DNA of 64,000 bases, from NCBI GenBank assembly GCA_041661275.1, contig JBAZUU010000001.1, positions 229,057-293,056 of the forward strand. Reading direction: 5' to 3'. The notes below the pieces were generated by a model, which saw only the letters and a list, made by a program, of their open reading frames with translations, was not told the origin of the DNA and searched no databases. The translations under genes and the position numbers were made by a program. This document shows, in pieces, positions 1 through 64,000 of this stretch. Numbering within the stretch: the stretch's first letter is position 1; every line of letters starts with the position of its first letter. This DNA is from Parcubacteria group bacterium (GTDB taxonomy: Bacteria; Patescibacteriota; Minisyncoccia; Moranbacterales; UBA2206).

Positions 1-258
1 ATCCAATCAAGCGAATTTTCATCAGTTGCATGTTCTGTCGCTTCCAGGATATCCCGAATGTATATTCTAAAAATCTCCCTCCCTTCATCTGATACTTTTC
101 CAGTACAGAGATATTCATTGACATTCTCCCTGTTTATCTCGTGCATCAAATGAAGACTGAGAAGCAATCCCTTTTGTGCTGAAGAAAGAATTTTCCATAG
201 TCTGGCTACATTTGGGTATTCTTCTTTAACTGGCTTAATATTCATTTCGCTCTCCATA
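1..258 (-). CDS. hypothetical protein, 5'-partial view (runs off window start)
   Basis: Reverse-strand reading from an ATG near 258 (MESEMNIKPVKEEYPNVARLWKIL...) stays open to the window edge. It is absent from the supplied ORF track and I recognise no domain. Confidence 0.3.
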
Positions 259-372
259 ATTTTCAAATATATATTTTAAAGAACTTCCCATCCTCTGAAA
301 CCACTTCACTTTGAAATGATTTCGGAAATGGAGCCCAGCGATATGCGGTGGCATATGCTGGGCGGAAGAGGG

Positions 373-876
373 TTATTTTCGTGTCAGTTTGTACACTGAC
401 ACATACTTATCATAGTTGAAGATGTCAAAGTGGTACCGATATGTCTTACCACGACTGATTGAACAAGTTTTGAATTCAAACTGGTTCGTGTTTGTCAGTC
501 CTGCATCGTTCAGAAGGGGCTCGACTATTTCTTTGCTCCAAAACTGATCCGAAGTGGCAGCTATTGCTTTTACTTCTACTTCGATCCCTGCAGCAAGAAA
601 CTTTTCTTCAACTTCATCAGAGAAGAAGCATTGGGAGTGTGTCACTATATTAGGCAAACTACCCTCGCCTATTATGGCTACATAATCCATGTGACCCAGT
701 TCTTTGTAGGCAGTGATCATTGCTTCCACGCCTCTGTCGAAGTTTTCTTGCGGATTATCGTACCTATTTGCTGCTGCTTTCCTTATTTCATACATCCATT
801 CACTATGAGGTACTGTTCCATTCAAGACAACGGGGTCATTTACGACTCCAAGTACCATTTTTTTGGATTTTTCCAT
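373..876 (-). CDS. hypothetical protein
   Basis: 167 aa ORF from the track with a plausible start context. I recognise no family. Confidence 0.5.
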   Translation of the reverse strand: MEKSKKMVLGVVNDPVVLNGTVPHSEWMYEIRKAAANRYDNPQENFDRGVEAMITAYKELGHMDYVAIIGEGSLPNIVTHSQCFFSDEVEEKFLAAGIEVEVKAIAATSDQFWSKEIVEPLLNDAGLTNTNQFEFKTCSISRGKTYRYHFDIFNYDKYVSVYKLTRK

Positions 877-1147
877 TTTTTTCTCCTCTATTTAGCAATG
901 GTAATTTAATAAACCCTCTATTCTCAACGAACTGTGTTACGAGTTCTGTCTTTTCGGCTTCTCACCGTAACAGCCTAGTATACCATTTTTTTGACCATTA
1001 GTCCATAGTTAATGACAATAGGCAAGTATAACCAAGAAGGACATAGTCTATATTTGGCTTATATATTGCATTATCTAGCGATATATGCTACAATAATAGT
1101 GTCGTCATATTTGATGACAGCAATGTATAAATTGCAAAAAACCACCC

Positions 1148-1175
1148 GTAGAGACGCATTGCAATGCGTCTCTAC
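1148..1175. repeat. perfect 28 bp palindrome GTAGAGACGCATTGCAATGCGTCTCTAC upstream of the TrmB-like gene
   Basis: Read directly from the sequence. It shares the stem GTAGAGACG/CGTCTCTAC with the hairpin at 1935-1963. Confidence 0.6.
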
Positions 1176-1194
1176 GTCGCGGGAAACATAATAT

Positions 1195-1920
1195 ATGCAC
1201 ATAGACGAACTAAAAAAGGCTGGTTTAAGCGAAAATGAGGCCAAGGTGTATCTGGCGGCTTTGGAGCTGGGCGAAACCAGTGTGTATAGGCTAGCCAAGA
1301 AATCAGGGGTCAAAAGGACAACCACCTATCTGGCAGTAGAGAATTTGAAGGAAAAAGGGCTGATGAGCAGTTATGAAAGCAATAATGTGGCGGTGGTTTA
1401 TGCCGAAAACCCCAAAAAACTGGTAGAATCCATGGAAAACAAGAAAAGAGATCTGGAAAGAATACTTCCGGAACTTTTGGCTTTTAATAATTTGATCGAT
1501 AAAAAACCGAAAATAAAATATTTTGAGGGGAAAGAATCGTATAAAGAAGTTTTTAGCGATGTTTTGAAATATCCTGACAGCGAAATGTTGGGCACGTTCA
1601 ATGAAAAATTTTGGGATTGGGAAGGATATTTTACCAGTTATTTCATGCCAAAAAGAAAAGAAAAAAAAATTTGGGCAAGAGTTTTGTTTAAGGATAATCC
1701 TGAACTGAAAAGTATTGCCGAGAGTGGAAATGTTACCTTTTCCCAAATTAAAATGGTGCCATCAGAGAAATTTAATATTGAAATAGAAATGGTGGTTTAT
1801 GGAAAGAATAAAGTGGGAATGGTTTCCTATGACGAAGAAATGGCTATCATTATTGAAAGCCAGAAAATCCATGATACCCAGAAGAGCTTTTTTGAAGTAA
1901 TGTGGGATATGCTACAATAG
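1195..1920 (+). CDS. TrmB-family (sugar-specific) transcriptional regulator
   Basis: N-terminal winged HTH (SENEAKVYLAALELGETSVYRLAKKSGVKRTTTYLAVENLKEKGL) typical of TrmB. It is a paralog of the ORF at 22560-23306. Confidence 0.7.
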   Translation: MHIDELKKAGLSENEAKVYLAALELGETSVYRLAKKSGVKRTTTYLAVENLKEKGLMSSYESNNVAVVYAENPKKLVESMENKKRDLERILPELLAFNNLIDKKPKIKYFEGKESYKEVFSDVLKYPDSEMLGTFNEKFWDWEGYFTSYFMPKRKEKKIWARVLFKDNPELKSIAESGNVTFSQIKMVPSEKFNIEIEMVVYGKNKVGMVSYDEEMAIIIESQKIHDTQKSFFEVMWDMLQ

Positions 1921-1934
1921 CCAGGTTACCTTGC

Positions 1935-1963
1935 GTAGAGACGAGGCACTGCCTCGTCTCTAC
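1935..1963. repeat. hairpin GTAGAGACGAGGCACTGCCTCGTCTCTAC downstream of the TrmB-like gene
   Basis: A 13 bp stem with a 3 nt loop and the same outer stem as 1148-1175. It may act as a terminator or is a small repeat family. Confidence 0.55.
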
Positions 1964-1980
1964 GAGAAGGCGAAATATGA

Positions 1981-4221
1981 ATGTCTAAAATCCTAGAAAA
2001 ACTAAATCCTTCCCAGCGCGAGGCGGTGGAGACGATTGATGGGCCGGTGCTTATCATTGCCGGAGCGGGTTCAGGGAAAACGCGGGCGCTCACTCATCGG
2101 GTGGCGTATTTGATTTGTGACAAAAATGTCAGTCCAAGGCGAATTTTGGCGGTGACATTCACAAACAAAGCTGCTCAAGAGATGAAGGAACGGATTGCAG
2201 AATTATTAGGTACTGATGACAACGATGGGAGTTCGACTCCCATTATGGGAGTCGAACTCCCAAGGAAAGAGATGCCGTTGGTGGGCACTTTTCATTCAAT
2301 CTGTGTGAGAATTTTGCGGCGGGAAATTGAGAAAGTGGGATATAAAAAATCATTTTCAATTCTCGATGCGCAGGATCAATTGGCACTTATGAAAAGGACG
2401 ATGAAGGAAATGCAAATTGATACCGATCAATTTAAACCACAAGCCATTTTGGGAGCAATTTCCAAAGCTAAAAACGAATTGATAGATGAAGCGGTTTTTG
2501 AAGAAGGCATCGGCGGATATTGGGAAGACGCAGTGTCGAAAGTTTATAAAACATATCAAAAAAAACTAAAAGACCAAAACGCTTTGGATTTTGACGATCT
2601 CATTATGCAAACAGTCAAAATTTTCAAGACATACCCAGAAATTTTGGCCAAATATCAGGAATTTTGGCGGTACATCATGGTGGATGAATATCAGGATACT
2701 AATCACGCGCAATATACTTTGGTAAAGCTGTTGTCTCAAAAGTATAAAAACATATGGGTTTGCGGTGATGACTGGCAAGGAATTTATATGTTTAGAGGCG
2801 CAGACATTCAAAACATACTCGACTTTGAAAAAGACTATTCAGACGCCAAAGTGATAAAACTAGAACAAAATTATCGTTCTACACAAAACATTCTGGACGC
2901 GGCTTACGGTGTTATTTCTAAAAACATTAATCGAAAAGATAAAAAAATATGGACCGACCAAGCGGGCGGGCATCTCATTACTTCATATGAAGCGGAAGAT
3001 GAAAGGGATGAGTCTGGTTTTATCGCCGAAGAAATCCGGAGAATAAGAAAAAAAGAAAACTATTCATTTTCCGATTTTGTGATTTTATATAGAACCAATG
3101 CTCAATCACGAACCATTGAAGAAGCGATGCTCAAAAATTCCCTGCCCTATCGAATTATTGGGGGCTTAAAATTCTATCAAAGAAAAGAAATAAAAGACGT
3201 CATTGCCTACCTTCGGCTTATTGAAAATTTTTATGACGAAGTTTCTTTGGAGCGCGTTATAAATGTTCCCAAAAAAGATATCGGCGAGATAACCTTGAAT
3301 AAATGGATAAAATTAGCCAGAGAAAATAATGTTAATCCGATAGGGTTTGGAGCTGGTAATTTAAAGATAGAGCCCTCTCCTGTCGCGAAGACGCGACATC
3401 CTCTCCCAGAGGGAGAGGAGGAAAGTAATGTGTTTTTAATTCCTTCCTCTAAAAAAGATAAAATTGCCAAGTTTTGTGAGTTTATAAAGAGGATGAATGA
3501 TGTAAAAAATAATATTCCACTGACTGATTTTATCCAAAAAGTCTTCATTGAATCCGGCTATGAAAAATTTTTGCTCGATGGAACGGAAGAAGGTGAAATG
3601 AGAAATGAGAACGTGCGCGAACTTTTGACGGTGGCTAAAAAATATGATGAATACGAAAGCGATGAAGGTTTGAAATTATTTTTGGAAGAAGTGGCACTTG
3701 TTTCTGATACGGACAATATCGATCAAAATAAAGACGCGGTGCATCTGATGACTTTGCACTCAGCCAAAGGACTGGAATTTAAGGTAGTTTTCATTGCCGG
3801 CCTCGAAGAGGGACTTCTGCCACATTCTCGAAGCATGATAGACGGTCGGGAGATGGAAGAGGAAAGAAGGTTGATGTACGTAGGAATAACTCGCGCCAAA
3901 GTCAAAGTATATTTATTATTTACCAGAGAAAGAAACATCTTTGGCTCAACGCAAGTCAATGCTCCGTCAAGATTTCTTGACGATATTCCGGAACACCTGC
4001 TCGAAGACTCAAATCCCAAATCTCAAATCCCAAATTCCAAACAAATCACAAATCCAAAATCACAAATTCAAAATTCTTTTCGAGATGGTGACAAAGTCAG
4101 TCATGAAATTTTTGGTGAGGGAAGAATAATCGCGACGCAAGGAGATATAATAACTGTGGCGTTTAAAAAAGCAGGATTGAAAAAACTAGCAGCGTCGATA
4201 GCGCCGTTAAGAAAAATTTAG
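1981..4221 (+). CDS. uvrD: UvrD/PcrA/Rep-family ATP-dependent DNA helicase
   Basis: Walker A (AGAGSGKTRALTHR) and the helicase motifs (VDEYQDTN, YRST, LMTLHSAKGLEF, VGITRAK) are present. The ORF also contains three repeat-derived in-frame insertions (see findings). Confidence 0.9.
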   Translation: MSKILEKLNPSQREAVETIDGPVLIIAGAGSGKTRALTHRVAYLICDKNVSPRRILAVTFTNKAAQEMKERIAELLGTDDNDGSSTPIMGVELPRKEMPLVGTFHSICVRILRREIEKVGYKKSFSILDAQDQLALMKRTMKEMQIDTDQFKPQAILGAISKAKNELIDEAVFEEGIGGYWEDAVSKVYKTYQKKLKDQNALDFDDLIMQTVKIFKTYPEILAKYQEFWRYIMVDEYQDTNHAQYTLVKLLSQKYKNIWVCGDDWQGIYMFRGADIQNILDFEKDYSDAKVIKLEQNYRSTQNILDAAYGVISKNINRKDKKIWTDQAGGHLITSYEAEDERDESGFIAEEIRRIRKKENYSFSDFVILYRTNAQSRTIEEAMLKNSLPYRIIGGLKFYQRKEIKDVIAYLRLIENFYDEVSLERVINVPKKDIGEITLNKWIKLARENNVNPIGFGAGNLKIEPSPVAKTRHPLPEGEEESNVFLIPSSKKDKIAKFCEFIKRMNDVKNNIPLTDFIQKVFIESGYEKFLLDGTEEGEMRNENVRELLTVAKKYDEYESDEGLKLFLEEVALVSDTDNIDQNKDAVHLMTLHSAKGLEFKVVFIAGLEEGLLPHSRSMIDGREMEEERRLMYVGITRAKVKVYLLFTRERNIFGSTQVNAPSRFLDDIPEHLLEDSNPKSQIPNSKQITNPKSQIQNSFRDGDKVSHEIFGEGRIIATQGDIITVAFKKAGLKKLAASIAPLRKI
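3372..3422 (+). repeat. CCCTCTCC/GGGAGAGGAGGA structured repeat, copy 1, in frame inside uvrD
   Basis: CCCTCTCCTGTC-GCGAAGACGC-GACATCCTCTCCCAGAGGGAGAGGAGGA. It encodes ...EPSPVAKTRHPLPEGEEE... within the helicase. Confidence 0.8.
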
Positions 4222-4343
4222 AATTTGAAATTTGAAATGAATTTTAAATGATTAAATTTAAAATTAAGACATTCAGAAATTTAAAATTGATTAAAAATTA
4301 AAAATTCTAAATTAAAAATTGAATAAGATAGTCTTAATAAAAC

Positions 4344-4375
4344 AAAAAAACCCAGGATTACTCCGGGCTTTTTTT
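4344..4375. terminator. putative bidirectional intrinsic terminator between convergent uvrD and the LysM/CHAP gene
   Basis: An A-run, an imperfect GC hairpin (CCCAGGATTACTCCGGG) and a T-run. Confidence 0.45.
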
Positions 4376-4385
4376 ACAATAAAAT

Positions 4386-5639
4386 CTAGTATACAAATCC
4401 CTTAACCGCTCTACTTCCTATCGGTATGGTTCTAGTGGATCTCTTGGCGAAGCCTGCATAGTTCATTTCGGATATAGTGAACGAAGATCCGCTGACTGAT
4501 TCTACGATAGCCACGTGTCCCCACCAGGATTCAGAAGAAACCATAATAGCTCCCGGTCTCGGAGTTTTCCCCGTGGAATATCCAGCCGCTTTGGCGTGAT
4601 AGAGCCATGTACCAGCATTTCCGCCCCAAGGAACGTAACGACGAGAGGCTACATACCAAGTGCAGTATCCGTATGGGAAGCTGTGGCCAGCGCCTGCTTT
4701 TCCGGAAAGCACTGATTTTCCGGCGGTGAATGAATCATATTGACGTGGAGCAATACCAATGGAAGAGCCACTGGAAGTAGAAGGAGTGGTAGCTTGTGGA
4801 ACTTCTTTCTGACCATCTGGAATAGTTATTTCTTCGCCCTCCTTTAGCTCTCCATTAGCCGGAAGTCCGTTAAAAGCAATAATTTTATCCTTGTCGGCTT
4901 TATATTCATTACTGACACTATCGATAGTATCACCCTTCTTTACGGTATATGTTAATCCGGAAACAGGGAGAATGAATATCTTATCTCCGGGCATAATGTC
5001 GTCAACATTATCCATTTCGTTTGCCCAGAGAATTGTGTTTACGCTAATCTTGTGGCTAGCGGCAATAGCGCTGACTGTATCGCCAGGCTGAACTTCATAG
5101 ATAACAACTCCGCCATCTTCTTCCGGGTCTTTTCGCACAGGACTCATTCCGGCGATAAGTGATTGTCCTTGAAGCATAAGCGGGCTTTCTTCTTCATCTT
5201 TTGATTCGGGATCGGGAGAGGTGCTGGCTTCAGCCAAAGGCGCCAAGGCTACATTAGTCTTTTTAGCGGATTTCAGAAACATTTTATCTTTTAGCGGATT
5301 ATCATAGTTTTCTTCTTGTCCAAAATAGCCAAATAAAAACCCGCTAGACTCACGGCCTGCGGTGAAATTGGTAGCGGAAACCAAAAGAGCGCAGGAAGCA
5401 ACAACGATAAACGCGCTGTAATTCCGGAATAGGTGCAGAACCTTGATGGTTCGCCGCTCTTTTATGAAACGCACTAATGCTTTTTGTATGATGTGAACCC
5501 GGGCAGCCAGGTTTTTGAGATTTTCGCGTCCTAATAAACTGATGGATAGAGTTTCGAGTAGTTTACTAATAACGATAAACCTTTCTTGTGTTTTGGGCTT
5601 TGGAATTGGCTGAAACCAGCTGTTTCCTTTGACCCTCAC
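4386..5639 (-). CDS. secreted/membrane-anchored peptidoglycan hydrolase with LysM repeats and a C-terminal CHAP domain
   Basis: N-terminal TM segment, two LysM-like segments (GDTVSAIAASHKISVNTILWANE; YTVKKGDTIDSVSNEY) and a CHAP-like C-terminus (YGYCTWYV...GHVAIV). Confidence 0.75.
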   Translation of the reverse strand: MRVKGNSWFQPIPKPKTQERFIVISKLLETLSISLLGRENLKNLAARVHIIQKALVRFIKERRTIKVLHLFRNYSAFIVVASCALLVSATNFTAGRESSGFLFGYFGQEENYDNPLKDKMFLKSAKKTNVALAPLAEASTSPDPESKDEEESPLMLQGQSLIAGMSPVRKDPEEDGGVVIYEVQPGDTVSAIAASHKISVNTILWANEMDNVDDIMPGDKIFILPVSGLTYTVKKGDTIDSVSNEYKADKDKIIAFNGLPANGELKEGEEITIPDGQKEVPQATTPSTSSGSSIGIAPRQYDSFTAGKSVLSGKAGAGHSFPYGYCTWYVASRRYVPWGGNAGTWLYHAKAAGYSTGKTPRPGAIMVSSESWWGHVAIVESVSGSSFTISEMNYAGFAKRSTRTIPIGSRAVKGFVY

Positions 5640-5716
5640 CCTAATTCTTACGTGCTTTCCAGTATAGCCGAAACGGCTTTTTTTGTCAAAACGGATTATT
5701 GTCGCTATAATGATAA

Positions 5717-6679
5717 GTGTCGCAAAACGAAGTTATGAATATCCAAAGCCTAAAAACCCAATTCCTGGAATATCTAGAAATTGAACGCTCGCGGTCGCCA
5801 AAGACCATCGAAAATTATAGCCACTATCTGGATGTCTTTTTGAATTGGGCTCATATCAATGATCCAAAAGAGATAAATGATGATCTGGTGAGAAATTTTC
5901 GCATCCATCTCAACCGCTTGGAGGACAAAAAGGGCAAGCGGCTTCAAAAGGTGACTCAGGGGTATTATGTCATTGCTCTACGCTCATTTTTGAAATATCT
6001 GGCCAAGCGTGATATCAAGACATTGCAAGCGGAAAAAGTGGAAATTGGTAAAACACCAGATCGAGAAGTGGAGTTCCTGGAAGAAGATGAGGTGGAGAGG
6101 CTTTTGGGTGCGGCGAAGGGATCTGATTTCAAATCGCTTCGCGACCGGGCAATTCTCGAGATGCTATTTTCCGCTGGACTGCGTGTTTCGGAGCTGACTG
6201 GTATCAATCGGGATAAATTAAACTTGAAATCAGGCGAGCTGTCTGTTCGTGGAAAAGGCGATAAAATCAGGGTGGTTTTTATTTCCGATACGGCCAAAGA
6301 TGCTTTGAAATCATATTTAGAAAAAAGAACAGATATTGACCCGGCACTTTTTGTGCGGGATGCCAAGGCGCAAGAAAAATTCGAATCAAAAAACAAAAAA
6401 AATAAAAAAGATAATGATAATCTTCGTCTCACCCCCCGTTCCATCCAAAGAATCGTAAAACATTATGCGGTCAAAGCCGGTATTGTCAAAAATGTCCACC
6501 CGCACACGTTACGTCATTCTTTCGCGACTGATTTGTTAATTAACGGAGCGGATATAAGAAGCGTTCAGGCCATGCTCGGCCATTCTTCGATCACCACAAC
6601 GCAGGTCTATACTCACATAACAAACCAACAACTTCGCGAAGTGCACAAAGCCTTTCATGCGAGGAGGAGGAAGAAATAA
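5717..6679 (+). CDS. tyrosine site-specific recombinase, XerC/XerD family
   Basis: The catalytic C-terminus (HPHTLRHSFATDLLINGADIRSVQAMLGHSSITTTQVYTH) matches the family. A K/N-rich low-complexity insertion lies before the catalytic domain. Confidence 0.85.
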   Translation: MSQNEVMNIQSLKTQFLEYLEIERSRSPKTIENYSHYLDVFLNWAHINDPKEINDDLVRNFRIHLNRLEDKKGKRLQKVTQGYYVIALRSFLKYLAKRDIKTLQAEKVEIGKTPDREVEFLEEDEVERLLGAAKGSDFKSLRDRAILEMLFSAGLRVSELTGINRDKLNLKSGELSVRGKGDKIRVVFISDTAKDALKSYLEKRTDIDPALFVRDAKAQEKFESKNKKNKKDNDNLRLTPRSIQRIVKHYAVKAGIVKNVHPHTLRHSFATDLLINGADIRSVQAMLGHSSITTTQVYTHITNQQLREVHKAFHARRRKK

Positions 6680-6722
6680 AAATATAAACAAATAAAATAC
6701 CTTGCAAGGTATTTTTATATTG

Positions 6723-6795
6723 TGGGACTGGCTGGATTTGAACCAGCGACCAAACGATTATGAGTCGTCCGCTCTGACCACTGAGCTACAGTCCC
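6723..6795 (-). tRNA. tRNA with CAU anticodon (Met elongator, or Ile2 via lysidine; tilS is present in this window)
   Basis: Manual cloverleaf: GGGACTG-TA-GCTC..GAGC-GACGA-CTCATAA-TCGTT..GGTTCAAATCC..CAGTCCC-A. Confidence 0.8.
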
Positions 6796-6814
6796 GTATT
6801 TAGTTTATAATTCG

Positions 6815-6888
6815 TGGGTCTGTGCAGACTCGAACTGCAGACCTCGTCGATGTCAACGACGCGCTCTAACCAACTGAGCTACAGACCC
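6815..6888 (-). tRNA. tRNA-Val(GAC)
   Basis: Manual cloverleaf: GGGTCTG-TA-GCTCAGTTGGTTAGAGC-G-CGTCG-TTGACAT-CGACG...TTCGAGT...CAGACCC-A. Confidence 0.8.
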
Positions 6889-6991
6889 GCATCAATATAA
6901 TCTTATTTTAATTTGTCGCTCTAGTCAATGAAACATAAAACATGAAACATAAAACTGCCAAAACAATCAGGCAGTTTTATTTTGTGAAAAT

Positions 6992-7957
6992 TTACTTTTC
7001 AATTTCAGCTGTTTTCACAGGATCTACTGTGGGAAGAATTTCTTTTTCCACTTCCTCGATCGGTTCTTCTATTTTTTCTTCCACTATTGGTGTGGCTATT
7101 TCGTGGAAAAAGAGAAGCCAGGCGGTTTGGTGGAAAACTTGAAAAACGGATTGAATAAGAAGAATAATAATACATATGGCCAATCCTATGATGACAGTAA
7201 CGGCGATGCCGATTTTTCCTAAAAAGGCGAAAGCGACAGCCAGTACTGCCAGTGGAGCGATAAGAATCATCATAGCTATCATCAAAATAATTCCCACCGG
7301 GATGAAAAGAATTCCCATAATCAAACTTGTGGCCAGGTTTTTTCTAAAAAGTTCATAGGATGTTTCGATGGCGTTCCAGGACGATAGTTTTCCGGAAACA
7401 ATGTAGATTTCTCCGTAAGTCTTGATATACGTGACCAGAATTACTATGGGGATAAAAATGAGAACGGCAAAAATAGCCAGCATCACTCCAAGAATATATG
7501 ATTTGGCTATGAAAAGGAAAATTACCGGTGTAGCAAGAATTACGATGGAAGCTATCATTAAGAGACATAATATTATGCCAAGAAGAAATATTTTCCAAAA
7601 GTATTTTTTCCCTTCTCGCATTCCGGAACGAAATTCAAAAGGTTTGTTTTTTAACACCTTTTCGATAGATTCAATAATTCCTCCCCGGGCGATGATGGAT
7701 AAAACTACAAACATCAGAAATATGACAGTAAGTATTATCGCTCCAGTAATGACCAGCCCTAAATGATCAGAGATAAACTGTGTAGCTCGTTCACTACTAT
7801 TTTTGTTTTTCTCATCAAAAGCATAATTCATATTACCCATTCCTCCGCCAAGCGCCAGTAACAACCCAAACCACCAAAGAGCTCGGTTTTTCCAAGTGAT
7901 GTCGAATGCTTTTTTGAAGATATCGATATAGGCGATATCTTGTAATTTTTTATTCAT
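6992..7957 (-). CDS. polytopic membrane protein, unknown function
   Basis: Multiple hydrophobic helices and a C-terminal acidic tail. I assign no family. Confidence 0.55.
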   Translation of the reverse strand: MNKKLQDIAYIDIFKKAFDITWKNRALWWFGLLLALGGGMGNMNYAFDEKNKNSSERATQFISDHLGLVITGAIILTVIFLMFVVLSIIARGGIIESIEKVLKNKPFEFRSGMREGKKYFWKIFLLGIILCLLMIASIVILATPVIFLFIAKSYILGVMLAIFAVLIFIPIVILVTYIKTYGEIYIVSGKLSSWNAIETSYELFRKNLATSLIMGILFIPVGIILMIAMMILIAPLAVLAVAFAFLGKIGIAVTVIIGLAICIIILLIQSVFQVFHQTAWLLFFHEIATPIVEEKIEEPIEEVEKEILPTVDPVKTAEIEK

Positions 7958-9788
7958 CTTTTTTTATTTCTTTTTTAATTCCGGCTATCTCATTGAATTC
8001 TTCTTGTTCTATTGTTTCTTTTTCCAAAAGAACAGAAGACAATTTGTCGAGTGTTTCCTTCTTCTCTTTTAATATTTTTTCTGTCACGTTGTAGGCGTCA
8101 CTAATGAATTTAGAAACCTGGTCGTCAATTTCTTCCGCCATTTTGTCGGAATAGTTTTTTTCTTCGTGGATTTCTTTGCCCAGGAAAATCATTTCTTCCT
8201 TATGGCCGAAAGTGCGCGGCCCCAGATCACTCATGCCATATCGAGTGACCAAGTTTCTCGCAATCTTAGTTGCTCGATCGAGATCGTTTGACGCACCGGT
8301 AGTGATATCACCAAAAGTCATTTTTTCACTGGCATATCCTCCAAGGAGAACGGACAATTCATCAATGAAATATCCCCGGCTAAGAAGAGTCTTGTCTTTT
8401 TCCGGGGCACTAAAAGTATATCCGCCAGCGTGTCCACGGGAGATGATAGAAATTTTTTGTACCGGATCAGCGTGTGGAAGGCTGGCGGCAACAAGCGCGT
8501 GTCCCGCTTCGTGGTAGGCGATAATTTTTTTCTCGTCCTCTTCTATTCTTCGGCTCTTTCGTTCTGGTCCGAGGATTACTTTTTCAATTGATTCAGTCAT
8601 CTCAAAGAGTCCAATCTCTTTTTTGTTGCGTCTGGCGGCCAGAATCGCCGCTTCATTCAAAAGATTGGAAAGATCAGCGCCGGAAAAACCGGGAGTGCGC
8701 CGGGCAATGACGCGAATATCTGTTCCTTTTTCCACCGGCTTATTTTTGGAGTGAATTTTCAAGATTTCTACGCGTTCGTCAATGTCAGGAAGATCCATAA
8801 CCACTCTTCGGTCAAATCGGCCTGGGCGAAGAAGAGCTGGATCAAGAACGTCAGGCCTATTGGTAGCAGCAATGACAATAACATTAGTGAAAGTGTCAAA
8901 ACCGTCCATTTCAACCAGGATTTGGTTTAGAGTTTGTTCTCGTTCATCATGCCCCCCACCCAATCCCGCTCCACGATGACGGCCGACCGCATCAATTTCA
9001 TCGATAAAAACAATGGAAGGAGCATTCTTTTTAGCTTGTTTGAAAAGATCGCGGACGCGCGAAGCTCCCACTCCCACAAACATTTCCACAAATTCTGATC
9101 CGGAGATGTTGAAAAATGGGACATTGGCTTCCCCAGCCACGGCTTTGGAAATCAGTGTTTTTCCGGTTCCTGGAGGACCAAGAAGGAGAACGCCTTTGGG
9201 AATTTTAGCGCCGAGAGCCAAAAATTTCTTAGGATTTCGCAGAAATTCTACTATTTCATAGAGTTCTTCTTTGGATTCTTTGGCACCGGCCACGTCAGCA
9301 AAAGTTATTCTTTTCTTCTTGTCCTTGGGGTCAGTCATGCGCGCGCGGGAAAGTCCGAAAGAAAGCGCTTGTGTGTTTCCACGTTGCGCTTGTCGGAGCA
9401 TAAACCATATGAAAACGGAAATAAGAATAAAAGGAAGTAAAAACGGTAAAATTATTCCCGCCCAAGCTCCCGCAGAAGACTCGCCCTTAACATCCAAATT
9501 AACGGATTGTAATTTCTGTGTATCCACACCATAGTTTTTCAAAGATTCAGTGAGACCCGTTTCTTTTTCCTTAGTAGCTTTTTCAGATTTTCCGTCATTG
9601 AGCTCAACAGCCAACTCATTATTGTCTACGGTAATTTTTTTGACCTGACCGTCGTTTACCTGATTGGCTAGTTGAGTAAGAGAGATTTGTTCTGGTTTTT
9701 GTTGCGGGGCGCTATAGAGAACAAGTATTCCGGATATGAACAAAAATACCAAGAGCACAATGCCGATATTTTTAAATAATTTATTCAT
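7950..9788 (-). CDS. ftsH: ATP-dependent zinc metalloprotease FtsH
   Basis: N-terminal TM segments, an AAA module ([12 protein letters not shown]) and the HEAGH zinc motif. Confidence 0.95.
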
Positions 9789-9808
9789 AATTATTATATT
9801 TTACAAAG

Positions 9809-10795
9809 TTATTTGATTAGTTCTATTTTCAGTTTATCACCTTGTCTTGTTACTTTCAATCCTTTGAATAATACAACCTGGCGCTTATTCTTATTACTAG
9901 CGATGATCTTGATCAGTTCTTTTATATGCGCCGACTCAATATCCTTGAGACCAGATTTTTTATCGGAAATTGCCCGTAAAATCACTCTTTTTTGGATAGC
10001 GGGCGGAAGATCAAGGATTTTTTTGACGCTTAACTCTTTATTCTTGGCATATGCCCTATCCGAGACTTGTGAAATATATTCCAGATCCTCGGCGATAGTT
10101 TCAATGGAAGAAAAAATAGTCTTTTTGATCTGCGGATTGAAATTTTTTTCAAGATATGGAATGAGTTTGTTTCTGATCTTGTTCCTTAGATATTTTGATT
10201 CGAGGTTGGTTTTGTCAATTCTGTATTTTAATTTATTCTCTTTTAAATATTTTTCGATTTCAGCTCGGGGAATATTTAGGAGCGGTCGGATAACTTTCTC
10301 ATTTTTATACTGCATAGCAGAGAGTCCCTGAAGTCCCGCGCCGCGGATAATTCTCATGAGATATGTTTCTACCTGATCGTCCTGATTATGAGCAACAGCG
10401 ATAAGATCAAAATTATTTTCAGATCGAACTTTTTCAAAAAAATCATAGCGGATGTCACGCAGTTCTTTTTCAGAAGGAGTTTTCCTAAAACCCGGTTTTA
10501 GGATTTTTATTTTCAAGCCGTATTTTTTTGCCAAATCGCGGACGAATTTTTCATCCTTGTCGCTGTCTTTTCCGCGCAGGCCATAATTTACATGAGCAAT
10601 GATCAGCTCAAGGTCGTATTTTTTTTGTAATTTACTAAAAATATCCAAGATACAAGTTGAGTCTGGTCCGCCGGAAACTGCTAGAATAATTTTTGACCCA
10701 CGCTCAAAGATTTTATGTTGAAAGATAGTGTTCTGAACTTTTTTAACTAGACTTTTCATTAATTTTGGATTGGATGAATCCGAGCACTTTCTCAA
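9809..10795 (-). CDS. tilS: tRNA(Ile)-lysidine synthetase TilS
   Basis: PP-loop ILAVSGGPDSTCIL. The position next to ftsH matches the conserved tilS-ftsH neighbourhood. The true start is probably an internal Met, because the ORF overlaps cmk. Confidence 0.85.
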   Translation of the reverse strand: MRKCSDSSNPKLMKSLVKKVQNTIFQHKIFERGSKIILAVSGGPDSTCILDIFSKLQKKYDLELIIAHVNYGLRGKDSDKDEKFVRDLAKKYGLKIKILKPGFRKTPSEKELRDIRYDFFEKVRSENNFDLIAVAHNQDDQVETYLMRIIRGAGLQGLSAMQYKNEKVIRPLLNIPRAEIEKYLKENKLKYRIDKTNLESKYLRNKIRNKLIPYLEKNFNPQIKKTIFSSIETIAEDLEYISQVSDRAYAKNKELSVKKILDLPPAIQKRVILRAISDKKSGLKDIESAHIKELIKIIASNKNKRQVVLFKGLKVTRQGDKLKIELIK

Positions 10796-11315
10796 AAACT
10801 TGTTCTGGATCCAGATCGGTAGTATCTACTACGAAATCGTAATTATTCTTGTTTCTGATATTTATCCCGTAATATTGCATATATCTCTTATCATCAGTTT
10901 CTCTTCTTTCCTGAACTTTTTTCATAACGTAATCTACGGAAGCGGGCGGTTTTTTTGTTTCATTCCTGTTGTTCTTTTCCAGAATCTCTTTATATATACG
11001 CTTAGCGCCTTCCTCTTCGGCTACTTTCAGATAAATTTTTATAGAATTTGGGATGAAATGCCAGGCTACCCGGCTATCAATGATAAAGTTATCCTGTTCT
11101 TTAGATAATTTTATTACATAATCATCAACTTCTTTATCTATGCTAGGATCGGTTTCGCCTAGCTTTAGATATTCAACCAAACTCAACCCTCTTTTTTTAG
11201 ACATTTCGCGGAAAATTTCTCCGGTCGTGTATCGGGTAAAATTTATTTTTTCTGCCAATTTTTTGGCAACCGTAGTTTTTCCCGATCCCTCGTCGCCGTT
11301 GATAGTTATGATCAT
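10743..11315 (-). CDS. cmk: cytidylate kinase
   Basis: P-loop GDEGSGKTT and an NMP-kinase architecture. Its position immediately upstream of rpsA matches the conserved cmk-rpsA pair. Confidence 0.75.
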   Translation of the reverse strand: MIITINGDEGSGKTTVAKKLAEKINFTRYTTGEIFREMSKKRGLSLVEYLKLGETDPSIDKEVDDYVIKLSKEQDNFIIDSRVAWHFIPNSIKIYLKVAEEEGAKRIYKEILEKNNRNETKKPPASVDYVMKKVQERRETDDKRYMQYYGINIRNKNNYDFVVDTTDLDPEQVFEKVLGFIQSKINEKSS

Positions 11316-11325
11316 ACTTTTTTAT

Positions 11326-12672
11326 TTATTTTTCCTCTTTTTTACTTTTCTTTGTCTTCTTAGGCTTTTCGCCTTCTTCTTTTTTCGCCTTTTTTTCTTT
11401 TTTCTCTGTCTTTTCCTCTTTCCTTTCAGTCTTTTCGGCTTTTTTTGCTTTCTTTTTGTCCGCCAAAACTAAGCCCATGCGATGTTCTTTTGGTTCAATA
11501 GAAAGTATCTGCCATTGGTATTTTTCTCCGTTTTTGATCAGTTCGTCGAGCGTTTTTCCAGGATAAGCTTCGCTCATCTCGGAGATGTGCGCCAAACCAT
11601 GGATGTCTTTGTCGAGATAAACAAAAGCACCAAAAGGATTTATCTTATGTACAGTTCCAGTAACAATATCGTTCACTTTATATTTCTTTTCTACTTCACT
11701 CCAAGGATCTTTCTGGAGAGCGCGCATAGAAAGAGAAATTTTGTCGGCGTCTATACCGATAATTTTTGCTTCTACCCGGTCGCCAACTTTCACAATAGTC
11801 CTTGGGTCTTCAATGAGTTGCCAGGCTAATTCTGATATGTGGACCAATCCTTCCATCTTTTCACCGTCAGTTGTTTCTTCGCTATTTTTTCCGGGAGCGG
11901 AAAATTTTACGAAAGCTCCAAAGTCAACTACGCCACTCACTTCACCACTCACAACATCGCCAACGGCCATATTGGAAATGATTTCTCTATCTTTGTCGGA
12001 AGTAGCCGCTTTTTCACTAACAATCAGTTTTTGTGATTCTCGGTCAGCGTCCAAAATCTTTACTTCCAGTTCTTTGCCGATCAATTTTTTCAAGAGATTT
12101 AATATCTTATTCTTGTCACCATCTTCAACTCTTGGATAGTTTTTGCTGGAAAGCTGGGAAACGGGCAAAAATCCGGAAATTCCGTTGACTTCAACCAAAA
12201 GTCCGCCTTTGTTAGCGCTAAGAATTTTTGTACCGATCTTTTCCTGGGTATCACGCTTAGATTCGATGTCATCCCATGCCTTTTCATAAGAAGCTTCACG
12301 GATGGAAAGTTCGATATATCCATCTTCATTTTCCGTTTCCGTGACCACTGCTGTCACCTCATCACCGATTTTCAATTTTCCCGCGGCCATTCCGTCTTTG
12401 ATCTCTTTTCCCATGACCACTCCGGTGCCAAAAGGCGCCAGGTCCATATATATTTCAGAGGTAGAAACCTCGATTACACGCCCAACGATCGTTTCGCCTA
12501 CAGTTGGATATGTAATCGGATTTTTTCCGATCAATTTTCCCATTAAAGTTTCATCCTTGACTTCTTCTTTGGCATCTTTCACGCTTTTCTTTTCTTTTTT
12601 AGCGCTTTCTACAATTTCAGTGTCAGAAATTTTGTCCACTTCTTTAGCCAGATTGTCCAATATGTCGTTCAT
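11326..12672 (-). CDS. rpsA: 30S ribosomal protein S1 (short form) with lysine-rich C-terminal tail
   Basis: Repeated S1 domains (VGDVVSGEVSGVVDFGAFVKF; VNDIVTGTVHKINPFGAFVYL) and a KKAKK-type tail. Confidence 0.85.
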   Translation of the reverse strand: MNDILDNLAKEVDKISDTEIVESAKKEKKSVKDAKEEVKDETLMGKLIGKNPITYPTVGETIVGRVIEVSTSEIYMDLAPFGTGVVMGKEIKDGMAAGKLKIGDEVTAVVTETENEDGYIELSIREASYEKAWDDIESKRDTQEKIGTKILSANKGGLLVEVNGISGFLPVSQLSSKNYPRVEDGDKNKILNLLKKLIGKELEVKILDADRESQKLIVSEKAATSDKDREIISNMAVGDVVSGEVSGVVDFGAFVKFSAPGKNSEETTDGEKMEGLVHISELAWQLIEDPRTIVKVGDRVEAKIIGIDADKISLSMRALQKDPWSEVEKKYKVNDIVTGTVHKINPFGAFVYLDKDIHGLAHISEMSEAYPGKTLDELIKNGEKYQWQILSIEPKEHRMGLVLADKKKAKKAEKTERKEEKTEKKEKKAKKEEGEKPKKTKKSKKEEK

Positions 12673-12831
12673 TTTTGTGTGAATAATAAATTAATGATTA
12701 ATAAGTATTAAAACAAAAAATTCCCTAAAAAAGGAATTATTAAGAAAGTGTTCGGGAATTAAAGCATTCCCTATTTGATTTTTCTTAATAATTATATAGT
12801 AAAGTATAGTTTAGGCCTTAGATTTTGTCAA

Positions 12832-12900
12832 CCCCGCACTAACTTTGCACCAGCACAAAGTGCTGAATTGGCCAAGGGCCAGTGCAAAGTTAGTGCGGGG
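12832..12900. promoter_or_regulatory. 19 bp perfect inverted repeat (CCCCGCACTAACTTTGCAC ... GTGCAAAGTTAGTGCGGGG) with a 31 nt loop that contains a nested hairpin
   Basis: Read directly. It lies about 160 nt upstream of the rpsA start on the minus strand and overlaps the 3' end of the 12890-13447 ORF. No T-run follows it. Confidence 0.5.
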
Positions 12901-13447
12901 TCAAATTCTTATGCCTTTTTACTAAATATATCACGAGATAGGCTAAAATAATCAATGAATAGTTGGTTATCATAAACCAGGGTGTGCCCCAATGGACACC
13001 ATTCACCTTAAAATCGGAAAAAGGCCAAAGGAAGGGCGTAGGATAGAAATCATAGGAATGAGACGGAATGTCCATAATAATATGAATGATCCAGCCAAGC
13101 ATTTCCCACACTGGTCGTCTAAAAATCAGCCAAATTAGGCCGAAAATAAGGAAAAATATGAGCAGACTATGGCTTAGGTTATACAGATGATGGGTCAAAT
13201 TGTTGATAACAAGCCCATTTCCGGTGGCTGGCTCCATGTGGGCCGGTCCTGGATGGTCCATTTTAGGAATTCCTGGGAATATATATGAGGCGAACATATA
13301 TATGAAAGCCGGCGCGAAAGCAAAAACATCCGGAAAAACGCCAAAAACCACCATTTTCCACGTTTTTAACGGTTTTTTCTTGAATATTTTAATATTCCCA
13401 GCCTTCGAAGCTGCCCCAGCCCAAAGGCCGTGTGCGAAAACATCCAT
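12890..13447 (-). CDS. membrane-bound metal-dependent hydrolase-like protein (DUF457/YdjM-like)
   Basis: MDVFAHGLWAG start, histidine-rich motifs and several TM helices. The family call is tentative. Confidence 0.5.
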   Translation of the reverse strand: MDVFAHGLWAGAASKAGNIKIFKKKPLKTWKMVVFGVFPDVFAFAPAFIYMFASYIFPGIPKMDHPGPAHMEPATGNGLVINNLTHHLYNLSHSLLIFFLIFGLIWLIFRRPVWEMLGWIIHIIMDIPSHSYDFYPTPFLWPFSDFKVNGVHWGTPWFMITNYSLIILAYLVIYLVKRHKNLTPH

Positions 13448-13590
13448 CCGGTAGTAGAATTTCGACTGAGTTTTCCTCTGGAAAACTCAAATCAAAACTA
13501 AATAAAATTAATTAAACTTCTAATTAAATACAATTTAATGAATATATAATGACTAAGATTTTAAAAGTCGAAATTTCACTACCGGATCCA

Positions 13591-13854
13591 TCAGCGTTTT
13601 TTATAAAAATACTCTTTTAGCCTTCTCTTTAATAACCTCCTACCATGACTAGTTTTGAAATATTTCTCTCGCCTCTTAGCATCATTTTCATTTAAAACTG
13701 CTTCATAATAAATTAATTTCCATGGCATATATCTTTTTGTCGATTGCGATATTCCTGAATTATGTTCTTCAAATCTTCTTTTTAGGTCAGTAGTATAGCC
13801 AATATAGAGTTCGCTATTTTTCAAGCTTTCTAGTATATATGTATAATAAAACAT
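13591..13854 (-). CDS. GIY-YIG nuclease-superfamily small protein
   Basis: YYTYILES...LYIGYTTDLKRRFEEHN matches the GIY-YIG motif arrangement. Confidence 0.75.
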   Translation of the reverse strand: MFYYTYILESLKNSELYIGYTTDLKRRFEEHNSGISQSTKRYMPWKLIYYEAVLNENDAKRREKYFKTSHGRRLLKRRLKEYFYKKR

Positions 13855-13969
13855 TTTTTTTGTTTTCTCTATTATTACACACTTTAACCAAATAAAATAG
13901 CCCGCATAATCCTCTCTCCTCCTTAAAGAGTGGAAAATGCGGGCGGGTGTTTGTTGACGGTTGTGTTTG

Positions 13970-14863
13970 TCAGGCTGCTTTGGCAGCGAGGGCCAGAATC
14001 TCTTTCTGGACGTCCGGATCCTGAAAATGGCCAGGATTATTCTGGAAGTCGCAAATCACGCGATATTCGTCCGGACGCATTACTTTTTGTAGCTTGGGCA
14101 GCTTTTCATCAAACTCAATAATGTAGTTGACTTCCAGTTCAGCGGGAACCAAACCGAGTTCCGGATTGAAAGCAAAATCGGACGCCTTTTTTCGGTTGTT
14201 TGCGCTTCTATTCAAGGTGTAAAAAACCTTGTTGCAAGTGACCGATATCCTGCTTTGCTGGGCTGCCCAGAGCACGATGAGTCTGGCAATCAGTTTACTT
14301 CCCAGATCGTTTGCCATATCGTCGAATATGCCGACGATATCACCATTTCGGAGACGGGCCTCGACAAATTCCTTCTGGCCGTACTGCTGCGCAGAGTCCG
14401 TGCTGATTTTTCGAAGCAGATCCATGCACTCTTGTGGAGTGCGGACTTTTTCAGGCAGTGGCCTTGTGTAACCGATCCGGCGACTCCGATCGTTGTAGGC
14501 GAGCGAAGCGACAGCTGTTCCTCCGATGAGTGGAACTCCTGCCATTTCAATTCCGATGAGGACATCAAGGCTATGGACGAGGATGAGATCGGCCATCGCT
14601 CTGCATACATCATGAAAAAGCTTGGCGGAATCGCCGATCGGTCGCATGTTGTAAAACCAGGGTGCCCAACTATCGTTTTTTAGTGTCCAGCCTTCCAGAC
14701 GGTTCTTTTCTTTTGCCGCGTTCCAGAGAGTTTGTAAATACATCTCTCTATAGAGCGGAATTATGAGCAGATCTGCCCATTCTTCTTTTGATCGGTAGGC
14801 CATCTTTTCCGTCCTTTCTTGAAATAGAGGAGAAGCTGGCTGCTGATTAGGCGGCGTGCACAA
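13970..14863 (-). CDS. pyrE: type I phosphoribosyltransferase, orotate phosphoribosyltransferase-like
   Basis: PRTase-like segments (LDVLIGIEMAGVPLIGGTAVAS; NGDIVGIFDDMANDLGSKL). It overlaps the OMP-decarboxylase gene by 17 nt. The local GC content is far above the window average. Confidence 0.55.
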   Translation of the reverse strand: MCTPPNQQPASPLFQERTEKMAYRSKEEWADLLIIPLYREMYLQTLWNAAKEKNRLEGWTLKNDSWAPWFYNMRPIGDSAKLFHDVCRAMADLILVHSLDVLIGIEMAGVPLIGGTAVASLAYNDRSRRIGYTRPLPEKVRTPQECMDLLRKISTDSAQQYGQKEFVEARLRNGDIVGIFDDMANDLGSKLIARLIVLWAAQQSRISVTCNKVFYTLNRSANNRKKASDFAFNPELGLVPAELEVNYIIEFDEKLPKLQKVMRPDEYRVICDFQNNPGHFQDPDVQKEILALAAKAA

Positions 14864-15881
14864 GAGCTTCGTTGATGTTCCTTTGCATTTTCATGGCGAC
14901 CTTAGCTGATGCTTCTGCAAAATCGGGGCCGTCGGAAGCGAAATCGATCTCGGAGGCGCTGTTGATGGACATGCTTCCCTCTCCCCGATAGCCCGCCTTG
15001 ACGGTCTGAAAAATGAATCCGCCTTGAGTTCCGACCCCCGGGACCAGAAACCACAGGTAATCCTTGACGATTTCTCGGCAACGGGAAAGATGCCAGGAAA
15101 AAATGTTGCCGGATCCTTTTTCTTCCGGCGGTTCGTAGGCGGCGGCCATCACGAGACCGGCGTCAGCCTGTACGCCGAACTTTTCTGACCAGGCCAGTAC
15201 GCGTTCCGCAATGAATTCCCAGTAATGTCTGCCGTCGGCCAGTTTGATGTCCTGGACTTCCCGTGCGGAAGGGTTGCTGGTGTAGCACAAACTGACGATA
15301 GCCCGGCCGGGCGTGGCATTACTTATCAGGCTTTCCATGCATTCTGAACCCATATAGGGGCCGAAGTTCATGCCATCGACCCCGTCGATTTCCAAATGAG
15401 CAATACGGTAGCGTTGCTGTGTCCGACCGATATCTCCACGCTTGCAGTCCAGAAAGACTGGGATGCTGGGATGGAACTTGTGGATATGATCGACAATGGC
15501 CTGAAGAGCCAGTCGCCCCCCCTCAAAGGCCTCGTAATGAGCGACCTGCGGTTTGAAGTGTAACGTGTACGGCGCTGTCGAATCCACGATTTCTGTCATC
15601 CATTTGGCGCATCGGCGCCAGTCGCTTGGAAAAGATCTGCGAACAATATCCGGACATTTTTCCATTATTGGGTCCAGACCAACGCAAACCAGTGACTTGA
15701 CTTTTCTTTCACGCAATACCAGTTTTTGTCTGAAACCTATTGCCTCACTCATGATTTTCTCCCTTTTCATTTTTTCGCGCGAATTCATTCCCGGCGGCAA
15801 CGATTGCCACCAGATCCATAGCCCTTTTTTCTGTAATTTTCTCCTATTTTGTAAATGCAATTCAATTTTTCGCAAAGTCAA
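14847..15881 (-). CDS. pyrF: orotidine-5'-phosphate decarboxylase, type 2
   Basis: VCVGLDP, FLDCKRGDIGRT and LVPGVGTQGG motifs. The N-terminal 40-60 aa are probably not translated, since an internal Met (MSEAIGF...) is a likelier start. The gene is GC-rich. Confidence 0.75.
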   Translation of the reverse strand: MTLRKIELHLQNRRKLQKKGLWIWWQSLPPGMNSREKMKREKIMSEAIGFRQKLVLRERKVKSLVCVGLDPIMEKCPDIVRRSFPSDWRRCAKWMTEIVDSTAPYTLHFKPQVAHYEAFEGGRLALQAIVDHIHKFHPSIPVFLDCKRGDIGRTQQRYRIAHLEIDGVDGMNFGPYMGSECMESLISNATPGRAIVSLCYTSNPSAREVQDIKLADGRHYWEFIAERVLAWSEKFGVQADAGLVMAAAYEPPEEKGSGNIFSWHLSRCREIVKDYLWFLVPGVGTQGGFIFQTVKAGYRGEGSMSINSASEIDFASDGPDFAEASAKVAMKMQRNINEALVHAA

Positions 15882-16098
15882 ATTTCAACGAACTGTTTAA
15901 AAAATCCCAAAGAAAAATTTCTCCTTGAGCCTCCTTAGCCAATTTTTAATCTATCTTAAACCTACGGCAAAATCCCCCATCCGTCAACAAAAATCCATCC
16001 AAAATACTCTCGACAACGCCTGTTTATTATGATAATATGACATAGTATTGTATCTTTTTTATACAAAATACTATATACTAAATACCAAATACTATTCT

Positions 16099-16758
16099 AT
16101 GATTATCCAATACTACGGGCATTCTTGCTTTAAAATAACCACAAAACCGGCCGGACGAGGACAAGATGATGTGACGATGTTCATCGATCCTTTTGACAAA
16201 GCCATTGGTCTTCGTCCGCCACAAGGACAAGCAGATTTGGTTTTGGTGACACACGACCATCATGACCATAATAATGTCGAAGCGATCAAAGGTGAACCAT
16301 ATATCATCGACATTCCGGGAGAATATTCGGTCAAAGGTGTCAATATTGTCGGAATGAAGACGTTCCATGACAAAAAAGAAGGCGCTGAACGCGGAGCTAA
16401 TACTATATATATACTAGAAACAGAAGAATTGCGGATCTGCCATATGGGTGATTTGGGGCATTCTCTCTCTGAAAAGGAGCTGGAAGCGATAAATGGTGTG
16501 AATATTTTGATGATTCCCATTGGCGGAAAATATACGCTCGACGGAAAAGAAGCGGTTGATATAATCAAAAAGATTGAGCCGGAAATTGTTATTCCAATTC
16601 ACTATAAAATAAGTGGGTCAACAGTGGACGTGGATGACGAGAAAAAGTTTTGCAAAGAAATTGGAAACTGTCCGAAAGAAAAAGTAACAAAGATCAATAT
16701 CAAGAAAAAAGATTTGGAGGGAAAAAGTATGGAAGTAATACTTATGGGAGTCGAATAA
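16099..16758 (+). CDS. metallo-beta-lactamase-fold metal-dependent hydrolase (UPF0173-like)
   Basis: HxHxDH motif (VTHDHHDHNN). The track ORF starts at 16048, but MIIQYYGHSCF at 16099 is the likelier start. Confidence 0.75.
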   Translation: MIIQYYGHSCFKITTKPAGRGQDDVTMFIDPFDKAIGLRPPQGQADLVLVTHDHHDHNNVEAIKGEPYIIDIPGEYSVKGVNIVGMKTFHDKKEGAERGANTIYILETEELRICHMGDLGHSLSEKELEAINGVNILMIPIGGKYTLDGKEAVDIIKKIEPEIVIPIHYKISGSTVDVDDEKKFCKEIGNCPKEKVTKINIKKKDLEGKSMEVILMGVE

Positions 16759-16782
16759 AAATTTAAAAATATTTATAACTAC

Positions 16783-17106
16783 ATGGGGTTTATACAGAAC
16801 AAAATAAACGAAATAAGAAAAAAGCCAGAACATATCAGGATCCGTTACGCTTGGGCTTGTGCTGCTGGCGTAACATTTTTGGTCATCATCATCTGGATCG
16901 TTTCTCTCACTGCTAAGAATCAGGACGAAATTACCAATCAGGAAATTTTTACTCCAGAACAGATGAAACCGATCGAAGACCTGAAAACTAGTGGACAAGA
17001 TCTGAAGAACGCTACGGATAAATTGAAAGATGCCGCAGGAAATGCCCAAAACCAACAGAAGATCAGTAATCCGCAGAATCCGGGAGAAGGATTTAATAAC
17101 CAATAA
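16783..17106 (+). CDS. small membrane-anchored protein, unknown function
   Basis: A single TM helix followed by a Q/N-rich tail. Confidence 0.4.
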   Translation: MGFIQNKINEIRKKPEHIRIRYAWACAAGVTFLVIIIWIVSLTAKNQDEITNQEIFTPEQMKPIEDLKTSGQDLKNATDKLKDAAGNAQNQQKISNPQNPGEGFNNQ

Positions 17107-17262
17107 GAATTGGAATTTCTAATTTTCAATTTCTAATTTCTAAACAATTTCTAATTTCTAAACAATTTCTAATTTTTCAATGACTAAATTTCCAAATTGA
17201 AGAATTAAAACATTGGAAATTGTTTGAAAATTGAAAATTATAAATTGAAAATTAGTTTTCGT
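17107..17262. repeat. AT-rich tandem and inverted repeats (AATTTCTAATTTCTAAACA units; TTGAAAATTGAAAATT)
   Basis: Read directly. They are related to the low-complexity repeats at 4008-4075, 4222-4330 and 49838-49968. Confidence 0.6.
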
Positions 17263-17263
17263 T

Positions 17264-20200
17264 ATGGAAAAAGATATCAAAAATACTAGCGTTATTCAAT
17301 CGCGGGAAATTACCGAAGAAATTTCGCAATCCTATTTGGATTATGCTATGAGCGTCATTGTCGCTCGCGCTTTGCCTGATGTTCGCGATGGCTTGAAGCC
17401 GGTTCACCGAAGAATCCTCTATTCCATGTGGAACACTGGTCTTCGCGCCAATGCTAAATTCCGAAAATCAGCCACAGTGGTCGGAGAAGTCTTGGGAAAA
17501 TATCACCCGCATGGCGACGTGGCGGTCTATGATTCTATGGTGAGAATGGCCCAGGATTTTTCTCTACGCTATCCATTGGTGCGCGGTCAGGGAAACTTCG
17601 GTTGTTTTACAAAAGACACTAGGGTCAAACTGGCTGATGGGCGGAATTTAAGCTTCGAAGATCTTATAAAAGAAGATAAACAGGGCAAAAAAAATTACAC
17701 CTATACGGTTAATTCTTTGGGTTTAATTTCAATAGCTCAAATAAAAAAACCTCGCCTTACCATTGAAAATGCAGAAGTCATTAGAGTTGTGCTGGACAAT
17801 GGGCAGAAAATTAAATGTACTCCTAATCATTTGTTTATGCTCAAAAACGGCCAATATGAAGAAGCGCAAAATCTGAAAAAAGAGGATTCTCTAATGCCGT
17901 TATATGAAAAGTTATCGGAAAAAACTGATAGGCTAAATCGTGAAGGATATACTCTAGTATACCAGCCCAAAAAAGACGAATGGGTTCCCGTGCACCACCT
18001 GGCTGATAATTTCAATTTGACTGTTGGAAAATACATAAAAAGTGTCGGTAGGGTAAGGCATCATTCGGATTTCAATAAACTTAATAACAGTCCTGAAAAT
18101 ATTGTCAGAATGAATTGGAAAGAGCATTGGAGCGTTCATTATGAAAACGCTTCCTTGTTGCATAAAAGCGCGAATTATCGCCAAAAAATTAAAGAAGGTC
18201 GGGATAAATATTGGTCAGACTCTCAAGTTCGAGAGCAATATGCAAAGCGTTTATCTGAAAGGAATGTGATAAATTGGGAAAATCCGGAATATCGGGAAAA
18301 GATGCGTCTTTTTTTGAGCGAGATGAATAAGCAGTATATGAAAGATCATCCGGAAAAACGCCAGGAAATTAGTGAGCGCGCTACAAAAACTTTGAAAAGG
18401 CTTTGGAAAAATCCCGAGTATCGCGCGATAATGCATGAAAGAATAATCAAGGGAAACAAAAATCACAAAACCAATAAAACCGGCAGGTTAAAGTTCCTCA
18501 ATGTTTGTAAGGAAATTATTGCAAAAAATCTTGAGATAAATGAAAAAAATTATTCTCAATTCAGAAAAAAAGTTTATGCCTATGGAGCGGCAACGCTATG
18601 GGAGACAGGATTGAATAAATATTTTCAAAATAGTCCTGACCTGATTCGACAGGAAATAAGCAAAAATCACAGAATCGTTAGGATCGAAAAGATAAAAGAA
18701 AAAGAAGATGTGTTTGACCTTACGATTGATAATTCTCACAACTTTTGTTTGGGTGCCGGAGTATTTGTTCATAACTCGATGGATGGTGATAGCGCGGCAG
18801 CCTATCGTTATACAGAAGCCAAGCTTTCTGTCATTGCTGAAGAAATGCTTATTGACATCGAAAAGAATACTGTCGATTTTGTGCCGAACTTTGACGGACA
18901 GCACAAAGAACCAACTGTTCTTCCCGCCGGACTCCCTCAGCTTCTTCTCAACGGTTCTATGGGAATCGCTGTCGGGATGGCGACAAACATCCCTCCGCAT
19001 AATTTAGGCGAACTTATCGACGGCATCAATTGTCTTATTGAAAATCCGGACGCGGAAATTTCTGATCTCGCGGAATTTGTGAAAGGTCCGGACTTCCCTA
19101 CTGGTGGTATAATTTACAACAAAAAAGACATCCTGGAAGCCTACAAGACCGGACGGGGAAAAATTCTCACGCGAGCCAAGGCGGAAATCGTGGAAACAAA
19201 AGCCGGTGCGTTTCAAATCATTGTGAGCGAAATGACTTATGCCACTAACAAAGCGACAATGATTGAGCGAATGGCTGATCTGGTGCATGAAGGAAAAATT
19301 GTCGGTATTAGGGACATTCGAGATGAATCAGACAAGGAAGGAGTGCGGCTGGTCATTGAGCTCAAAAAAGACGCTTATCCGCAAAAAGTTTTGAATAAAC
19401 TATATTCCCTCACCGATCTCCAAAAAAACTTTGGAGTGAATATGTTGGCGCTGGTCGGTGGCATTGAACCGCAGATCTTGAACCTGAAAGATATTTTGGA
19501 AGAATATATCGAACACCGAAAAATTGTCATCACTCGCCGGACTAAATATGATCTGGAAAAAGCACGAGACCGGGCGCATATTTTAGAGGGCTTGAAAATC
19601 GCTCTTGATCATATCGACGCGGTGATAGAAACAATCAAAAAATCAGAAACCAAGGAAATTGCTCATGTCAATTTGATGAAAAAATTCAAATTATCCGACA
19701 GACAGGCTACAGCAATTCTCGAAATGAGATTGCAAACTTTGGCGGGGCTAGAGCAAAAGAAAATCGAAGACGAGCTAGCCGAAAAACTGAAACTGATTGC
19801 GGAGCTCGAAGCTATTCTAAAGAGTGAAAAGAAAATTTTAGGAATAGTCAAAGATGAGTTGGCGCGCGTCAAAGAAAAATATGGCGATGAGAGAAAAACC
19901 AAGATCGTGAAAGGCGGCATCACCGAATTCAAGCAAGAAGACCTTGTGCCGAACGATGAAGCGATAATCACTATTTCCAAAGAAGGATATATTAAAAGAA
20001 TGGATCCGGCCGTATACAAAGTTCAGCGTCGGGGCGGAAAAGGAGTGATTGGCGCCACCACCAAAGAAGGCGATGAAATTTCTGAAATGCTGGGCGTTAT
20101 GGCGCACGACAATCTTCTCTTTTTCACCAACACCGGAAAAGTTTTCCAGACGAAAGCTTATGAAATTCCCGCTTCCACCCGGATCGCCAAAGGCCAGTCC

Positions 20201-20884
20201 ATTGTCAATTTCCTTTCACTTTCCAGTGAAGAAAAAATAACCGCGTTGGTGGCGTCTGGAAAAGATGACGCCTATAAATATATGTTTATGGCCACGGAAA
20301 ACGGCACAGTGAAAAAAACATCGATCGAAGAATTTGAAAATGTCAGGCGTTCCGGACTCATCGCGATAAAGCTGGAAAAAGGTGACGCGCTTTCCTGGGC
20401 GGAAGCGACATCGGGATCTGACGAGGTAGTCATCACTACGCAAAAAGGACAAGCCATCCGCTTTCGCGAATCCGATGTCCGTCCGATGGGTCGTGCTGCA
20501 GCGGGAGTGCGTGGCATCAAACTAAAAACCGAAGACAAAGTGGTCGGGATGGATGTCGTTTTTAAAGGACAAAAAGGCAATCAGCTTTTGGTCATCGGAG
20601 AAAATGGATATGGAAAAAGATCAGATCTCAAATCATACAAAGTCCAGAAGCGCGGTGGGTCAGGAATCAAGACTGCTTCCATCACAGCCAAGACTGGAAA
20701 ACTGATCGGAGCGCAAGTAGTCAATCTTGATGATATTGAACAAGATCTTATTATGACAAGTGAGAAAGGACAGATCATCCGCATTGAGCTAAAAACCGTC
20801 TCCGTCCTCGGCCGCGCGACGCAAGGTGTCAGGGTTATGCGTCCACAACCCGGCGACAAAGTTTCGGCGATAACGGTTTTGTAA
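17264..20884 (+). CDS. gyrA: DNA gyrase subunit A, interrupted by an intein
   Basis: [23 protein letters not shown] and [12 protein letters not shown], then the intein, then [17 protein letters not shown] and the GyrA beta-pinwheel repeats. The extein totals about 815 aa. Confidence 0.95.
17603..18775 (+). mobile_element. GyrA intein (about 391 aa) at the canonical site between GNFG and SMDGD
   Basis: It begins with Cys ([13 protein letters not shown]...), ends ...[12 protein letters not shown] and is followed by Ser. The central domain carries tandem NPEYR(E/A) repeats. I see no LAGLIDADG motif. Confidence 0.85.
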
Positions 20885-21042
20885 AAATAACACAATATAA
20901 AATTTTGCAGGGGCAGACCTTGTGTCTGTCCTTTTTCCGTGTTTAAAAAATGTAGGGAATAAAAATTTTTGTTCCCTACTGTTGGTGTTCATAGGAAAAC
21001 AAAAAAGGAAGCGTCGAATTTTCAAACGCTTCCCTAGGTAAA

Positions 21043-21315
21043 TTAATTGCAACGCTTCCACTCTACGCGATAGTTGTTGATGAACATCCATCCTTCATCC
21101 GGAAGAACGTAAATAATTCTTCCGTCAGTGATGTAGATGTCAGCATCTTCAAGGTCGATTTCGTCTCCGACTTTCAAATTGGGAAAAGAGACATTGATAT
21201 CAAGATATGCTTCGCCGTATTTTGTTGCGACGATAGCGATTATTTTTTTGTCATCTTCGAAGCTGGTAATCTTGCCTGTTAGCGATGCGGGAATTTTTTC
21301 CATTGTTGTCTCCAA
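21043..21315 (-). CDS. hypothetical protein
   Basis: 90 aa ORF, third gene of a same-strand trio. I recognise no family. Confidence 0.4.
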   Translation of the reverse strand: METTMEKIPASLTGKITSFEDDKKIIAIVATKYGEAYLDINVSFPNLKVGDEIDLEDADIYITDGRIIYVLPDEGWMFINNYRVEWKRCN

Positions 21316-21321
21316 AAGATA

Positions 21322-21708
21322 TCAATAGCGATCATCACATCGGACAAAAACGTACGGAGGATCTTCTTCTAGCCGATAAATATAATCTACATCTCTGTCC
21401 GTGGATTCTATTACATCTCGATCTTTTTTTATATAATATAACTCCTTCCAGTCGGACAGTGTCCCTATCGTTGTAAGTTTTGAAGCTTGGAGGTCTTCGA
21501 ACCATCTTTGCATCTTTTTGAGATGCTTAGGCGGTACATTTTCAATGGGATAGTTTGGGTCCGAAAGTGCTAAATATAATCCAATTGACGCTTCCAGGGA
21601 ACCGAAAGAGAACTCACTAAACTCTCCGGCCGCTATCTTTTTCAAGAGATTCTTCGCCTCTTCTACTATAAACTTGTCATATATTCGAAAAAACCCCTTT
21701 TTTGACAT
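21322..21708 (-). CDS. hypothetical protein
   Basis: 128 aa ORF with a 6 nt gap to the downstream ORF. Confidence 0.45.
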   Translation of the reverse strand: MSKKGFFRIYDKFIVEEAKNLLKKIAAGEFSEFSFGSLEASIGLYLALSDPNYPIENVPPKHLKKMQRWFEDLQASKLTTIGTLSDWKELYYIKKDRDVIESTDRDVDYIYRLEEDPPYVFVRCDDRY

Positions 21709-21840
21709 GACTACTCCTTTTTGATGACGGATTTAATTTCAATGAGCTATCATTTCACTTGAATTTTCCTTGAACAATTCAAGAAAAACTCGAGAAAATG
21801 TGGGAAGTTTTGAGGATAAACTTCCCGGAAACCATAGTGG

Positions 21841-22182
21841 TTAGGAAATATAATGTCCTCCGTCATTCAGTCTATTCTCCCACCACCGATCTACTCTTTT
21901 CCTTCTATTTTCATTTAACACCACCCTATCGCCAGAATAGGAATCGAAAACTTGTATTTCCTTCCCAGCATCCAGAAGCGCAAATGCGTTCCGAAGGGCA
22001 TTATTGAAATCATCTCTAAAGCATGCTGAGCAGATTCCACCGAAGATAACTACGGAATTTGATATTAAAGGAAGATCAGTGTAGGGTTCAAGCTTTATTA
22101 CCTCGGTAGCCTTATTTTCCAACTCTTGATCTTTGCGTCCCTCACCAAATGCTTCTCCTTTTACGAATGTGTAATTTATCAT
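21841..22182 (-). CDS. hypothetical protein
   Basis: 113 aa ORF. An inverted CCCTCTCC-family repeat lies about 236 nt upstream and is oriented toward it. Confidence 0.45.
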   Translation of the reverse strand: MINYTFVKGEAFGEGRKDQELENKATEVIKLEPYTDLPLISNSVVIFGGICSACFRDDFNNALRNAFALLDAGKEIQVFDSYSGDRVVLNENRRKRVDRWWENRLNDGGHYIS

Positions 22183-22417
22183 TTCCTACTCCTTGTGAAA
22201 TCAGGGCAATTATTTATATGAACTTTTTTAAGATTCCAGCTCCCCTTTGGAACTTTCATCTTAACTGTCTATTATACTCCCGAACGGCCAAAATGTCAAA
22301 GATGGACGTCAAGTAAATGGGGTAAAATATAATAAAATGGCTTAAACAAGCCACAAGAATATTGAAAAGTACATACAATGTTGACGGATAGTGCCGACAT
22401 ATGGTAGAATAGAGGTA

Positions 22418-22467
22418 TCCTCCTCTCCCTTTGGGAGAGGATGCCGAGTCTTCGAGGCAGGAGAGGG
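22418..22467 (-). repeat. CCCTCTCC/GGGAGAGGAGGA structured repeat, copy 2 (reverse orientation, degenerate inner hairpin)
   Basis: On the plus strand it reads TCCTCCTCTCCCTTTGGGAGAGGATGCC...GCAGGAGAGGG. Confidence 0.7.
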
Positions 22468-22498
22468 CTCTTAATTAAAATCGTTAATCTAACGAAGA

Positions 22499-22554
22499 GC
22501 CCTCTCTGTCACGATAAGAATCGCGACATCTCTCCCAAAGGGAGAGAGGGAGGA
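22499..22554 (+). repeat. CCCTCTCC structured repeat, copy 3, ending 6 nt before the TrmB-paralog ATG
   Basis: GCCCTCTCTGTC-ACGATAAGAATCGC-GACATCTCTCCCAAAGGGAGAGAGGGAGGA. The GGAGG serves as the Shine-Dalgarno sequence. Confidence 0.8.
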
Positions 22555-22559
22555 ATTTT

Positions 22560-23306
22560 ATGGACACGAAACTTACCCTCGAACAATTTGGCCTGCATGG
22601 CAGAAAGGCAGATGTGTATCTGGCGGCTTTGGAATTGGGTGGAGCCAGTGTCATTGATATTTCCCGAAAAGCCAATACTAAAAGAACAACGGTATATGAC
22701 ATACTGCTCGATCTTAAAAATGACGGACTAATATCCGAAACAATGAAAGGCGCGAAGAGACTTTTTATCGGTGAAGATCCGGAAAAGATAAAAAAAGATC
22801 TGGAAAAAAAGGAAGCTTTGTTTTCGGAAATCCTTCCCCAGTTGAAATCCATATACAACGTCAAAGGAATGAAACCGAAGATAAAATTCTATGAAGGGAA
22901 AGAAGGACTCATCGAAGCTTATGATGACGCGCTAAAATATTCCGGAGAAGTTTTGGCGTTTGGATCGGAAGATGTATTAAATGTCTTGGGCCAGGATTGG
23001 GCTGAGCAATATATAAAAAGAAGAGTGAAAAAAAATATCAGGATTCGCGCTATCCTGCCAGAAACAAAACAACTAACGGAAAATATCGTGGCGAGAGATC
23101 AGGAACATTTGCGCGCGTGTAAATTAATCAAAAAAGAAAAATATCCTTTTTCAGTGGAAGTGGATATTTATGGGCATCAAAAAGTAGCGCTCATTTCCTG
23201 CAAAGAACAAATGGCAGTGATAATAGAAAGCGCGGAGATAAATAATACGATGAAATGGATTTTTGAAATGTGTTGGGACAATTTACCGGAGATAAAGATA
23301 AAATAA
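22560..23306 (+). CDS. TrmB-family transcriptional regulator (second paralog)
   Basis: ADVYLAALELGGASVIDISRKANTKRTTVYDILLDLKNDGL has the same architecture as the ORF at 1195-1920. Confidence 0.7.
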   Translation: MDTKLTLEQFGLHGRKADVYLAALELGGASVIDISRKANTKRTTVYDILLDLKNDGLISETMKGAKRLFIGEDPEKIKKDLEKKEALFSEILPQLKSIYNVKGMKPKIKFYEGKEGLIEAYDDALKYSGEVLAFGSEDVLNVLGQDWAEQYIKRRVKKNIRIRAILPETKQLTENIVARDQEHLRACKLIKKEKYPFSVEVDIYGHQKVALISCKEQMAVIIESAEINNTMKWIFEMCWDNLPEIKIK

Positions 23307-23345
23307 TAATGTTGTTTTTTTCGGGGAATATTGTAATATAGTAGT

Positions 23346-23524
23346 ATGAGTAACAAAAAATTAACCACAATCTTAAGAAAATATCAAAAATCCCCTCGTA
23401 AAAAGGGCACTTTTTCTGCATTTGAAAAGAAGATGCTATACAGGACAACCAAGACCGAAAATCCTCAAACAAGTATGTCTATGGTGGAAAAAGTGCTTAA
23501 AATGTTTTCAGCTAAAACTTCATG
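23346..23524 (+). CDS. small ORF (59 aa) overlapping the Fic start by ATGA; possible Fic-associated antitoxin-like partner
   Basis: Translated by eye (MSNKKLTTILRKYQKSPRKKGTFSAFEKKMLYRTTKTENPQTSMSMVEKVLKMFSAKTS). It is below the track cutoff and speculative. Confidence 0.3.
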
Positions 23525-24142
23525 AAAAGAAAAATTGGAGAGACGAGTTATAAACAAACCGCTTTCGGAATAATCCCGCGTTCAAAATTGATCCTTCTGG
23601 AAATAGAAGGAACTAAACGAGCGTGGGATTTTATTTTGCATCAAGGATCCAAAAGAAAAATTCCAATTACTGTTGAGTTTATAAAAAAATTGCACAATGT
23701 TGGTTTTGGTTGGATATTTCCGAAATTTGGTGGCAACTTCAGAAAAATTAATGTGCAAGTTTCCAATCATAAACCGCCGCAATTTTATCTGATAGACCAA
23801 CTCATGGCAAACTTTACGAAAGATTTAGAAGCCAGATTGAAATATTTGCCCAAAATCGAAAAATATAATTTTCTTCCAGAACTCATTTCCCTTCTCTCCT
23901 GGTCGCATCATCGTTTTTTATGGATTCATCCATTTGCCGATTATAACGGACGTATTGCTAGACTGCTCACAAATATTATTCTTCTAAATCTCAACCTTCC
24001 TCCGATCGAACTCAAAATCGAAACAAAGGCGGGAAGATTAAAATACATAAACGCATTACACTTGGCTGACCAGGGAAATTGTGTAAAGCTGGAAAAAATA
24101 ATCAGAGAGGCAATAGAAGAATCAGCGAAAGAATTGAACTAA
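23522..24142 (+). CDS. Fic/Doc-family protein (Fido domain)
   Basis: HPFADYNGRIARLL matches the Fic motif HPFx(D/E)GNGRxxR, with G replaced by Y. Confidence 0.8.
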   Translation: MKRKIGETSYKQTAFGIIPRSKLILLEIEGTKRAWDFILHQGSKRKIPITVEFIKKLHNVGFGWIFPKFGGNFRKINVQVSNHKPPQFYLIDQLMANFTKDLEARLKYLPKIEKYNFLPELISLLSWSHHRFLWIHPFADYNGRIARLLTNIILLNLNLPPIELKIETKAGRLKYINALHLADQGNCVKLEKIIREAIEESAKELN

Positions 24143-24162
24143 GCGCAACATTTTTCTATAAA

Positions 24163-24194
24163 CAAAAAAGACGGATCGATACCCGTCTTTTTTA
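24163..24194. terminator. bidirectional intrinsic terminator (fic / O-antigen-ligase-family gene)
   Basis: AAAAAAGACGG-ATCGATAC-CCGTCTTTTTT. Confidence 0.7.
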
Positions 24195-24227
24195 ATTTTA
24201 CATACAACTTTATAAAGTTTGTCAAAT

Positions 24228-25802
24228 TTAAGAATCTTTATAAAGTTTCATCCCGGCAATAAATCCCAAAATAATCCACAACATCAGACTCCCCTGCTGG
24301 ATATCCCAGAAATAGTGGTCAAAGAGCATTATGAAGATGAAACCCAGGAGAATGCCTTTGAAATAGCGAAGAGAGATATCTATTGACAAATAGGTATTAT
24401 CGTTGCTTAATATAGGTTTAGCAGTAAATACCTTGTATAACCAGTATATAAATAGCCCAAGGCCTATAATCCCCAATTCACTCCAAATCAAAAGGAAGAC
24501 ATTATGAACCGGTTGGAACTGCCAGACTTCTAGTGGAACAAGGGCGTACCTTTGCATGTTCCACACAAATTGCCCTATTCCCACTCCCAGGACGGGATTG
24601 GCCAGAATTGTTCCACGTGAAACATTTAGGTAGGTCAGGCGCTCCTGAAAAGACTGCTCTAAATTTCGGTCCAAATCCTGGTTGGCCAAAAGGCCAAGGG
24701 ATATAATTATCAATATTGAGAGTATAGCAATGCGTAATCGAGAATTGTTCCACCCCGTAACGACTTCAGATGTTCCACGTGGAACATATATGTATAGCAA
24801 AGCTACGAATAATCCCAAAATGGCAGATTTAGAGAACGACAAAATTAGAGCGAAAACCTGTAAGGCTAAAACGGCGTATAGGATTACTTGGAGTAATCTA
24901 ACATATCCGACTAGGATTGTTCCACCCCGAAGGAATTCAAATTGTTCCACGCCCGCCTCGCGTCGACGAGTCTCCGCGAGTCGAGGCGGGTGGAACAATT
25001 TAAGATAAAGGAGGGTCAAGATGATTGATAGTAGTAAATATCCTCCCAGGATATTGGGATGAGGGAAGAGTCCATAGGCTCGGATATAACGTTCCCCGCC
25101 CGCCTCGCCGAAGACGGCAAGTCGAGGCAGGTGGAACACTATTTTGGCCACTCCGGGGATGTTTGGGGCTATCATACTTTCGCCCAAAACTGACAAGCCA
25201 ATTGAGCGCTGGATCAAAACCTGTATTATTCCTATAGCGGATTGGATAAAACCGACCAGTATGATAATAAGTGAGAAGATGTTCCACGTGGAACAATTTA
25301 GTGTTGTTGATGTCTTGTTGGATGTAGAATGTTCCACGTGGAACATTCGTGGTACGAAGCGGAATATTATAAACAGATATAAAAGATAAAACTCCAATAA
25401 CTTGGCAGATCTAAAAAAGGCAATGGTATGGTTGTCCGACCATAAAATTGACAAAAATGACCAAATGACCAAAAGGAGCGGAAGGGACAAATAAAGAGAT
25501 TTTAAAAATCGTCTTGACGTGGGGGATAACTTGTGTTTTAACCAAGTTATCCACAGTCTATACATTGACGAATAATCTTTTGTGTTGTATAATATAGTAA
25601 ACAACCATAAAACTATGGTTACCCCTAGTAAGATATCGGATATATAAACATATATCCCAGCGTACTCATTGAATGTTCCTTGAAATGGGAAGTATAATAT
25701 TACTTTTCTTAACGTTAAGGAAAAACTAAATAAAAACAAAAAGAAAAGCCAAATATCCGGTTGTATTTTTATGTTTTCCCAAATTTTTCTTATTTTTTCC
25801 AT
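24228..25802 (-). CDS. O-antigen ligase family (Wzy_C) polytopic membrane protein carrying multiple in-frame palindromic-repeat insertions
   Basis: The hallmark ILSFSKSAILGLFVALL segment and about 10 TM helices are present. The ORF stays open across roughly 600 bp of nested palindromes. Confidence 0.65.
   Translation of the reverse strand: MEKIRKIWENIKIQPDIWLFFLFLFSFSLTLRKVILYFPFQGTFNEYAGIYVYISDILLGVTIVLWLFTILYNTKDYSSMYRLWITWLKHKLSPTSRRFLKSLYLSLPLLLVIWSFLSILWSDNHTIAFFRSAKLLEFYLLYLFIIFRFVPRMFHVEHSTSNKTSTTLNCSTWNIFSLIIILVGFIQSAIGIIQVLIQRSIGLSVLGESMIAPNIPGVAKIVFHLPRLAVFGEAGGERYIRAYGLFPHPNILGGYLLLSIILTLLYLKLFHPPRLAETRRREAGVEQFEFLRGGTILVGYVRLLQVILYAVLALQVFALILSFSKSAILGLFVALLYIYVPRGTSEVVTGWNNSRLRIAILSILIIISLGLLANQDLDRNLEQSFQERLTYLNVSRGTILANPVLGVGIGQFVWNMQRYALVPLEVWQFQPVHNVFLLIWSELGIIGLGLFIYWLYKVFTAKPILSNDNTYLSIDISLRYFKGILLGFIFIMLFDHYFWDIQQGSLMLWIILGFIAGMKLYKDS
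24745..25347. repeat. nested MITE/RPE-like palindromic elements (TTGTTCCAC ... GTGGAACAA; core TGTTCCACGTGGAACA; GC-rich inner hairpins CGCCCGCCTCG...CGAGGCGGG)
   Basis: Copies at 24746-24786, 24916-24999, 25090-25139, 25279-25298 and 25328-25347, read directly. All lie inside the 24228-25802 ORF. Confidence 0.75.
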
Positions 25803-25931
25803 ATATAGTTGCTTCTATTATACAAGCCACTCGAATAAAAACAAATGTTATGCTAGACTGGACAAAGCTCATTAAATTAAAAATCAAATAACAACTCAAT
25901 CTTAAACATTACACAGAAAGGATTTGTAAAA

Positions 25932-26999
25932 ATGGCCGCTACCTTTAAGGAAATGCTAGAGGAATTGTCATCGCGTATTGTCCAGGGCGGAATGGGTGTA
26001 AGAATTTCCCTTTCCGGCTTGGCATCTGCGGTAATGGCAGAAGGCGGCCTGGGAGTTATTTCTTTGGCTGCTATTGGAATGGGCGAACCTAACTTTGCCA
26101 AGAAATATTTCGAAGCCAACATCTCAGCTGCAAAGGAAGAAATAAGAAAGGCTCGAGAGATGGCCAAGGGAATCCTTGGTGTTAACATCATGGTGGCTCT
26201 AAGTGATTTTGCCAGTATGGTGGAGATAGCCATAAAGGAAAGGGTGGACGTGATTTTTTCCGGAGCAGGACTTCCTCTTGATCTGCCGAGATTTCTTACT
26301 GATGGGTCTCTGACAAAATTGGTTCCCATTATCTCATCAGGAAAGGCAGCCAGAGTCTTGTGCAAAAAATGGCTCAAAGAGTTTAATTATCTTCCTGACG
26401 GATTTGTTGTTGAAGGTCCGAAGGCTGGTGGGCATCTAGGATTTTCCCAAGATGAAATTGATAATCCAAACTTTGCCTTGGAAAAGCTCGTAACCGATGT
26501 TGTTCAGGAAATTTATCCATTTGAGAAGGAATGCAAAAAAGAAATTGCTGTCATTCCAGCTGGAGGAATCTGGAGCGGGAAGGACGTAGAAAAATTTTTG
26601 TGTCTCGGATTTCCTGCAGTGCAGATGGCCACGCGATTTGTGGCTACAGACGAATGTGATGCAGCTCTTCCTTTCAAACAATCCTATGTTGATTCTAAGG
26701 AGGGAAGTACCTGCATTATAAAAAGCCCAGTCGGAATGCCAGGAAGGGCGATACGGAATAAGTTTATTCAGGATACGGAAGAAGGAGGAAAGAAACCGGA
26801 CAGATGCTTTTGCCACTGCATCAAGACATGCGATCCAAAAAAGGCGCCTTATTGCATTTCAAAAGCATTGCAAAACGCTCAAAAGGGCGACCTTGATGAG
26901 GGATTTGCTTTTGCTGGCGCGAATGTACATCAGGTGGAAAAAATAGTTCCAGTTCGCGAGCTTATGGAGGCTATCCAAAAAGAACGCCAAGAAGATTAG
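25932..26999 (+). CDS. nitronate monooxygenase / NPD-family FMN oxidoreductase (FabK-like)
   Basis: IVQGGMGVRISLSGLASAVMAEGGLGVI and a TIM-barrel FMN-binding pattern. Confidence 0.75.
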   Translation: MAATFKEMLEELSSRIVQGGMGVRISLSGLASAVMAEGGLGVISLAAIGMGEPNFAKKYFEANISAAKEEIRKAREMAKGILGVNIMVALSDFASMVEIAIKERVDVIFSGAGLPLDLPRFLTDGSLTKLVPIISSGKAARVLCKKWLKEFNYLPDGFVVEGPKAGGHLGFSQDEIDNPNFALEKLVTDVVQEIYPFEKECKKEIAVIPAGGIWSGKDVEKFLCLGFPAVQMATRFVATDECDAALPFKQSYVDSKEGSTCIIKSPVGMPGRAIRNKFIQDTEEGGKKPDRCFCHCIKTCDPKKAPYCISKALQNAQKGDLDEGFAFAGANVHQVEKIVPVRELMEAIQKERQED

Positions 27000-27113
27000 A
27001 ATGTATAATGCATACCAACTAGCCCGTCGGGTAACATTCCGGCGGGCTCGGTTTTTATTGACCTACATTATTTTAGTTGGTATGATAAAATGTATTGTAT
27101 AATAAGAATAAAT

Positions 27114-27186
27114 GGGCCATTAGCTCATCTGGTAGAGCGCATCCATGGCATGGATGAGGTGACCGGTTCGATCCCGGTATGGTCCA
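27114..27186 (+). tRNA. tRNA-Ala(GGC)
   Basis: GGGCCAT-TA-GCTCATCTGGTAGAGC-G-CATCC-ATGGCAT-GGATG...ATGGTCC-A, with the G3:U70 alanine identity pair. A TATAAT-like box lies about 12 nt upstream. Confidence 0.85.
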
Positions 27187-27228
27187 CGATTTTGTTAGTC
27201 AATTTGCTCAGCTTGTCCCCCACCACTT

Positions 27229-27302
<74 letters not shown>

Positions 27303-27323
27303 CCCAAGTGGTGGGGGATAAAG

Positions 27324-27378
27324 TTAGAGCGCTCCGTTCACATCGGAGAGGTCTCTGGTTCGAGTCCAGATACACCCA
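27324..27378 (+). ncRNA. tRNA-Val(CAC)-like 3' fragment (D-stem 3' strand through acceptor 3' strand) lacking a recognisable 5' half
   Basis: TTAGAGCG-CTCCG-TTCACAT-CGGAG-AGGTC-TCTGG-TTCGAGT-CCAGA-TACACCC-A. Relative to the upstream tRNA-Val it shows compensatory changes in the anticodon and T stems. Confidence 0.5.
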
Positions 27379-27394
27379 CTATAAAATTTATAAA

Positions 27395-27910
27395 ATGGAA
27401 AAAGTAATTTTAGTTGATGAGAAAGATAATTCTGTCGGCGAGGCGGAAAAATTAGAAGCACATAAGAAAGGACTTCTTCATCGGGCATTTTCTATTTTTA
27501 TTTTTAATTCAAAAGGAGAATTGTTATTACAAAAAAGGGCGAAAGCAAAGTATCATTCTGGAGGGTTGTGGTCTAATACTTGCTGTTCTCATCCAGCGCC
27601 GAAAAAAAATATTTTAGACGAAGCGCATAGGAGATTAAAAGAAGAGATGGGAATTGATTGTGAACTCAAAGAAATATATACATTTATATATAAGGCAAAA
27701 TTGAACAATGATCTGACGGAATATGAATATGATCATGTCTTTGCCGGAAGATACGATGAAAATCCAAAGCCTAATTCAGACGAAGTGGAGGATTGGAAAT
27801 GGGTCAATTTAGATTGGTTGGCCGAAGACATAAAAAATAATCCGCAAAATTATACATATTGGCTGAAGGATTGTTATAGGGATGTGGTGGAGAAAATAAG
27901 GGGCTTGTAG
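27395..27910 (+). CDS. idi: isopentenyl-diphosphate delta-isomerase, type 1 (Nudix)
   Basis: HRAFSIFIFNSKGELLLQKRAKAKYHSGGLWSNTCCSHP includes the NTCCSHP signature. The track start at 27308 lies inside the tRNA-like sequence, so the Met at 27395 is the likelier start. Confidence 0.85.
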   Translation: MEKVILVDEKDNSVGEAEKLEAHKKGLLHRAFSIFIFNSKGELLLQKRAKAKYHSGGLWSNTCCSHPAPKKNILDEAHRRLKEEMGIDCELKEIYTFIYKAKLNNDLTEYEYDHVFAGRYDENPKPNSDEVEDWKWVNLDWLAEDIKNNPQNYTYWLKDCYRDVVEKIRGL

Positions 27911-27973
27911 CTCATCTGGTAGAGCGCCGCATTCGCATTGCGGAGGTAAGGAGTTCGAGTCTCCTCAAGTCCA
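27901..27973 (+). tRNA. tRNA-Ala(CGC)
   Basis: GGGCTTG-TA-GCTCATCTGGTAGAGC-G-CCGCA-TTCGCAT-TGCGG...CAAGTCC-A with G3:U70. It overlaps the idi stop codon. Confidence 0.85.
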
Positions 27974-27987
27974 CAAAAAATAATAAG

Positions 27988-28539
27988 ATGAGTAAAAAAA
28001 TAATTTTCATTCCAGGGTGGTTAGATCAGGGAATAAACTTTCCCCAATATGAGACGCTGGAAATTTGGAAAGAGAATATAAAGCCAGATGTGAAATTAGA
28101 TTGCGATGTCATCATCGCTCATAGCCTCGGTTGTCATTTTGCTCTTTTCGATTGGGAAAACGCGAAAGATAAAAAAATAGTTTTTGTGAACCCACTAGTG
28201 AGCAACCGAAATGTTTTTTCCTGGTTCTGGCGGTGGGTGAAATTTAGAATGGGAGAGACGCAATCCGTTCAGAGGAAATATATAATAAGTCCAAGACGGG
28301 TAGCCAGAGGAGTTTTCTATTATTTCAAATTTCTCATGCCAGATGCATTTTCTCGATTGGATAATATGACCGATCATAATATGATTGTCATCAGAGGTAA
28401 AAAAGATTTATATTTTTGCGATGAAGAATCATGCGTATTGTTAAAAGAGAAAAAAATTGAAGTTATAGAATTGGATGAAGTAGGGCATCTTTGGAATAGC
28501 AAAATTGATGAAGAGATTAGAAGAATAATTGGTGAGTAA
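27988..28539 (+). CDS. alpha/beta-hydrolase-fold serine hydrolase (YdeN-like)
   Basis: Nucleophile elbow AHSLGC and a C-terminal Asp/His region. Confidence 0.55.
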   Translation: MSKKIIFIPGWLDQGINFPQYETLEIWKENIKPDVKLDCDVIIAHSLGCHFALFDWENAKDKKIVFVNPLVSNRNVFSWFWRWVKFRMGETQSVQRKYIISPRRVARGVFYYFKFLMPDAFSRLDNMTDHNMIVIRGKKDLYFCDEESCVLLKEKKIEVIELDEVGHLWNSKIDEEIRRIIGE

Positions 28540-28542
28540 TTA

Positions 28543-28615
28543 GCGCTTGTAGCTCAGTGGATAGAGCGCCGCCGTCCTAAGGCGGGCGTCGCAGGTTCGA
28601 TTCCTGCCAAGCGCA
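28543..28615 (+). tRNA. tRNA-Arg(CCT)
   Basis: GCGCTTG-TA-GCTCAGTGGATAGAGC-G-CCGCC-GTCCTAA-GGCGG...CAAGCGC-A. Confidence 0.8.
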
Positions 28616-28632
28616 CGGTAAAATAAAAAAAC

Positions 28633-28658
28633 ATTCCTGTTGGCAGGGATGTTTTTTG
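28633..28658 (+). terminator. intrinsic terminator after the tRNA/hydrolase cluster
   Basis: CATTCCTG-TTGG-CAGGGATG followed by TTTTTT. Confidence 0.75.
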
Positions 28659-28667
28659 AAAGATAAT

Positions 28668-29111
28668 TTATTTTATTTTCTTCAACTCTTTTCGCAACTG
28701 ATTGGCGTGGAGTTCGGTGTCTTTGTTTAATCTTTCCATAACTTTTTTCACAGTAATGTTGGTCGGAATGAACATATCAAAACACTTTTTTTCAAGCATT
28801 GATTGTTCAATGCGAAGAGCAATATTTATCGCATCTGCATGAGATAGTTTGGCTTTTTTAGCTTCCTCTATTTTTTCTTCCACATATCCGCTGACATAAC
28901 TCACTACACCCCTGGTGAACTTATTTTCTTTGAACAATTCTTTTTCCTTGGCAAAATTTTTGGCAATCTCTTTGGCGTGGATCACTTCTTCATCAGAAAT
29001 CTTTTTCCAGAAAGCCTTTTTGGCAGGAATCTTTTGAGAGTAGAGATTATATAAAATACTTATCTTCAATTCATTGTCTTCAAAAAGATCTATGATGGAG
29101 CGTTCTTTCAT
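28668..29111 (-). CDS. hypothetical protein (helical, possibly ferritin-like)
   Basis: 147 aa ORF. I have no confident family assignment. Confidence 0.45.
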   Translation of the reverse strand: MKERSIIDLFEDNELKISILYNLYSQKIPAKKAFWKKISDEEVIHAKEIAKNFAKEKELFKENKFTRGVVSYVSGYVEEKIEEAKKAKLSHADAINIALRIEQSMLEKKCFDMFIPTNITVKKVMERLNKDTELHANQLRKELKKIK

Positions 29112-29224
29112 GGTTTTAGTTTAGGTTATTACTACTGAAATTATAATAGGTTTTTGGGAAATAAAAAAGCCTCAGGTTGAGAGAAGTAATATGCAAGAAA
29201 TGCATAGTGCGATTAAAACGAATC

Positions 29225-29359
29225 TGTGCATTTTTTGCACATATTAAATAAGGATGCATTTGATTGTTCACAATGGACACATGTTCCATTTTGGAACATA
29301 TTAAAAAAATCAATTCTTTTCAAAAAGGGAATGGTTCAGTTATCCGGAAATTCCGGATA
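29225..29359. promoter_or_regulatory. three operator-like palindromes upstream of the GHKL/STAS operon
   Basis: TGTGCA-N5-TGCACA (29225-29241), ATGTTCCA-TTTT-TGGAACAT (29281-29299) and TATCCGGAA-A-TTCCGGATA (29339-29359). Confidence 0.5.
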
Positions 29360-29409
29360 GTTGGGTGATAATTTTTGACTGTAGAGGTATTATTTAGTAT
29401 AGTCTTACT

Positions 29410-29982
29410 ATGGATACCAACTTAGAAAAATTAGGATATCAGTGGATAACTGCGACATCCGACAGTGTCGACGTTGAGAGTGAGTATTATTGCCAGACGA
29501 AAGATATCTTTGAAGCAAGAAATGATAGGATGTCCGAGGAACTTATAATCAGGGGAATGGATGACGGGTTGGCTTATCTCATTTACGCGATCGCCGGAGA
29601 GTTGGGGAATAACTCTTTTGATCATAATATTGGCAATTGGCCCAATGTAATGGGAATTTTTTATGCTTTTGATTATGATGGAAAAAATGGGATTTTAGTA
29701 ATAGCGGACAGGGGAATCGGTGTCTTGGGTAGCCTAAAGAATGCCGTGTCAAATCTAAAAGATGATAAGGAAGCATTAGAGATAGCATTTACCAAGAAAA
29801 TATCTAGTCGTGTTTTGGAAAATAGGGGCAATGGATTAAAGTTTATCAAAAGCAATGTTTCAGAGAAGAATTTTACGCTGGAATTTATTTCCGGAAACGC
29901 TAAGGCGGATCTCAATCATGATATGAAGATAAGCGAAGCCGAGCAGCTCATTGCTGGGTGCCTGGCGATTTTAAAATTTTAA
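29410..29982 (+). CDS. GHKL-superfamily ATPase-domain protein (HATPase_c; anti-sigma/serine-kinase-like)
   Basis: N box ELGNNSFDH, G1 box ADRGIGV and G2 box NRGNGLKF. Confidence 0.7.
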   Translation: MDTNLEKLGYQWITATSDSVDVESEYYCQTKDIFEARNDRMSEELIIRGMDDGLAYLIYAIAGELGNNSFDHNIGNWPNVMGIFYAFDYDGKNGILVIADRGIGVLGSLKNAVSNLKDDKEALEIAFTKKISSRVLENRGNGLKFIKSNVSEKNFTLEFISGNAKADLNHDMKISEAEQLIAGCLAILKF

Positions 29983-29987
29983 AAATT

Positions 29988-30269
29988 ATGAAAATTGAAA
30001 TAATAAAATACGGCGACAAGCTTGTTTCTCGCCCATCAGGAAGAGAAGTGTTTTTGTCTATGGAGTCGAATATTCTAAAAGACTTATCAAATGATGAGCC
30101 TATAGAGATAGATTTCGCCGGAGTAAAGGCACTGACTCCTTCTTGGGCTGATGAAGTAATTACAAAAATCGCTCAGCGATTTAAAAAGGTGAGTTTAGTC
30201 AATACTGAAAATATGACCGTCCAGGCGACACTGAAAACCCTACGGGAATATTCGGATTTGAAGGTATAG
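29988..30269 (+). CDS. STAS-like (DUF4325-like) small protein, partner of the upstream GHKL ATPase
   Basis: DFAGVKALTPSWADEVITKIAQ resembles a STAS/DUF4325 core. I take the start at MKIEIIKYG, 6 nt after the upstream stop. Confidence 0.5.
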   Translation: MKIEIIKYGDKLVSRPSGREVFLSMESNILKDLSNDEPIEIDFAGVKALTPSWADEVITKIAQRFKKVSLVNTENMTVQATLKTLREYSDLKV

Positions 30270-30435
30270 AAAACATTGCAATGAATTTGCTGCGGCAAAA
30301 AATGTAGTGTTTTTTTATTTTGTTTTTTGGAAATAAAAAAGCCCGGCGCGGTGGCGTTGAGTAGAACAAAAAATAAAAAAAGCCTGGAATATTTTGATTT
30401 TCCAGGCGGTGGTTATTTTGTCTTTGTGAGTAGTA

Positions 30436-30933
30436 TTATTGAAAGTCAAGTGATTTGAGAATTTTCTTCCAAAATGAACGATGTTCTTTTTTTGATTGAC
30501 AAAAGGACTCCTGACTTACTTTGACTTTGAGCATGTCTCTAAAATAAGAGCATTCAGTCGGTGGTTCAACCTTGATGCCCTCCCCTGAATCTGAACCCCA
30601 TGGCAGATCGATCGTGTTCGGATGTGGTTTTCCACCATTTCTGTCCCAGATGACCAGACCATAAATTTCATAATTGCCAGGCAAAAGAAATCTTATCGTT
30701 GTCTCTTTTTGGAAAAGAGGAATAAATTTCTTTTCCCAGATACGCAGATAGTTTCGACTTCCCTCGGAATTGCAGGCGACTATGATAGCCATAAATGGTT
30801 TTGTTGCCCAGTGTGTTTGCAGGTCGGATTCAAGATATTTATCAATTTCCCATTTTAGCACCAATTCCGGTTTTTCCAATTCCATCACCGGAGTTGTCCA
30901 GTCATCACTTTCTCTCTTAAAAAGACGGCTCAT
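30436..30933 (-). CDS. hypothetical protein
   Basis: 165 aa ORF. Its GC content is higher than the flanking DNA. Confidence 0.45.
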   Translation of the reverse strand: MSRLFKRESDDWTTPVMELEKPELVLKWEIDKYLESDLQTHWATKPFMAIIVACNSEGSRNYLRIWEKKFIPLFQKETTIRFLLPGNYEIYGLVIWDRNGGKPHPNTIDLPWGSDSGEGIKVEPPTECSYFRDMLKVKVSQESFCQSKKEHRSFWKKILKSLDFQ

Positions 30934-30948
30934 GATACTATCCTTTCC

Positions 30949-31467
30949 TCAGAACTGTGTGAACAGCTCTCTCAGAGCTTCTATTATCAGAAACACCCGA
31001 TAGTAATGATCTCCGAGCCCGTAGTTAACTGAGTGATAATGGTTTCCGCACTGCTGGACCGCCTGAATATGGAGCTTACCTTCATCGTCTGAAAATAAAA
31101 AAAGAGAATGAAATTTGGGGTGGCACTTTCTCATGTAATCAAAATTTCTCTCTTCCTCGGCCTTCTCTACCAAAAGAAGATATTTCTTTTCGATTGCAGT
31201 TTGGCAAGACTCAGGAAAATTGAATGGTGCGTAAAGACAGGTTAATGGTAGGTGAATTCCTCTCGCTTGAAGTCTCCTTAACATCTCTTCGATCGCATGT
31301 CTTGATGCGCTACCGAAGCACATGAATATTGATCCATGCAGTTGTTGCATCTGGCTGATGGAAAGCAGAAGTATAATTGATTTTTCCTCTCCACTGATTA
31401 TCTTTTCAGTCAGATCTTGTATTTCATCTGGACCATAAAACCTGTTCCAATCCGATTTAATATCCAT
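30949..31467 (-). CDS. hypothetical protein
   Basis: 172 aa, Cys/His-rich, with no family recognised. Confidence 0.45.
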   Translation of the reverse strand: MDIKSDWNRFYGPDEIQDLTEKIISGEEKSIILLLSISQMQQLHGSIFMCFGSASRHAIEEMLRRLQARGIHLPLTCLYAPFNFPESCQTAIEKKYLLLVEKAEEERNFDYMRKCHPKFHSLFLFSDDEGKLHIQAVQQCGNHYHSVNYGLGDHYYRVFLIIEALRELFTQF

Positions 31468-31729
31468 TTAATTCCCCTTTCCTTTTTTGTCGTTCAAGTT
31501 CTCGATTGAGCCTGCAAAATCCATCGTAACTATCAATTAAAAATACTCCAAACATACCAAAAGTAACAATAGTTAGAATGATGAAAATTGCGACAATATA
31601 AATGATGCAAACAAGATAAAGTATAAGAAGTATCAATTTGCAAAGTATTTTCACTAAAAGCCACGCAATTTCGAAGATGCTAGGATCTTGCTTCATTACT
31701 TCTCCAATTCCACTGGGGGTATTTTTCAA
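31457..31729 (-). CDS. small membrane protein
   Basis: 90 aa with one long hydrophobic segment. It overlaps the downstream ORF by 11 nt. Confidence 0.4.
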   Translation of the reverse strand: MKNTPSGIGEVMKQDPSIFEIAWLLVKILCKLILLILYLVCIIYIVAIFIILTIVTFGMFGVFLIDSYDGFCRLNRELERQKRKGELNGY

Positions 31730-31862
31730 AGATCCCTGTCTTTTATAGACATCTAGCTATTCTAGAGAAAAATTTATTGTTTGTCAATATATTTAAAACA
31801 AATTATTGACTAATTTTTAAAAATAAGCTAGAATTTGGCTATAAAGTGCTAATGTTTATAAA

Positions 31863-32846
31863 ATGCTGGAAGAATTAGACAAAAAGATGTTATATAGCTT
31901 GGATGAAGATTCATCGAAATCTTTGACGCATATAAGCCAAGAATTGGAGATTACGCCGCAGCTGGTCAAATATCACCTGGAAAAACTGGAAAAAGAGGGT
32001 ATTATTTTGGCTTATTGGCCAATGATTGAGTTTAGAAAACTGGGGTATTTTAACGTGTCTTACTTCCTAAAATTAAAAAACCTCTCTTTGGAAATTGAAA
32101 AAAACATCTACCAATATCTGAAAAATAAAAATGATTTCAATATTGTAATGCGGGGAGACGGGTATTGGGACTTGCATATAACAATTTCCACCAAAAGTAT
32201 TTTTAGGTCGGTGGAAATTTTCAATGAATTTTATGATAAGTTTCATCATTATATTTTTACCTATGATACAGCCATTTCCGTCGGCTTCTATCAATTTAGA
32301 AGAGAATATCTAAACGATAAAAAATCAATAAAGCAAAGATCAAAAATTCCAATGGCTTATACTGGAGCCGATGTTGCCAAGGTTGAACTAAAAAAGAAAG
32401 ATTTGGAGATAATTTCTGAGTTAAATAGAAATTCTAGGCAAAATTACGCGGATCTGGCGAAAAAGTTAAAAATATCAAGAGACAGTGTGATTTATAGTTT
32501 GGAAAAAATTAAAAAAGACGAAATTATCCAAAGTCATACATATTTGTTAAATCATGAAAAAATTGGCTTTCCGCGATACAGAATTTTAGTGCAAATGACC
32601 AATCTGACGAGTGAAAAATTTCAGGATTTTTTTGATTTTTGTCAGGATCATCCTAACATAATTCATCTTCTGCGGTTATTCGGCAATTGGCAGGCGCTGA
32701 TTGACGTAGAAATTGAGAATCGGGAGAAGCTGAGAAAGCTATTTGGGCAGATTACTAATAATTTTGATGGTTTAGTTTTGCGTCTGGAAAATACGCAAGT
32801 GTATAAGATTGATAAGTTTCGGGATGTGCCATTTGATATTATTTGA
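31863..32846 (+). CDS. tandem-duplicated Lrp/AsnC-like winged-helix transcriptional regulator
   Basis: Two HTH-like segments (LTHISQELEITPQLVKYHLEKLEKEGII; YADLAKKLKISRDSVIYSLEKIKKDEII), each followed by a RAM-like region. Confidence 0.5.
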   Translation: MLEELDKKMLYSLDEDSSKSLTHISQELEITPQLVKYHLEKLEKEGIILAYWPMIEFRKLGYFNVSYFLKLKNLSLEIEKNIYQYLKNKNDFNIVMRGDGYWDLHITISTKSIFRSVEIFNEFYDKFHHYIFTYDTAISVGFYQFRREYLNDKKSIKQRSKIPMAYTGADVAKVELKKKDLEIISELNRNSRQNYADLAKKLKISRDSVIYSLEKIKKDEIIQSHTYLLNHEKIGFPRYRILVQMTNLTSEKFQDFFDFCQDHPNIIHLLRLFGNWQALIDVEIENREKLRKLFGQITNNFDGLVLRLENTQVYKIDKFRDVPFDII

Positions 32847-32888
32847 AATTTTCGTCGGTGGATGGTAGTGTATAATACCAATGAAGGT

Positions 32889-32942
32889 GCCCTCTCTGTC
32901 ACGATAAGAATCGTGACATCTCTCCCGGAGGGAGAGAAGGAT
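32889..32942 (+). repeat. CCCTCTCC structured repeat, copy 4, upstream of cca
   Basis: GCCCTCTCTGTC-ACGATAAGAATCGT-GACATCTCTCCCGGAGGGAGAGAAGGATA. A TATAAT box lies just upstream at about 32870. Confidence 0.8.
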
Positions 32943-32956
32943 AATGAAGAAGATTT

Positions 32957-34525
32957 ATGATTGATAAAATCCCACAATATGTAATTGGAATTATCCAAAA
33001 ACTTGAAACTGCCGGTTTTGAGGGTTTTGTGGTGGGCGGGTGCGTGCGGGATATACTTTTGGATAAAGAGCCAAAGGATTGGGATGTGGCGACGAACGCC
33101 AAGCCGGAGGAAATAATGAAAATATTTACGGACAGTGTTTATGAGAATGAATTTGGAACAGTTGGAATAAAAATTAAGGCCGATCCGAATCTACGAATGA
33201 AATCCGAATCTACGAATGAGTCAGGAGTAACCATTGATGTTGTGGAAATTACCACTTATAGAATTGAATCCAAGTATTCTGATAAGCGGCATCCGGATAG
33301 TGTAAAATTTGCGAAGACTCTGGAAGAAGATTTGAGTCGGAGAGATTTTACGGTTAATGCGATGGCGTTGCGTTTGAATTTTTCTAAGGTTCGACCTTTC
33401 CCTTCCTCGAGCAAAGCTCTCGGAATTCCTCAAGGTCAAACCTTGAAAAATTTCGAATATGAAATAATTGATCCGTTTATTGGACAAAATGATCTGAAAA
33501 ATAAAATCATTCGGGCTGTTGGAAAAGCGAATGATAGGTTCAACGAAGATGCGCTGCGCATGATGCGAGCGATTCGTTTTGCAGTGCAGTTAGATTTTAA
33601 GATTGAGAAAAAGACATTTCTAGCTATCAAAAAGAATGCGAAAAACTTAAAGTTCATTTCCCAAGAAAGGATAAAAGACGAGTTTGAAAAGATAATTTTG
33701 TCGCCAAAGCCGGCGGAAGGGATAAAACTTCTTTATGAGTCCGGATTACTTTTTCAATTCATTCCTGAAATGGAGGAATCAGTCGGATTTGAACAGGGTT
33801 TTCATCATTATCACGGGCCATATCGCATGGTTTTTGATCATATGGTGGCGTCGCTCGAACATTGTCCATCAGAAAAACTCGAAGTACGATTAGCTTGTCT
33901 ATTTCATGATATTGGAAAACCAAGAACGGCTGGAGGAAAGGGGATAGAAACTACGTTTTATAACCACCAATACGCCGGAGCAAGAATGACGCGCGAAATC
34001 CTGCGACGTTTGCGATTTTCACGTGAAACAATTGAAAAGACAGTTATGCTGGTGCAAAACCATATGTTTTTCTATGATGTTGATCAAGTGGGGGAAGCAG
34101 GAGTGAGGCGAGTAGTGCGTCGGGTAGGACTGGAAAATATCAACGACCTCATCGACGTGCGGATTGGAGATAGGCTTGGGTCGGGAGTGGCGAAGGCGGT
34201 GCCATATAAACTGCGTCACTTCAAATATATGGTGGAAAAAGTATCGCATGATCCGATTTCGGTGAAACAATTGAAAATAAACGGCAATGATTTAATGAAT
34301 GAGTTGAAACTTGCTCCCGGACCGAAAATTGGGGCGATTTTGGACGTGCTGCTAGCAGAGGTTATTGATAACCCGGCGTTGAATGATAAAAAACAACTGT
34401 TAAAAAGGGCTAAGGATTTGGAAATCAGGGATATTGGGGAAATTAGGGAAATGGCCAAAAGGAAAATAGAAGAGGAAAAACAGGTGGAAGATAAAAAAAT
34501 CAAAGGAAAGTACTGGGTTAAATAG
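32957..34525 (+). CDS. cca: CCA-adding tRNA nucleotidyltransferase / poly(A)-polymerase family with HD domain
   Basis: GGCVRDILL...DWD head domain and HD motif LACLFHDIGKP. It contains a tandem 16/19 nt duplication (33184-33218) that encodes an extra loop. Confidence 0.8.
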   Translation: MIDKIPQYVIGIIQKLETAGFEGFVVGGCVRDILLDKEPKDWDVATNAKPEEIMKIFTDSVYENEFGTVGIKIKADPNLRMKSESTNESGVTIDVVEITTYRIESKYSDKRHPDSVKFAKTLEEDLSRRDFTVNAMALRLNFSKVRPFPSSSKALGIPQGQTLKNFEYEIIDPFIGQNDLKNKIIRAVGKANDRFNEDALRMMRAIRFAVQLDFKIEKKTFLAIKKNAKNLKFISQERIKDEFEKIILSPKPAEGIKLLYESGLLFQFIPEMEESVGFEQGFHHYHGPYRMVFDHMVASLEHCPSEKLEVRLACLFHDIGKPRTAGGKGIETTFYNHQYAGARMTREILRRLRFSRETIEKTVMLVQNHMFFYDVDQVGEAGVRRVVRRVGLENINDLIDVRIGDRLGSGVAKAVPYKLRHFKYMVEKVSHDPISVKQLKINGNDLMNELKLAPGPKIGAILDVLLAEVIDNPALNDKKQLLKRAKDLEIRDIGEIREMAKRKIEEEKQVEDKKIKGKYWVK

Positions 34526-34545
34526 CATTCTGGTATAATAAAGGT

Positions 34546-34614
34546 GCCCTCTCCTGTCAGCCAGAATTTTAAGAAAAATTCAGACTGACATCCTCTCCCA
34601 AAGGGAGAGGAGGA
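34546..34614 (+). repeat. CCCTCTCC structured repeat, copy 5 (long inner hairpin), upstream of the ORF at 34634
   Basis: GCCCTCTCCTGTC-AGCCAGAATTTTAAGAAAAATTCAGACT-GACATCCTCTCCCAAAGGGAGAGGAGGA, with TATAAT immediately upstream. Confidence 0.8.
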
Positions 34615-34633
34615 TAATGCAGGTTACTATTTT

Positions 34634-35278
34634 ATGGCTTCGCAAATTGCCCATATAATATATGACAATAGTTTCTTCAAAAAAATTGAGAAAAGTGGGA
34701 TTTCCGGTTTAATCTTGCCGGCGGAAAAATTGAATCGAGAGGAGTTTATTCTAGGTTCGGTTTTTCCCGATGTCAGAAGGATTGATAATTCTATCAAGAG
34801 AAGGGACACGCATATGCACTTTACCTTAATCGATCTTGATTTTTCCGGGCTAACTTCTTTTGAAGCAGGATGGAAGTTCCATCTCTATTGTGATATGAGG
34901 CGGGAAGAAATTTTGAATAAATATAAGTTTTATGATCTAGAAAACACTTCTGATTTCTATGGACATCCGGCGAAAATTTTGGAAGACGAATTGGTCTATG
35001 ATGATTATAATAACTGGGAAAAGATGTCGCTCTATCTCAAAAATCCGCCATTTCATCCGGTTCTTGATAGTGTCAATGAAGATACATACCGGCTTTGGTA
35101 TGCAATGATTTCCAGATATGTAGAAAGAAAACCTGATGATGCGACAATGCGAACTTTTCTTCTCAAGCAAGTTAATCTGGATGCAAAAATAAATCTTCTG
35201 GTAGAACACGTGGGGAAAATAAGGAAAAACAAAAAAGCAAAGGAAATTTTATTAAAAATTAAGGAAGAAATAATATGA
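34634..35278 (+). CDS. hypothetical protein
   Basis: 214 aa. Its stop overlaps the start of the next gene (ATGA). Confidence 0.45.
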   Translation: MASQIAHIIYDNSFFKKIEKSGISGLILPAEKLNREEFILGSVFPDVRRIDNSIKRRDTHMHFTLIDLDFSGLTSFEAGWKFHLYCDMRREEILNKYKFYDLENTSDFYGHPAKILEDELVYDDYNNWEKMSLYLKNPPFHPVLDSVNEDTYRLWYAMISRYVERKPDDATMRTFLLKQVNLDAKINLLVEHVGKIRKNKKAKEILLKIKEEII

Positions 35279-35718
35279 AAATAATAAACCATGTGATGAA
35301 GATGACGACCAGCGCTACCTTGGATTTTATTGATGTAACGGACAAAGTGAAGAAAATAATAAAGGAAAAAGGAATAAAAAACGGGATAATCAATGTTCAG
35401 TCGATGCATACAACTTTTGCCGTTATTATCCAGGAGGCCGAACCCTTGCTTTTAGGCGATCTCAAAAAGACGTTGGAAAAGGTAGCGCCAAGAACGACAA
35501 AATATATGCATGACAATTTCAAAATTCGGACTGTGAACATGAATCCGAATGAACCTATAAACGGGCATAGCCATTGCAAAGCAGTCTTTTTGACGCCTGG
35601 AGTATTTTTGAATATTGTGAAATCAGAATTGCAGTTAGGACAGTGGCAAAGAATTTTCGCGGTGGAACTTGATGACGCGCGGCCGAGAAGGATCGCTTTA
35701 CAGATAATTGGACGATGA
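35275..35718 (+). CDS. YjbQ/UPF0047-family protein (secondary thiamine-phosphate synthase-like)
   Basis: Length and motifs (GIINVQSMHTTFAVIIQE...NGHSHCKA) fit YjbQ. Confidence 0.7.
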   Translation: MKIINHVMKMTTSATLDFIDVTDKVKKIIKEKGIKNGIINVQSMHTTFAVIIQEAEPLLLGDLKKTLEKVAPRTTKYMHDNFKIRTVNMNPNEPINGHSHCKAVFLTPGVFLNIVKSELQLGQWQRIFAVELDDARPRRIALQIIGR

Positions 35719-35806
35719 AATAACGTAAGTTGACATTGACAGAAAAGGAATTTTTCGAGATTAAAAATTCTTTTTATTTCTTATAATTATCTTATATTTT
35801 AAAATT

Positions 35807-37477
35807 ATGAAATCAGACATTCAAATCGCGCAGGAAGCAAAAATGAAACCGATAAAGGAAATAGCAAAAAAAGCAGGGATAGGGGAAAAAGATCTGGAAT
35901 TTTATGGTGATTATAAAGCCAAATTGAAACCAGAACTTTGGGATAAGATCAAAAAAAGAAAAGATGGAAAGTTGATATTGGTTACAGCTATCAATCCGAC
36001 TCCGGCGGGAGAAGGAAAGACCACCACTTCTATAGGGCTTGCGCAAGCGATGAACGCTATGGGGAAAAGAACGATGCTGGCGCTTCGCGAACCATCCCTT
36101 GGCCCATGCATGGGAATAAAGGGTGGAGCGGCGGGTGGCGGATATTCGCAAGTAATGCCGATGGATGAGATAAATCTGCATTTTACTGGTGACATTCACG
36201 CGGTGACGACGGCCAATAATCTATTGTCCGCGATGATTGATAATCATATCTATCACGGAAATATCCTGGGAATTGATCCGGAAAAAGTGATTTGGAAAAG
36301 ATGTATGGATTTGAACGACAGGGCACTGCGAAAAGTGACGGTGGATTTGAGCAAAAAAAATAAAAAATTAATCCGTGATGACAATTTTAATATCTCCGTA
36401 GCATCAGAAATAATGGCCATTCTTTGTCTTTCAGAGAATATCATTGATCTCAAAAAAAGAATTGACCGGATAATCGTAGCGTATAATTTTCGAGGATTTC
36501 CAATATACGCCAAAGATTTGAAAGCGACAGGCGCCATAGCCGTACTTCTAAAAGATGCTCTGAAACCTAACTTGGTACAAACTCTTGAGCATACGCCAGC
36601 ATTAATCCACGGCGGGCCGTTTGCCAACATTGCTCATGGTTGTAATTCCATCCTTGCTACCCGCTATGGCTTGAAACTGGGGGATTATCTCATAACGGAA
36701 GCGGGATTCGGAGCAGACCTTGGGGCGGAAAAATTTTTTGACATAAAATGCCGGATGGCGAAATTAAAACCGGATGCTGTGGTCGTCGTAGCAACGATCA
36801 GATCTTTGAAGTACAACGGGGGAACTAATCTAGCGGACGTAAAGACGCAAAATCTTGCGTCTCTACAAAGGGGCGCGGCCAATTTGGGAAAGCATATTGA
36901 AAATATCAAAAAATTTGGCGTGCCAGCGATAGTAGCGGTCAATGTTTTTCCGGATGATACGAAAGAGGAAATAGAATTGGTGAAAAATATTTGCCAAAAG
37001 CTAGGTGCGGAAATGGCGGTGTCGCGAGTTTGGGCGGAGGGCGGAGAAGGCGGAAAGGAACTGGCTCAAACCCTACTCAAAACTTTAAAAAATAAAAAAT
37101 CCCATTTCAAACCTGTTTATGACACAAAGAAAAGTATTAAAGAAAAAATAAATATCATTGCCCGGGAAATTTATGGAGCGCGCGATGTGAAATTTTCCGC
37201 GCGGGCGATAGAGAATATAAAAAAGATAGAAAAAAATAAACTGGATAAAGTTCCAGTTTGCATTGCCAAGACACAATATTCTTTGACGGATGATCCCAAA
37301 ATTTTGGGTCGTCCAAAAGATTTTACAATTTCTGTTTCCGAAGTAAGAATCAGTAATGGCGCGGGATTTGTGGTGGCGCTGGCTGGAGACATAATGACTA
37401 TGCCAGGATTGCCCAAAGTTCCGGCGGCAGAAAAGATTGATGTTGATGGCAAAGGTAGGATTTCGGGATTGTTCTAG
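35807..37477 (+). CDS. fhs: formate--tetrahydrofolate ligase
   Basis: [17 protein letters not shown] and colinearity with FTHFS throughout. Confidence 0.95.
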
Positions 37478-37618
37478 CTTAAGAGGAGAGAATAAAAAAT
37501 ATTTTTAAAATAACTCGAACGCTCTATTTTCTTTTCAAAATTTTCCCTCAATCGACGGCATCCGAAGGAAAATTTTGAAGAAAATAGGCATTCTCAAACA
37601 AGATTTTAAAAATATTTT

Positions 37619-38824
37619 TTATTCTCTCCTTTCTGTGTTTATATATTTTTTATTTTTTAATTCTTCTGGCAGATAAACTTGATCCGAACTATTTTCAAGC
37701 GGAGTATATTTGTAATCTTTTCCGTAGCCCAAATCTTTCATCAATTTTGTTGGGGCATTTCGAATGTGAAGCGGAACAGGCAAATTGCCGAATTTTTCCA
37801 CGTCAGCCTTGGCCTTGCCATAAGCTGAATAGGCTGTAACGTCCTTTTTCGAGTTGGAAAGATAAATGACGCACTGCGCCAGATGGACGTTGCATTCCGG
37901 CATACCCAGTTTGTGACAAGCGTCAAAAACAGCATTGGCTAAAATAAGCGCAGTATTGTTAGCTAAGCCGATATCTTCGGATGCGAAACGTACTAATCTT
38001 CTGGCAATATAAACCGGATCTTCGCCGCCTTCAAGCATCCGAGCGAGCCAATAGACGGCGGCATTGGCATCGCCTCCGCGCATTGATTTGTGGAGTGCCG
38101 AAATAATATTATAATGTTCTTCGCCGGTTTTGTCGTAAAGCAGATGGGATTTTTGCAAAACTTCATGGACTAATTTTTCCGTGATGTTTTTGCTTTGATT
38201 GGCCGAAGCTTCAAGGGTGTTGATCGCCATCCTGGCGTCGCCATTGGAGAGATGGGAGATAAGGGTGATAAGGGAAGGCTTTATGGAAATTTTCTTTTTA
38301 TTCTCACTGTTTATTTTTTTAATCGCTCGGTTTATGATTTCATCAATATCTTTAGAGCTCAATTTTTCCAGAACAAAAACGCGCGAGCGGGAAACGAGAG
38401 CGCCGATAACTTCAAAGGATGGATTTTCAGTAGTGGCGCCGATGAGAATGATCGTCCCATTTTCCACATAAGGCAAAAGCGCGTCCTGCTGGGCTTTGTT
38501 CCAGCGATGAATTTCATCGATGAAAAGAATTGTTTTTTGACCAAGACGCTTATTTGTTTTTGCTTTTTCAATAACCTCCAGCAAATTTTTCTTTCCTGAT
38601 GAGACTGCGCTCAACTTTATGAAATCCGACTTCGTAATATTGGCAATGATAGTTGCCAGAGTGGTTTTTCCTGATCCCGGCGGTCCCCAAAGGATCATTG
38701 AAGGCACACTGTCGCTTTCAATGGCTTTCTTTAGGAATGAATTTTTGCCGACCAATTTCTCTTGTCCAAAAAATTCTTCGAGAGACTGTGGACGAATCTG
38801 GTCGGCAAGGGGAGAGGAGTTCAT
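37619..38824 (-). CDS. rarA: replication-associated recombination protein A (MgsA/RarA AAA+ ATPase)
   Basis: ILWGPPGSGKTTLA, DEIHRWNKAQQD and the C-terminal MRGGDANAAVYWLARML. Confidence 0.9.
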   Translation of the reverse strand: MNSSPLADQIRPQSLEEFFGQEKLVGKNSFLKKAIESDSVPSMILWGPPGSGKTTLATIIANITKSDFIKLSAVSSGKKNLLEVIEKAKTNKRLGQKTILFIDEIHRWNKAQQDALLPYVENGTIILIGATTENPSFEVIGALVSRSRVFVLEKLSSKDIDEIINRAIKKINSENKKKISIKPSLITLISHLSNGDARMAINTLEASANQSKNITEKLVHEVLQKSHLLYDKTGEEHYNIISALHKSMRGGDANAAVYWLARMLEGGEDPVYIARRLVRFASEDIGLANNTALILANAVFDACHKLGMPECNVHLAQCVIYLSNSKKDVTAYSAYGKAKADVEKFGNLPVPLHIRNAPTKLMKDLGYGKDYKYTPLENSSDQVYLPEELKNKKYINTERRE

Positions 38825-38941
38825 AGGAGGTGAAGGGGGTAAAGACGGATTAGGACTAGCTAGTGATATTGTATCACTAACATTATAATTTAGGCAAATA
38901 TATAAAAGCCCCCGGAGGGGCCTTTATCTGTTCTATTCAAT

Positions 38942-39181
38942 TTAGTCTCCCATATCTGATGACCCGTTGTCTGAATCATTGTCTCCTGACCTGTCTCCTT
39001 CATGTCTGTCACCTCTGTCGCCACGATTATCGCGATTCTCGCTGTGACGATCGCCTCTGTGGTCTCCGCTGTTGCCATTTTCCTTGGCGAATGCCACCGG
39101 AGCGGCGAATACGCCTAAAGCGAGAACAAGGGAGGAAACTCCGACAAATGCCGCTTTTTTAACTGATGTTAAACTTTTCAT
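38942..39181 (-). CDS. small secreted low-complexity protein with repeated RGD / GDR motifs
   Basis: Signal peptide (MKSLTSVKKAAFVGVSSLVLALGVFAAPVAFA) followed by DHRGDRHSENRDNRGDRGDRHEGDRSGDNDSD. Confidence 0.45.
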   Translation of the reverse strand: MKSLTSVKKAAFVGVSSLVLALGVFAAPVAFAKENGNSGDHRGDRHSENRDNRGDRGDRHEGDRSGDNDSDNGSSDMGD

Positions 39182-39348
39182 TGTTTTGATTTTAATAATT
39201 ACGAATATCTAAAAATATATTATTTTCCCCTATTGCTAGTTATACAAGGGAAAGGCCATTATATTTCTACTCATTCAGTAGGAATTAAAATACTGGCCAA
39301 AAATGGTTTTAGCAGGTAGTATAAAAATATTGATTATTATTACTACTT

Positions 39349-40206
39349 ATGAACGCAAAAATTATTGATGGCAAAAAGATTTCTGCCCAAATAAAAGAAG
39401 AATTGCGAGCAGAGGTAGAAGAACTAAAAAAGAAAAATATAATGCCAGGACTGGCAGTTGTTATTGTCGGCGTCGATCCAGCTTCGACTATTTATGTTCA
39501 CAACAAAAAGAAAGCGGCCAAAGATTTAGGAATATATTCGGAAGTATATGAGATGCCTGAAAATACCAAAGAAGAAGAGCTGATCGAATTGATTAACAAG
39601 CTGAATAAAAACGAAAAAATCCACGGAGTTTTAGTCCAGCTTCCTTTGCCCAAGCATATCAATGAAGAAAGAATAATTCTAACGATTGATCCCAAAAAAG
39701 ACGTTGATTGTTTTCATCCGGAAAATATTGGAAAAGTTATGATTGGTGGGGCTATAGTTTTTCCATGCACGCCAGCGGGGATAGTCGAACTTCTAAAACG
39801 AAGTAAGATTGAAATTTCGGGGCGTGATTGTGTGGTAATTGGCAGAAGTAATATTGTCGGAAAACCAGCGGCTCTTATGCTTCTTCAAGAAAACGCGACG
39901 GTGACTATTTGTCACTCCAAGACAAAAGATCTGAAAAAATACTGTCTTGAAGCGGATATAATAATTGCGGCAGTGGGAAAAGCAAAGATGGTGACGGCGG
40001 ATATGATAAAGAATGGCGCGGTAGTCATTGACGTAGGCATAAACCGATTGCCAGACGGAAAATTAGTGGGAGATGTGGATTTTGGTGGTGTGATTGACAA
40101 GATTTCAGCGATAACACCAGTTCCGGGTGGAGTAGGCCCAATGACGATTGCGATGCTAATGAAAAACACAATAAATATAGCCAAAAATTATGAAAATAGA
40201 AATTGA
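39349..40206 (+). CDS. folD: bifunctional methylenetetrahydrofolate dehydrogenase/cyclohydrolase
   Basis: The conserved YVHNKKKA..., GRSNIVGKPAALML and PGGVGPMT motifs. Confidence 0.9.
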   Translation: MNAKIIDGKKISAQIKEELRAEVEELKKKNIMPGLAVVIVGVDPASTIYVHNKKKAAKDLGIYSEVYEMPENTKEEELIELINKLNKNEKIHGVLVQLPLPKHINEERIILTIDPKKDVDCFHPENIGKVMIGGAIVFPCTPAGIVELLKRSKIEISGRDCVVIGRSNIVGKPAALMLLQENATVTICHSKTKDLKKYCLEADIIIAAVGKAKMVTADMIKNGAVVIDVGINRLPDGKLVGDVDFGGVIDKISAITPVPGGVGPMTIAMLMKNTINIAKNYENRN

Positions 40207-40483
40207 AAAATTATCAACCAACCCGGCCAATGCTATGCGGCGGGCGGGGTATACGTTTCAGCGGCAAGAAGGGGAGGAGATGAGTTTTGTGCGTCCATTT
40301 TCTCAATCCGGGTATCCGCGGTTCCATGTCTATGTCAAAGTGGTGGGCGCGGGGCTAGCTATCAGTTTTCATTACGATGCTAAAAAAGAAACTTATGGTG
40401 AAGGGACGAGGCATCATGGGGAATATGAAGAAGGCGGGATATTAAAAGAAGAGGTAGAACGGTTGAAAAAGGCGCTAGCATAG
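40190..40483 (+). CDS. hypothetical protein, co-transcribed with folD
   Basis: 97 aa, overlapping the folD end by 17 nt. Confidence 0.45.
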   Translation: MKIEIEKLSTNPANAMRRAGYTFQRQEGEEMSFVRPFSQSGYPRFHVYVKVVGAGLAISFHYDAKKETYGEGTRHHGEYEEGGILKEEVERLKKALA

Positions 40484-40528
40484 ATGTTGTCAAAAAGTAA
40501 TATTAACTGTAGAATGATTAGGTTTGCT

Positions 40529-40577
40529 CCCTCTCCTGTCCCGAAACGGGACATCCTCTCCCGGAGGGAGAGGAGGA
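40529..40577 (+). repeat. CCCTCTCC structured repeat, copy 6, 21 nt upstream of tRNA-Leu(CAG)
   Basis: CCCTCTCCTGTC-CCGAAACGG-GACATCCTCTCCCGGAGGGAGAGGAGGA, preceded by a TAGAAT box. Confidence 0.8.
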
Positions 40578-40598
40578 TTTGAAGGTTACTGTTTATAG

Positions 40599-40682
40599 GC
40601 CCAGGTGGCGGAATTGGTATACGCGCTAGTTTCAGGTACTAGTTCCCGTAAGGGATTGGAGGTTCGAGTCCTCTTCTGGGCA
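40599..40682 (+). tRNA. tRNA-Leu(CAG)
   Basis: Type II tRNA with a long variable arm and anticodon loop TTCAGGT. Confidence 0.85.
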
Positions 40683-40717
40683 CAAGGATTAAAATAAAAA
40701 GTGAAAAGCAAATATTT

Positions 40718-40801
40718 GCCCGGGTGGCGGAATTGGTATACGCGCTAGTCTTAGGAACTAGTACTCGCAAGGGTTTGAAGGTTCGAGTCCTTTCCCGGGC
40801 A
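40718..40801 (+). tRNA. tRNA-Leu(TAG)
   Basis: Type II tRNA with anticodon loop CTTAGGA. Confidence 0.85.
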
Positions 40802-40816
40802 CTTAATTTTAAATCA

Positions 40817-40937
40817 GAGAGGCGGAATTGGCTTGCCTCGATTCGACGAGATGTCTCATCGAGTCGAAGCGGGTATACGCGTCCCGCCTTGGCGGGATAC
40901 TCGCAAGGGTTTGAAGGTTCGAGTCCTTTCCCGGGCA
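40817..40937 (+). pseudogene. degenerate tRNA-Leu(TAG)-derived tRNA-like sequence
   Basis: The 3' 39 nt are identical to tRNA-Leu(TAG). A roughly 41 nt hairpin is inserted in the D-loop. The anticodon arm is replaced by the tight hairpin TCCCGCCTTGGCGGGA. The 5' acceptor strand is not complementary to the 3' strand. Confidence 0.5.
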
Positions 40938-40939
40938 CG

Positions 40940-41896
40940 ATGAAAAAAATAACTGTCGAAAAAAATAATTCAGAACAAAGAATTGATAAGTTCCTGGTGA
41001 AGGAATTTTTTTCTTATACTCGCGGAGAAATTATCCGCCAGATAAAAAATGGTAATGTTTTGGCTAATGGTAAAAAAACAAAACCCAGCTATATCCTGAA
41101 AGAAAACGATGAGCTGGAAATAAATCTGGAAGAAACCAGTTCGGAACTTCTTCCTAATAAAAAAATAAAATTGGAAATTATTTTTCAAGACGAAAATATC
41201 GTTGTTGTCAACAAACCCGCTGGTTTGCAGGTCCACCCAGACTTTCACGAGAAAAAAAATACGCTTGTAAACGCATTGATTAATAAATTCCCGGAAATAA
41301 AAAATGTCGGCGAGAATATGATGCGACCGGGGATTGTTCATCGCCTAGACAAAGATACTTCGGGTGTAATTATCATTGCTAGAAATCAGAAGACATTTGT
41401 GGAGTTGAAAAATAAGTTTAAAAATAGGGAAGTAGAAAAAAAATACTGGGCGATTGTTTACCGGGCTTCGGAATCGGGAAGATTAGGGGAATCGGGGATT
41501 TTATCGGGGGTAATCGAGGCGCCAATTGCTCGATCATCTAAGTATCGAAAGCAGGTGATTGCCGGAAAGAAAACAAAAACTAAAGTCAGAGAAGCAGTTA
41601 CTAAGTATAGAGTGTTGAAAGAATGGAATATTTTTTCTCTTTTAGAAGTTACTCCGAAAACTGGGCGGATGCATCAAATTCGAGTCCATCTGACTTCTAT
41701 CGGTCATCCAATCGTGGGGGATAAACTTTATAAGAATAAGACCAATAGGACAAATAGGACGAATATAATAGAGAACAGAGCAGTAAGGCAGATGCTTCAT
41801 GCCAAAAGCATCAGATTTAATCTTTTTGGGGAGGACTTCTCGTTTGAGGCACAGATACCAGAAGATTTCAATCAATTCTTGACTTCCAGCCGATAA
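40940..41896 (+). CDS. RluA-family pseudouridine synthase (RluD-like, with S4-like N-terminus)
   Basis: HRLDKDTSGVIIIARN catalytic motif. The track ORF starts at 40724 and spuriously spans the tRNAs, so I take the start at MKKITVEKN. Confidence 0.85.
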   Translation: MKKITVEKNNSEQRIDKFLVKEFFSYTRGEIIRQIKNGNVLANGKKTKPSYILKENDELEINLEETSSELLPNKKIKLEIIFQDENIVVVNKPAGLQVHPDFHEKKNTLVNALINKFPEIKNVGENMMRPGIVHRLDKDTSGVIIIARNQKTFVELKNKFKNREVEKKYWAIVYRASESGRLGESGILSGVIEAPIARSSKYRKQVIAGKKTKTKVREAVTKYRVLKEWNIFSLLEVTPKTGRMHQIRVHLTSIGHPIVGDKLYKNKTNRTNRTNIIENRAVRQMLHAKSIRFNLFGEDFSFEAQIPEDFNQFLTSSR

Positions 41897-41966
41897 AAAG
41901 GTATCCTGAATAGGCTAAAAGCAAGAGTTGCTTTTTTTATTTTAATTATTTGTATATAATAATCGT

Positions 41967-42419
41967 ATGCGTAAAGAAATCATCGAATTTAACAAAAGCC
42001 AGAGAGGGTCGAAGAAAATGGATTTTCAGGCCGGAGATGTAGTGAAGGTGAGCATGAAGATCAAGGAAGGCGGAAAAGAAAGAATCCAGATTTTTGAAGG
42101 TCTGGTTATTGCGGTTAAGGGGCGACAAAGTTCTTCCCCGACTTTGACTGTCCGAAAAGTTTCTCACGGAGTGGGAGTGGAGATGATCATTCCGGTTCTT
42201 TCTCCGAACATTTCCAAGATAACCTTGGTCAAACGGGCGAAAGTCCGACGATCGAAACTATATTATGTCCGTGATCTGACGGCCAAGCAAAGCCGCATGA
42301 AATATAAGGACATTGCGGAATTTATCAAAGACGAAACGTCTGACGTTCCTGCTGCCGAAGAAGTTAAGGAAGAAAAATTAGAAACCGAAGAAAAAATAGT
42401 AGCAAAAGAGGAGAAATAA
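41967..42419 (+). CDS. rplS: 50S ribosomal protein L19 with K/E-rich C-terminal extension
   Basis: FQAGDVVKVSMKIKEGGKERIQIFEGLVIAVKG...TVRK matches L19. Confidence 0.9.
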   Translation: MRKEIIEFNKSQRGSKKMDFQAGDVVKVSMKIKEGGKERIQIFEGLVIAVKGRQSSSPTLTVRKVSHGVGVEMIIPVLSPNISKITLVKRAKVRRSKLYYVRDLTAKQSRMKYKDIAEFIKDETSDVPAAEEVKEEKLETEEKIVAKEEK

Positions 42420-42433
42420 TAGCCAATGGCCAA

Positions 42434-42518
42434 GCGAACGTGGCGGAACTTGGTATACGCGCTACCTTGAGGTGGTAGTGGGAGCAATCCCGTGGAGGTT
42501 CGAGTCCTCTCGTTCGCA
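42434..42518 (+). tRNA. tRNA-Leu(GAG)
   Basis: Type II tRNA with anticodon loop TTGAGGT. Confidence 0.85.
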
Positions 42519-42679
42519 CTAACACGTTGTCTATGCGGGCTCGCCCCGTACCATTTTTCGGAAAATTTTTCTTTATAGATTAATTTAAGGCGAAGCCGCT
42601 TCGCTTTCAGATCTACTTACCAGATAAATTGTTGTTGAAAATGGTACGGGGTGAAAGTCCCGCCGAAGGCACTTTGCGG

Positions 42680-42752
42680 GGATCCCTAGCTCAATGGCTA
42701 GAGCACTTCATTTACACTGAAGGGGTTATAGGTTCGAGTCCTATGGGATCCA
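42680..42752 (+). tRNA. tRNA-Val(TAC)
   Basis: GGATCCC-TA-GCTCAATGGCTAGAGC-A-CTTCA-TTTACAC-TGAAG...GGGATCC-A. Confidence 0.85.
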
Positions 42753-42775
42753 CACACATTGGAATTATATAGTTT

Positions 42776-42825
42776 CCCTCTCCTGTCCCGCAGACGGGAC
42801 ATCCTCTCCCAGAGGGAGAGGAGGA
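42776..42825 (+). repeat. CCCTCTCC structured repeat, copy 7, 21 nt upstream of tRNA-Phe
   Basis: CCCTCTCCTGTC-CCGCAGACGG-GACATCCTCTCCCAGAGGGAGAGGAGGA, preceded by a TATATA box. Confidence 0.8.
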
Positions 42826-42846
42826 TTTGAAGAATACTGTTTGTAG

Positions 42847-43152
42847 GCCAGGTTAGCTCAGCGGTAGAGCGAAGGACTGAATTTCGGTCCGTCCGGCAGT
42901 AATGCCGGAATGAAAATTGGGTGAATTCGAGGAAACCTAAGTTGCCGATGAGGCAAAATGGCAATCTCGAGCCAAGTCTTGATGGGCATAGTTTTCAAGA
43001 AAGGTGTAGAGACTAGCGAGTGAGTCCCAACAATAATCTCGCATTAGCGCCCAATATCCTGATGAAGGATAATGAAATAGTCCAATCCTTGGGGAAACTC
43101 AAGAAGGAAAAGGAAAATCCTTGCGTGCCCAGTTCGACTCTGGGACCTGGCA
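42847..43152 (+). tRNA. tRNA-Phe(GAA) split by a group I intron in the anticodon loop
   Basis: Exon 1 is GCCAGGT-TA-GCTCAGCGGTAGAGC-G-AAGGA-CT (42847-42878). Exon 2 is GAAAA-TCCTT-GCGTG-CCCAG-TTCGACT-CTGGG-ACCTGGC-A (43113-43152). Spliced loop is CTGAAAA. Confidence 0.75.
42879..43112 (+). ncRNA. group I intron (234 nt), no ORF
   Basis: The internal guide GGTCC pairs with exon 1 GGACU through a U:G at the splice site, and the intron ends in G. Its core resembles the cyanobacterial tRNA-Leu intron as I recall it (GGAAACCTAA; CTCGAGCCAAGTC; GGTGTAGAGACTAGCG; TAGTCCAATCC). Confidence 0.75.
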
Positions 43153-43209
43153 CTTACAAAGTTAAAAGTTCAAAATTAAAAGTTAAAAGTTTGGCTAACT
43201 TTTAACTAT

Positions 43210-43281
43210 GCGGGTGTAGTATAGTGGTTATTACGTCAGGTTGCCAATCTGAATACGGCGGTTCGATTCCGCTCACCCGCT
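43210..43281 (+). tRNA. tRNA-Gly(GCC)
   Basis: GCGGGTG...TCAGG-TTGCCAA-TCTGA...GGCGGTTCGATTCCGCT-CACCCGC-T. Confidence 0.85.
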
Positions 43282-43291
43282 CAAAATCACG

Positions 43292-43318
43292 AAAAACGGC
43301 TTAAATAGGCCGTTTTTG
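43292..43318 (+). terminator. intrinsic terminator closing the tRNA cluster
   Basis: AACGGC-TTAAATAG-GCCGTT followed by TTTT. Confidence 0.75.
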
Positions 43319-43399
43319 TGTTTGACAAATATGAAATTATGTAATAATATATATTGTTGATAGCATGTAACTAGGAATGGGTATTAAAAGGAGGAAAAT

Positions 43400-43693
43400 A
43401 TGAAACTGCTCAAAGAAGCACCCTTCGAAATCGTCTTCGGTACCAAAGAGGGAGAGGAAAAGGATGTGCACAGTAATTTGTCAGCGTGGCTTATTATGAC
43501 GACCCTTTCATCCGGGAAGCCCATTGTGCGCGTGAATTATGCTATCGATTCGGGGAAAATGGTTGGCGAGCATTATGAGAAATCAGAAGGATGGAATGTC
43601 ATGTCTCTCGAGGAAGTAGAAAGGTTTGTGAAAAAGCTAGAGGAATTTATTGAAAAAGGAAAGGAGTTTTTAAGAGAACATAAACAGAAGTAG
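43400..43693 (+). CDS. hypothetical small protein
   Basis: Strong RBS (AAAGGAGGAAAATATG), 97 aa, and a terminator-like hairpin downstream. Confidence 0.5.
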   Translation: MKLLKEAPFEIVFGTKEGEEKDVHSNLSAWLIMTTLSSGKPIVRVNYAIDSGKMVGEHYEKSEGWNVMSLEEVERFVKKLEEFIEKGKEFLREHKQK

Positions 43694-43985
43694 AATTCGA
43701 CCTTTACGGCTCGCTGCTCAAACAGGGCGGGTCGTTTTTATTCTCAAATAAGTACTTCTTCTCCGAATCCAGTTCTAACTGCATGTACCAAGGAGCTCAC
43801 TTTTTTGAAAACACGACTTTTTGTAGATCGTGTTTTTAGTTACGTTATACTATGAGTATATTTGACTTTTTCGTTCCTAAATAGAGAATATTATATGGAC
43901 TAACGCAAAATATTGATAACTTTCGCCAAAATAAATAGGCGCCCAGGTTTAGGCACCTATCGATGAGAAAAGAGTCTGCTTATCT

Positions 43986-44240
43986 TCAGTCTGTCCAGTT
44001 CCTTTCCGACCAGACTTCATTATGAGCTTTTTTGAATATTTCTTCGTGCTTTTCTCTCCGTTGACATTCCTCACCACACAAATCGGATTGCCAATGAAAA
44101 GCACTGTCGGGACTAGAGAGAAAGCAGTTGGAATTACTTATTACGATCAAGCATTCATTGTAAAGAGCTTGGTCGTCCATTTCCTCAAGCCGTTTTTGGT
44201 AAAACTCCCTTTTTTCTTCTGCCGTTTCCTTTGTTTTCAT
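43986..44240 (-). CDS. hypothetical Cys-containing small protein
   Basis: 84 aa with a CxxxC ... C pattern. Confidence 0.35.
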   Translation of the reverse strand: MKTKETAEEKREFYQKRLEEMDDQALYNECLIVISNSNCFLSSPDSAFHWQSDLCGEECQRREKHEEIFKKAHNEVWSERNWTD

Positions 44241-44439
44241 GTGGTACCTCCTTTATTTTTTCCATCAATACATTCGTCACGCTTCTTGATTGTGATAAGA
44301 AGCTTAGCATTATCTTAGGAATAGTCAATATATTTAATACTCGAGTTTAAATAATCCATTATTAGATTCAGTCCTTACTGTACGTACTAGTTAGTTTCAA
44401 AATATTTGAAATCCCCTACGTAGGAGATTTTTGTTTTTT

Positions 44440-44498
44440 GTGGCTTATTTAAGCCATATTAGGTACTTTGATGTATATCAAATGGCTTATTTAAGCCA
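44440..44498. promoter_or_regulatory. two copies of the near-palindrome TGGCTTATTTAAGCCA, 43 nt apart, upstream of the 3D-domain gene
   Basis: Read directly. The arrangement is operator-like. Confidence 0.4.
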
Positions 44499-44622
44499 AA
44501 ATAAGCGAACAGTTGTTGACTACTGGACGGCAATTTGCTATAATGTCCAGTTAGCATGAGAAAGCCTTGAATATGGCTTTTTATGTTAGCCTAGTACCGC
44601 TTAACAAATAACATACTATTTA

Positions 44623-45180
44623 ATGCGTATCATTAGGATTGCGTTGTTACTGACCATATTATTTGTGCCGGTAACTCCTCAGATTGCTCTTGCGGCAACT
44701 GAGCAAGACTCTAATGAAACAAATATAAAATTTAATATAAAAGACGACCTGGTCATTGAAAACGGAGTGATAAAAAATAAGCCTTTCGCTTTTATTAAGG
44801 AAGACTACAAGCCGGTGAAAACTAATCGTGATATAGAAATTGAAAAGATAATTGAGAAATATCACGAAAGACACGAGAGTGCCAGACTTCCCGAAGGACA
44901 ATTCATTATCAACGCTTCAGCGTACACTGCGGCGGCCGATGAATGTGGAAAGTCCGACGGAATTACCGCTTCCGGGCTTATGGTTAAAGAAAATGAAACT
45001 ATCGCTTGTCCTCCGCAGTTTCCATTCGGAACGAAACTACAAATCGACGGAATGGGAACATATATGTGTCAGGACCGTGGTGGAGCCATTAAGGCCAATC
45101 ATATAGACATCTATGTGGAGACTAAAAAGGAAGCTTTCAGTTTCGGAAGACGAAATCTTTTGGCCCAAGTAGTGGAATAA
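44623..45180 (+). CDS. secreted 3D-domain protein (MltA/YuiC/YabE-like cell-wall-binding or lytic-transglycosylase-like)
   Basis: Signal peptide and a C-terminal 3D-domain pattern (GITASGLMV...ACPPQFPFGTKLQIDGMGTYMCQDRGGAIK..HIDIY). Confidence 0.7.
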   Translation: MRIIRIALLLTILFVPVTPQIALAATEQDSNETNIKFNIKDDLVIENGVIKNKPFAFIKEDYKPVKTNRDIEIEKIIEKYHERHESARLPEGQFIINASAYTAAADECGKSDGITASGLMVKENETIACPPQFPFGTKLQIDGMGTYMCQDRGGAIKANHIDIYVETKKEAFSFGRRNLLAQVVE

Positions 45181-45199
45181 AAACAAATTATTAAAGCAA

Positions 45200-45226
45200 G
45201 GGCCTCGCAGTAATGCGGGGTTTTTG
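45200..45226 (+). terminator. intrinsic terminator
   Basis: GGCCTCGCA-GTAA-TGCGGGG followed by TTTTT. Confidence 0.7.
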
Positions 45227-45338
45227 TATTGACAATATGCCGTTGATTACTTAAGCTAGATTAGTATATGACATTGTCGCTCCTTGATAATAACGGTATA
45301 ATATACTATAATTGCAGTATGTAGTATAGCCACCTAAT

Positions 45339-46076
45339 ATGGGCATAAAATATCAGGTCAATGAAAAATTTTTCGATAAATGGTCATTGGAAATGGCATA
45401 TATTCTTGGATATTTGTATGCAGATGGAAGCTTGGAAGATGCGAGTTATTTAAGAGGAAAGTATCTGAGGGTTTCCAGTATAGATAGGGAGTCGATATTG
45501 AAAATAAAGCACTTATTGAACTCCAAACATAAGATTGTCAAAAAGAAAAACTTATCAGGAAACCAGAAGAACTGTTATCTTTTGAGAATTGGAAGTCATG
45601 TTTTATATAACAGACTTATTGAACTAGGGCTGTTCCCGAACAAATCACTTTCGATGAAATTTCCTGATATGCCCGAAAAATATCTGCGTTTTTTTGTCCT
45701 AGGTTATTTTGATGGAGATGGGTGTGTTATGGTGCGCAAGGAGAGAAATAAAAAAGGTGCATTTGTATTAAAAGGGCTTCGCGTTGTGTTTACTTGTGGC
45801 AGTATCGATTTTTTGGAGAAGTTAGCTAAAAGAATAAATAATGCTATCAATACAAAGCAATTAAAAATATATAACGGACATAGATCGTATATGCTTTCTT
45901 ATTCAACAGACGATAGTGTATTGATTTTTAAATTCATATATAATATAAGTAAGCCAATTTTTTTAAAAAGAAAGTTTGTAAAATTCTGTGATTATTTCGA
46001 TTTAAGAATTAATAGAAAGGATAAGTATGTGTGCAAGATAATCGAAAGGTTTAATCTTGGCCGTGTGGCGAAGTAG
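45339..46076 (+). CDS. free-standing double-motif LAGLIDADG homing endonuclease
   Basis: Two LAGLIDADG motifs (LGYLYADGSL and LGYFDGDGCV) about 100 aa apart. The ORF end overlaps tRNA-Cys by about 18 nt. Confidence 0.8.
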   Translation: MGIKYQVNEKFFDKWSLEMAYILGYLYADGSLEDASYLRGKYLRVSSIDRESILKIKHLLNSKHKIVKKKNLSGNQKNCYLLRIGSHVLYNRLIELGLFPNKSLSMKFPDMPEKYLRFFVLGYFDGDGCVMVRKERNKKGAFVLKGLRVVFTCGSIDFLEKLAKRINNAINTKQLKIYNGHRSYMLSYSTDDSVLIFKFIYNISKPIFLKRKFVKFCDYFDLRINRKDKYVCKIIERFNLGRVAK

Positions 46077-46131
46077 TTAACGCGGCGGTCTGCAAAACCG
46101 CTACGCGTGGGTGCAAATCCCACCGCGGCCT
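46059..46131 (+). tRNA. tRNA-Cys(GCA)
   Basis: GGCCGTG-TG-GCG...GCGGT-CTGCAAA-ACCGC...GTGGGTGCAAATCCCAC-CGCGGCC-T. Confidence 0.8.
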
Positions 46132-46140
46132 CAAGATATT

Positions 46141-46224
46141 GCCCAGGTGGTGTAATCGGCAGCCACGCGAGACTTAAAATTTCGTGACCGAAAGGTCGTG
46201 CGGGTTCGAGTCCCGCCCTGGGCA
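46141..46224 (+). tRNA. tRNA-Leu(TAA), intron-less
   Basis: Type II tRNA with anticodon stem CGAGA/TTTCG (one G:U) and loop CTTAAAA. Confidence 0.8.
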
Positions 46225-46227
46225 CGC

Positions 46228-46262
46228 AAAAAAATCGTTCCGATTAGGCGGGACGATTTTAG
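46228..46262. terminator. bidirectional intrinsic terminator (tRNA cluster / udg)
   Basis: A-run, ATCGTTCCG-ATTAGG-CGGGACGAT, then a T-run. Confidence 0.65.
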
Positions 46263-46846
46263 TTTTCTCCGCTTTTTATTTTTTCGATCACCTTAGGGAT
46301 TCGTTTGAAATCTTTGATGAGAACTTCGCGCATACTTCCATTATATAGCGCGGCGGCGGGGTGATAGAGAGTATAGAAAACCTGTTTTCCGATGCCGTCT
46401 ATTTCGCGTCTCTTAGCTTGTCCGTGAATTTTGGATATTAGCATTCCGGGTAAAAACCTTTCCATCGAATGTCGGCCGAGTGTGACAATTAATTTAGGCT
46501 CAATAATTCTTATCTGTTCCAGAAGCCATGGCCAGCAAGACGCGACTTCGTCAGGCAGGGGATCACGGTTTTGCGGCGGACGGCATTTGACGACGTTGGC
46601 GATATAGACATCTTCACGTTTCAAATTAATAATACCGAGCATCTCGTCTAGAAATTTTCCAGCGGCTCCTACGAATGGCCGTCCCAATTCGTCTTCCTTG
46701 GCACCAGGTCCTTCACCGATGAACATAATTTCAGCTTCCGCATTGCCTTCGCCCGGAACGACATTCTTGCAACTCGTGCGCAAAACGCATTGGGAGCACG
46801 CTGTCATTTTTTTATTCAATTCTTCAAGAAGTTGTTGTTTAGACAT
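46259..46846 (-). CDS. uracil-DNA glycosylase, family 4 (4Fe-4S type)
   Basis: GEGPGAKEDELGRPFVGAAGKFL and the Cys ligands (C..C ... C). Confidence 0.85.
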   Translation of the reverse strand: MSKQQLLEELNKKMTACSQCVLRTSCKNVVPGEGNAEAEIMFIGEGPGAKEDELGRPFVGAAGKFLDEMLGIINLKREDVYIANVVKCRPPQNRDPLPDEVASCWPWLLEQIRIIEPKLIVTLGRHSMERFLPGMLISKIHGQAKRREIDGIGKQVFYTLYHPAAALYNGSMREVLIKDFKRIPKVIEKIKSGEN

Positions 46847-46864
46847 AGTTGTAAAAAAAGTGTT

Positions 46865-46917
46865 TCCCTCTCTCCCTCTGGGAGAGATGTCACGATTCTT
46901 ATCGTGACAGAGAGGGT
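46865..46917 (-). repeat. CCCTCTCC structured repeat, copy 8, oriented toward and just upstream of udg
   Basis: The reverse complement reads ACCCTCTCTGTC-ACGATAAGAATCGT-GACATCTCTCCCAGAGGGAGAGAGGGA, with a TATATA box upstream on the minus strand. Confidence 0.8.
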
Positions 46918-46967
46918 ACTATATAAAACTGAATAAAATATATAATTTTGTGAATTTAATTTAGAGT

Positions 46968-47018
46968 CCTCTCCTATCCCGCCAAGGCGGGACATCCTCT
47001 CCCAAAGGGAGAGGAGGA
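46968..47018 (+). repeat. CCCTCTCC structured repeat, copy 9 (variant TCCTCTCCTATC), with no gene downstream on its strand
   Basis: TCCTCTCCTATC-CCGCCAAGGCGG-GACATCCTCTCCCAAAGGGAGAGGAGGA. Confidence 0.75.
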
Positions 47019-47035
47019 AGCGCTAACTGTTTTTA

Positions 47036-47539
47036 TTATTTCAAATCGTGCACTCTTACTAACTTACAACTATCGTTCTCTGTATTCCATACCGCAAAAG
47101 TTGGCGGATAGAAATCTCCAGTCACATTTCCCGGATTGAGCATTTTGCATTTTCCAATAGTTTCTTCCCATGGTTTGTGCGTGTGGCCATAAAAAACAAA
47201 CGAATAATTTTTGCTCTCACATAATTCTTTCGCAATATTGGGGTAATGAGTAAATGCCACCTTATTTTTATCAAGCAAAACTTCACCGAAATTGGAAAAT
47301 ATTTTTAAATTTTTATGATCCTTGGAAAAATCTATATCTTTATGCTGGTCGCGATCCATATTGCCGAAGGCGTAGTAGAAAGTACCCGTGAAATTATTAT
47401 TCACGAACTTCAATGTTTCTTTCGATGCCAAATCGCCGCAACAAATAATGGTGCTGATATTATTTTCCTGGCAATAATCCAGAACTTTTTTCAAGTTTAC
47501 TTCGTTGTTGTGAACGTCAGAGATGATGGCGATTTTCAT
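47036..47539 (-). CDS. metallophosphoesterase (YfcE/MJ0936-like phosphodiesterase)
   Basis: DVHNN, GDL and GHTH motifs. Confidence 0.8.
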   Translation of the reverse strand: MKIAIISDVHNNEVNLKKVLDYCQENNISTIICCGDLASKETLKFVNNNFTGTFYYAFGNMDRDQHKDIDFSKDHKNLKIFSNFGEVLLDKNKVAFTHYPNIAKELCESKNYSFVFYGHTHKPWEETIGKCKMLNPGNVTGDFYPPTFAVWNTENDSCKLVRVHDLK

Positions 47540-47675
47540 AATGCGTAACCCGTCATTCTGAGCGGAATGAACCCGTCTTGGCGGGAGAATGAAGTCGAAG
47601 AATCTGCCAAATATTAGTGCTAGTGATAATTTATAGTAGATCCTTCGACTACGTCCAATAAGAATTGGACTTCGC

Positions 47676-48506
47676 TCAGGATGACGACTTTCTTAGTTTT
47701 TTCAAAATTTCAATATCTTCCCTTACCTTATCATGTTCTGTTTCCAAAATCATATCAATATCATTCTTTTTGGCAAAAGCGACGATATTTTTGAAGGCAT
47801 CAAGGCCGATTTTTCCCTCGCCGATGTGGGTGTGGCGGTCGCGGTTGGAATTGAATTCTGTTTGGCTGTCGTTGGTGTGGAATAATTTAATTTTATTCAA
47901 TCCTATTTCTTTATCGATTCGCCTGATAGTTTTTTCAAAATCATGCCAGTCGTAACCCGATGCAAAACTATGCTGGGTATCGAGACAAATTCCGGCGATG
48001 GCTGGACTATTTACTCCTTTGATTATTTCCGCCAGTTCTTTCAAATCATCGCCGATGATCATGCCTGTTCCGGCGCTGTTTTCCAAAAGCAATTTTGTTT
48101 CTCCCAAGTAATCTTTCAGACATTCTTTCAACATTTCAATTACTTTTTTGGTGGCTTCTTTTTTGCCTAAGTCTTTGGCACTGCCTAGATGAGTCATCAC
48201 ATATTTCGCGCCGATTAGACTTCCACGTTCCAGTTCGTCGCGGACAACTTTCACTGAACCATAGCGGATGCGGTTATTGGCAGAAGCGAAATTGATGTAA
48301 TATGGCGTATGAACGTAAGTATTTAGTATTTGATATTTAGTATTTTGTAGCTTAAAAGACTCGATAATTTCAGATGTTAATTCTGACGCCCTGCCTCCCT
48401 GAGGAGCCCGGGTGAAAATTTGCGTCACCTCGCAACCCAAATCCGCCGCGTTTTTAGGCGCATTCTGTATTCCGCCGGCAATTGAGACGTGACAGCCGAT
48501 ATTCAT
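47676..48506 (-). CDS. nfo: endonuclease IV (AP endonuclease family 2)
   Basis: TIM-barrel Nfo motifs (HVSIAGG...; HTPYYINFAS; THLG; ENSAGTG). Confidence 0.9.
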   Translation of the reverse strand: MNIGCHVSIAGGIQNAPKNAADLGCEVTQIFTRAPQGGRASELTSEIIESFKLQNTKYQILNTYVHTPYYINFASANNRIRYGSVKVVRDELERGSLIGAKYVMTHLGSAKDLGKKEATKKVIEMLKECLKDYLGETKLLLENSAGTGMIIGDDLKELAEIIKGVNSPAIAGICLDTQHSFASGYDWHDFEKTIRRIDKEIGLNKIKLFHTNDSQTEFNSNRDRHTHIGEGKIGLDAFKNIVAFAKKNDIDMILETEHDKVREDIEILKKLRKSSS

Positions 48507-48551
48507 ATGATAAGTATAAGGGATATTTGGGATATTGGGGAGATGGGAAAA

Positions 48552-49511
48552 TTAAACTATCTTCCATCCCTCCTCCGTCTCCACAATTTTTCCTTTGATT
48601 TCGAACCCGCTGGCTAGTTTGTGGCCGCCGCCGCCAAATGTCGCGGCAAGCTTGGAAACGTCCATGTCTTTATATTCCTCACTCCGGAGACTACCCTTCA
48701 CAATTCCACCTTCTCGTTCAGATAAGATCAAAGAAAATTTTGTTCCCGGGACAGTGTTTAGGATGCTTGCTACCTGGGCGATATCTTCTGATGAAGCCTG
48801 ACATTCTTCCATATCTTTTTGCGTGATGACAGAAGCAATCATACCATTTTTCGAATTAACTTTAGCTTTTTCAAAAGCTCGTCCCCATAATTTCAATGTG
48901 CAGATACCTTTATTACTAAGAGTGGTCTGGACAATTTTGGCCACTGGCGCGCCTTTTTTCATTAAGTCACTCGCTATTTCCATGGTGCGAGCGGTAGTGT
49001 TGGAATGCTGGAAAGTTCCAGTGTCGCCCAGAATTCCCATCATCAGATAGGTCGCCATTTTTCTGGTGATTTCGATTTTATTAAAAACAAAAAATTCATA
49101 AACTAATTCGCAGACCGAAGAGACGCCGGCATCAAGAATATTAATGTCTTTTTTCATAGTGATGTCTGGATGATGGTCGAGAATGGCGACAACTTGGTCA
49201 GAGGTGAATTTATCCACGATCTTATCAAAACCTCTCTCGACACTATCGCAGGCAATGATCAGCTTATATTTTCCTGCATCAAGATCCGATGGTAATTCAA
49301 ATTTCTCCGGAACTATGGGGCTAAGAGATTCCGGGAATGGATCAAGACAGGATAGGTCAGCATTTTTTCCAAGTGATTTTGCGTATTCTCTCAACGCCAA
49401 AACAGACCCGGTCGTATCAGGGTCAGGGTGGGAGTGGGCGAAAAGAAGAATATTATCCGATTCTTTTATGACGTAGTTAAGAGTATGGAACTCTTTTGCA
49501 AAATTTTTCAT
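48552..49511 (-). CDS. nrnA: DHH/DHHA1 phosphoesterase (NrnA-like oligoribonuclease / pAp phosphatase)
   Basis: FAHSHPDPD, the DHH motif (ILDHHPD) and the DHHA1 GGGGH motif. Confidence 0.8.
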   Translation of the reverse strand: MKNFAKEFHTLNYVIKESDNILLFAHSHPDPDTTGSVLALREYAKSLGKNADLSCLDPFPESLSPIVPEKFELPSDLDAGKYKLIIACDSVERGFDKIVDKFTSDQVVAILDHHPDITMKKDINILDAGVSSVCELVYEFFVFNKIEITRKMATYLMMGILGDTGTFQHSNTTARTMEIASDLMKKGAPVAKIVQTTLSNKGICTLKLWGRAFEKAKVNSKNGMIASVITQKDMEECQASSEDIAQVASILNTVPGTKFSLILSEREGGIVKGSLRSEEYKDMDVSKLAATFGGGGHKLASGFEIKGKIVETEEGWKIV

Positions 49512-49837
49512 ATCTCTTTCAGAAGTCGTTCGATTTCGTCAGCTTTGGATTCGGTTGTGTCTAGTTGAAATACGATCTTGGGCAAAGGCCGCATATGCAA
49601 TTTTTTGTTGAGCGCACCCTGGATCACAAAAATTTCTTTTTCCAGAGTTTTCATGGCGTAATCCCTTTCACTCTCCGGAAAAATACTGACGAATATACGA
49701 GTATAACGGAGATCGGGAGTAGTGTCAACTTTGGCGATAGTTACAAAAACACCCCCTTTTAAAGAGAGTTCTTTGAGAATGATATCGTTGACGTGTTGTC
49801 GGATAAGCTCGTTAATTTTTAGTGTCCTTTCTGACAT
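49508..49837 (-). CDS. rbfA: ribosome-binding factor A
   Basis: Length, the KH-like pattern and its position immediately downstream of infB. Confidence 0.85.
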   Translation of the reverse strand: MSERTLKINELIRQHVNDIILKELSLKGGVFVTIAKVDTTPDLRYTRIFVSIFPESERDYAMKTLEKEIFVIQGALNKKLHMRPLPKIVFQLDTTESKADEIERLLKEI

Positions 49838-49968
49838 AAAAATCCAAAATCCAAAATCTCAAATTCCAAATAAATCACAATGACCAAAATCCAAAGTTAT
49901 AAACCGTTTCGGATTTCGAGCCTTTATATTTTGAATTTATTTGTGATTTGTAATTTTGAATTTGTAAT
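49838..49968. repeat. AT-rich imperfect palindromic repeat (AAAATCCAAAATCTCAAATTCCAAATAAATCACAA ... TTGTGATTTGTAATTTTGAATTTG)
   Basis: Read directly. It matches the in-frame uvrD segment at 4008-4075. Confidence 0.6.
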
Positions 49969-51744
49969 TTACAAAGTCTTCTTCTTCACTTCTTCCCTAT
50001 AGCAAACAATAGTGTCTCCTTCTTTTATCTTCGTCTCACCCAAAAAAGTTATTCCGCATTCATTGTCCCGCTCACACTCCGGAACATTAATTTTATTTTG
50101 TTGAAGGTTGTCTAATTTTCCTTGTCCGATAATGTTGTCATCTCTCATAACTTCAAGAAGACAACCGTTAGCTAGTCTTCCTGTGGTCACTTTTCCTCCG
50201 ACGATCATATCTTTCTTTCCGGTTTTGAAAAGTGCCAGAACTTTCATCTTGCCCAGGTCATTGCGAATAATTTCCGGTGGCAGCATATCAATCAATCTAT
50301 TTTTTATATCTTCGATAAGTTCATAAATAATTTTGTAACTTTTCACTTCCACATTGGAATTTTCAGCCATTCTTTTGGCGACTGGCGTGATTTCCACACT
50401 GAATCCATAAATAATAGCTTTGGCGCTGGCGGCTAGCCGCACATCTGATTCGGTTATATTACCGACACCAGTCGCGACATAATCAATAGCCACTTCATCT
50501 GATTTAATTTCCCCCAAAATCTGCTCGATAGCTTCGAGAGACCCTTGCACATCTGATTTTAGGATAACATTAAGCTTTTTCACGTTTTCGTCAGCGATGG
50601 TTTTCATCATTTTTTGCGCGGTGAAGGCGCCTTTTTCTTCTATTTGCTGGTTTCTGATGGCGTCATGCTTGGCTCGGGCAGATTTGGCGGAAATAACCTG
50701 GACTATATCATTAGTATTAGGAGCGCTATTGAGGCCAATGAGACTAACTGGGGTGGAGGGTAGAGCCTGAACAATTCTAATTCCTCTAAAATCCTCAAGG
50801 CGTCTTACGCGGCCATAAGTTTGGCCGGCAATAATGTCCTGCCCCTCTTTTAGTGTTCCAGTTTTAACAAGAACTGTGGCGACAGGTCCTTTTTGCGGGT
50901 CAAGATGAGATTCCAGTACCACGCCCAGGGCATCGCGAGTATAATCAGCCTTAAATTCTTCTACTTCATCGATCAGAAGTATATTTTCCAAAAGTTCGTC
51001 GATGCCGATATTTTGCTTGGCACTAATCTTGGAATATAGAACGTCACCGCCCCAGTCTTCCAGAAGAATCCCGTTTTCGCCTAATTCTTGTTTTACTCTT
51101 TGTATATTTACTCCCGGTTTATCGATCTTGTTTATTGCCACAACTGTCGGAATTTTTTTAGCGAGAAGATATTCGATAACTTCTTTCGTCTGCGGTCGCA
51201 CGCCGTCGTCTGCTGCCACCACAAGAACAGCAATGTCAGCCAGGCTCACGCCGCGTTCGCGCATAGCAGAGAAAGCTTCGTGGCCGGGAGTATCAACAAA
51301 AGTGATGAGTTGCCCCTTCTTTTTTACCTGATAAGCATTGATATGCTGGGTGATCCCTCCGGCTTCTTTGGCGACGACATTGGTTTTTCTGATGGTGTCG
51401 AGAAGGGTGGTTTTCCCATGGTCAACGTGGCCCAAAATTGTGACGATAGGCGGACGTTTTTTCAAATGTTCTCCTGATTCTTTTTCCTGTTTTAATATTT
51501 CGATCAATTTTTCCAGAGTCATCCCGGCCTCTTTTTCCGTTATTTCTTCAGAAACTTCAAAACCCAGGTCAGACGCAATAATAGAGGCTGTCTCGAAATC
51601 AATTCTCTCGTTTATCGTAGCCAGAATGCCATTTTTCATTAGTTCAGTGATAACAGCATTCAAGGGCAAGTTTAAAAGCTCACTGAATTTTTTGACAGTG
51701 ACAGACGCGGGCAATGAAACCTTTTTTGTTGCTATATCGGGCAT
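49969..51744 (-). CDS. infB: translation initiation factor IF-2 (short form)
   Basis: G domain (GHVDHGKTTLLD, DTPGH, NKID) and the C-terminal beta-barrels. Confidence 0.95.
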   Translation of the reverse strand: MPDIATKKVSLPASVTVKKFSELLNLPLNAVITELMKNGILATINERIDFETASIIASDLGFEVSEEITEKEAGMTLEKLIEILKQEKESGEHLKKRPPIVTILGHVDHGKTTLLDTIRKTNVVAKEAGGITQHINAYQVKKKGQLITFVDTPGHEAFSAMRERGVSLADIAVLVVAADDGVRPQTKEVIEYLLAKKIPTVVAINKIDKPGVNIQRVKQELGENGILLEDWGGDVLYSKISAKQNIGIDELLENILLIDEVEEFKADYTRDALGVVLESHLDPQKGPVATVLVKTGTLKEGQDIIAGQTYGRVRRLEDFRGIRIVQALPSTPVSLIGLNSAPNTNDIVQVISAKSARAKHDAIRNQQIEEKGAFTAQKMMKTIADENVKKLNVILKSDVQGSLEAIEQILGEIKSDEVAIDYVATGVGNITESDVRLAASAKAIIYGFSVEITPVAKRMAENSNVEVKSYKIIYELIEDIKNRLIDMLPPEIIRNDLGKMKVLALFKTGKKDMIVGGKVTTGRLANGCLLEVMRDDNIIGQGKLDNLQQNKINVPECERDNECGITFLGETKIKEGDTIVCYREEVKKKTL

Positions 51745-51759
51745 AAAATAACTTATAGT

Positions 51760-52263
51760 CTACTTCTTATTAATAGCGATTTTTATCGCTTCTTTTTCTT
51801 CATCAGTTAGCGGATATTTTTCCGACTGGCCGTCGGTAATATTTTTGCAATATATTCTTGTTCCTTCGCGGGAATAGAGAGAACTGATGGTTAGTCCGGT
51901 ATTTTTTCCGTTGAGAAGAGCAATGGCAAAACTCTGATCGCCGCCTACGTCCCGGAAAGGATTGAAGCGGACAATGCCTACTTTGAATAATCCGCGCGAG
52001 GCTAAGTTGTTGATCTGGTTGGAAATATTAAACAGCTCTTGAATATCGTGATCGAGCGTTTTTATGGCTTTCCCCTGGCTCAAAAGCAGCTCTTCCAGAT
52101 TTCCTGTTTTCCCTCCGGAAAAGAATTCCTCGTTTTTTTTGGCTAATCTTTTCAATTTTACCTGCAAAATGATGTTCCAAATAAAAAGAATAATCAAAAA
52201 AACAAGGAACACCAAGAGTAATAATGGCAGAAAATGTTGGATTACTGTTGCTATATTAGCCAT
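51760..52263 (-). CDS. membrane-anchored hypothetical protein (DUF4446-like)
   Basis: N-terminal TM helix and the conserved VGIVRFNPFRDVGGDQSFAIALL segment. Confidence 0.5.
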   Translation of the reverse strand: MANIATVIQHFLPLLLLVFLVFLIILFIWNIILQVKLKRLAKKNEEFFSGGKTGNLEELLLSQGKAIKTLDHDIQELFNISNQINNLASRGLFKVGIVRFNPFRDVGGDQSFAIALLNGKNTGLTISSLYSREGTRIYCKNITDGQSEKYPLTDEEKEAIKIAINKK

Positions 52264-52328
52264 TTATTTCGATTATTGCGGGGGATAAACTTATTTCAGG
52301 CTAACATTAGTGGGGGTAAATGTAAAGG

Positions 52329-52417
52329 CGGAAGCGGAGGGATTCGAACCCCCGATACCCTTTCGGGTATACCGCATTTCGAGTGCGGCCCATTCAACCG
52401 GACTCTGGCACGCTTCC
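52329..52417 (-). tRNA. tRNA-Ser(CGA)
   Basis: The reverse complement reads GGAAGCG-TG-CCAG...CCGCA-CTCGAAA-TGCGG, a long variable arm, then GGGGGTTCGAATCCCTC-CGCTTCC-G. Confidence 0.8.
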
Positions 52418-52508
52418 AAAATATTATATTGTTGATTAATCAAAATTATTGTACAATATAAACACAGACAATCACTTTCTAGTTTAAAACAAAAAAATAA
52501 ATAAGCCA

Positions 52509-53111
52509 ATGGGCAAGACAAAAAATTCTATTATTTCTGAAAAGCTGGATGTTCCAGTCGATGGGGCGAAATTTTTGAATCCGGAAAAAATTGTGAAAGA
52601 GATGGAAATAAAGCCGGGGATGATCATTGCTGATTTTGGTTGTGGTACCGGATATTTTTGTTTTCCTTTGGCTCAGAAAGTGGGGAAAGGCGGAAAGATA
52701 TACGCTATTGATATATTGAATTCCAAGTTGGAAACAGTAGCCAGCCAGGCCAAACTCAGCGGTATCAATAATATTATAACCAGCCGGGCCAATCTGGAAG
52801 CGACAGAAGGATCAAAGCTTCAAAAAGAAAGTGTTGACTGGGTAATTTTGGTCAATATGCTTTTTCAAAATAACAGTGAGGGGAAAAAGAAGATCATGCA
52901 GGAAGCTAAAAGAGTATTGAAAAAAGGAGGAAATATACTGGTTATCGAGTGGGATAAGGACAAGTCAACTATCGGTCCTGAAAAAACTATCAGAGTTTCC
53001 AAAGATGAAATGATGAGAATCGCCCGGGAATATGGTCTTGGGATTGCGACAGAAATTCCGGTTAGTGATTTCCATTACGGAATGATTTTGGCAAAATATA
53101 AAGAAAACTAA
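52509..53111 (+). CDS. class I SAM-dependent methyltransferase
   Basis: Motif I IADFGCGTGYF and motif II KIYAIDI. Confidence 0.75.
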   Translation: MGKTKNSIISEKLDVPVDGAKFLNPEKIVKEMEIKPGMIIADFGCGTGYFCFPLAQKVGKGGKIYAIDILNSKLETVASQAKLSGINNIITSRANLEATEGSKLQKESVDWVILVNMLFQNNSEGKKKIMQEAKRVLKKGGNILVIEWDKDKSTIGPEKTIRVSKDEMMRIAREYGLGIATEIPVSDFHYGMILAKYKEN

Positions 53112-53143
53112 GGCGGACGAATTAATACGCAAATATAAATAAG

Positions 53144-54520
53144 ATGAAAAATAAAATCGTTATATCAATTCTTTTTTTTACGATGCTGCTGACTCTTTCC
53201 GGTTGCGGATGTAAGTCAAATAATGCCGGTCAGGCAGCGATAGAATTGGAAATTTGGGGACCCATTGATGACAGCTTTACCTATAAGGATGTGTTCGAGG
53301 CCTATCAGAAGTTATATCCCAATGTTAAGGATATAAGGTATAGGAGATTTTCTCCGGATACGTATGAAAAAGAATTGGTGGACGCCCTGGCCTCGGGACA
53401 AGGTCCGGATATATTTCTTATTCACAATACCTGGCTTCCGAGTTTTAAGGATAAAATTATTCCGGCGCCCGCGGAGATCATCAATGAACAAAGATTCCGA
53501 TCGAATTTCGTCGATGTGGTTGTTGCCGATTTTTTGGATCAGGGAAAAGTTTGGGCCTCTCCGCTTTCAGTTGATTCTCTGGGGCTTTACTATAATAAGG
53601 ATCTTTTCAATGAAGCTGGTATCAGCACTCCGCCAAAAAACTGGGATGAATTTGGAAAAGATGCTCGGCTGTTGACTAAATTTTCAACGAGCCATGAAAT
53701 TATCCAGTCGGGGGCGGCATTCGGCGCAGCTTATAATATTAATCGCTCAACAGATGTCCTTAATCTGCTTATGATGCAAAGCGGGACGCAAACAAATGAT
53801 AAGGGCGTTCTGGACTTAAGAACCTCCAAAGTTACCGGCGGGTCTAACTATTCTCCGGCCGAAGATGCTTTGAGTTTTTATACTCAGTTTGCTCAAGCTA
53901 CCTCGCCCTACTATTCCTGGAACTCGCGGATGCACTATTCCATTGACGCTTTTTCAGAAGGGACTCTGGCTATGATGTTCAATTATTCCTGGCACATTCA
54001 GACTATAAAAGACAAATCACCCAAGCTGAACTTTGCCGTTGCTTCGGTTCCGCAGTTTGCCGGAAGCTCGCCGATGAATTTCGCCAACTATTGGGGGTTT
54101 GCTGTGGCTAAAAATAAACAAACTGCGGAAGGGGTAACCAATGAAACCAGGATTTCTGAAAGTTGGAAGCTTATTAATTTTTTGACAACCAAGCCGGAAG
54201 GACAGTTTGCTGCCGCGAACGGAGGGATGCTGGGTAGTGGAGCGATCGACTCCAATTATGATCCGGCGAAAGAATATCTCGAAAAGACAAGAAAGCCGGC
54301 GGCCAGACGCGATCTGATTGAAACGCAAAAAACTGACGCGGAACTGGGAGTGTTTGCCAAGGATAACCTGATAGCCAAGAGTTGGAAGGAAGTCCAGCCG
54401 GACGCGATCGAAAGCATATTGGCGGAAATGATAGACCAGGTGAATAAAGGTCAGGCTAATGTTACCGACGCGATAGAAACAGCCAGTCAGAGGATAGGGA
54501 AATTAAGTAGCGAGGAATAA
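53144..54520 (+). CDS. ABC-transporter extracellular solute-binding lipoprotein (carbohydrate family 1-like)
   Basis: Lipobox LTLSGCG and an SBP_bac_1-like architecture. Confidence 0.75.
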   Translation: MKNKIVISILFFTMLLTLSGCGCKSNNAGQAAIELEIWGPIDDSFTYKDVFEAYQKLYPNVKDIRYRRFSPDTYEKELVDALASGQGPDIFLIHNTWLPSFKDKIIPAPAEIINEQRFRSNFVDVVVADFLDQGKVWASPLSVDSLGLYYNKDLFNEAGISTPPKNWDEFGKDARLLTKFSTSHEIIQSGAAFGAAYNINRSTDVLNLLMMQSGTQTNDKGVLDLRTSKVTGGSNYSPAEDALSFYTQFAQATSPYYSWNSRMHYSIDAFSEGTLAMMFNYSWHIQTIKDKSPKLNFAVASVPQFAGSSPMNFANYWGFAVAKNKQTAEGVTNETRISESWKLINFLTTKPEGQFAAANGGMLGSGAIDSNYDPAKEYLEKTRKPAARRDLIETQKTDAELGVFAKDNLIAKSWKEVQPDAIESILAEMIDQVNKGQANVTDAIETASQRIGKLSSEE

Positions 54521-54550
54521 TATTTTAATATAATATAAAATAAAAATAAA

Positions 54551-55282
54551 ATGAAGAAAAAAAATATAGCGATTTTCATTATTATGTTTCTAGGACTGAT
54601 TGCCGTATCAAACATAATAACAGCACAGGCCGCTACAACCACAACTGATACCGCATTAGAACAATTAACTGGGAAAACATCAACCACTTCTTCCTCAAGC
54701 GATTCAACAATTTCCTTTTCTTTTCTTAATCCTATTGGCGCCACTACTGTTGCCGCGGTTCTTAAGAGCTTATTGACCAACCTGCAATCAGTAGTCATTA
54801 CTATTGCCATAATCTTTATAGTCATCGGAGGTCTTATGTATATGATGTCCGGCGGGAGCGAAAAAACAATCACGCGCGCCAAGTCATGTGTTGCCGGGGC
54901 AGTGATAGGATTGGCGATAGTGCTGGCGGCACCTATATTCCTAAATGAAGTTATAGCTATTTTTGGCGGCTCCAGCGGAATTGGTTCTACCGGCAGTAGC
55001 GTCAGGCTCAAGACTGTTGTGGAAAAAATTCTGGATTTGTTGTTGTCTGTTTTAGGAATCATTGCTATAATCTCTCTAGTTGTCGGAGGCGGAATGTATC
55101 TCACTTCCTATGGCGATGAAGACAGAATAAAGACGGCTAAAAAAATTGTTACTTACGCCATAATTGGAATAGTGATTTCTCTTTCAGCATTGGTTATTGT
55201 AAGTGAAGTAGGAAGTATTTTAGGCGGAACCACTTCGAGCAGTACCTCATCCACTTCAATATCGAGCTTGTTGGGATTTTAA
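54551..55282 (+). CDS. VirB2/TrbC-like pilin-family protein, internally duplicated (two pilin units)
   Basis: Signal peptide, then two repeats of TM helix, G(G)xMY..(S/T)GxE...(R/K)AK loop, and a second TM helix. Confidence 0.55.
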   Translation: MKKKNIAIFIIMFLGLIAVSNIITAQAATTTTDTALEQLTGKTSTTSSSSDSTISFSFLNPIGATTVAAVLKSLLTNLQSVVITIAIIFIVIGGLMYMMSGGSEKTITRAKSCVAGAVIGLAIVLAAPIFLNEVIAIFGGSSGIGSTGSSVRLKTVVEKILDLLLSVLGIIAIISLVVGGGMYLTSYGDEDRIKTAKKIVTYAIIGIVISLSALVIVSEVGSILGGTTSSSTSSTSISSLLGF

Positions 55283-55298
55283 ATAGAAAGTTGAGGTA

Positions 55299-55456
55299 AC
55301 CCCAGCACCAATTCCGATAAAAATTTACATATTATAAAGATTAGTGCTCGGATTCGCCTTCGGCTTAGAATTAAACAAAAACCAAAGTCTCTCGAGTGAA
55401 TTGGTGCGGGGTTCTCAATTTTGTAACCACTCGCTTCGCTCGCGGACAAAATTGGA
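55299..55456. repeat. conserved structured leader upstream of pilin paralog 2
   Basis: IR CCCCAGCACCAATTC/GAATTGGTGCGGGG plus a CAATTTTG...CAAAATTG hairpin. The region is duplicated at 55929-56082. Confidence 0.65.
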
Positions 55457-55478
55457 AAAATAGAAAGGCAGGTGTTAT

Positions 55479-55829
55479 ATGAAAAAAATAAAAATGTTGT
55501 TCTATTCTATGAATGTCGCGTTGCTGACTGTTCCGGCGTTGGCTTCGGCTCAATTGACCAAACCGACAGGAACCGGACTTCCTGAAAGCACCCTTTCTAC
55601 CATTGTTCAGAACGTAATGTATTGGCTTTTGTGGCTGGTGGGAATCGTCGGAGTTATCGGATTTGCTATTGCCGGACTTCTCTATCTCACCGCAACGGGA
55701 GATGAAACCAGATTAAACAGAGCTAAAAGCGCTATGCTTTATTCCATAATCGGAATTATCGTGGCTTTGGCCGGACTTATTGCCATCAACTTCGCCTATG
55801 GCCTTTTGGGAGGAGCGAAAAAATTCTAA
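55479..55829 (+). CDS. VirB2/TrbC-like pilin-family protein
   Basis: Signal peptide (..ALASA), GLP motif, TM helix, TGDETRLNRAK loop, TM helix. Confidence 0.6.
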   Translation: MKKIKMLFYSMNVALLTVPALASAQLTKPTGTGLPESTLSTIVQNVMYWLLWLVGIVGVIGFAIAGLLYLTATGDETRLNRAKSAMLYSIIGIIVALAGLIAINFAYGLLGGAKKF

Positions 55830-55928
55830 GTGATCATTTTGAATTTTTCAGATAAAAACAGTCTGCGGGTTATCCACAGGCTGTTTTGTTTTGTGAAGTG
55901 TGGTATAATAATGCTGCGGTGAAATAAT

Positions 55929-56082
55929 CCCAGCACCAATTCCGACAAGGATTAACAAAGTGTAAAGATTAGCGCTCGGATTCGCCTACGGCTTTAATTT
56001 AAAATAAATATTAAAATAAGTTTGCGAATTGGTGCGGGATGCTCAATTTTGTAGCTACTCGCAAGGCTCGCAGACAAAATTG
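55929..56082. repeat. conserved structured leader upstream of pilin paralog 3 (second copy)
   Basis: Same blocks and IRs as 55299-55456, at roughly 85% identity by eye. Confidence 0.65.
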
Positions 56083-56096
56083 GCAAAATACAAAAA

Positions 56097-56465
56097 ATGA
56101 AAAAGAAAATATCTTTTCTCGCCGCAGTTGTTGTTTCTCTTTTATTTTCGGTCGTGGATACCGGAAATGTTTTTGCAGCTTGGAGCGCTGACACCTTAAC
56201 CACATTCGGTCTACCAAGCGGAACTATAACATCAATCGTGGGATATATCTTGTTGTGGCTTCTATATATGCTGGGTATTGTGGGTGTGATCGGATTTGTC
56301 ATTTCGGGTCTTATGTATCTTATTTCAACAGGGGATCAAACTATGATCGATCGCGCCAAAAAAGGGATGACCTATTCAATAGTCGGAATCGTTGTAGGTT
56401 TGGTCGGTCTGGTTATCATTAGGGCGGTTGATACCATACTAAGAGGAGCTTCATCAACTTTTTAA
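56097..56465 (+). CDS. VirB2/TrbC-like pilin-family protein
   Basis: Signal peptide, GLP motif, TM helix, TGDQTMIDRAK loop, TM helix. Confidence 0.6.
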   Translation: MKKKISFLAAVVVSLLFSVVDTGNVFAAWSADTLTTFGLPSGTITSIVGYILLWLLYMLGIVGVIGFVISGLMYLISTGDQTMIDRAKKGMTYSIVGIVVGLVGLVIIRAVDTILRGASSTF

Positions 56466-56468
56466 GGA

Positions 56469-56837
56469 ATGGAAATGAAAAAAGTAAAAAAATATCTATT
56501 ATTGGTATTCTCAATAGCTTTCGTGTCTTTTCATTGTGAAACAGTTATGGCTGCCTATTCTCTTCCCACCAATACCGGCTTGCCAACTTCCAGTTCAGGA
56601 ATAAAAGGAATTCTTGCCAATCTGCTTAGCTGGCTCCTGTCGATTTTTGGCATAATCGCTATCATCGGGTTTGTTGTTTCCGGTATTCAATATTTTCTGG
56701 CTACGGGAGATGAGAAAATGATGCAGACCGCCAAGAGAAACGCTCTATATTCAATCCTTGGTGTTATTGTGGCGCTTTCCGCTTATGTTGTCATAAAGGC
56801 AATCGATACCGCGCTTAGAGGATCTTCCGGTTTTTAG
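56469..56837 (+). CDS. VirB2/TrbC-like pilin-family protein
   Basis: Same architecture (TGDEKMMQTAK loop). It starts 4 nt after paralog 3. Confidence 0.6.
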   Translation: MEMKKVKKYLLLVFSIAFVSFHCETVMAAYSLPTNTGLPTSSSGIKGILANLLSWLLSIFGIIAIIGFVVSGIQYFLATGDEKMMQTAKRNALYSILGVIVALSAYVVIKAIDTALRGSSGF

Positions 56838-56904
56838 TTTTTGGAAATTTAAAAAAGGCGTCCCGTATTGAACGGTTCGCCTTTTTTGATTTGCCGCAAT
56901 CCTT

Positions 56905-58107
56905 TTATTGCGGCGTCAATATTATTTTTTGGCAGAGAGAAATAATCTCCACCTCTTCTTGATCCGACTTCAGGACAAACCCGAAGTCGTTGGTAGCTAT
57001 TTGTTTCTTAACTTCCGCGTCCAGAAAGGCGCAGATACGGTGGCTGCTAGTATACCTTGCTGCCTCCAGGGGAATAATTTTTCCGTAAACCGTCCCTTTT
57101 TCAGTCTCTCTCTTGTCTAGCACCAGAGAAATCGGTTCTTTTTTTTGGTTCCCTTTTTTAGGATCGGATCCGGGATTTTTTTCCGGCAATTTCTCTGAAA
57201 ACTTTCCTACCGGAATAAATCCGACATATTTTCCCGGCTGATCCGTCACTGGATCGGGCAGGGAAAATTTTTCGAAGATGACGCCGTTGACTTCAACAGA
57301 TTCATCCATGGCGACAACCTCGGTCGATTTTGTATATTTCAAAGTGAGGGGTATACAACCGGAAGTTGTGCAAGAATACACGGTTTCTCCGGCCGGAATC
57401 TGTCGTGTGCGCTGGGATTGATTGAGCTCACGCGATTTCAGATTCAGTGAGCTAAACAATCCATTCGCGAAACCGGTTTTTCCGGTACCGGGAATCAGGC
57501 CTGGAGGAATAATGAGATATACAGAATACAAGAAGCATCCAATCGCGTAGTAATAGATGACATCTTTGTATAAAGTAAATCCCTTTTCCCATTTCCATGC
57601 TGCAAGCTTTATAATCAACAGGCTTGAAAGCATGAGTATGATAGCACGACGGTCAGTGCCGAATGGAAGGGTGCCCAGAAACAAGGATGCTATGGACGCC
57701 CAAAGCAATACGGTGCCAACCGTGTCTATGTATTTGTCCAGAAAATCTTTCACCGCTTTCTTTTTTTCTAATTCAACTTCTATTTCTATTGACTCATCTC
57801 CAGTTTTATCCGGAGTTTTTTTAAAGAGTCTGGAGAATGCTTCCAGGCCAAGCACGGACAGGACTATTCCTTCTCTCGATGCCACGAATATGACAAGAAG
57901 AGAAATGATGAGGCCGATAATCAGATTTATACCTTTCAGGCCGACTAGGTTTAGAGCATACTCCGCGAGAATAAGAGGAATGATGAGCAATATTGTTCTC
58001 ATCAAAAACCTGCTATGAATTTTTTTCCCTCTTTCCTTCAGTGATCCTAGTGTGTCATTGGGATCCAGCCCGAAAATTTTTGCCAGTATTTCAAGAATAT
58101 CGTTCAT
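56905..58107 (-). CDS. polytopic membrane protein with C-terminal extracytoplasmic domain
   Basis: 400 aa with at least 6 TM helices in the N-terminal half. It is convergent with the pilin cluster. Confidence 0.5.
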   Translation of the reverse strand: MNDILEILAKIFGLDPNDTLGSLKERGKKIHSRFLMRTILLIIPLILAEYALNLVGLKGINLIIGLIISLLVIFVASREGIVLSVLGLEAFSRLFKKTPDKTGDESIEIEVELEKKKAVKDFLDKYIDTVGTVLLWASIASLFLGTLPFGTDRRAIILMLSSLLIIKLAAWKWEKGFTLYKDVIYYYAIGCFLYSVYLIIPPGLIPGTGKTGFANGLFSSLNLKSRELNQSQRTRQIPAGETVYSCTTSGCIPLTLKYTKSTEVVAMDESVEVNGVIFEKFSLPDPVTDQPGKYVGFIPVGKFSEKLPEKNPGSDPKKGNQKKEPISLVLDKRETEKGTVYGKIIPLEAARYTSSHRICAFLDAEVKKQIATNDFGFVLKSDQEEVEIISLCQKIILTPQ

Positions 58108-58110
58108 GGG

Positions 58111-58896
58111 TTATTTTCCTCCTACAGTGGCGATAGTATAGAGAAGAAAGGTCATAATTGATGCATATCCAAGGATAAACAGAACTCGTTTTGTGGGTGA
58201 GTTGGACAAACGGAAATCAAACACATTAGCCCAGTAGCTCATTCCTGGATTTCTTCCAGCGATTTTTTTGTTCATACCATCCAAGCCGGAAATGACATCG
58301 TTTTTGTTTTCCGATGCCCACTTCTTGAACTTTTCGAGTTTTCTTTCCCAATCGCCCTTGAGAACCCCAGTAGAATCAAGAAGATTGAGTTTCTGGTGAT
58401 TAGTCAGCTTGGAAAAAGCGATAAGAAATCTTACGGCCGGATTAGTTCTGATTTCGGTGGTTTTCTCTTTTACTTCCGGAGCACTTTTCGCGCGGGGTAT
58501 TTCATGACGTTCCTTGGTTACCCTGCAACTTTCCTCATGATAAAGAATTCCCAGGGAAACCCTAAAACGTTCATTCTGTGTTCCATCCAGGTGTTTTTTC
58601 TGGAAAGCAACAATTTTGGCCAGAGCTCGCGGGTCTTTCTTTTCCAGCTTTTCCATAAGCCTTCCGCAAAGATCTAAATAAATAGCCGTGTCGGAAAGAT
58701 TAAGAAAACCTCCGAATTTCAGTTCCGGACCAGCCGTTTCAGCTGTAGTTTCTCCTGTTCCCGCGATTCCCGAAGCGACCTTGTTCCCCAAAGCAGAAGA
58801 AATGTATTTCTTCATCTGGTTCAGGCTGAAAAGTTCCGTTACAGTATCACTGAAGAGACTTATTATGGTTTCTTTTGCTGTGTCGAGCATGCTCAT
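58111..58896 (-). CDS. hypothetical protein with C-terminal TM anchor
   Basis: 261 aa, 4 nt upstream of the ORF at 56905-58107. Confidence 0.45.
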   Translation of the reverse strand: MSMLDTAKETIISLFSDTVTELFSLNQMKKYISSALGNKVASGIAGTGETTAETAGPELKFGGFLNLSDTAIYLDLCGRLMEKLEKKDPRALAKIVAFQKKHLDGTQNERFRVSLGILYHEESCRVTKERHEIPRAKSAPEVKEKTTEIRTNPAVRFLIAFSKLTNHQKLNLLDSTGVLKGDWERKLEKFKKWASENKNDVISGLDGMNKKIAGRNPGMSYWANVFDFRLSNSPTKRVLFILGYASIMTFLLYTIATVGGK

Positions 58897-59091
58897 GATT
58901 CCCCCCTATATGTATTATGTAATTTTCAAAGAGCCCGGAGGCTCAAAAATAAGCCTATTATCAGTACATCTGATAACATCAAATACTAGCATAAATTTTG
59001 GAAAAATGCAAGGGAGATTGACAGGAATTTAGCAATATGTAATAATTATATTACAAAAAGGTGTATAATATGTAATTAAATTAATACAATT

Positions 59092-60285
59092 ATGAAAAAA
59101 AGACTACTTTATTATGAAATTATACCTTACATAAGCCATAAAAACGCCATTGTTATTACCGGAATGCGTCAGGTGGGAAAAACGACATTAATGAGACAGA
59201 TTTTCGAAGATATTGACCAAAATAAGCCAAAAATATGGTTTGACTTTGATAATCCTTTAGACCAAAGGACTTTCGAAGATTTGGAGTATCGGAATATTTT
59301 CGAAAGACTGAAAATTGCCAGTGGGGCAGAGAGAGACGAGCAAATATATGTTTTTATTGATGAAATTCAGAATTTTCCCGAAATAACCAAAATAATAAAA
59401 TTTCTTATCGACAATTTTGGGGTAAAGTTTATTGTTACCGGATCATCAAATTTTTATCTCAAAAATCTGTTTCCGGAGTCGCTTTCCGGAAGAAAGTTTC
59501 TCTATGAACTTTCTCCGCTTAGCTTTCGGGAGTGCTTATATTTTAGGGATAAATTATCCATGGAGCAAGCAATGAAGGTACGGCTCGAGGAAGGACTGGC
59601 TGAAAAAAATATTACCGAATTTCAAAAGCTGGATCAGGAGTATGAGGAATATTTACGTTTCGGAGGATTTCCGGAAGTAGTTCTGACTTCAGACATCGAA
59701 ACAAAACGGCTAGTGCTAAAAAATATATTTACGTCATTTTTTGAAAAAGATCTGAAAATAATCTCAGGCTTTAAGGACGTTCGGGAACTACGTGATTTTA
59801 TCCTCCTGCTTGTTCCAAGGGTGGGATCCATGCTGGATGTTTCAAAATTAGCGGCTGAATTGGGGATATTAAGGCCGAAAGCCTACAGCTATTTGGAATT
59901 TTTGCGGGGAATATTTTTTATCCGGCTTCTTCCAAAATTTACTAAAAGTATCGACCGGTCAGTTGCCGGAGGAAAAAAAATATATTTTACCGATAACGGT
60001 ATCCTGACTACCGTTGGTAACGTTAATGATGCTCAACTTTTCGAAAATGCGGTCGTGAATCAGCTGGCTCTCTACGGCGACCTGAGTTTCTACAATAAAA
60101 GAAACAAGGAAGAGATTGATATAATTCTCAAAAAAGAAAAAGCTTTTGAAGTGAAGCTCGGAGGAAGCAAAAAATATCTCGAAAAAGCGGAAAGGATATC
60201 TGCAAAAATTGATATTAAACAGGTTTTTGTCGTGAGTCGAAAGTATAGCAAGGAGGCGGGTATGGTTTTTCCAATGTTTTTATAG
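59092..60285 (+). CDS. AAA+ ATPase with DUF4143-type C-terminus
   Basis: P-loop GMRQVGKTTL and length/architecture typical of this family. Confidence 0.75.
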   Translation: MKKRLLYYEIIPYISHKNAIVITGMRQVGKTTLMRQIFEDIDQNKPKIWFDFDNPLDQRTFEDLEYRNIFERLKIASGAERDEQIYVFIDEIQNFPEITKIIKFLIDNFGVKFIVTGSSNFYLKNLFPESLSGRKFLYELSPLSFRECLYFRDKLSMEQAMKVRLEEGLAEKNITEFQKLDQEYEEYLRFGGFPEVVLTSDIETKRLVLKNIFTSFFEKDLKIISGFKDVRELRDFILLLVPRVGSMLDVSKLAAELGILRPKAYSYLEFLRGIFFIRLLPKFTKSIDRSVAGGKKIYFTDNGILTTVGNVNDAQLFENAVVNQLALYGDLSFYNKRNKEEIDIILKKEKAFEVKLGGSKKYLEKAERISAKIDIKQVFVVSRKYSKEAGMVFPMFL

Positions 60286-60440
60286 CCGTAGTTGTTGAGA
60301 ATGGGCATGAAAAGGGGCTGAAAATCAGGCTTTCTTTGACCTTCTTTATGCCGATGTTATAATAAAAGCATTAAGCAACAATTAATATAAAAATAAAAAT
60401 GAGTAGTTATAAAAATGAGAATCAGACCAGAAAAAGAATA

Positions 60441-60472
60441 GGAAGACTTTTTTTATCGGTCTTCTTTTTTGT
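60441..60472 (+). terminator. intrinsic terminator after the AAA+ ATPase gene
   Basis: GAAGAC ... GTCTTC hairpin followed by a T-run. Confidence 0.55.
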
Positions 60473-60551
60473 TTTGTTTTTTTGTGTTTCTGGTAACTCC
60501 GCTTTGGCTGCCGAAACCCAAGGCGGATTTTTTTCGGATAAAATCTGGGTT

Positions 60552-60586
60552 TGACACAAATTTTAGGTTCTGATAGTATAAAAATG
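60552..60586 (+). promoter_or_regulatory. sigma70-like promoter for nusA (TTGACA, 17 nt spacer, TAGTAT)
   Basis: Read directly. About 150 nt of highly structured leader follow, including the hairpin GTTCGCG-CAA-GCGAAC and the inverted repeat AATCTACGAAT/ATTCGTAGATT. Confidence 0.6.
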
Positions 60587-60745
60587 TAAGTAGCAGGTAT
60601 GGAGTTCGCGCAAGCGAACTTTCTTTGTTAAATAGACGCGATTCGAATCAGCGAATGCATTCGAATCTACGAATAAAAGAAGAGCGATTCGTAGATTTTG
60701 TAGATTCGTTTAACGTATTCGTAAATTCGAATCGGTATAAAAAAT

Positions 60746-62092
60746 ATGACTCCAAGAAAAAAGAAAATGCAAAATGACGCTGATGCGTCAGGAAGAGGGG
60801 ATTTCGGTTCAGCTATCGCGCAAATCTGCGAAGAAAAAGGAATTTCCAAAGACAAGGTGATCGAAACGATTCAGTTGGCGCTGGCGGCGGCTTACAAAAA
60901 AGACTATGGCAAGAAAGGCCAGAATATTCGGGCGGAATTCAATGAAGTGTCCGGTGACACTAATTTTTTTCTGGTGAAAGAGGTGGTAGATGAAACTACC
61001 CGGGAATTTCCAGTAGAAGAACCCGCCGACGCTGAAGCTATAGCGGGCGAGGAAGAAAAAAAGGAAGGAAAGAAAGAAAAAAGAGAAGAATCTACTTTCG
61101 TTCCGGGAGATGAAGAAAAACTTCCTCGATTCAATCCGGAGCGCGATTTGACCATGGAAGAGGCAAAGAAGGTCAAAAAAGGTGCGAAAGTCGGTGATAT
61201 TGTCGAAACAGAATTGGAAGCGAAAAAAGATTATGGCCGGGTAGCAGCGCAAACGGCCAAGCAGGTTATCATCCAACGTATTCGTGAAGCGGAACGCGAC
61301 GCGATGTATGACGAATATAAAAACCGCGAAGGGGAAGTAGTCAGTGGTGTGGTGCAACGGGTGGAGGGTCGGAATGTTTTTGTGGATCTTGGAAAGTCAA
61401 TAGGTATTCTTTTTCCTTCTGAGCAGGTGGAAAGAGAGAGTTATCGTGTTGGTCAGAGAATCAAAGTTTATGTGGCAAAAGTTGATGCCGGAACGAAAGG
61501 CCCCGGAATAACTCTTTCGCGAGTGCACCCGGAAATGATCAAAAGGCTATTCGAGTTGGAAGTGCCGGAAATTTTTGCCGGTACCGTTGAGATAAAGGCT
61601 ATTGCGAGGGAGGCAGGAGAGAGAACGAAAATCGCCGTGTCTTCCAATGAAGAGGGAATCGATCCGATCGGTTCTTGTGTCGGACAAAAGGGAACACGGG
61701 TGCAGGCAGTAATCGACGAATTAGGCGGAGAAAAGATCGATATAATTCTTTGGGATGATGATATCGCTAAATTCATTTCCTCTGCCCTTTCACCGGCCAA
61801 GGTTCTGCGAGTCGATATTAGGGAAATGCAAAAGGAAGCAGTGGTGGTAGTTCCGGAAGACCAGCTTTCCCTGGCTATCGGCAAACGTGGTCAGAATGTG
61901 CGCCTAGCGGCCAAGTTAACTGGATGGAAAATTGACATTTCTGGCGTATCACCGGAGGGAGATAAGGTAGAAAAAGAGAAAAAAGAAGAAGTGAAAGAAA
62001 AAAAAGAAGATAGCGAGACTGAAGAAAAGATTGAAACTGAAGGAATTAAAGAAGATGCAAAAGAGGAGGCAAAAGAGAAAGTAGAAGAATAA
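60746..62092 (+). CDS. nusA: transcription termination/antitermination factor NusA with acidic/lysine-rich insertions
   Basis: [19 protein letters not shown], an S1 domain ([21 protein letters not shown]) and two KH domains. Confidence 0.9.
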
Positions 62093-62112
62093 TTATTTTA
62101 ATTTTTAAAAAT

Positions 62113-64000
62113 ATGACGACACTATTCATCCTTGGAGGGGCAGTGATGGCTATCATCTATGGCTTGGTGCTGATCGAGACAGTTCTCAAATTACCGGAGG
62201 GAAATGAGAAAATGAAAGAGATCGCCAAAGCGATCCAGGAGGGAGCCAAAGCCTATCTCAATCGCCAGTATAAAACGGTAGCAATGGTGGCAGTGATTCT
62301 TTTTGTGGTTATTGGATTTGTTCCATCTCTTGGCTGGATGACAGCTTTGGCTTTCATTATTGGCGCTTTTCTTTCCGCTCTCACAGGCTACATCGGAATG
62401 AATGTGTCAGTCAGAGCCAACGTCAGGACAACTGAAGCGGCTCGCGGCGGAATGCAAAAAGCATTGACTGTAGCTTTCCGTGGCGGTTCAGTTACCGGAC
62501 TACTGGTTGTAGGTCTCGCTCTTTTGGGAACAGCCGGATTTTATTTTGTGACTAAAGACATTCATGCGCTTATCGGTTTTGGTTTTGGAGGATCTCTGAT
62601 TTCCATTTTTGCGCGACTGGGTGGAGGAATTTTTACTAAAGCGGCTGACGTCGGAGCAGATCTAGTCGGAAAAGTAGAAGCGGGTATTCCGGAGGATGAT
62701 CCAAGAAACCCAGCAGTGATTGCGGACAATGTTGGTGACAACGTCGGAGATTGCGCGGGAATGGCAGCTGATCTATTTGAGACATACGCCGTCACTTCCA
62801 TCGCTACTATGATCCTGGGATCGCTTCTTTTCAAAAGCTTTCCCGACGCGGTGATTTTCCCCCTTGTTCTTGGCGCAATTTCCATCGTTACTTCGATCAT
62901 CGGAACATTTTTTGTGAAACTGGGAAAGACGCAAAATATTATGGGAGCATTATATAAGGGACTGATCGTCTCTGGAGTTTTGGCGGCCATTCTTTTTTAC
63001 CCAGCGACGCAATACATTATGGGAGGAAACGGAATTTATTCTGTAATGAGCCTATATCTCGCATCTCTTATTGGTCTTCTCGTGACCGCGGCTATGGTAG
63101 TTATCACTGAATATTATACTTCTACAAGCTATCAACCAGTGAAGGATATCGCCAAAGCTTCTGAAACTGGACACGGCACCAATGTCATTGCAGGACTAGC
63201 CGTATCAATGAAATCAACTGCTTGGCCGGTCATCGTCATTGTGGCGGCCATTCTTGGCGCCTTCGAGCTCGCTGGAATATATGGCGTGGCAATTGCTGCT
63301 ATGTCTATGCTTTCTATGGCGGGAATAATTGTGGCTATCGATTCTTACGGACCGATTACTGATAACGCTGGTGGAATTGCGGAAATGGCGGAACTGGGAG
63401 ATGATGTTCGAAATATCACTGATCCACTGGACGCTGTTGGTAACACGACAAAAGCGGTGACTAAGGGTTATGCTATCGGCAGTGCGGCTCTGGCAGCACT
63501 TGTACTATTCGCCGACTTCACTCATTCCATTCCGGACACTTTTCAGTTTATGATAAATGATCCGCGGGTTCTTGCTGGACTTTTCATCGGCGGCCTCTTG
63601 CCATACTATTTTGGCGCGCTTTCTATGCAAGCGGTGGGTCGCGCTGCAGGTGCAGTTGTTGAAGACGTGAGAAATCAGTTTAGAAATAATCCAGGAATTA
63701 TGGCGGGAACATCAAAACCAGACTATGGTTCAACTGTGGACATCGTAACGAAAGCCGCCATCAAGGAAATGATTTTCCCGGCTCTTATTCCAGTTCTAGC
63801 TCCAATCCTCGTTGGATTTATTCTCGGAGTTCACGCATTGGGCGGACTGCTTGTTGGTTCGATTGTCACTGGAATTTTTGTGGCCGTTTCCATGACTTCT
63901 GGCGGTGGCGCTTGGGACAATGCCAAAAAATATATCGAGTCAGGAAATTATGGTGGTAAGGGTTCATTTGCTCATCAAGCCGCGGTAACCGGCGATACGG
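62113..64000 (+). CDS. hppA: membrane H+(or Na+)-translocating pyrophosphatase, 3'-truncated by the window end
   Basis: Hallmark segments ([14 protein letters not shown]..., [27 protein letters not shown]) and many TM helices. Absent from the track only because it runs off the window. Confidence 0.9.

Follow-up and report, generated by a model that had tools for sequence, protein, structure and literature searches.

Intrastrand-triplex repeats

The closest known elements to the repeat described here are BoxC, PIT and TMECO, the intrastrand-triplex repeats of E. coli (Holder 2015; PMC4666352). TMECO has the form CCCTCNCCC N3-6 GGGNGAGGG N3 GGGNGAGGG and is intergenic. [quoted passage not shown]

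A nine-copy repeat with a covarying hairpin

An earlier note on the window (a 64,000-nt stretch of a Parcubacteria group bacterium contig, JBAZUU010000001.1) had reported a dispersed structured repeat in nine copies. The pattern CATC(C)TCTCCC-NNN-GGGAGAG indeed matches nine times at the places reported, with zero matches expected (100 shuffles), and a covariance model of the nine copies, which the note had proposed for a genome-wide search, recovers with filters off the same nine at 62-77 bits while everything else in the window scores at most 18 bits. On the C-rich strand each copy consists of Y1 (the third-strand tract), a linker hairpin, Y2, a 3-nt loop and R, with Y2 and R forming a homopyrimidine/homopurine stem; the G-rich strand reads Y, loop, R, hairpin and R_H, the third-strand tract and reverse complement of Y1 (Table 1). 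Two variants are present, A (CCCTCTCCT-hairpin-TCCTCTCCC-NNN-GGGAGAGGA-GGA) and B (CCCTCTCT-hairpin-TCTCTCCC-NNN-GGGAGAGA-GGGA), which differ by a single position lost jointly from Y1, Y2 and R. Copies 6 and 7 are 93% identical across 56 nt. Two inverted A + B pairs occur (copies 2/3 and 8/9), the first of which (22415-22556) is predicted to fold into a single long imperfect hairpin.

Table 1. Copies of the repeat in the window, with the parts of each copy and its surroundings
Copy	Coordinates	Strand	Variant	Y1	Linker	Y2	Loop	R	3' extension or tail	Context	Bits
1	3373..3422	+	A	3373-3381 CCCTCTCCT	3382-3398	3399-3407	3408-3410	3411-3419 GGGAGAGGA	GGA	in frame within uvrD	77.1
2	22418..22467	-	A	22459-22467	22442-22458 (two mismatches)	22433-22441		22421-22429		left partner of head-to-head pair with copy 3	70.3
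3	22500..22554	+	B	22500-22507 CCCTCTCT	22508-22528	22529-22536		22540-22547 GGGAGAGA	GGGAGGA, ending 5 nt from ATG	right partner of pair with copy 2; TrmB-like gene (ATG 22560)	
4	32890..32941	+	B	32890-32897	32898-32918	32919-32926		32930-32937		cca ATG (32957) 15 nt downstream	
5	34547..34633	+	A	34547-34555	34556-34590 (35 nt)	34591-34599		34603-34611	19-nt tail, 34615-34633	hypothetical gene (ATG 34634)	
6	40529..40598 (G-rich strand 40529-40577, 49 nt, tail GGAGAGGG)	+	A	40529-40537	40538-40553	40554-40562		40566-40574	21-nt tail	tRNA-Leu(CAG) at 40599	
7	42776..42846	+	A	42776-42784	42785-42801	42802-42810		42814-42822	21-nt tail	between tRNA-Val(UAC) and tRNA-Phe(GAA) at 42847	
8	46865..46916	-	B	46909-46916	46888-46908	46880-46887		46869-46876		udg ATG (46846, minus strand) 18 nt downstream; left partner of second head-to-head pair	
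9	46967..47018	+	A	46967-46975 TCCTCTCCT (8/9 triplets)	46976-46994	46995-47003		47007-47015		right partner of pair with copy 8; 18 nt past stop codon of convergent metallophosphoesterase gene	71.1

The linker hairpin had been described as always self-complementary, which is true without exception for seven of the nine copies; copy 3 has one A:C mismatch and copy 2 has two mismatches. Its proposed covariation was borne out in 136 distinct copies, taken from public genomes as well as from the window: pairing is kept in 96.9% of cells, and double (compensatory) changes occur in six of the seven linker pairs (one pair, for example, is CG 60, GC 30, AU 28 and UA 7 times), a degree of covariation reached by none of 500 shuffles. 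The linker is a stem-loop maintained through compensatory changes.

The mirror rule

The main design rule of the element, absent from the earlier reading, is that Y1 mirrors Y2, the pyrimidine arm of the second hairpin, and therefore corresponds in parallel to every base of the purine arm R; single-strand triple helices have this layout. The rule was evaluated in the window together with 117 public loci, retrieved with a search pattern in which Y2 and R were fixed and Y1 was free; these contain 218 pyrimidine-loop-purine hairpins whose R spans 8 nt or more, and hence 436 flanks. A perfect parallel third-strand tract was found in 176 of these flanks, as compared with 2.6 in shuffled flanks and 12 at the wrong polarity, and a perfect alternative Watson-Crick partner in only 4 of 436. 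Among the 136 hairpins whose purine word is clearly asymmetric, the match is parallel in 109 and of reversed polarity in 8, and 3 have Watson-Crick partners. Independent words that obey the rule are GGGAGAGGA/CCCTCTCCT, GGGAGAGA/CCCTCTCT, GGGAGAAGG/CCCTCATCC, GAGGAAGG/CTCCTTCC and AAGGGGAGG/AACCCCTCC. These comparisons indicate that the rule is kept across unrelated sequence families and many phyla; since copies within a family share ancestry, the counts exaggerate how many independent events there were, and the independent evidence amounts to a handful of distinct word families.

The exceptions are also informative as to strand. Where R has A, the base of Y1 opposite is A at 16.7% of positions; where R has G, it is A at only 2.8% (P = 7e-10). 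These A-opposite-A exceptions are what T·A-T triplets of the purine motif would give if the G-rich strand forms the triplex. Folding of single-stranded DNA predicts two adjacent hairpins for either strand, with the third tract left free.

Placement, promoters and absence in relatives

At six of the eight intergenic copies, a gene or tRNA on the same strand begins within 28 nt of the copy's downstream end (8.3% at random; P = 8e-6), so that the copies do mostly abut gene starts, as had been claimed, and the individual placements given earlier are correct. The downstream features are cca, udg, the TrmB-like gene, the hypothetical gene, tRNA-Leu and tRNA-Phe; the tRNA-Phe(GAA) is real and contains a 234-nt group I intron. 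Copy 2, read previously as pointing at a three-gene operon, is placed as described but lies upstream, not downstream, of the operon's consensus promoter (TTGACA-17-TATAAT, 22299-22271 on the minus strand) and is thus not in the operon leader. In other Moranbacteria, several genes have a variant B copy 18-24 nt before their ATG, and downstream genes are uvrB-like, serS-like and ABC-permease-like (N-terminal translations judged by eye). Across many genomes, related copies occur in both orientations, in intergenic DNA and within ORFs, with opposite orientation biases within ORFs in CPR and Bacteroidota.

Most copies had been said to follow a -10-like box. A strict hexamer (at least 5/6 positions, ending 4-13 nt upstream of the copy) is present at only three of nine, which does not differ significantly from the intergenic background of 11.7% (P = 0.08). 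At three copies TATAAT or TAGAAT lies 7-13 nt upstream, and copy 6 is preceded by a promoter-like TTGTCA-17-TAGAAT (40487-40515) ending 13 nt upstream.

Comparison of uvrD, cca and udg with relatives, which had been suggested as a check, found the copies missing from the same sites. The uvrD copy is, as claimed, an in-frame insertion, located in a hypervariable UvrD linker and lacking in the closest UvrD homologs (80-82% identity). The element upstream of cca is absent in relatives L121 and L124 (77-78% identity), and the spacer upstream of udg in L201 and L202 is without such an element. Downstream of cca, the empty site of L121 (that of copy 5) reads TATAAT, 10 nt and ATGGCTTCA; upstream of cca, L121 has a 38-nt spacer in which alignment by eye shows no more than a weaker -10-like stretch. 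Close relatives thus differ by the gain or loss of copies. Within this Moranbacteria-like genome the copies lie preferentially between a -10 box and the next gene or tRNA start, in sense orientation, the box being ancestral at one of the sites and probably at another. The site absence in relatives, the in-frame UvrD insertion and the occurrence in both orientations in many genomes all fit the earlier proposal of a REP/RPE-like selfish element; no transposase, terminal inverted repeat or target-site duplication was found for it.

Alternative explanations

If the element acted as RNA, copies would be expected in sense orientation upstream of genes, as they are here. In one such account the C-rich-strand transcript would be a cis-regulatory leader of two hairpins, in which a closing helix between Y1 and the 3' extension hides or exposes a Shine-Dalgarno sequence to control translation or stability of the downstream gene; alternate hiding and exposure through anti-SD-like tracts had been suggested in the earlier note. 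Besides the placement, including that of variant B in other Moranbacteria, this account draws on the 3' end (GGAGGA or GGGAGGA, with ATG 5 nt away in copy 3), on a closing helix, 3 bp or longer, in seven of nine window copies (2.5 expected) and 23 of 49 CPR copies (10.7 expected), and on RNAfold predictions for variant B of a 6-7 bp closing helix of GGGAGG with CCUCUC (z-scores -3 to -4.2). A helix burying GGGAGG is, however, predicted for variant B only; in variant A the closing helix has just 3 bp, and Bacteroidota, Clostridia and other groups lack it, so that it does not characterise the wider family. Two copies precede tRNAs, for which translation is irrelevant, one lies within uvrD, one after a convergent gene and one upstream of a promoter, no function is common to the downstream genes, and in relatives of about 77-85% protein identity the same genes have leaders without the element. 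No Rfam family matched at gathering score, and a Watson-Crick model does not account for the mirror rule, all of which makes a regulatory leader unlikely. An RNA triple helix would account for that rule within the window: all nine copies conform equally well to a pyrimidine-motif triplex (C+·G-C, U·A-U) of the transcribed C-rich strand (8 perfectly, 1 with a single mismatch), and -10-like boxes a few nt upstream at three sites would place Y1 near the RNA 5' end, where the fold might act as a cap against 5'-dependent RNases or as a pH-sensitive switch. It would nevertheless need protonated cytosines in six of 8-9 triplets, a CCC run included, which is unfavourable at neutral pH. According to literature summarised in PMC4666352, pyrimidine-type intrastrand triplexes can form in RNA, but in the wider family pyrimidine-only rules fit just 96 of the 176 perfect tracts, the A that so often stands opposite A can be accommodated only by a purine motif of the other strand, and in relatives the element takes both orientations relative to genes; we regard this explanation as improbable.

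That the element is an ordinary REP-like double hairpin, its Y1/Y2 mirror a by-product of low-complexity pyrimidine sequence or shared ancestry, is suggested by the descent that relates the copies and by the mirror symmetry of the core word GGAGAGG itself, which makes mirror and direct repeats hard to separate in the window family alone. We give this little credence, as the asymmetric words favour the parallel match over reversed polarity, the third word family (GAGGAAGG with CTCCTTCC) matches at 8 of 8 in parallel and, on our own reading, at only 2 of 8 as a direct repeat, and the allowed exceptions are specifically A opposite A. A related alternative, a G-quadruplex or i-motif from four G or C runs, has in its favour the four G runs of the G-rich strand; for TMECO the quadruplex was discussed and was excluded in vitro by NMR (PMC4666352). 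The element had also been read as a promoter/5'-leader cassette, of which the leader position is statistically real here. A portable promoter, with its own -10 box and a start at the G before CCCTCTCC, is highly improbable. Apart from the three boxes described above, it could appeal to TAAT ending 5-16 nt upstream of six of nine copies, a motif picked post hoc from the data, and to a conserved 21-nt 5' segment with AATAAT on variant B in some other Moranbacteria. Against it, the sequence 5' of Y1 is not conserved across the nine copies, the strict -10 test falls short of significance, 48 copies from other CPR genomes gave no orientation-specific -10 signal, and PIT/TMECO elements showed no promoter activity (PMC4666352). 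That L121 has the -10 box without the element downstream of cca, and probably, as a weaker stretch, also upstream of it, indicates that the element did not bring the promoter; the portable promoter is thereby contradicted at the first of these sites and probably at the other.

Proposed mechanism and comparison with known repeats

In the reading that we favour, and hold to be reasonably likely, this short non-coding repeat of about 50-90 nt belongs to the intrastrand-triplex class, is insertion-polymorphic and has a covarying hairpin as its second loop. The element behaves as an insertion element. We propose that when the DNA is single-stranded, during replication, repair or in a transcription bubble, the G-rich strand would fold into two stacked hairpins; its 3' purine tract would then turn back along the pyrimidine/purine stem and occupy the major groove there, giving a triplex of the purine motif (G·G-C, A·A-T, T·A-T). 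This fold, or a factor reading it, may be the target of selection or propagation. In this genome the copies are probably transcribed as structured 5' leaders, whose purine 3' end (GGAGGA) could be used as a ribosome-binding site; such expression effects would be side effects or local co-option and not the family's reason for existing.

As a pyrimidine-tract mirror repeat that obeys triple-helix pairing rules, the element is placed beside BoxC, PIT and TMECO, a repeat class that is known and functionally unexplained. Like TMECO, of which 5 of 23 copies are in inverted type A + type B pairs (PMC4666352), it occurs as inverted A + B pairs, and canonical TMECO is found alongside the hairpin form at two Moranbacteria loci (L015 and L056). 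It differs from the E. coli repeats in that a covarying hairpin takes the place of their 3-nt second loop, and this hairpin-linker form is previously undescribed.

Architecture of the Repeat

On its C-rich strand, the dispersed repeat consists of a 5' pyrimidine tract (Y1), a linker hairpin and a second hairpin, whose pyrimidine arm (Y2) and purine arm (R) are separated by a 3-nt loop. A search for CATC(C)TCTCCC-NNN-GGGAGAG found nine matches in the window, with zero expected from dinucleotide-preserving shuffles. A covariance model built from the alignment of these nine copies and run on the window with filters off returned exactly the same nine at 62–77 bits, while its remaining matches scored below 18 bits and either arise from the second hairpin read in reverse or are noise. 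The copies recovered by both searches are precisely those listed in an earlier note made from the sequence alone. No Rfam family matched any copy at gathering score. The host genome belongs to the candidate phyla radiation (CPR), and the nearest relatives of its UvrD are those of Moranbacteria.

Two tract-length forms of the element were distinguished: variant A (CCCTCTCCT, hairpin, TCCTCTCCC, NNN, GGGAGAGGA, GGA), represented by six window copies, and variant B (CCCTCTCT, hairpin, TCTCTCCC, NNN, GGGAGAGA, GGGA), represented by three. Alignment of the window copies shows that they differ by one position removed jointly from Y1, Y2 and R. The window contains two head-to-head pairs, each composed of one variant A and one variant B copy, and one of these pairs folds into a single imperfect hairpin of approximately 60 bp. 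A purine run resembling a Shine-Dalgarno sequence terminates both strands of the element, and three window copies have in common approximately 20 further nucleotides at the 3' end, a segment that seems to belong to the inserted unit.

The linker hairpin had been described in the earlier note as covarying and always self-complementary. It is perfect in seven of the nine window copies, the exceptions being copy 22500, with one A:C mismatch, and the minus-strand copy 22418–22467, with two mismatches; covariation, the other half of the claim, was upheld. The 89 distinct linkers contain 524 Watson-Crick pairs and 34 others. When 136 distinct copies were aligned with the model, 96.9% of cells were paired and six of the seven linker pairs had changes on both sides; the observed covariation was reached by none of 500 shuffles. 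Compensatory changes were also seen between different genomes in the same gene context (GCGAGTACGC in locus L004 versus ATGAGTACAT in locus L065). The second stem (Y2/R) is nearly invariant, partly because the search pattern fixed its sequence. G:T and A:C mismatches in the linker (5 versus 10 among 558 pairs) are too few to assign a strand.

Positions of the element, of related insertions and of other features (window coordinates unless a public locus is named)
Feature	Position	Strand	Remarks
Element copy	3373		inside uvrD
Element copy	22418–22467	−	
Element copy	22500		
Element copy	32890		upstream of cca
Element copy	34547		downstream of cca
Element copy	40529–40577		before tRNA-Leu; G-rich strand 5'-TCCTCCTCTCCCTCCGGGAGAGGATGTCCCGTTTCGGGACAGGAGAGGG-3', with 3' tail GGAGAGGG and purine arm GGGAGAGGA
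Element copy	42776		before tRNA-Phe
Element copy	46865–46916	−	at udg
Element copy	46967		
Metallophosphoesterase-udg spacer, with triplex pair	46847–47035		
Same spacer with palindromic insertion, relative L201	5861–6000		CCGTCATCCTGAGC...GCTCAGGATGACGG
Same spacer with palindromic insertion, relative L202	5804–6000		AATTCACCTAATT...AATTAGGTGAATT
Cca-loop motif, locus L123	2712–2753		short-loop or hairpin-linker; encodes PPLRPADTSPQAGE
Cca-loop motif (probable), locus L126	2928–2965		short-loop or hairpin-linker
Cca-loop motif, locus L127	1039–1072		short-loop or hairpin-linker
Cca-loop motif, locus L128	2706–2739		short-loop or hairpin-linker
Upstream ORF after copy 4	32939–32962		6 codons
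Upstream ORF after copy 5	34611–34655		13 codons
tRNA-Phe(GAA)	42847–43153		234-nt group I intron at anticodon-loop position 34
gyrA	17264–20884		intein (Pfam Intein_splicing, residues 123–504)
Second copy of tRNA-Leu(UAG) 3' half	40902–40952		80% identical to 40647–40697, 75% to 40766–40816
AAATCCCAAATCTCAAATCC... repeats	4011–4082, 49840–49911		75% identical; first copy inside 3' part of uvrD
Repeat of ~175 nt	55292–55466, 55920–56094		81–86% identical, 628 nt apart
TrmB-like paralogs	1195–1920, 22560–23306		46-nt stretch (1238–1283, 22606–22651) 83% identical

A Third Tract that Follows the Purine Arm

Y1 is the mirror image of Y2 and hence, with both tracts read 5' to 3', corresponds to R at every base (C opposite G, T opposite A). 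The linker hairpin between Y1 and Y2 supplies the U-turn that this parallel geometry needs. The relationship, which the earlier note missed, was quantified on 218 hairpins with an R of at least 8 nt, taken from the window and at least 117 public loci and providing 436 flanks. A perfect parallel third-strand tract was present in 176 of these flanks, compared with 2.6 in shuffled flanks and 12 in reversed polarity. Where the purine word is clearly asymmetric, the tract is parallel in 109 of 136 hairpins, of reversed polarity in 8 and a Watson-Crick partner in 3. Since the members of one family descend from a common ancestor, it is the distinct words, and not the raw counts, that constitute independent evidence. 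Other word families, obtained as by-catch of the same loci, keep the rule: CCCTCATCC occurs with GGGAGAAGG, CTCCTTCC with GAGGAAGG and AACCCCTCC with AAGGGGAGG, and three further Uhrbacteria words behave likewise. Conventional Watson-Crick pairing between Y1 and R was rejected as the cause of Y1 conservation, as a perfect alternative partner for R was found in only 4 of the 436 flanks and such pairing is impossible in word families 2 and 3.

The rule could be read as a pyrimidine-motif triplex of the C-rich strand or as a purine-motif triplex (G*G-C, A*A-T, T*A-T) of the G-rich strand. The former is possible in RNA and requires protonated cytosines. When only pyrimidine-motif rules are allowed, the number of perfect tracts falls from 176 to 96, the difference being due to the presence of A in Y1, as in CCCTCACC and CCCTCATCC. 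With tracts chosen by pyrimidine-only scoring to avoid bias, 16.7% of the A positions of R faced an A in Y1, compared with 2.8% of its G positions (odds ratio 6.9, P = 7e-10, 78 distinct combinations). On the G-rich strand such an A reads as T, which yields the purine-motif T*A-T triplet. With the third-strand tract on the G-rich strand denoted R_H (reverse complement of Y1), purine-motif triplets of the correct polarity are perfect in eight of the nine window copies, with eight of nine triplets in the other. All nine carry T at the positions in question and therefore fit both strand readings. Folded as single-stranded DNA, either strand forms two adjacent hairpins and leaves the third tract unpaired. 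The sequence patterns suggest that a triplex may form in the cell and that the relevant strand is probably the G-rich DNA strand.

Leader Position and Insertion into Existing Sites

The gene placements reported in the earlier note were correct. Eight of the nine copies are intergenic, in a window of which only about 15% is intergenic DNA, and six of these eight end at most 28 nt upstream of the start of a gene or tRNA on the same strand (random expectation 8.3%, P ~8e-6). The element has accumulated in 5' leader positions in this genome and lies once inside a protein-coding gene. The proposal that most copies follow a −10 box is on weaker ground: a hexamer matching at least five of six positions at a suitable distance was found at only three of the nine copies, an association short of significance (intergenic background 11.7%, P = 0.08), and no such association was seen in other CPR genomes. 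A full −35/−10 match just upstream is present at copy 40529 only. At the minus-strand copy 22418, a perfect TTGACA-17-TATAAT promoter lies downstream of the element, which therefore cannot be the leader of that operon.

Two features were noted downstream of copies. After copies 4 and 5, GGAtaATG starts upstream ORFs that overlap, out of frame, the annotated starts of cca and of the next gene, and these ORFs could couple translation. The tRNA-Phe(GAA) gene is missed by default ARAGORN and recovered once a 234-nt intron is permitted, in agreement with an Rfam Intron_gpI match of 87 bits at 42869–43104.

Comparison with relatives of uvrD, cca and udg, a check proposed in the earlier note, found the same sites without the element. 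The uvrD copy encodes part of the hypervariable UvrD linker; homologs of 82% and 80% identity are devoid of it, the window having approximately 75 extra nucleotides in the DNA alignment, and two syntenic 22-kb loci from these relatives contain no copy anywhere. The uvrD copy is an in-frame insertion, polymorphic among homologs, that resembles the Rickettsia palindromic elements (RPE) in behaviour, a likeness that does not imply homology. Relatives with 77–78% identical Cca have no copies on either side of cca. At the downstream site of one of them (L121), TATAAT is followed after 10 nt by ATGGCTTCA, while in the window TATAAT is followed by aaaggtg, the element with a 19-nt tail, and then ATGGCTTCG. 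The presence of TATAAT in the locus without the element indicates that the element was inserted after a −10 box already in place and ahead of the start codon, in a gene whose leader was very short. At the upstream site the relative's spacer is 38 nt long and, aligned by eye, contains only a weaker −10-like stretch, suggesting the same arrangement. In relatives whose Udg is 85% identical and whose gene order is conserved, the metallophosphoesterase-udg spacer has no triplex element and carries unrelated palindromic insertions in its place. Each of three related genomes thus has a different palindromic insertion there, that of the window being the triplex pair, and the spacer resembles an insertion hotspot of inverted-repeat elements. 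An exact-protein look-up found no protein on record identical to the window Udg.

The element behaves as an insertion element, and both its gain and loss between relatives and the in-frame uvrD insertion are in keeping with the REP/RPE-like selfish element that the earlier note had offered as one of its readings. Classification as a MITE was rejected: no target-site duplication was found between filled and empty sites, nor any conserved flanks, and single copies lack terminal inverted repeats, an overall inverted repeat existing only in head-to-head pairs. Triplex-type motifs also occur in frame within the Cca surface loop of three CPR relatives and probably of a fourth. Together with the UvrD copy, these motifs suggest that in-frame insertion into core proteins is common in CPR.

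Readings at the RNA Level

The leader position raises the alternative of a dedicated regulatory RNA. In RNAfold predictions, the two hairpins are enclosed by a helix that joins the 3' part of Y1 to the extension following R; this helix is 3 bp long in variant A (UCC/GGA) and 6–7 bp in variant B, in which GGGAGG would be buried. A local effect of variant B copies on translation is plausible. Window copies are probably transcribed and may supply ribosome-binding sites. Several facts argue against a dedicated leader. Copies are also found ahead of tRNAs, within a gene and upstream of a promoter; the genes that follow them have no relation to one another; and relatives lack the element at the corresponding sites. 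A riboswitch or cis-regulatory leader, for which one gene family or pathway and conserved sites would be expected, was rejected on the same grounds, the genes being unrelated and including tRNAs. The closing helix was likewise discarded as a general feature, as it is enriched in window and CPR copies and not in other groups, is reduced to 3 bp in variant A and cannot explain the mirror rule.

Distribution in Other Genomes

A scan of one genome per species for GACATC(N)TCTCCC-NNN-GGGAGAG, a pattern that does not include the 5' tract, matched at least 117 loci, and in nearly all of them CCCTC(T/A)C(C)TGTC, a hairpin and GACA precede the match. Hosts among the matches listed include CPR (Moranbacteria, Uhrbacteria and others), Flavobacteriaceae (cultured Dokdonia, Polaribacter, Aquimarina, Bizionia, Gelidibacter and Ulvibacter), Clostridia, where the element occurs in arrays with a period of approximately 230 nt, and Ignavibacteriales, Zixibacteria, Phycisphaerales and Hyphomicrobium. 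A few of the matches listed, in high-GC coding DNA, were dismissed as chance matches.

Other CPR genomes contain the element in both orientations. Some copies adjoin tRNA 3' ends, some lie 18–24 nt upstream of the ATG of unrelated genes (uvrB-like, serS-like and ABC-permease-like, as read by eye from their N-termini), and others are found upstream of genes on the G-rich strand or in frame inside ORFs. The sense strand of in-ORF copies is mostly the G-rich strand in Bacteroidota and the C-rich strand in CPR, according to crude ORF-based counts that are noisy, because open frames run upstream of true starts, and that serve only for this contrast in orientation between phyla.

Carriage by phages was rejected, as only 1 of 2.9 million viral contigs contains the motif. 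That contig (L120, IMGVR_UViG_3300027740_000033) has approximately ten triplex-type motifs in 5 kb (1138–6098), built from several words, e.g., CCCCTCCC TGA CCCTCCCC AAA GGGGAGGG. In gut Clostridia (L051, 60–660; L062, 3600–4300; L073), a multi-hairpin mosaic repeat of approximately 230 nt has the variant B core as one of its modules and includes a second triplex module (CTCCTTCC...CCTTCCTC NNN GAGGAAGG); this repeat occurs as intergenic tandem arrays, e.g., downstream of purL.

Other Repeats and Insertions

Several further features were observed. In addition to gyrA, several UvrD homologs of relatives contain inteins (PF14890 in P0049, P0057, P0066, P0071 and P0082). Some 100 nt beyond the intact gene and directly ahead of an ATG, the additional tRNA-Leu(UAG) 3' half resembles a scar left by integration into a tRNA 3' end. 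Read by eye, the AAATCCCAAATCTCAAATCC repeats would encode peptides found in the hypervariable UvrD linker of relatives (ISNFQFPISNK, QIQNSKS); a further peptide of that linker, TLPTGRQV, would correspond to a hairpin repeat of the CCTACCGGCAGGCAGG type. The repeat of approximately 175 nt contains GC-rich hairpins (CGGATTCGCCTTCGGC, CTCGCTTCGCTCGCGG) and flanks small ORFs. Genes similar to the TrmB-like paralogs also lie near uvrD in the syntenic locus L118.

Significance

What the analysis contributes is comparative evidence, namely that the third tract follows the purine arm across unrelated words and many phyla, with exceptions that fit the purine motif, and that the connecting loop may be a long hairpin, a form beyond the published search with loops of 1–6 nt. 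The occurrence of the hairpin form in cultured Flavobacteriaceae such as Dokdonia and Polaribacter renders the question testable in the laboratory. In CPR, the element is predicted to remodel 5' leaders: genes whose leaders are short would gain 70–90 nt of structured RNA together with a ribosome-binding-like run. Core proteins such as UvrD and Cca acquire additional peptide segments in their surface loops. Both effects bear on gene annotation and on the reading of promoters and leaders in uncultured lineages.

A broader proposal is that the triplex fold constitutes the functional core of a class of cross-phylum mobile elements, copied or integrated as a single-stranded triplex-plus-hairpin clamp. 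We consider this improbable. Integration would then favor transiently single-stranded DNA, for instance that of the open complex immediately past a −10 box; in a variant of the proposal, a transcribed copy would form a 5'-terminal RNA triple-helix cap in this lineage. Were the proposal true, the third-strand covariation would be the first evolutionary evidence of bacterial nucleic-acid triplexes under selection, and the Whalefall-1 “RNA” would be a DNA element of that class.

Comparison with Known Systems

Literature searches by sequence words returned unrelated eukaryotic papers only, and nothing relevant was found on triplex repeats in Patescibacteria. REP and BIME elements, which are associated with RAYT transposases, are short dispersed intergenic hairpins, often in inverted pairs or arrays, and are single imperfect palindromes without a third tract. 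The present element is similar in its dispersed hairpins and inverted pairs, and its Clostridial relatives form arrays of approximately 230 nt. The GTAG or CGTC head of REP elements is absent from all nine window copies. A Pfam scan of ten window ORFs found no RAYT (Y1 transposase) among those ten. RPEs are reportedly short structured elements of 100–150 bp, restricted to Rickettsia, that are found in frame within genes without disrupting them as well as in intergenic DNA, and are said to lack a triplex-type mirror rule. The likeness to RPEs extends to in-frame gene insertion and intergenic sites, but the sequences are unrelated.

Whalefall-1 (RF01762), a non-coding RNA of unknown function, was described only from whale-fall metagenomes (Weinberg et al. 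2010, PMC2864571). The order of its parts, UCUCUCC-loop-GGAGAGA, a second hairpin and a conserved GGGUGAGG tail, is that of the G-rich strand of the element, and with the consensus read by eye this tail fits its purine arm at 6 of 7 positions as an antiparallel purine motif. It is the only Rfam family near the element, matching the minus strand of copy 40529 at 18 bits (E = 0.014), and membership was rejected as this score falls below the gathering threshold of 37 bits. Whalefall-1 was not found at gathering score in 18 loci from six phyla, nor up to E = 1 in 1.75 kb of the Dokdonia locus L068 (3050–4800), which contains three copies of the element.

The closest counterpart is the BoxC/PIT/TMECO class of repeats, for which, to our knowledge, neither function nor mode of spread has been found since their recognition in the 1990s; the case for their triplex has been built on oligonucleotide biophysics. 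These repeats (Hoyne et al. 2000, as cited in Holder et al. 2015, NAR 43:10126, PMC4666352) follow the pattern 5'-CCCTCNCCC N3-6 GGGNGAGGG N3 GGGNGAGGG-3' and form a class II purine-motif triplex that is stable in vitro as an isolated strand, with melting at 70–82 °C, and was not detected in vivo (PMC4666352). TMECO copies are intergenic in E. coli, without promoter or terminator activity and unlinked to mobile elements; 5 of the 23 copies in E. coli K-12 are in inverted pairs, always of type A with type B, and TMECO loci vary more between strains than control sites (PMC4666352).

Like this class, the element combines on one strand a pyrimidine tract, the complementary purine tract and a further purine tract as a possible third strand, in nearly identical words (CCTCTCCC, GGGAGAGG, GG(A/T)GAGGG). 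Also in common are many dispersed, mostly intergenic copies with two-type inverted pairs, the lack of a link to phages or known transposases, and a presence that varies between close relatives. Tested against the class, the element obeys the triplet rules and is multi-copy, dispersed and largely intergenic, with inverted two-type pairs; it departs from the sequence pattern, which has no match in the window. Among the matches listed, the published pattern was found in 3 of 120 loci (L015, L042, L056), and in two Moranbacteria loci it adjoins hairpin-form copies. The ITxF database search of Holder et al. allowed loops of 1–6 nt only and would miss the hairpin form.

The two also differ in several respects. 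In place of the 3-nt second loop of TMECO, the element has a covarying hairpin of 16–35 nt within a conserved G-N-C...G-N-C-A frame, and its tracts are 8–9 nt long with different end words. Its density of nine copies per 64 kb compares with 23 TMECO copies in the 4.6-Mb E. coli K-12 genome. Some of its copies are in frame within genes, while the TMECO copies of E. coli are without exception intergenic; the element's strong leader position was not reported for E. coli TMECO. On the basis of these sequence comparisons, the element is best described as a putative hairpin-linker variant of the BoxC/PIT/TMECO intrastrand-triplex repeat class.

What the first reader, a model, noticed from the sequence alone, without database searches (positions are those of the whole stretch)
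2227..4075. uvrD/pcrA helicase ORF carries three different repeat-derived in-frame insertions
The helicase reading frame passes through three unrelated repeats.
- A 35 bp double palindrome, GGGAGTTCGACTCCC-ATTAT-GGGAGTCGAACTCCC (2227-2261), in which the second arm is the exact reverse complement of the first. It lies between helicase motifs I and Ia and encodes ...GSSTPIMGVELPRK....
- A CCCTCTCC-family element (3372-3422).
- An AT-rich CAAATCCCAAAT-type repeat (4008-4075) encoding NPKSQIPNSKQITNPKSQIQNS. The same DNA repeat recurs intergenically at 49838-49968.

A housekeeping helicase tolerating three independent palindrome or repeat insertions without frame disruption is reminiscent of Rickettsia palindromic elements. 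It suggests in-frame repeat invasion is a general feature of this genome.
Basis: seen in the sequence. Interest (0 to 1): 0.7.

Follow-up and report, generated by a model that had tools for sequence, protein, structure and literature searches.

The report
Mobile palindromes inserted in-frame in helicase
In this tiny-genome (Moranbacteria, CPR) bacterium, two loops of the essential PcrA/UvrD helicase carry translated copies of short hairpin-forming repeats; one family recurs in-frame in many housekeeping genes of related bacteria and is linked to a RayT-like transposase gene.

Summary
The sequence features are real. ORF 1981-4221 is an intact PcrA/UvrD helicase of a Candidatus Moranbacteria (CPR) genome.

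- **Site 1 (2226-2262):** a perfect 35-nt double hairpin. It has no second copy in the window. It belongs to a repeat family dispersed in Moranbacteria genomes (50 copies collected). About half of the copies lie in-frame in unrelated conserved genes, almost always read as GSSTPIMGVELP or GGSTSIMEVEPP. All arm variation is compensatory. Copies flank, and sit in-frame inside, RayT-like Y1 transposase genes.
- **Site 2 (3359-3422):** one of nine CCCTCTCC two-hairpin elements in the window. The other eight are intergenic. The window is 66 nt longer here than the ortholog P0003 (80% identical).
- **Site 3 (4010-4076):** not an insertion. It is the normal flexible linker, the same length as in Geobacillus PcrA, written as a decayed (CAAATCC)n heptanucleotide tract.

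Sites 1 and 2 are disordered loops and indel hot spots, where near-identical orthologs carry different repeat families.

The Rickettsia-palindromic-element analogy is largely right for two of the three sites. The closest mechanistic analogue is a miniature REPIN/RAYT system. I found no paper in the searched library that treats REPIN/RAYT together with CPR bacteria.

The parts
1981..4221 (+). Intact PcrA/UvrD (SF1A) helicase ORF, 746 aa, of a Candidatus Moranbacteria genome
   Evidence: Pfam UvrD-helicase 1.5e-91, UvrD_C 5.2e-74 and PcrA_UvrD_tudor. E = 1.3e-199 to Geobacillus PcrA 1PJR over the full length. 100% identical to P0001 on a 299,612-bp contig. All helicase motifs are invariant across 36 orthologs.
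2226..2262 (.). Family A element. It is a perfect palindrome made of two inverted 15-nt arms (each itself a 6-bp hairpin with a 3-nt loop) around ATTAT, flanked by T and A. It is read in-frame as GSSTPIMGVELP.
   Evidence: Sequence; 17-bp perfect stem; fold -33.6 kcal/mol, z = -8.6. Identical arms occur in 22 metagenome loci. Five further arm variants occur at two other PcrA orthologs (P0005, P0106) and in the 22 genome loci. All variable arm pairs change on both sides.
2209..2274 (+). Whole lineage-specific segment at site 1 (residues 77-98, GTDDNDGSSTPIMGVELPRKEM). It stands where orthologs P0003 and P0004 have only 6 residues. It is a loop of domain 1A between the motif-Ia helix and the GTFHS strand.
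   Evidence: Protein alignment; DNA comparison, 48 nt longer than P0003; 16-residue gap in 1PJR; AlphaFold pLDDT < 50 for residues 78-95.
3359..3422 (+). Family B (CCCTCTCC) element: CCCTCTCC, hairpin A (GTCGCG-AAGA-CGCGAC), then hairpin B (TCCTCTCCC-AGA-GGGAGAGGA). It is read in-frame as (E)PSPVAKTRHPLPEGEE and lies in a loop of domain 2B. A weaker 3' similarity may extend to about 3446.
   Evidence: 86% identical over 64 nt to 22418-22481 on the minus strand. 9 copies in the window. The window is 66 nt (22 codons) longer than P0003 here. 21-residue gap in 1PJR. pLDDT < 50 for residues 463-484. Fold -36.3 kcal/mol, z = -4.3.
4010..4076 (+). Degenerate (CAAATCC)n heptanucleotide tract encoding NPKSQIPNSKQITNPKSQIQNS. 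This is the normal flexible linker between domain 2A and the C-terminal Tudor domain, not a net insertion.
   Evidence: TRF period 7, 8.7 copies. Same linker length in the window, P0003, P0004 and P0005, and an orthologous tract in P0004. Ungapped alignment to PcrA residues about 650-672. pLDDT < 50 for residues 650-696. No RNA structure, z = -2.0.
22419..22467 (-). Intergenic family B copy; the closest relative of the helicase copy
22500..22550 (+). Intergenic family B copy (B2 subtype). Its 3' GGAGGA lies 5 nt upstream of the ATG at 22560.
32890..32940 (+). Intergenic family B copy (B2 subtype)
34547..34613 (+). Intergenic family B copy with a longer hairpin A
40529..40576 (+). Intergenic family B copy, 22 nt upstream of tRNA-Leu
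42776..42824 (+). Intergenic family B copy, between tRNA-Val and an intron-containing tRNA
46866..46916 (-). Intergenic family B copy (B2 subtype)
46967..47017 (+). Intergenic family B copy
49839..49970 (.). Intergenic pair of inverted AT-rich heptamer arrays (AAAATCC... / ...ATTTGTA). It is the same kind of simple sequence as site 3, at only 75% identity.
33183..33219 (+). A second gene with an in-frame repeat. A 2 x 19-nt tandem (CGAATCTACGAATGA) encodes NLRMKSESTNE in the CCA-adding enzyme ORF 32957-34525. Related palindromic copies are intergenic at 60636-60735.
   Evidence: it is a gap in PDB 6IBP; Pfam PolyA_pol
33385..33445 (+). In-frame inverted repeat AAGGTTCGACCTT - 33 nt - AAGGTCAAACCTT, with family-A-like arms, in the same CCA-adding enzyme. 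It corresponds to an insertion of about 26 residues.
   Evidence: residues 140-167 are unaligned to 6IBP

Best explanation
The pcrA gene has three structurally permissive, disordered segments. These behave like pockets of intergenic DNA inside the gene.

**Two segments were colonised by unrelated short GC-rich palindromic repeats.**
- Family A sits at site 1. It is a 35-nt inverted doublet of a 15-nt hairpin unit, with the architecture of a REPIN (REP doublet forming a hairpin) in miniature.
- Family B sits at site 2. It is a roughly 50-66-nt two-hairpin CCCTCTCC element that is abundant in this genome's intergenic spacers.

**Why the copies are tolerated.**
- They add 12 residues (family A element; 16 more than P0003 at the whole site) and about 22 residues (family B), so the downstream frame is kept.
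- Almost all their reading frames lack stop codons.
- The frame actually used gives a Gly/Ser/Thr/Pro/Glu-rich flexible peptide.
- They sit in surface loops of domains 1A and 2B.

**Shown versus inferred.**
- Shown: family membership, insertion relative to orthologs, loop location, hot-spot turnover, and compensatory maintenance of the palindrome.
- Inferred: family A is moved as single-stranded hairpin DNA by a RayT-like Y1 (HUH) transposase. The genes for this enzyme are flanked by the lineage-specific version of the same double hairpin and also contain it in-frame.
- Inferred: the recurrence at the same loops results from repeated insertion and excision combined with purifying selection everywhere else.

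**Site 3** is the ordinary 2A-Tudor linker. Its DNA has evolved in place as a heptanucleotide microsatellite of the type that fills this genome's intergenic spacers.
For: **Identity and intactness of the helicase:**

**Site 2**
- 9 copies in the window, with the other 8 intergenic.
- The window is +66 nt relative to P0003.
- The same family, in the same reading frame (PSPV..HPLP.GEEE), sits at site 1 rather than site 2 in orthologs P0014 and P0023, so these are independent events.
- All six frames of the core are open.

**Site 1**
- A degenerate genome scan that did not require complementarity found 24 copies in 22 loci. They come from 9 MAGs; those with a taxonomic name are Moranbacteria/Parcubacteria. 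At least 11 copies are in one MAG, and 23 of 24 have perfectly complementary arms.
- 22 further loci carry the window's exact arms.
- The arms occur in six variants. All 6 variable pairs within the 15-bp arms change only by double substitutions, with 0 one-sided changes and 1 unpaired cell.
- In-frame hosts confirmed by Pfam or motifs: LeuRS, CysRS, PheT, RecG (2), ELP3-like (2), ComEC, TsaD, UvrC-like, LigA-like, a glycosyltransferase, PcrA (3) and Y1_Tnp (5).

**Hot spot and turnover**
- Outside the three sites, P0001 is 91% identical to P0002 (a different repeat at site 1) and to P0003 (no insert).
- P0106 is 90-94% identical to four orthologs that carry four other repeat families at site 1.
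- Site 1 ranges from 5 to 43 aa across 115 orthologs.
- RecG shows the same behaviour, with two different repeats after the identical ...LICH junction.

**Loop location:** gaps in 1PJR and pLDDT < 50 exactly at residues 78-95, 463-484 and 650-696.

**Transposase link**
- Y1_Tnp genes are flanked by and contain copies.
- Homologs, some named RayT by JGI, carry a lineage-specific perfect double hairpin at the same codon position. In two of the three further loci checked, an identical copy lies nearby.
- REPINs are defined as inverted REP doublets that form hairpins, show compensatory changes, and are associated with RAYTs (PMC3116915; PMC5581495).

**Site 3:**
Against: - No second family A copy and no Y1_Tnp gene were found in the 64-kb window or in the 8 kb upstream. 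For this particular genome, family A membership therefore rests on identity to copies in other assemblies.
- The exact mobile unit and target are not defined. The window is 48 nt, not 36 nt, longer than P0003 at site 1, and no clean filled/empty pair was found.
- Only a T...A flank preference is seen. Longer palindromic flanks are at chance level overall.
- The Y1 proteins score far below NCBIfam's RAYT cut-off, 20-23 bits against 80.
- Classical REP/REPINs are extragenic and lack an in-gene copy in the transposase.
- Transposition has not been observed.
- Whether the same-site copies in different lineages (PcrA, RecG, ELP3-like, Y1_Tnp) are re-insertions or old copies homogenised in concert is unresolved.
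- No transcript or peptide data show that the inserts are translated.
Confidence: 0.8

Rival explanations
1. The site 1 hairpin is an old, vertically inherited part of the gene, kept by selection for a function of its own. Examples would be an mRNA structure that modulates translation or stability, or a protein-binding DNA site. Under this view, lineage-specific variants arise by compensatory evolution or by concerted homogenisation, not by new insertions.
For: - The same codon position carries genome-specific variants in PcrA, RecG, ELP3-like and Y1_Tnp orthologs.
- P0001 and P0005 share similar flanks, D.N.|...|R(K/R)EM.
- The palindrome is perfect, and all arm variation is compensatory.
Against: - The nearest relatives of each carrier (90-94% identical outside the three sites) have no insert or a different repeat family at the site.
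- The identical element occurs in many unrelated genes and in intergenic DNA, up to at least 11 copies in one MAG.
- No Rfam family matches it.
- A gene-specific regulatory role cannot explain the dispersed copies.
Confidence: 0.12
2. The inserted peptides are functional protein modules, such as interaction motifs, selected at the amino-acid level. The DNA palindromy would then be incidental.
For: - One reading frame dominates among in-gene copies: GSSTPIMGVELP or GGSTSIMEVEPP in about 20 of 23.
- Family B is read in the same frame at two different PcrA sites.
Against: - Variants differ by non-synonymous but base-pair-preserving changes: GSSTPIMGVELP, GGSASIMEAEPL and GGSTSIMEVEPP. No synonymous change that breaks the palindrome is seen.
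- Other frames are also used: WEFDSHNGSRTP and VEARLPLWKPSFH.
- Many copies are intergenic.
- The segments are predicted to be disordered.
- The frame bias is explained more simply by tolerance of a hydrophilic peptide.
Confidence: 0.05
3. Site 3 is, an in-frame insertion of a mobile AT-rich repeat that also occurs at 49838-49968.
For: - 75% identity over 72 nt to 49840-49911.
- Similar heptamer-type tracts encode KIQNSK-like peptides at site 2 of many orthologs and in the RecG hot spot.
- P0001 and P0004 share the tract although the closer relatives P0002 and P0003 do not.
Against: - There is no length gain. The linker is 44 aa (SRFL..KV) in the window, P0003, P0004 and P0005, and aligns without a gap to PcrA.
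- The tract is a period-7 simple repeat, one of about ten such period-7 AT-rich tracts with different units in the window. Similarity between two such arrays is expected.
- It has no defined ends or structure.
Confidence: 0.12
4. The features are assembly artefacts, that is, repeat-induced chimeras or collapsed repeats in a metagenome assembly.
For: The window comes from a single metagenome assembly (ENA ERZ27249449, contig k141_323660). Read support could not be examined.
Against: - All three segments keep the frame of a 746-aa ORF whose flanks are 91% identical to orthologs.
- Independent assemblies from other samples show the same families at the same or equivalent loops: P0005 (Logan), P0106 (UBA2206) and P0014 (ENA).
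- The family A element is shorter than a sequencing read.
Confidence: 0.02

Closest known systems
Rickettsia palindromic elements (RPEs; Ogata et al. 2000, as summarised in PMC10969869)
   Same: - Dispersed palindromic repeats.
- Besides lying between genes, they are inserted in-frame in many unrelated housekeeping genes.
- They are translated as a conserved peptide.
- They sit where the protein fold tolerates them.
- Roughly half of the copies are intragenic.
   Different: - RPEs are about 100-150 bp; family A here is 35-37 nt (12 codons) and family B about 50-66 nt.
- There is no sequence relationship to RPEs, and the phylum differs (Patescibacteria/CPR rather than Alphaproteobacteria).
- Several families compete for the same loops, with fast turnover.
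- To my knowledge no transposase has been linked to RPEs. Family A is linked by position to a Y1 transposase gene.
REPIN/RAYT systems (Bertels & Rainey 2011, PMC3116915; Bertels et al. 2017, PMC5581495; TnpA-REP, PMC8266576)
   Same: - Two inverted copies of a short palindromic unit separated by a spacer.
- They can fold either as one long hairpin or as two small ones.
- Compensatory changes preserve the hairpin.
- Variants are homogeneous within a genome and lineage-specific.
- Copies are physically associated with an IS200-like Y1 (HUH) transposase gene.
   Different: - REPINs are by definition extragenic and about 70-100 nt. Here the doublet is 35 nt and nearly half the copies are inside genes, in-frame.
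- There is no 5' GTAG tetranucleotide.
- The transposase gene itself carries the cognate double hairpin in-frame just upstream of its HUH motif. I did not find this described.
- The proteins score below the NCBIfam RAYT cut-off.
MITEs that fuse in-frame with host ORFs (ERIC, BOX, cyanobacterial MITEs; review PMC10969869)
   Same: Short non-autonomous repeats with inverted symmetry that occasionally create translational fusions.
   Different: - No target-site duplication or distinct terminal inverted repeats flanking an internal region were detected.
- The whole element is the palindrome.
- In-frame insertion is frequent rather than occasional.
Low-complexity, microsatellite-encoded inter-domain linkers
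   Same: Site 3 is a flexible linker whose DNA is a decayed tandem repeat. Its length is conserved but its sequence is free to vary.
   Different: The repeat period is 7 nt, not a multiple of 3. The unit type is the same as that filling intergenic spacers of this genome.

Membership tests
UvrD/PcrA SF1A helicase | UvrD N- and C-terminal helicase domains with the conserved motifs, and full-length similarity to PcrA | tested here: met
   Pfam PF00580 1.5e-91, PF13361 5.2e-74 and PF21196. 1PJR E = 1.3e-199 over residues 3-746. Motifs are invariant in 36 orthologs.
RPE-type in-frame palindromic repeat (functional class) | Member of a multi-copy dispersed repeat family | tested here: met
   Family B has 9 copies in 64 kb. 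Family A has 50 copies collected, at least 11 of them in MAG ELA328, but only one copy in this window.
RPE-type in-frame palindromic repeat (functional class) | Palindromic, hairpin-forming sequence | tested here: met
   (z = -8.6 and -4.3).
RPE-type in-frame palindromic repeat (functional class) | In-frame copies in several unrelated protein-coding genes, encoding a conserved peptide | tested here: met
   Family A is in-frame in at least 12 protein families. Family B is in-frame at two different PcrA loops in the same frame. No other host gene was found for family B.
RPE-type in-frame palindromic repeat (functional class) | Insertions lie at positions compatible with the fold (surface loops) | tested here: met
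   Gaps against 1PJR lie between secondary-structure elements. pLDDT < 50 at residues 78-95 and 463-484 in the AlphaFold model, which is of moderate overall quality (mean pLDDT 69.5).
Rickettsia RPE families proper | Sequence relationship to RPE-1 to RPE-10, about 100-150 bp, in Rickettsiales | tested here: not met
   The elements are 35-66 nt and the host is Moranbacteria. No direct sequence comparison with RPEs was run. Size and taxon alone exclude membership.
RPE-type in-frame palindromic repeat (functional class) | The insert peptide is present in the mature protein (neither spliced nor bypassed) | not testable with these tools
   No transcript or peptide data are available. Frame conservation and the absence of stops are consistent with translation.
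REPIN/RAYT | Two REP units in inverted orientation forming a hairpin | tested here: met
   15-nt arms with a 5-nt spacer, each arm a small hairpin.
REPIN/RAYT | Compensatory changes that keep the hairpin across copies | tested here: met
   The 6 variable pairs within the 15-bp arms change only on both sides, and 90.4% of cells are paired against 32-52% when the partner is slid. Caveat: half of the sequences were retrieved with a pattern that fixed both arms.
REPIN/RAYT | Associated Y1 (HUH) transposase gene of the RAYT type, with cognate repeats next to it | tested here: inconclusive
   - Pfam Y1_Tnp is above its cut-off.
- Copies lie immediately upstream of, downstream of and inside the gene in L037, L012, L017, L052 and L054.
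- JGI names some homologs RayT.
- NCBIfam REP_Tyr_transpos gives only 20-23 bits against a cut-off of 80.
- No such gene is present in the window.
REPIN/RAYT | Extragenic location | tested here: not met
   About 20 of 45 non-redundant copies lie inside conserved protein-coding genes.
REPIN/RAYT | Conserved 5' GTAG tetranucleotide of classical REPs (from my knowledge of E. coli-type REPs) | tested here: not met
   Family A arms start with GGGAG or GGAGG. A different palindrome family in the window does start with GTAG (1147-1176 and 1934-1964).
REPIN/RAYT | Mobilisation by the transposase | not testable with these tools
   This needs biochemistry or population sequencing.
MITE | Terminal inverted repeats plus a target-site duplication | tested here: inconclusive
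   The arms could count as terminal inverted repeats. No direct duplication is seen, only a T...A flank preference (U-A in 24 of 37 distinct rows) and chance-level pairing further out.
Microsatellite-type linker (site 3) | Tandem short-period repeat, with no net length change relative to orthologs | tested here: met
   Period 7, 8.7 copies. Equal linker length in four orthologs and an ungapped alignment to PcrA.

The most novel reading that the evidence does not exclude
Family A is a minimal REPIN/RAYT-type system of CPR bacteria.
- It is a 12-codon double hairpin with almost no stop codon in any frame, so it can land in coding DNA without destroying genes.
- It repeatedly enters and leaves the same permissive loops of essential proteins.
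- Its RayT-like transposase gene carries the cognate hairpin in-frame, as a master copy or an autoregulatory or recognition site. As a result the enzyme and its hairpin variant co-evolve lineage by lineage.

If so, CPR genomes contain an active single-strand transposition system that continuously rewrites protein surface loops.
Probability: 0.35. Interest if true: 0.78.

Novelty: new variant of a known kind. Interest (0 to 1): 0.66.

Why it matters
Candidate Phyla Radiation bacteria have very small, gene-dense genomes, so dispersed repeats are not expected to sit inside their essential genes. The evidence here indicates the following:
- Several families of tiny palindromic repeats populate these genomes.
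- Permissive loops of housekeeping proteins act as landing pads with fast turnover.
- One family has the hallmarks of a REPIN/RAYT system, except that it lives partly inside genes and inside its own transposase gene.

Practical consequences:
- It supplies a source of rapid loop evolution in proteins.
- It is a caveat for alignments, phylogenies and structure predictions of CPR proteins.
- The peptide signatures (GGSTSIMEVEPP and similar) could serve as lineage markers.

It may also offer a compact, testable model for how RAYT-type enzymes recognise and move hairpin DNA. That mechanism is still unresolved for classical REPINs.

Tried and rejected
- **Other family A copies in the window:** none, apart from tRNA T-arm look-alikes.
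- **FTHFS hairpin at 36843-36862 and its similarity to the GTAGAGACG palindromes:** this is conserved formate-tetrahydrofolate ligase coding sequence, not an insertion.
- **Rfam:** no family matches any of the three helicase features. The best hits have E = 0.12-0.42 and lie far below gathering scores.
- **Conserved non-coding RNA around intergenic family A copies with shared flanks:** only tRNAs were found.
- **Extended palindromic flanks as an insertion signature:** striking in some copies (CGT...ACG, AAT...ATT), but at chance level over all copies. Only T...A stands out.
- **Exact size of the mobile unit:** PcrA and RecG orthologs gave no clean filled/empty pair, because the sites are occupied by other repeats.
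- **Family B as a 5' leader providing a promoter and ribosome-binding site:** many copies have a -10-like box upstream, but only one copy (22500-22550) has ideal Shine-Dalgarno spacing to a start codon. Not pursued.
- **RAYT membership by NCBIfam:** best and only hit, but well below the cut-off.
- **Linking the window genome to a RayT-like gene carrying the same variant:** the gene occurs in other samples of the same ENA series, not demonstrably in this genome.
- **Literature:** no paper in the searched library combines RAYT/REPIN, or in-frame palindromic insertion, with CPR, Patescibacteria or Parcubacteria.


Full report
**What is there.** The ORF at 1981-4221 (+) encodes a 746-aa protein.
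- It has UvrD-helicase, UvrD_C and PcrA/UvrD Tudor domains.
- It aligns end to end with Geobacillus PcrA (1PJR, E = 1.3e-199).
- It is identical to a protein of a 'Parcubacteria group bacterium' MAG on a 299,612-bp contig. Its closest relatives that carry a taxonomic name are Candidatus Moranbacteria.
- The window is AT-rich, about 40% G+C.
- In an alignment of 36 orthologs all helicase motifs are invariant.

**Site 1.**
- The sequence at 2227-2261 is exactly as described. With the flanking T and A it is a perfect 17-bp stem. Its fold is -33.6 kcal/mol, z = -8.6.
- Each 15-nt arm is itself a 6-bp hairpin with a 3-nt loop, so the unit can fold as one long hairpin or as two short ones.
- It lies after motif Ia and before the GTFHS strand. 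There Geobacillus PcrA has 16 fewer residues and orthologs P0003 and P0004 have six residues instead of 22.
- The window has no second copy, so I tested repeat status elsewhere.
  - Orthologs P0005 and P0106 carry, at the same place, GGAGGCTCGGCCTCC-ATAAT-GGAGGCCGAGCCTCT and GGAGGTTCGACCTCC-ATTAT-GGAGGTCGAACCTCC.
  - I then scanned one genome per species with a pattern that left the six variable arm positions free. It returned 24 copies in 22 loci, and 23 of them have fully complementary arms. The loci come from 9 MAGs; those with a taxonomic name are Moranbacteria/Parcubacteria, and at least 11 copies are in a single MAG.
  - A metagenome scan with the window's exact arms and any spacer returned 22 more loci.
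- Over 45 aligned copies, the six variable pairs within the arms change only by double substitutions.

**Where family A sits.**
- About 20 of 45 non-redundant copies are inside conserved genes: LeuRS, CysRS, PheT, RecG, ELP3-like radical-SAM, TsaD, ComEC, UvrC-like, LigA-like, a glycosyltransferase, PcrA and IS200-like Y1 transposases.
- In about 20 of 23 in-gene copies the frame gives GSSTPIMGVELP or GGSTSIMEVEPP. The other two frames are used rarely.
- Five of the six frame/orientation combinations have no stop codon.
- Differences between variants are non-synonymous but preserve base pairing. The constraint therefore acts on the nucleic-acid hairpin, not on the peptide.

**Link to a transposase.**
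- The Y1_Tnp genes in L037, L012 and L017 contain a copy in-frame just upstream of the HUH motif. Further copies lie within 10-16 nt of their start or stop codons.
- A search with one of these proteins found thousands of homologs, some named 'REP element-mobilizing transposase RayT' by JGI.
- At the same position, most of the matched homologs carry a peptide of palindromic type in many variants.
- DNA from three further lineages confirmed perfect but different double hairpins: GGGACTAAGTCCC-type and GGCTCTAAGAGCC-type. Identical copies were found 4 kb away or just after the stop codon.
- This matches the association and co-variation that define REPIN/RAYT systems (PMC3116915; PMC5581495). There are three differences:
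  - the unit is 35 nt;
  - it is often intragenic;
  - the transposase gene hosts its own hairpin.
- NCBIfam's RAYT model is the only hit but is far below its cut-off. Membership is therefore unproven and mobilisation is inferred.

**Site 2.**
- The helicase copy (3359-3422) is 86% identical over 64 nt to an intergenic copy. It is one of nine in the window, and the other eight lie between genes or next to tRNAs.
- The window is 66 nt longer than P0003 here and 21 residues longer than Geobacillus PcrA, within domain 2B.
- Orthologs P0014 and P0023 carry the same family, read in the same frame, at site 1 instead. That shows independent insertions.
- In 407 kb of other Moranbacteria DNA only that one further copy was found. 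Family B therefore expanded in particular lineages.

**Site 3.**
- The tract is a decayed (CAAATCC)n array with no predicted structure.
- The linker has the same length in the window, P0003, P0004 and P0005. It is orthologous at DNA level in P0004 and aligns without a gap to the PcrA linker.
- It is the normal flexible linker, not an insertion.
- Its resemblance to 49839-49970 is that of two heptamer arrays. About ten period-7 AT-rich arrays with different units occur in the window.

**Hot spots.**
- Excluding the three sites, P0001 is 91% identical to P0002 and to P0003. Yet at site 1 they carry family A, a different repeat, and nothing, respectively.
- P0106 is 90-94% identical to four orthologs that carry four other repeat families at site 1.
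- RecG has an equivalent hot spot, where two different repeats follow the identical ...LICH junction.
- The AlphaFold model has moderate overall quality (mean pLDDT 69.5). It has pLDDT < 50 at residues 78-95, 463-484 and 650-696, each flanked by better-predicted helices or strands.

**Generality in this window.**
- The CCA-adding enzyme ORF (32957-34525) has two repeat-like in-frame segments that are gaps in PDB 6IBP.
- A Wzy_C ORF (24228-25802) has four copies of GTTCCACGTGGAAC, read in different frames.

**Alternatives.**
- An assembly artefact is very unlikely, given frame conservation and independent assemblies that show the same families at equivalent loops. Reads could not be checked.
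- A gene-specific regulatory hairpin or a functional peptide module does not explain the dispersed copies or the pattern of substitutions.
- Whether same-site copies in different lineages reflect re-insertion or concerted homogenisation remains open.

**Novelty.**
- In-frame palindromic repeats are known from Rickettsia (PMC10969869), and REPIN/RAYT systems from Proteobacteria.
- I found no paper in the searched library that combines either topic with CPR bacteria.
- I rate this as a new variant of a known kind.

Noticed in passing
L037 615-1265; L012 6539-6809; L017 2996-3577; L052 10192-10225 and 14687-14720; L053 10179-10213; L054 10183-10222 and 10715-10754: RayT-like Y1 (IS200-type) transposase genes of Moranbacteria carry a lineage-specific perfect double-hairpin palindrome in-frame just upstream of the HUH motif. 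In most of the loci checked (not L053), identical copies lie next to the gene or a few kb away. Peptide signatures suggest this holds for most of the matched homologs.
   Followed up: partly
window 24228-25802 (-), palindromes at 24610, 24772, 25281, 25331: A Wzy_C (O-antigen-ligase-like) membrane-protein ORF contains four copies of the 14-16-nt palindrome GTTCCACGTGGAAC (0.11 expected by chance). They are read in different frames (MFHVEH, NCSTWNI, VPRGTS, VSRGTI). The same type of palindrome appears to encode CSTLRATC-like peptides in the site 3 linker of other PcrA orthologs (DNA seen for P0002 only).
   Followed up: partly
window 32957-34525 (+): 33183-33219 and 33385-33445; intergenic 60636-60735: The CCA-adding enzyme carries two in-frame repeat-like inserts. 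One is a 2 x 19-nt tandem encoding NLRMKSESTNE. The other is an inverted repeat with family-A-like arms. Both are gaps against PDB 6IBP. The NLRM-type peptide also occupies PcrA site 1 in many orthologs.
   Followed up: partly
window 42847-43157 (+), intron 42869-43104: A group I intron (Rfam RF00028, 87 bits) interrupts the anticodon loop of a tRNA gene (anticodon GAA, by my reading of the sequence) that ARAGORN did not call. A family B element lies about 20 nt upstream.
   Followed up: no
window 1147-1176 and 1934-1964: Two perfect 13-14-bp GC-rich palindromes beginning CGTAGAGACG... form a third repeat family with a REP-like GTAG start. The second lies 17 nt upstream of the helicase start codon.
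   Followed up: no
window family B copies, e.g. 42776-42824, 22500-22550, 3373-3432: - In family B the 5' CCCTCTCC is the mirror image of the CCTCTCCC arm of hairpin B. This is the arrangement needed for an intramolecular pyrimidine-purine-pyrimidine triplex.
- Many intergenic copies have a -10-like box about 8 nt upstream.
- The 3' GGAGGA is a well-spaced ribosome-binding site for the ATG at 22560.
- Inside the helicase the same GGAGGA is followed after 7 nt by an in-frame GTG at 3430.
   Followed up: no
P0121-P0240 (RecG orthologs); L034 5638-5672; L026 2902-2936: RecG has a repeat-insertion hot spot between LLTNSY.. and ..VIGTH, ranging from 26 to 70 aa. Family A and an unrelated HPERSEGSRDSS-type repeat occupy exactly the same junction in different lineages.
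   Followed up: partly
P0049, P0057, P0066, P0071, P0082: Some Moranbacteria PcrA orthologs are about 1100 aa and carry an intein (PF14890). The window's gene has none.
   Followed up: no
window 4214-4326, 16061-16094, 17114-17254, 43158-43191, 48318-48349, 49839-49970: Intergenic spacers are filled with AT-rich tandem arrays of period 7 with different units. They are often arranged as inverted pairs, for example 4215-4249 / 4279-4313 just after the helicase stop codon.
   Followed up: no
L033 1168-1202 (contig FUWD013023327.1): One exact family A copy sits in a contig stretch of 56% G+C, unlike all other hosts (34-44%). Its origin is unexplained.
   Followed up: no
L051 7278-9940 (= window about 1-1920 and upstream): Compared with orthologous loci (rpsO directly upstream of pcrA in L002-L006), this genome has extra genes between rpsO and pcrA: a HicB-like antitoxin, hypothetical proteins and a TrmB-family regulator.
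   Followed up: no

Follow-up and report, generated by a model that had tools for sequence, protein, structure and literature searches.

A two-gene operon on a Patescibacteria (CPR, Parcubacteria-like) chromosome pairs a type-2 orotidine-5′-phosphate (OMP) decarboxylase gene, pyrF, with a gene for a very divergent orotate phosphoribosyltransferase (OPRTase), and the pair previously resident at this site was probably replaced recently by alleles of a related, GC-richer CPR lineage. The second gene of the operon, here called PRT-like, would convert orotate and PRPP to OMP, and pyrF, the first gene, would convert OMP to UMP, with both genes apparently served by their own ribosome-binding sites and by an intrinsic terminator. 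Neither the function of the pair nor its biochemistry is out of the ordinary; a modest degree of novelty lies in the transferase subfamily and in how tightly the exchanged tract is delimited. The operon was studied within a stretch of 64,000 nucleotides, referred to as the window, in which the relevant features are the following:

13591-13854, minus strand: gene for an 87-aa protein with a GIY-YIG domain only (PF01541), outside the exchanged tract.
13890-13944, minus strand: predicted intrinsic terminator of the operon, formed by a hairpin (13900-13944) and the UAUUUUAUUU that comes after it.
13970-14803, minus strand: PRT-like gene, coding for a divergent orotate-phosphoribosyltransferase-like protein of 277 aa, assigned by profile, fold, neighbourhood and fusion.
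14804-14846, minus strand: spacer of 43 nt with a Shine-Dalgarno-like AGGA for the PRT-like gene, read from the sequence and lying within the tract of high identity to a sister species (locus L023).
14847-15752, minus strand: pyrF, type-2 orotidine-5′-phosphate decarboxylase, 301 aa (TIGR02127, PF00215).
13970-15815, no strand: putative exchanged tract, delimited by a blastn block, per-100-nt identity and dS, with its right edge taken from alignment A3.

The likely start of pyrF is the ATG at 15752, which has a GGGAG Shine-Dalgarno sequence 7 nt upstream; homologues are about 297 aa long with N-termini near MSEAIGF. Alternative starts lie further upstream at ATG 15788 and at TTG 15881, the latter opening the longest reading frame (344 aa). 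For the PRT-like gene, ATG 14803 is favoured, with AGGA 8 nt upstream and a position that fits the N-termini of homologues. The initial annotation had described the decarboxylase gene as overlapped by a gene for a PyrE-like phosphoribosyltransferase (PRTase); the OPRTase likeness holds by profile and fold, but the genes overlap only when translation is assumed to begin at the most upstream TTG (14863), and ATG 14803 leaves the 43-nt spacer. The terminator has a fold energy of −29.8 kcal/mol (z = −4.8) and coincides with inverted repeat I4, and its stem is kept in L023 by a two-sided change, from GCCCGCAT/ATGCGGGC to GCCCACAT/ATGTGGGC. No promoter is proposed, because a scan for promoters yielded no more sites than in shuffled sequence, and a search of 13000-17000 against Rfam at gathering thresholds found no RNA element.

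By profile and motif, pyrF is a type-2 OMP decarboxylase, as first annotated. It scores 154.8 bits against TIGR02127 (pyrF_sub2), above the curated cut-off of 110.6, with protein residues 50-323 aligned to positions 1-258 of the 261 in the model, and it matches PF00215 at E = 7e-16. All three motifs originally cited, VCVGLDP, DCKRGDIGRT and VPGVGTQGG, can be read in the translation; catalytic roles are established in the OMP decarboxylase family for the Asp of GLDP, for Asp-x-Lys-x-x-Asp, and for the C-terminal phosphate-binding Gly-rich loop. With other type-2 PyrF proteins it shares the full-length model match, the GLDP, DxKRGDIG and GxGxQGG motifs and the typical length of about 300 aa, and CPR homologues of 58-67% identity number in the hundreds. 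No functional difference from type-2 PyrF is apparent, and what sets the copy in the window apart is a GC content and codon usage foreign to its host and its near-identity to the copy of the sister species.

The partner of pyrF is far less conventional. The PRT-like protein has no Pfam match at E ≤ 0.01, PF00156 included, and falls below every cut-off of the curated PRTase and pyrE models (PF00156, TIGR00336, TIGR01367 and the NF-series). Its best NCBIfam score is 19.5 bits, against a cut-off of 115, to NF002620 ('OPRTase-like protein'), and its only weak NCBIfam matches are to that model and to GfcR. Such failures favour a reading in which the protein is not an OPRTase at all, but either a regulator of pyr genes with a PRT fold, in the manner of PyrR or GfcR, or a phosphoribosyltransferase that acts on a different base, so that the pair would not be a simple pyrE-pyrF unit. 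We give this reading a small but appreciable chance. Conventional PRTases that adjoin pyrF in other CPR loci likewise score under the pyrE cut-offs, at 18-93 bits, and Pfam detected no nucleic-acid-binding domain in the PRT-like protein, which counts against a regulator.

Structural comparison also points towards an OPRTase. A profile of the PRT-like family matched only OPRTases in the PDB (best E = 1.2e-6), and the AlphaFold2 model of the protein (pLDDT 93.7, pTM 0.89) predicts a type-I PRT fold with the N-terminal hood typical of OPRTases. The best 48 matches to this model in a Foldseek search of the PDB are all named as OPRTases or UMP synthases (E from 1.4e-11 to 3.3e-7; target-normalised TM up to 0.81), and that the nearest structures are not PyrR, PurR or other PRTases speaks against the regulator or other-base reading. 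PyrE structures such as 4ohc, 2wns, 1lh0 and 1oro share the predicted fold and hood at a target-normalised TM of about 0.8, whereas sequence identity to solved OPRTases is only 9-16%.

Active-site residues of OPRTases are retained at this distance. In an hhalign comparison with E. coli PyrE (87% probability), K26, F34/F35, R99, D124-D125 and R156 correspond to K42, F50/Y51, R114, D161-D162 and R199 of the PRT-like protein, and R114, D161-D162, S169, K170 and R199 are invariant in 24 members of the family. The orotate-binding equivalents are K42, F50/Y51 (consensus PWFFN) and the invariant R199, and the PRPP-binding motif reads IVGIFDDMANDLGSK. The PRT-like protein and PyrE have in common a 'LKSG..SP(Y/W)FFN' segment that binds orotate, the two adjacent acidic residues (DD) in the PRPP motif and the Arg within 'L(D/N)R', and the invariance of orotate- and PRPP-binding residues is a further point against a protein with another role.

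Other parts of the active site depart from PyrE. The phosphate loop, DDMAT-x-LGSK, is one residue longer than the canonical loop. The PPi-contacting Tyr72-Lys73 of the E. coli AYKG(I/V)P loop are not kept, the family having an invariant E86-M87-A88-G89 where E. coli PyrE has A-Y-K73-G, with Ala aligned to Lys73. The catalytic loop is split by a helix-containing insertion of 25-60 aa that precedes a conserved Y-G-x-K144-x-x-x-E148. The loss of the Lys73 equivalent and the interrupted loop both favour a function other than that of OPRTase. A (nearly) invariant Y-T-R114-P-L-P-x-K119 could supply the catalytic-loop Arg and Lys; an equivalent of the His in the E. coli loop (Arg99, Lys100, Lys103, His105) is not evident. 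The protein is also longer than PyrE, 277 aa against about 175-235 aa, and ends in an additional helical segment of about 35 aa.

Gene neighbourhoods across the family are largely those of pyrimidine synthesis. An OMP decarboxylase gene, of one of several subtypes, lies near the PRT-like gene and usually next to it in about 31 of some 50 distinct loci, and at least 10 loci carry genes for DHO_dh and/or a dihydroorotase-like amidohydrolase. In most loci the PRT-like gene is the sole PRTase gene beside pyrF, pyrD or pyrC, and one natural fusion (P0183) joins a PRT-like domain to an OMP decarboxylase, as in UMP synthase; both observations weigh against a regulator or an enzyme for another base. 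That reading draws some strength from two other settings. In locus L002, a PRT-like gene is accompanied by genes for two conventional PRTases and for two decarboxylases, so the substrate of the PRT-like protein could differ. In magnetotactic Nitrospirota, the gene adjoins a bestrophin gene and not pyr genes. Because profile search, predicted fold, gene neighbourhood and natural fusion agree, the PRT-like protein is best read as a divergent OPRTase; by sequence and model the gene is probably a functional pyrE, and its product would be expected to have OPRTase activity. The literature on CPR with orotate, pyrE or pyrF yielded no description of the family or of the cassette.

The composition of the two genes is unusual for their surroundings. 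Sliding 300-nt windows have a GC content of 0.46-0.56 from about 13950 to about 15750 and of 0.27-0.44 on either side, and the two 1-kb bins of 14001-16000 (0.498 and 0.490) rank at the top of the 64 in the window, whose mean is 0.404. The GC-rich two-gene island that had been noticed by eye is therefore real, and the accompanying shift in codon usage also held when quantified. Relative to the 51 other reading frames of the window (mean GC3 0.401, sd 0.035), GC3 is 0.536 (z = 3.8) in the PRT-like gene, with GC 0.494, and 0.592 (z = 5.4) in the decarboxylase gene, with GC 0.525, the latter values being computed on the 15788 start. The same proteins under host codon usage would have GC contents of 0.448 and 0.474, against 0.495 and 0.534 observed for the PRT-like and decarboxylase genes, leaving codon-choice residuals of +0.047 and +0.060 (3-4 sd), whereas host genes have an sd of 0.014 and a maximum of 0.022. 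The log-likelihoods of the two genes under host codon usage have z = −2.1 and −2.2. The codon shift favours C-ending codons (TAC, AAC, ATC, GTC and TGC). Synonymous codon choice accounts for about half of the GC excess; the other half follows simply from amino-acid composition, which counts against an exchange of alleles.

These figures can also be read as those of a native, vertically inherited pair, with GC raised by amino-acid composition and expression-linked codon bias and similarity to L023 kept up by strong constraint. The share of the excess due to amino-acid composition fits this account, as do the tendency of C-ending codon preference to accompany translational selection, the conservation of the locus in L023 and in a more distant relative (L020), and a comparable GC excess of the pair in the CPR loci L001, L003, L026 and L039. 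It sits poorly with the genes for S1, IF-2, FtsH and GyrA in the window, which lack such a shift (GC3 0.39-0.43), and with the His and Asp codons of the pair, which are not shifted.

Comparison with the sister species makes vertical inheritance of the present alleles decidedly unlikely. Both genes are about 97% identical to their L023 counterparts, the copies differing by about 3-5%, whereas the flanks are 78-81% identical. Synonymous divergence (dS) between the window and L023 is 0.109 and 0.123 for the pair and 0.82-3.1 for eight flanking genes, a roughly tenfold drop that holds even against the highly constrained FtsH, S1 and MBL genes among those neighbours, contrary to an origin of the similarity in constraint. 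Identity per 100 nt is 93-100% across 13990-15789 only and 62-88% beyond. The high identity to L023 also takes in the 43-nt spacer and extends partway into the 5′ leader, which likewise argues against constraint as the cause. An assembly chimera was rejected, since ENA contig k141_323660 is an independent assembly with the arrangement of the window and the L023 copy of the island shows differences of about 3-5%.

The locus itself is conserved. Gene order in both L020 and L023 is MBL - pyrF - PRT - YdjM-like - S1 - kinase - TilS - FtsH. At this position L020 carries pyrF and a conventional pyrE-like gene, with the type of PRTase as the only difference, and pyrF of the window is 75.7% identical in nucleotides to that of L020, in line with flanks at 72-76% and with no discordance. 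Because L020 holds pyrF and a PRTase at the same site with flank-like divergence, the resident pair was replaced rather than gained, and with pyrF and a PRTase there in L023 as well, no new genes were added. The horizontal acquisition proposed initially is thus supported as an exchange by the dS contrast and the steps in identity, but it replaced a resident pair and brought no new function. The ancestor of the clade would already have had a pyrF and PRTase pair at this chromosomal position, and the present alleles of the window and of L023 would postdate the split of the two species, having come through recombination with a related, higher-GC CPR lineage or by passage from one species to the other following such an import. 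The exchanged tract would be confined almost exactly to the two genes.

As for the origin of the alleles, the initial annotation proposed horizontal acquisition and could see no source; the best homologues of both genes all belong to Patescibacteria/CPR. Besides L023 and L020, no donor above 62-67% amino-acid identity was found, a point against the exchange. CPR lineages of about 47-50% GC hold the pair with a native-looking composition (e.g. L037) and are a plausible donor class, and alleles imported from such a lineage would explain the foreign GC and codon usage. Homologous recombination is expected to be inefficient at about 80% genome identity, which counts against an exchange. A vector in the form of a phage, plasmid or virus was rejected: IMG/VR contigs contained no relatives of pyrF or of the PRT-like gene, and tblastn with the PRT-like protein gave no match in GenBank phages or PLSDB plasmids.

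A very different history, in which an orotate-to-UMP module was newly gained from a compositionally foreign donor outside the CPR and was possibly brought in by the neighbouring GIY-YIG nuclease, appears highly improbable. The shift in GC and codon usage is real, the nuclease gene abuts the tract, and the PRT-like family does occur in archaea and in magnetotactic Nitrospirota of about 47-51% GC. However, the Nitrospirota copies are merely 45-55% identical, the best matches of both genes are all CPR, L020 has the same function at the same site with flank-like divergence, and searches of viral contigs, phages and plasmids yielded no relatives. L023, moreover, carries the cassette without a GIY-YIG gene, and the nuclease is an 87-aa catalytic domain that lacks a DNA-binding domain.

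The position of the GIY-YIG gene beside the island had been correctly noted (PF01541, E = 1.2e-17), but it is not part of the same event. Neither L023 nor L020 has the gene at this site, and it belongs to a separate, strain-specific insertion of about 400 nt (roughly 13476-13868), to which the inverted repeat I1 (13446-13467 / 13566-13587) is also assigned; ENA contig k141_323660, an independent assembly, has this layout as well. No fixed association with the pair exists, because homologues occur in only three other loci, 1-7 kb from the pair. Free-standing GIY-YIG homing endonucleases, such as the Seg proteins of phage T4 and I-TevI, cause co-conversion of flanking markers, and the window resembles those systems in having a nuclease gene beside a converted tract, with the gene itself present or absent between strains. 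It differs in that its nuclease is limited to the catalytic domain, scoring 19 bits against a cut-off of 56 for the grpI-intron endonuclease model, and in that L023, although it carries the tract, lacks the nuclease gene.

Like other recombination tracts and compositional islands, the exchanged tract is atypical in GC and codon usage, is sharply bounded and has dS far below that of its flanks. It differs from them in that its borders carry neither a gene for mobility (integrase or transposase) nor a tRNA target nor any significant repeat, the nearest tRNAs lying more than 6 kb away, which counts against a transfer; it differs also in that the pair it replaced already had this function and in that it ends near the ends of the gene pair. 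Two candidate repeats were discarded. The flanking inverted repeat I2 (13945-13963 / 15978-15996) has a perfect core of only 11 nt, of which about one is expected by chance in 3 kb, and the direct repeats around the tract are short and at chance level.

Patescibacteria are thought to depend on their hosts for nucleotides. In the window, tblastn found no relatives of pyrC or pyrD, in agreement with the earlier statement that no further genes of de novo pyrimidine synthesis are visible there; pyrB and carAB were judged solely by reading the N-termini of open reading frames. Because the window lacks pyrC and pyrD, a role of the pair as an orotate salvage module is plausible, although it may instead serve a complete de novo pathway. 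According to a preprint, de novo nucleotide synthesis is missing from 93% of Patescibacteria genomes, and genes for nucleotide biosynthesis, with OMP decarboxylase among the marker proteins, are phylogenetically scattered in the group (10.64898/2026.06.21.733656). If the pair is exchanged repeatedly, a unit of two genes that turns orotate and PRPP into UMP would reveal the small metabolic capabilities that reduced genomes keep and trade. The PRT-like transferase is invisible to Pfam and NCBIfam models, so surveys of pathway completeness will score pyrE as missing wherever a genome relies on it.

A broader and more tentative proposal is that the PRT-like proteins form an unmodelled class of OPRTases, marked by an E-M-A-G loop that substitutes for the PPi-binding Y-K, by interruption of the catalytic loop and by an extended C-terminus, which may have taken the place of conventional PyrE next to pyrF in scattered lineages of CPR, archaea and Nitrospirota. 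The pair might then circulate among Parcubacteria as a cassette, through recombination that ends near gene boundaries, and keep its GC-rich signature in genomes of about 40% GC, as also in L001, L003, L026 and L039. The benefit could be the conversion of scavenged orotate to UMP in episymbionts otherwise devoid of nucleotide synthesis. The locus is also a clean, quantifiable case of recent inter-species recombination in uncultivated CPR bacteria. A gene of the cytidylate kinase family lies 2.6 kb from the pair.

Between about 13950 and 15750, GC content in 300-nt windows is 0.46-0.56, against 0.27-0.44 on both sides, and two minus-strand genes occupy the whole of this stretch: one for a divergent 277-aa orotate phosphoribosyltransferase-like (PRT-like) protein and, upstream of it, pyrF.

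13900-13944: terminator, a hairpin followed by a U-run (fold z = -4.8)
13970-14803, minus strand: PRT-like gene (GC 0.494, GC3 0.536)
14847-15752, minus strand: pyrF, type-2 OMP decarboxylase gene (GC 0.525, GC3 0.592, both calculated from a start at 15788)

The two richest of the 64 1-kb bins in the window (mean GC 0.404) are 14001-15000 (0.498) and 15001-16000 (0.490), and GC3 lies at z = 3.8 for the PRT-like gene and 5.4 for pyrF relative to the 51 other window ORFs (mean 0.401, sd 0.035). Recoding the same proteins with the window's own synonymous codon frequencies gave an expected GC of 0.448 for PRT-like and 0.474 for pyrF versus 0.495 and 0.534 observed, and among host genes this residual has an sd of 0.014 and a maximum of 0.022. 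Roughly half of the excess is thus foreign codon choice, favoring CTC/CTG, GTC, ATC, AAC, TAC, TGC, AGC, GCC, and GGC, and half is amino-acid composition. These sliding-window and codon-usage analyses bear out the GC-rich island described in the initial annotation, as the pair is clearly atypical of the window. The copy in a sister species, L023 (JGI 3300037810), is likewise GC-rich relative to its own genome. At four further CPR loci of ∼40% GC (L001, L003, L026, and L039), the decarboxylase/PRT-like pair lies 8-12 GC points above its neighbors (GC3 z = 1.6-3.8). The anomaly therefore recurs in other CPR genomes and is not unique to the window.

The decarboxylase is an ordinary member of its family, scoring 154.8 bits with TIGR02127 (curated cut-off 110.6) and E = 7e-16 with PF00215, and it contains all the motifs by which it was originally recognized as type 2. 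Its homologs are ∼297 aa long and GGGAG precedes the ATG at 15752, so the 344-aa ORF that starts at a TTG is probably over-long. With ATG 14803 as the PRT-like start, the genes are separated by a 43-nt gap and do not overlap. The terminator stem is kept in L023 through changes on both sides.

The window genome belongs to the Patescibacteria, the best matches of the pair are all from CPR, and the gene arrangement is also found on a 299.6-kb ENA contig. Both L023 and a more distant relative, L020 (GCA_030837625.1), have the order MBL-fold hydrolase, pyrF, PRTase, YdjM-like, S1, kinase, TilS, and FtsH. Proteins of L020 are 62-82% identical to those of the window; its pyrF matches at 82% in protein and 75.7% in DNA, with flanks at 72-76% DNA identity, and is paired with a conventional PF00156 gene, whose 211-aa product scores best with pyrE models. 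Since this pyrF occupies the same site and has diverged like its flanks, the pyrF/PRTase pair is ancestral at the locus, with the type of PRTase switched in one lineage.

Flanking DNA in L023 is 78-81% identical to the window, and eight flanking genes, including FtsH and S1, have dS values of 0.82-3.1, whereas those of the two island genes are 0.109 and 0.123 (protein identity 99.3% and 97.8%). Identity per 100 nt is 93-100% over 13990-15789 and 62-88% just outside, and this tract, which coincides with the GC-rich stretch, takes in both coding regions, the spacer between them, and a short leader. Constraint alone cannot explain a tenfold fall in synonymous divergence that extends over the spacer as well; the pair was thus exchanged after the two species split. 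The simplest source would be a related lineage with higher GC, exemplified by L037 (∼47% GC), where the composition of the pair seems native. The tract is not bordered by an integrase gene, a tRNA, or any significant repeat, and no viral, phage, or plasmid relatives were found in the collections searched. The proposed horizontal acquisition thus holds as an exchange, given the dS contrast and the tract edges, but not as a gain from a foreign, unseen donor; the CPR best matches and the conserved locus point instead to like-for-like replacement from a related CPR lineage. The closest PRT-like relatives (L024, L025, and L003; 54-65% identity) adjoin decarboxylases only 25-32% identical to that of the window, so the deeper histories of the two genes differ.

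The GIY-YIG nuclease gene (PF01541, E = 1.2e-17) does lie beside the island, as first noted, yet it is incidental to the exchange, being part of a separate ∼400-nt insertion missing from L023 and L020. Its 87-aa product has no DNA-binding domain, and the gene has no fixed linkage to the pair at other loci. Just downstream, within the same insertion, a 22-nt inverted repeat (13446-13587, 91% complementary) surrounds 98 nt of AT-rich DNA, suggesting a small mobile GIY-YIG cassette.

The PRT-like protein has no Pfam match and only sub-threshold NCBIfam matches, yet its relationship to PyrE, proposed at the outset, is upheld. A PDB profile search with 24 family members returned orotate phosphoribosyltransferases (OPRTases) only (best E = 1.2e-6), and an AlphaFold2 model from the same alignment (pLDDT 93.7, pTM 0.89) had named OPRTases or UMP synthases as its 48 best Foldseek PDB matches (E down to 1.4e-11). 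Alignment with E. coli PyrE by hhalign gave 87% probability, and the numbering of the E. coli sequence used is consistent with published residue numbers. E. coli K26, F34/F35, R99, D124-D125, and R156 correspond to K42, F50/Y51, R114, D161-D162, and R199, of which R114, D161-D162, and R199 do not vary across the family. Unlike E. coli OPRTase, the family has an invariant E-M-A-G at the A-Y-K73-G position; relative to canonical OPRTases, a 25-60 aa insertion interrupts the catalytic loop, the phosphate loop has one additional residue, and there is an extra C-terminal helical extension. By sequence and model, the transferase appears to be a new OPRTase variant overlooked by current models.

The family is small, with 41 relatives at E <= 1e-30 and 105 at E <= 1e-10 among 1.84 billion representative proteins; beyond the latter, matches grade into ordinary OPRTases. 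A word-indexed search found 62 members, mostly Patescibacteria. In 55 loci from genomes and metagenomes (∼50 distinct), an OMP decarboxylase is near, and mostly adjacent to, the PRT-like gene in ∼31 of the distinct loci, with partners spanning several subfamilies, and a dihydroorotate dehydrogenase and/or dihydroorotase-like amidohydrolase is near it in at least 10. The gene clearly lies within pyrD-pyrC-pyrF clusters in lineages such as L005, L010, L019, and L048. A 579-aa metagenomic protein, P0183, is a natural fusion of an N-terminal PRT-like domain and a C-terminal OMP decarboxylase, an architecture like that of UMP synthase but built from the divergent transferase. These neighborhoods, the fusion, and the retained orotate- and PRPP-binding residues make it very probable that the protein is a functional OPRTase.

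Some contexts leave room for a regulatory role or another substrate. A Parcubacteria locus of ∼30% GC (L002, 8525-12619) encodes consecutively a decarboxylase, a PRT-like protein, two conventional PRTases, and a second decarboxylase, which might represent either two redundant sets or sets that act on different substrates. In magnetotactic Nitrospirota (L004, L006, L007, L008, and L011; Ca. Magnetobacterium and relatives), PRT-like proteins 50-55% identical to those of CPR are always encoded downstream of a bestrophin-family gene (PF25539) with no pyr gene nearby, suggesting inter-phylum transfer and perhaps another function. A LOG/TIGR00725-like gene (PF18306) lies between a dihydroorotase-like gene and pyrF on a WS5 contig (L062, 5430-6017), where the PRTase would be expected, and a different 292-aa PRTase-like protein, likewise without a Pfam match, is encoded upstream of pyrF in L060.

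As an OPRTase, the PRT-like enzyme would convert orotate and PRPP to OMP, from which PyrF would form UMP and CO2. A cytidylate-kinase-family gene is nearby (10743-11315). The 64-kb window has no pyrC or pyrD relative and no ORF readable as pyrB or carAB, in agreement with the initial annotation. De novo nucleotide synthesis is reported to be missing from 93% of Patescibacteria genomes, with its genes phylogenetically scattered and OMP decarboxylase among the marker proteins (preprint, 10.64898/2026.06.21.733656), and in a groundwater survey 55% of CPR MAGs reportedly covered the pathway only from UMP on (PMC11608272). Orotate salvage by the pair is thus plausible but unproven in this organism.

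Other elements were observed in the window. At 1206 aa, GyrA (17264-20884, plus strand) is longer than its counterparts in L023 (815 aa) and L020 (820 aa); the additional stretch, approximately residues 120-443, is an intein that neither relative has (PF14890 Intein_splicing, matched in the identical gene call from ENA). A group I intron (RF00028, 42869-43104, plus strand; 87.4 bits, gathering score 50) is flanked by tRNA-Val(tac) (42680-42753) and tRNA-Gly (43210-43282) and may interrupt a tRNA gene uncalled by ARAGORN. A 245-aa ORF (45339-46076, plus strand) with a 'LGYLYADGSLED' motif ends just within tRNA-Cys and, at 0.32, is the window's lowest in GC; by eye it resembles a free-standing LAGLIDADG homing endonuclease. 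Finally, an 83-nt intergenic segment (21752-21834) with no Rfam match is 95% identical to L023, versus 70-81% around it, and has two strong hairpins on the minus strand (z = -5.9); it may represent a conserved terminator or small RNA.
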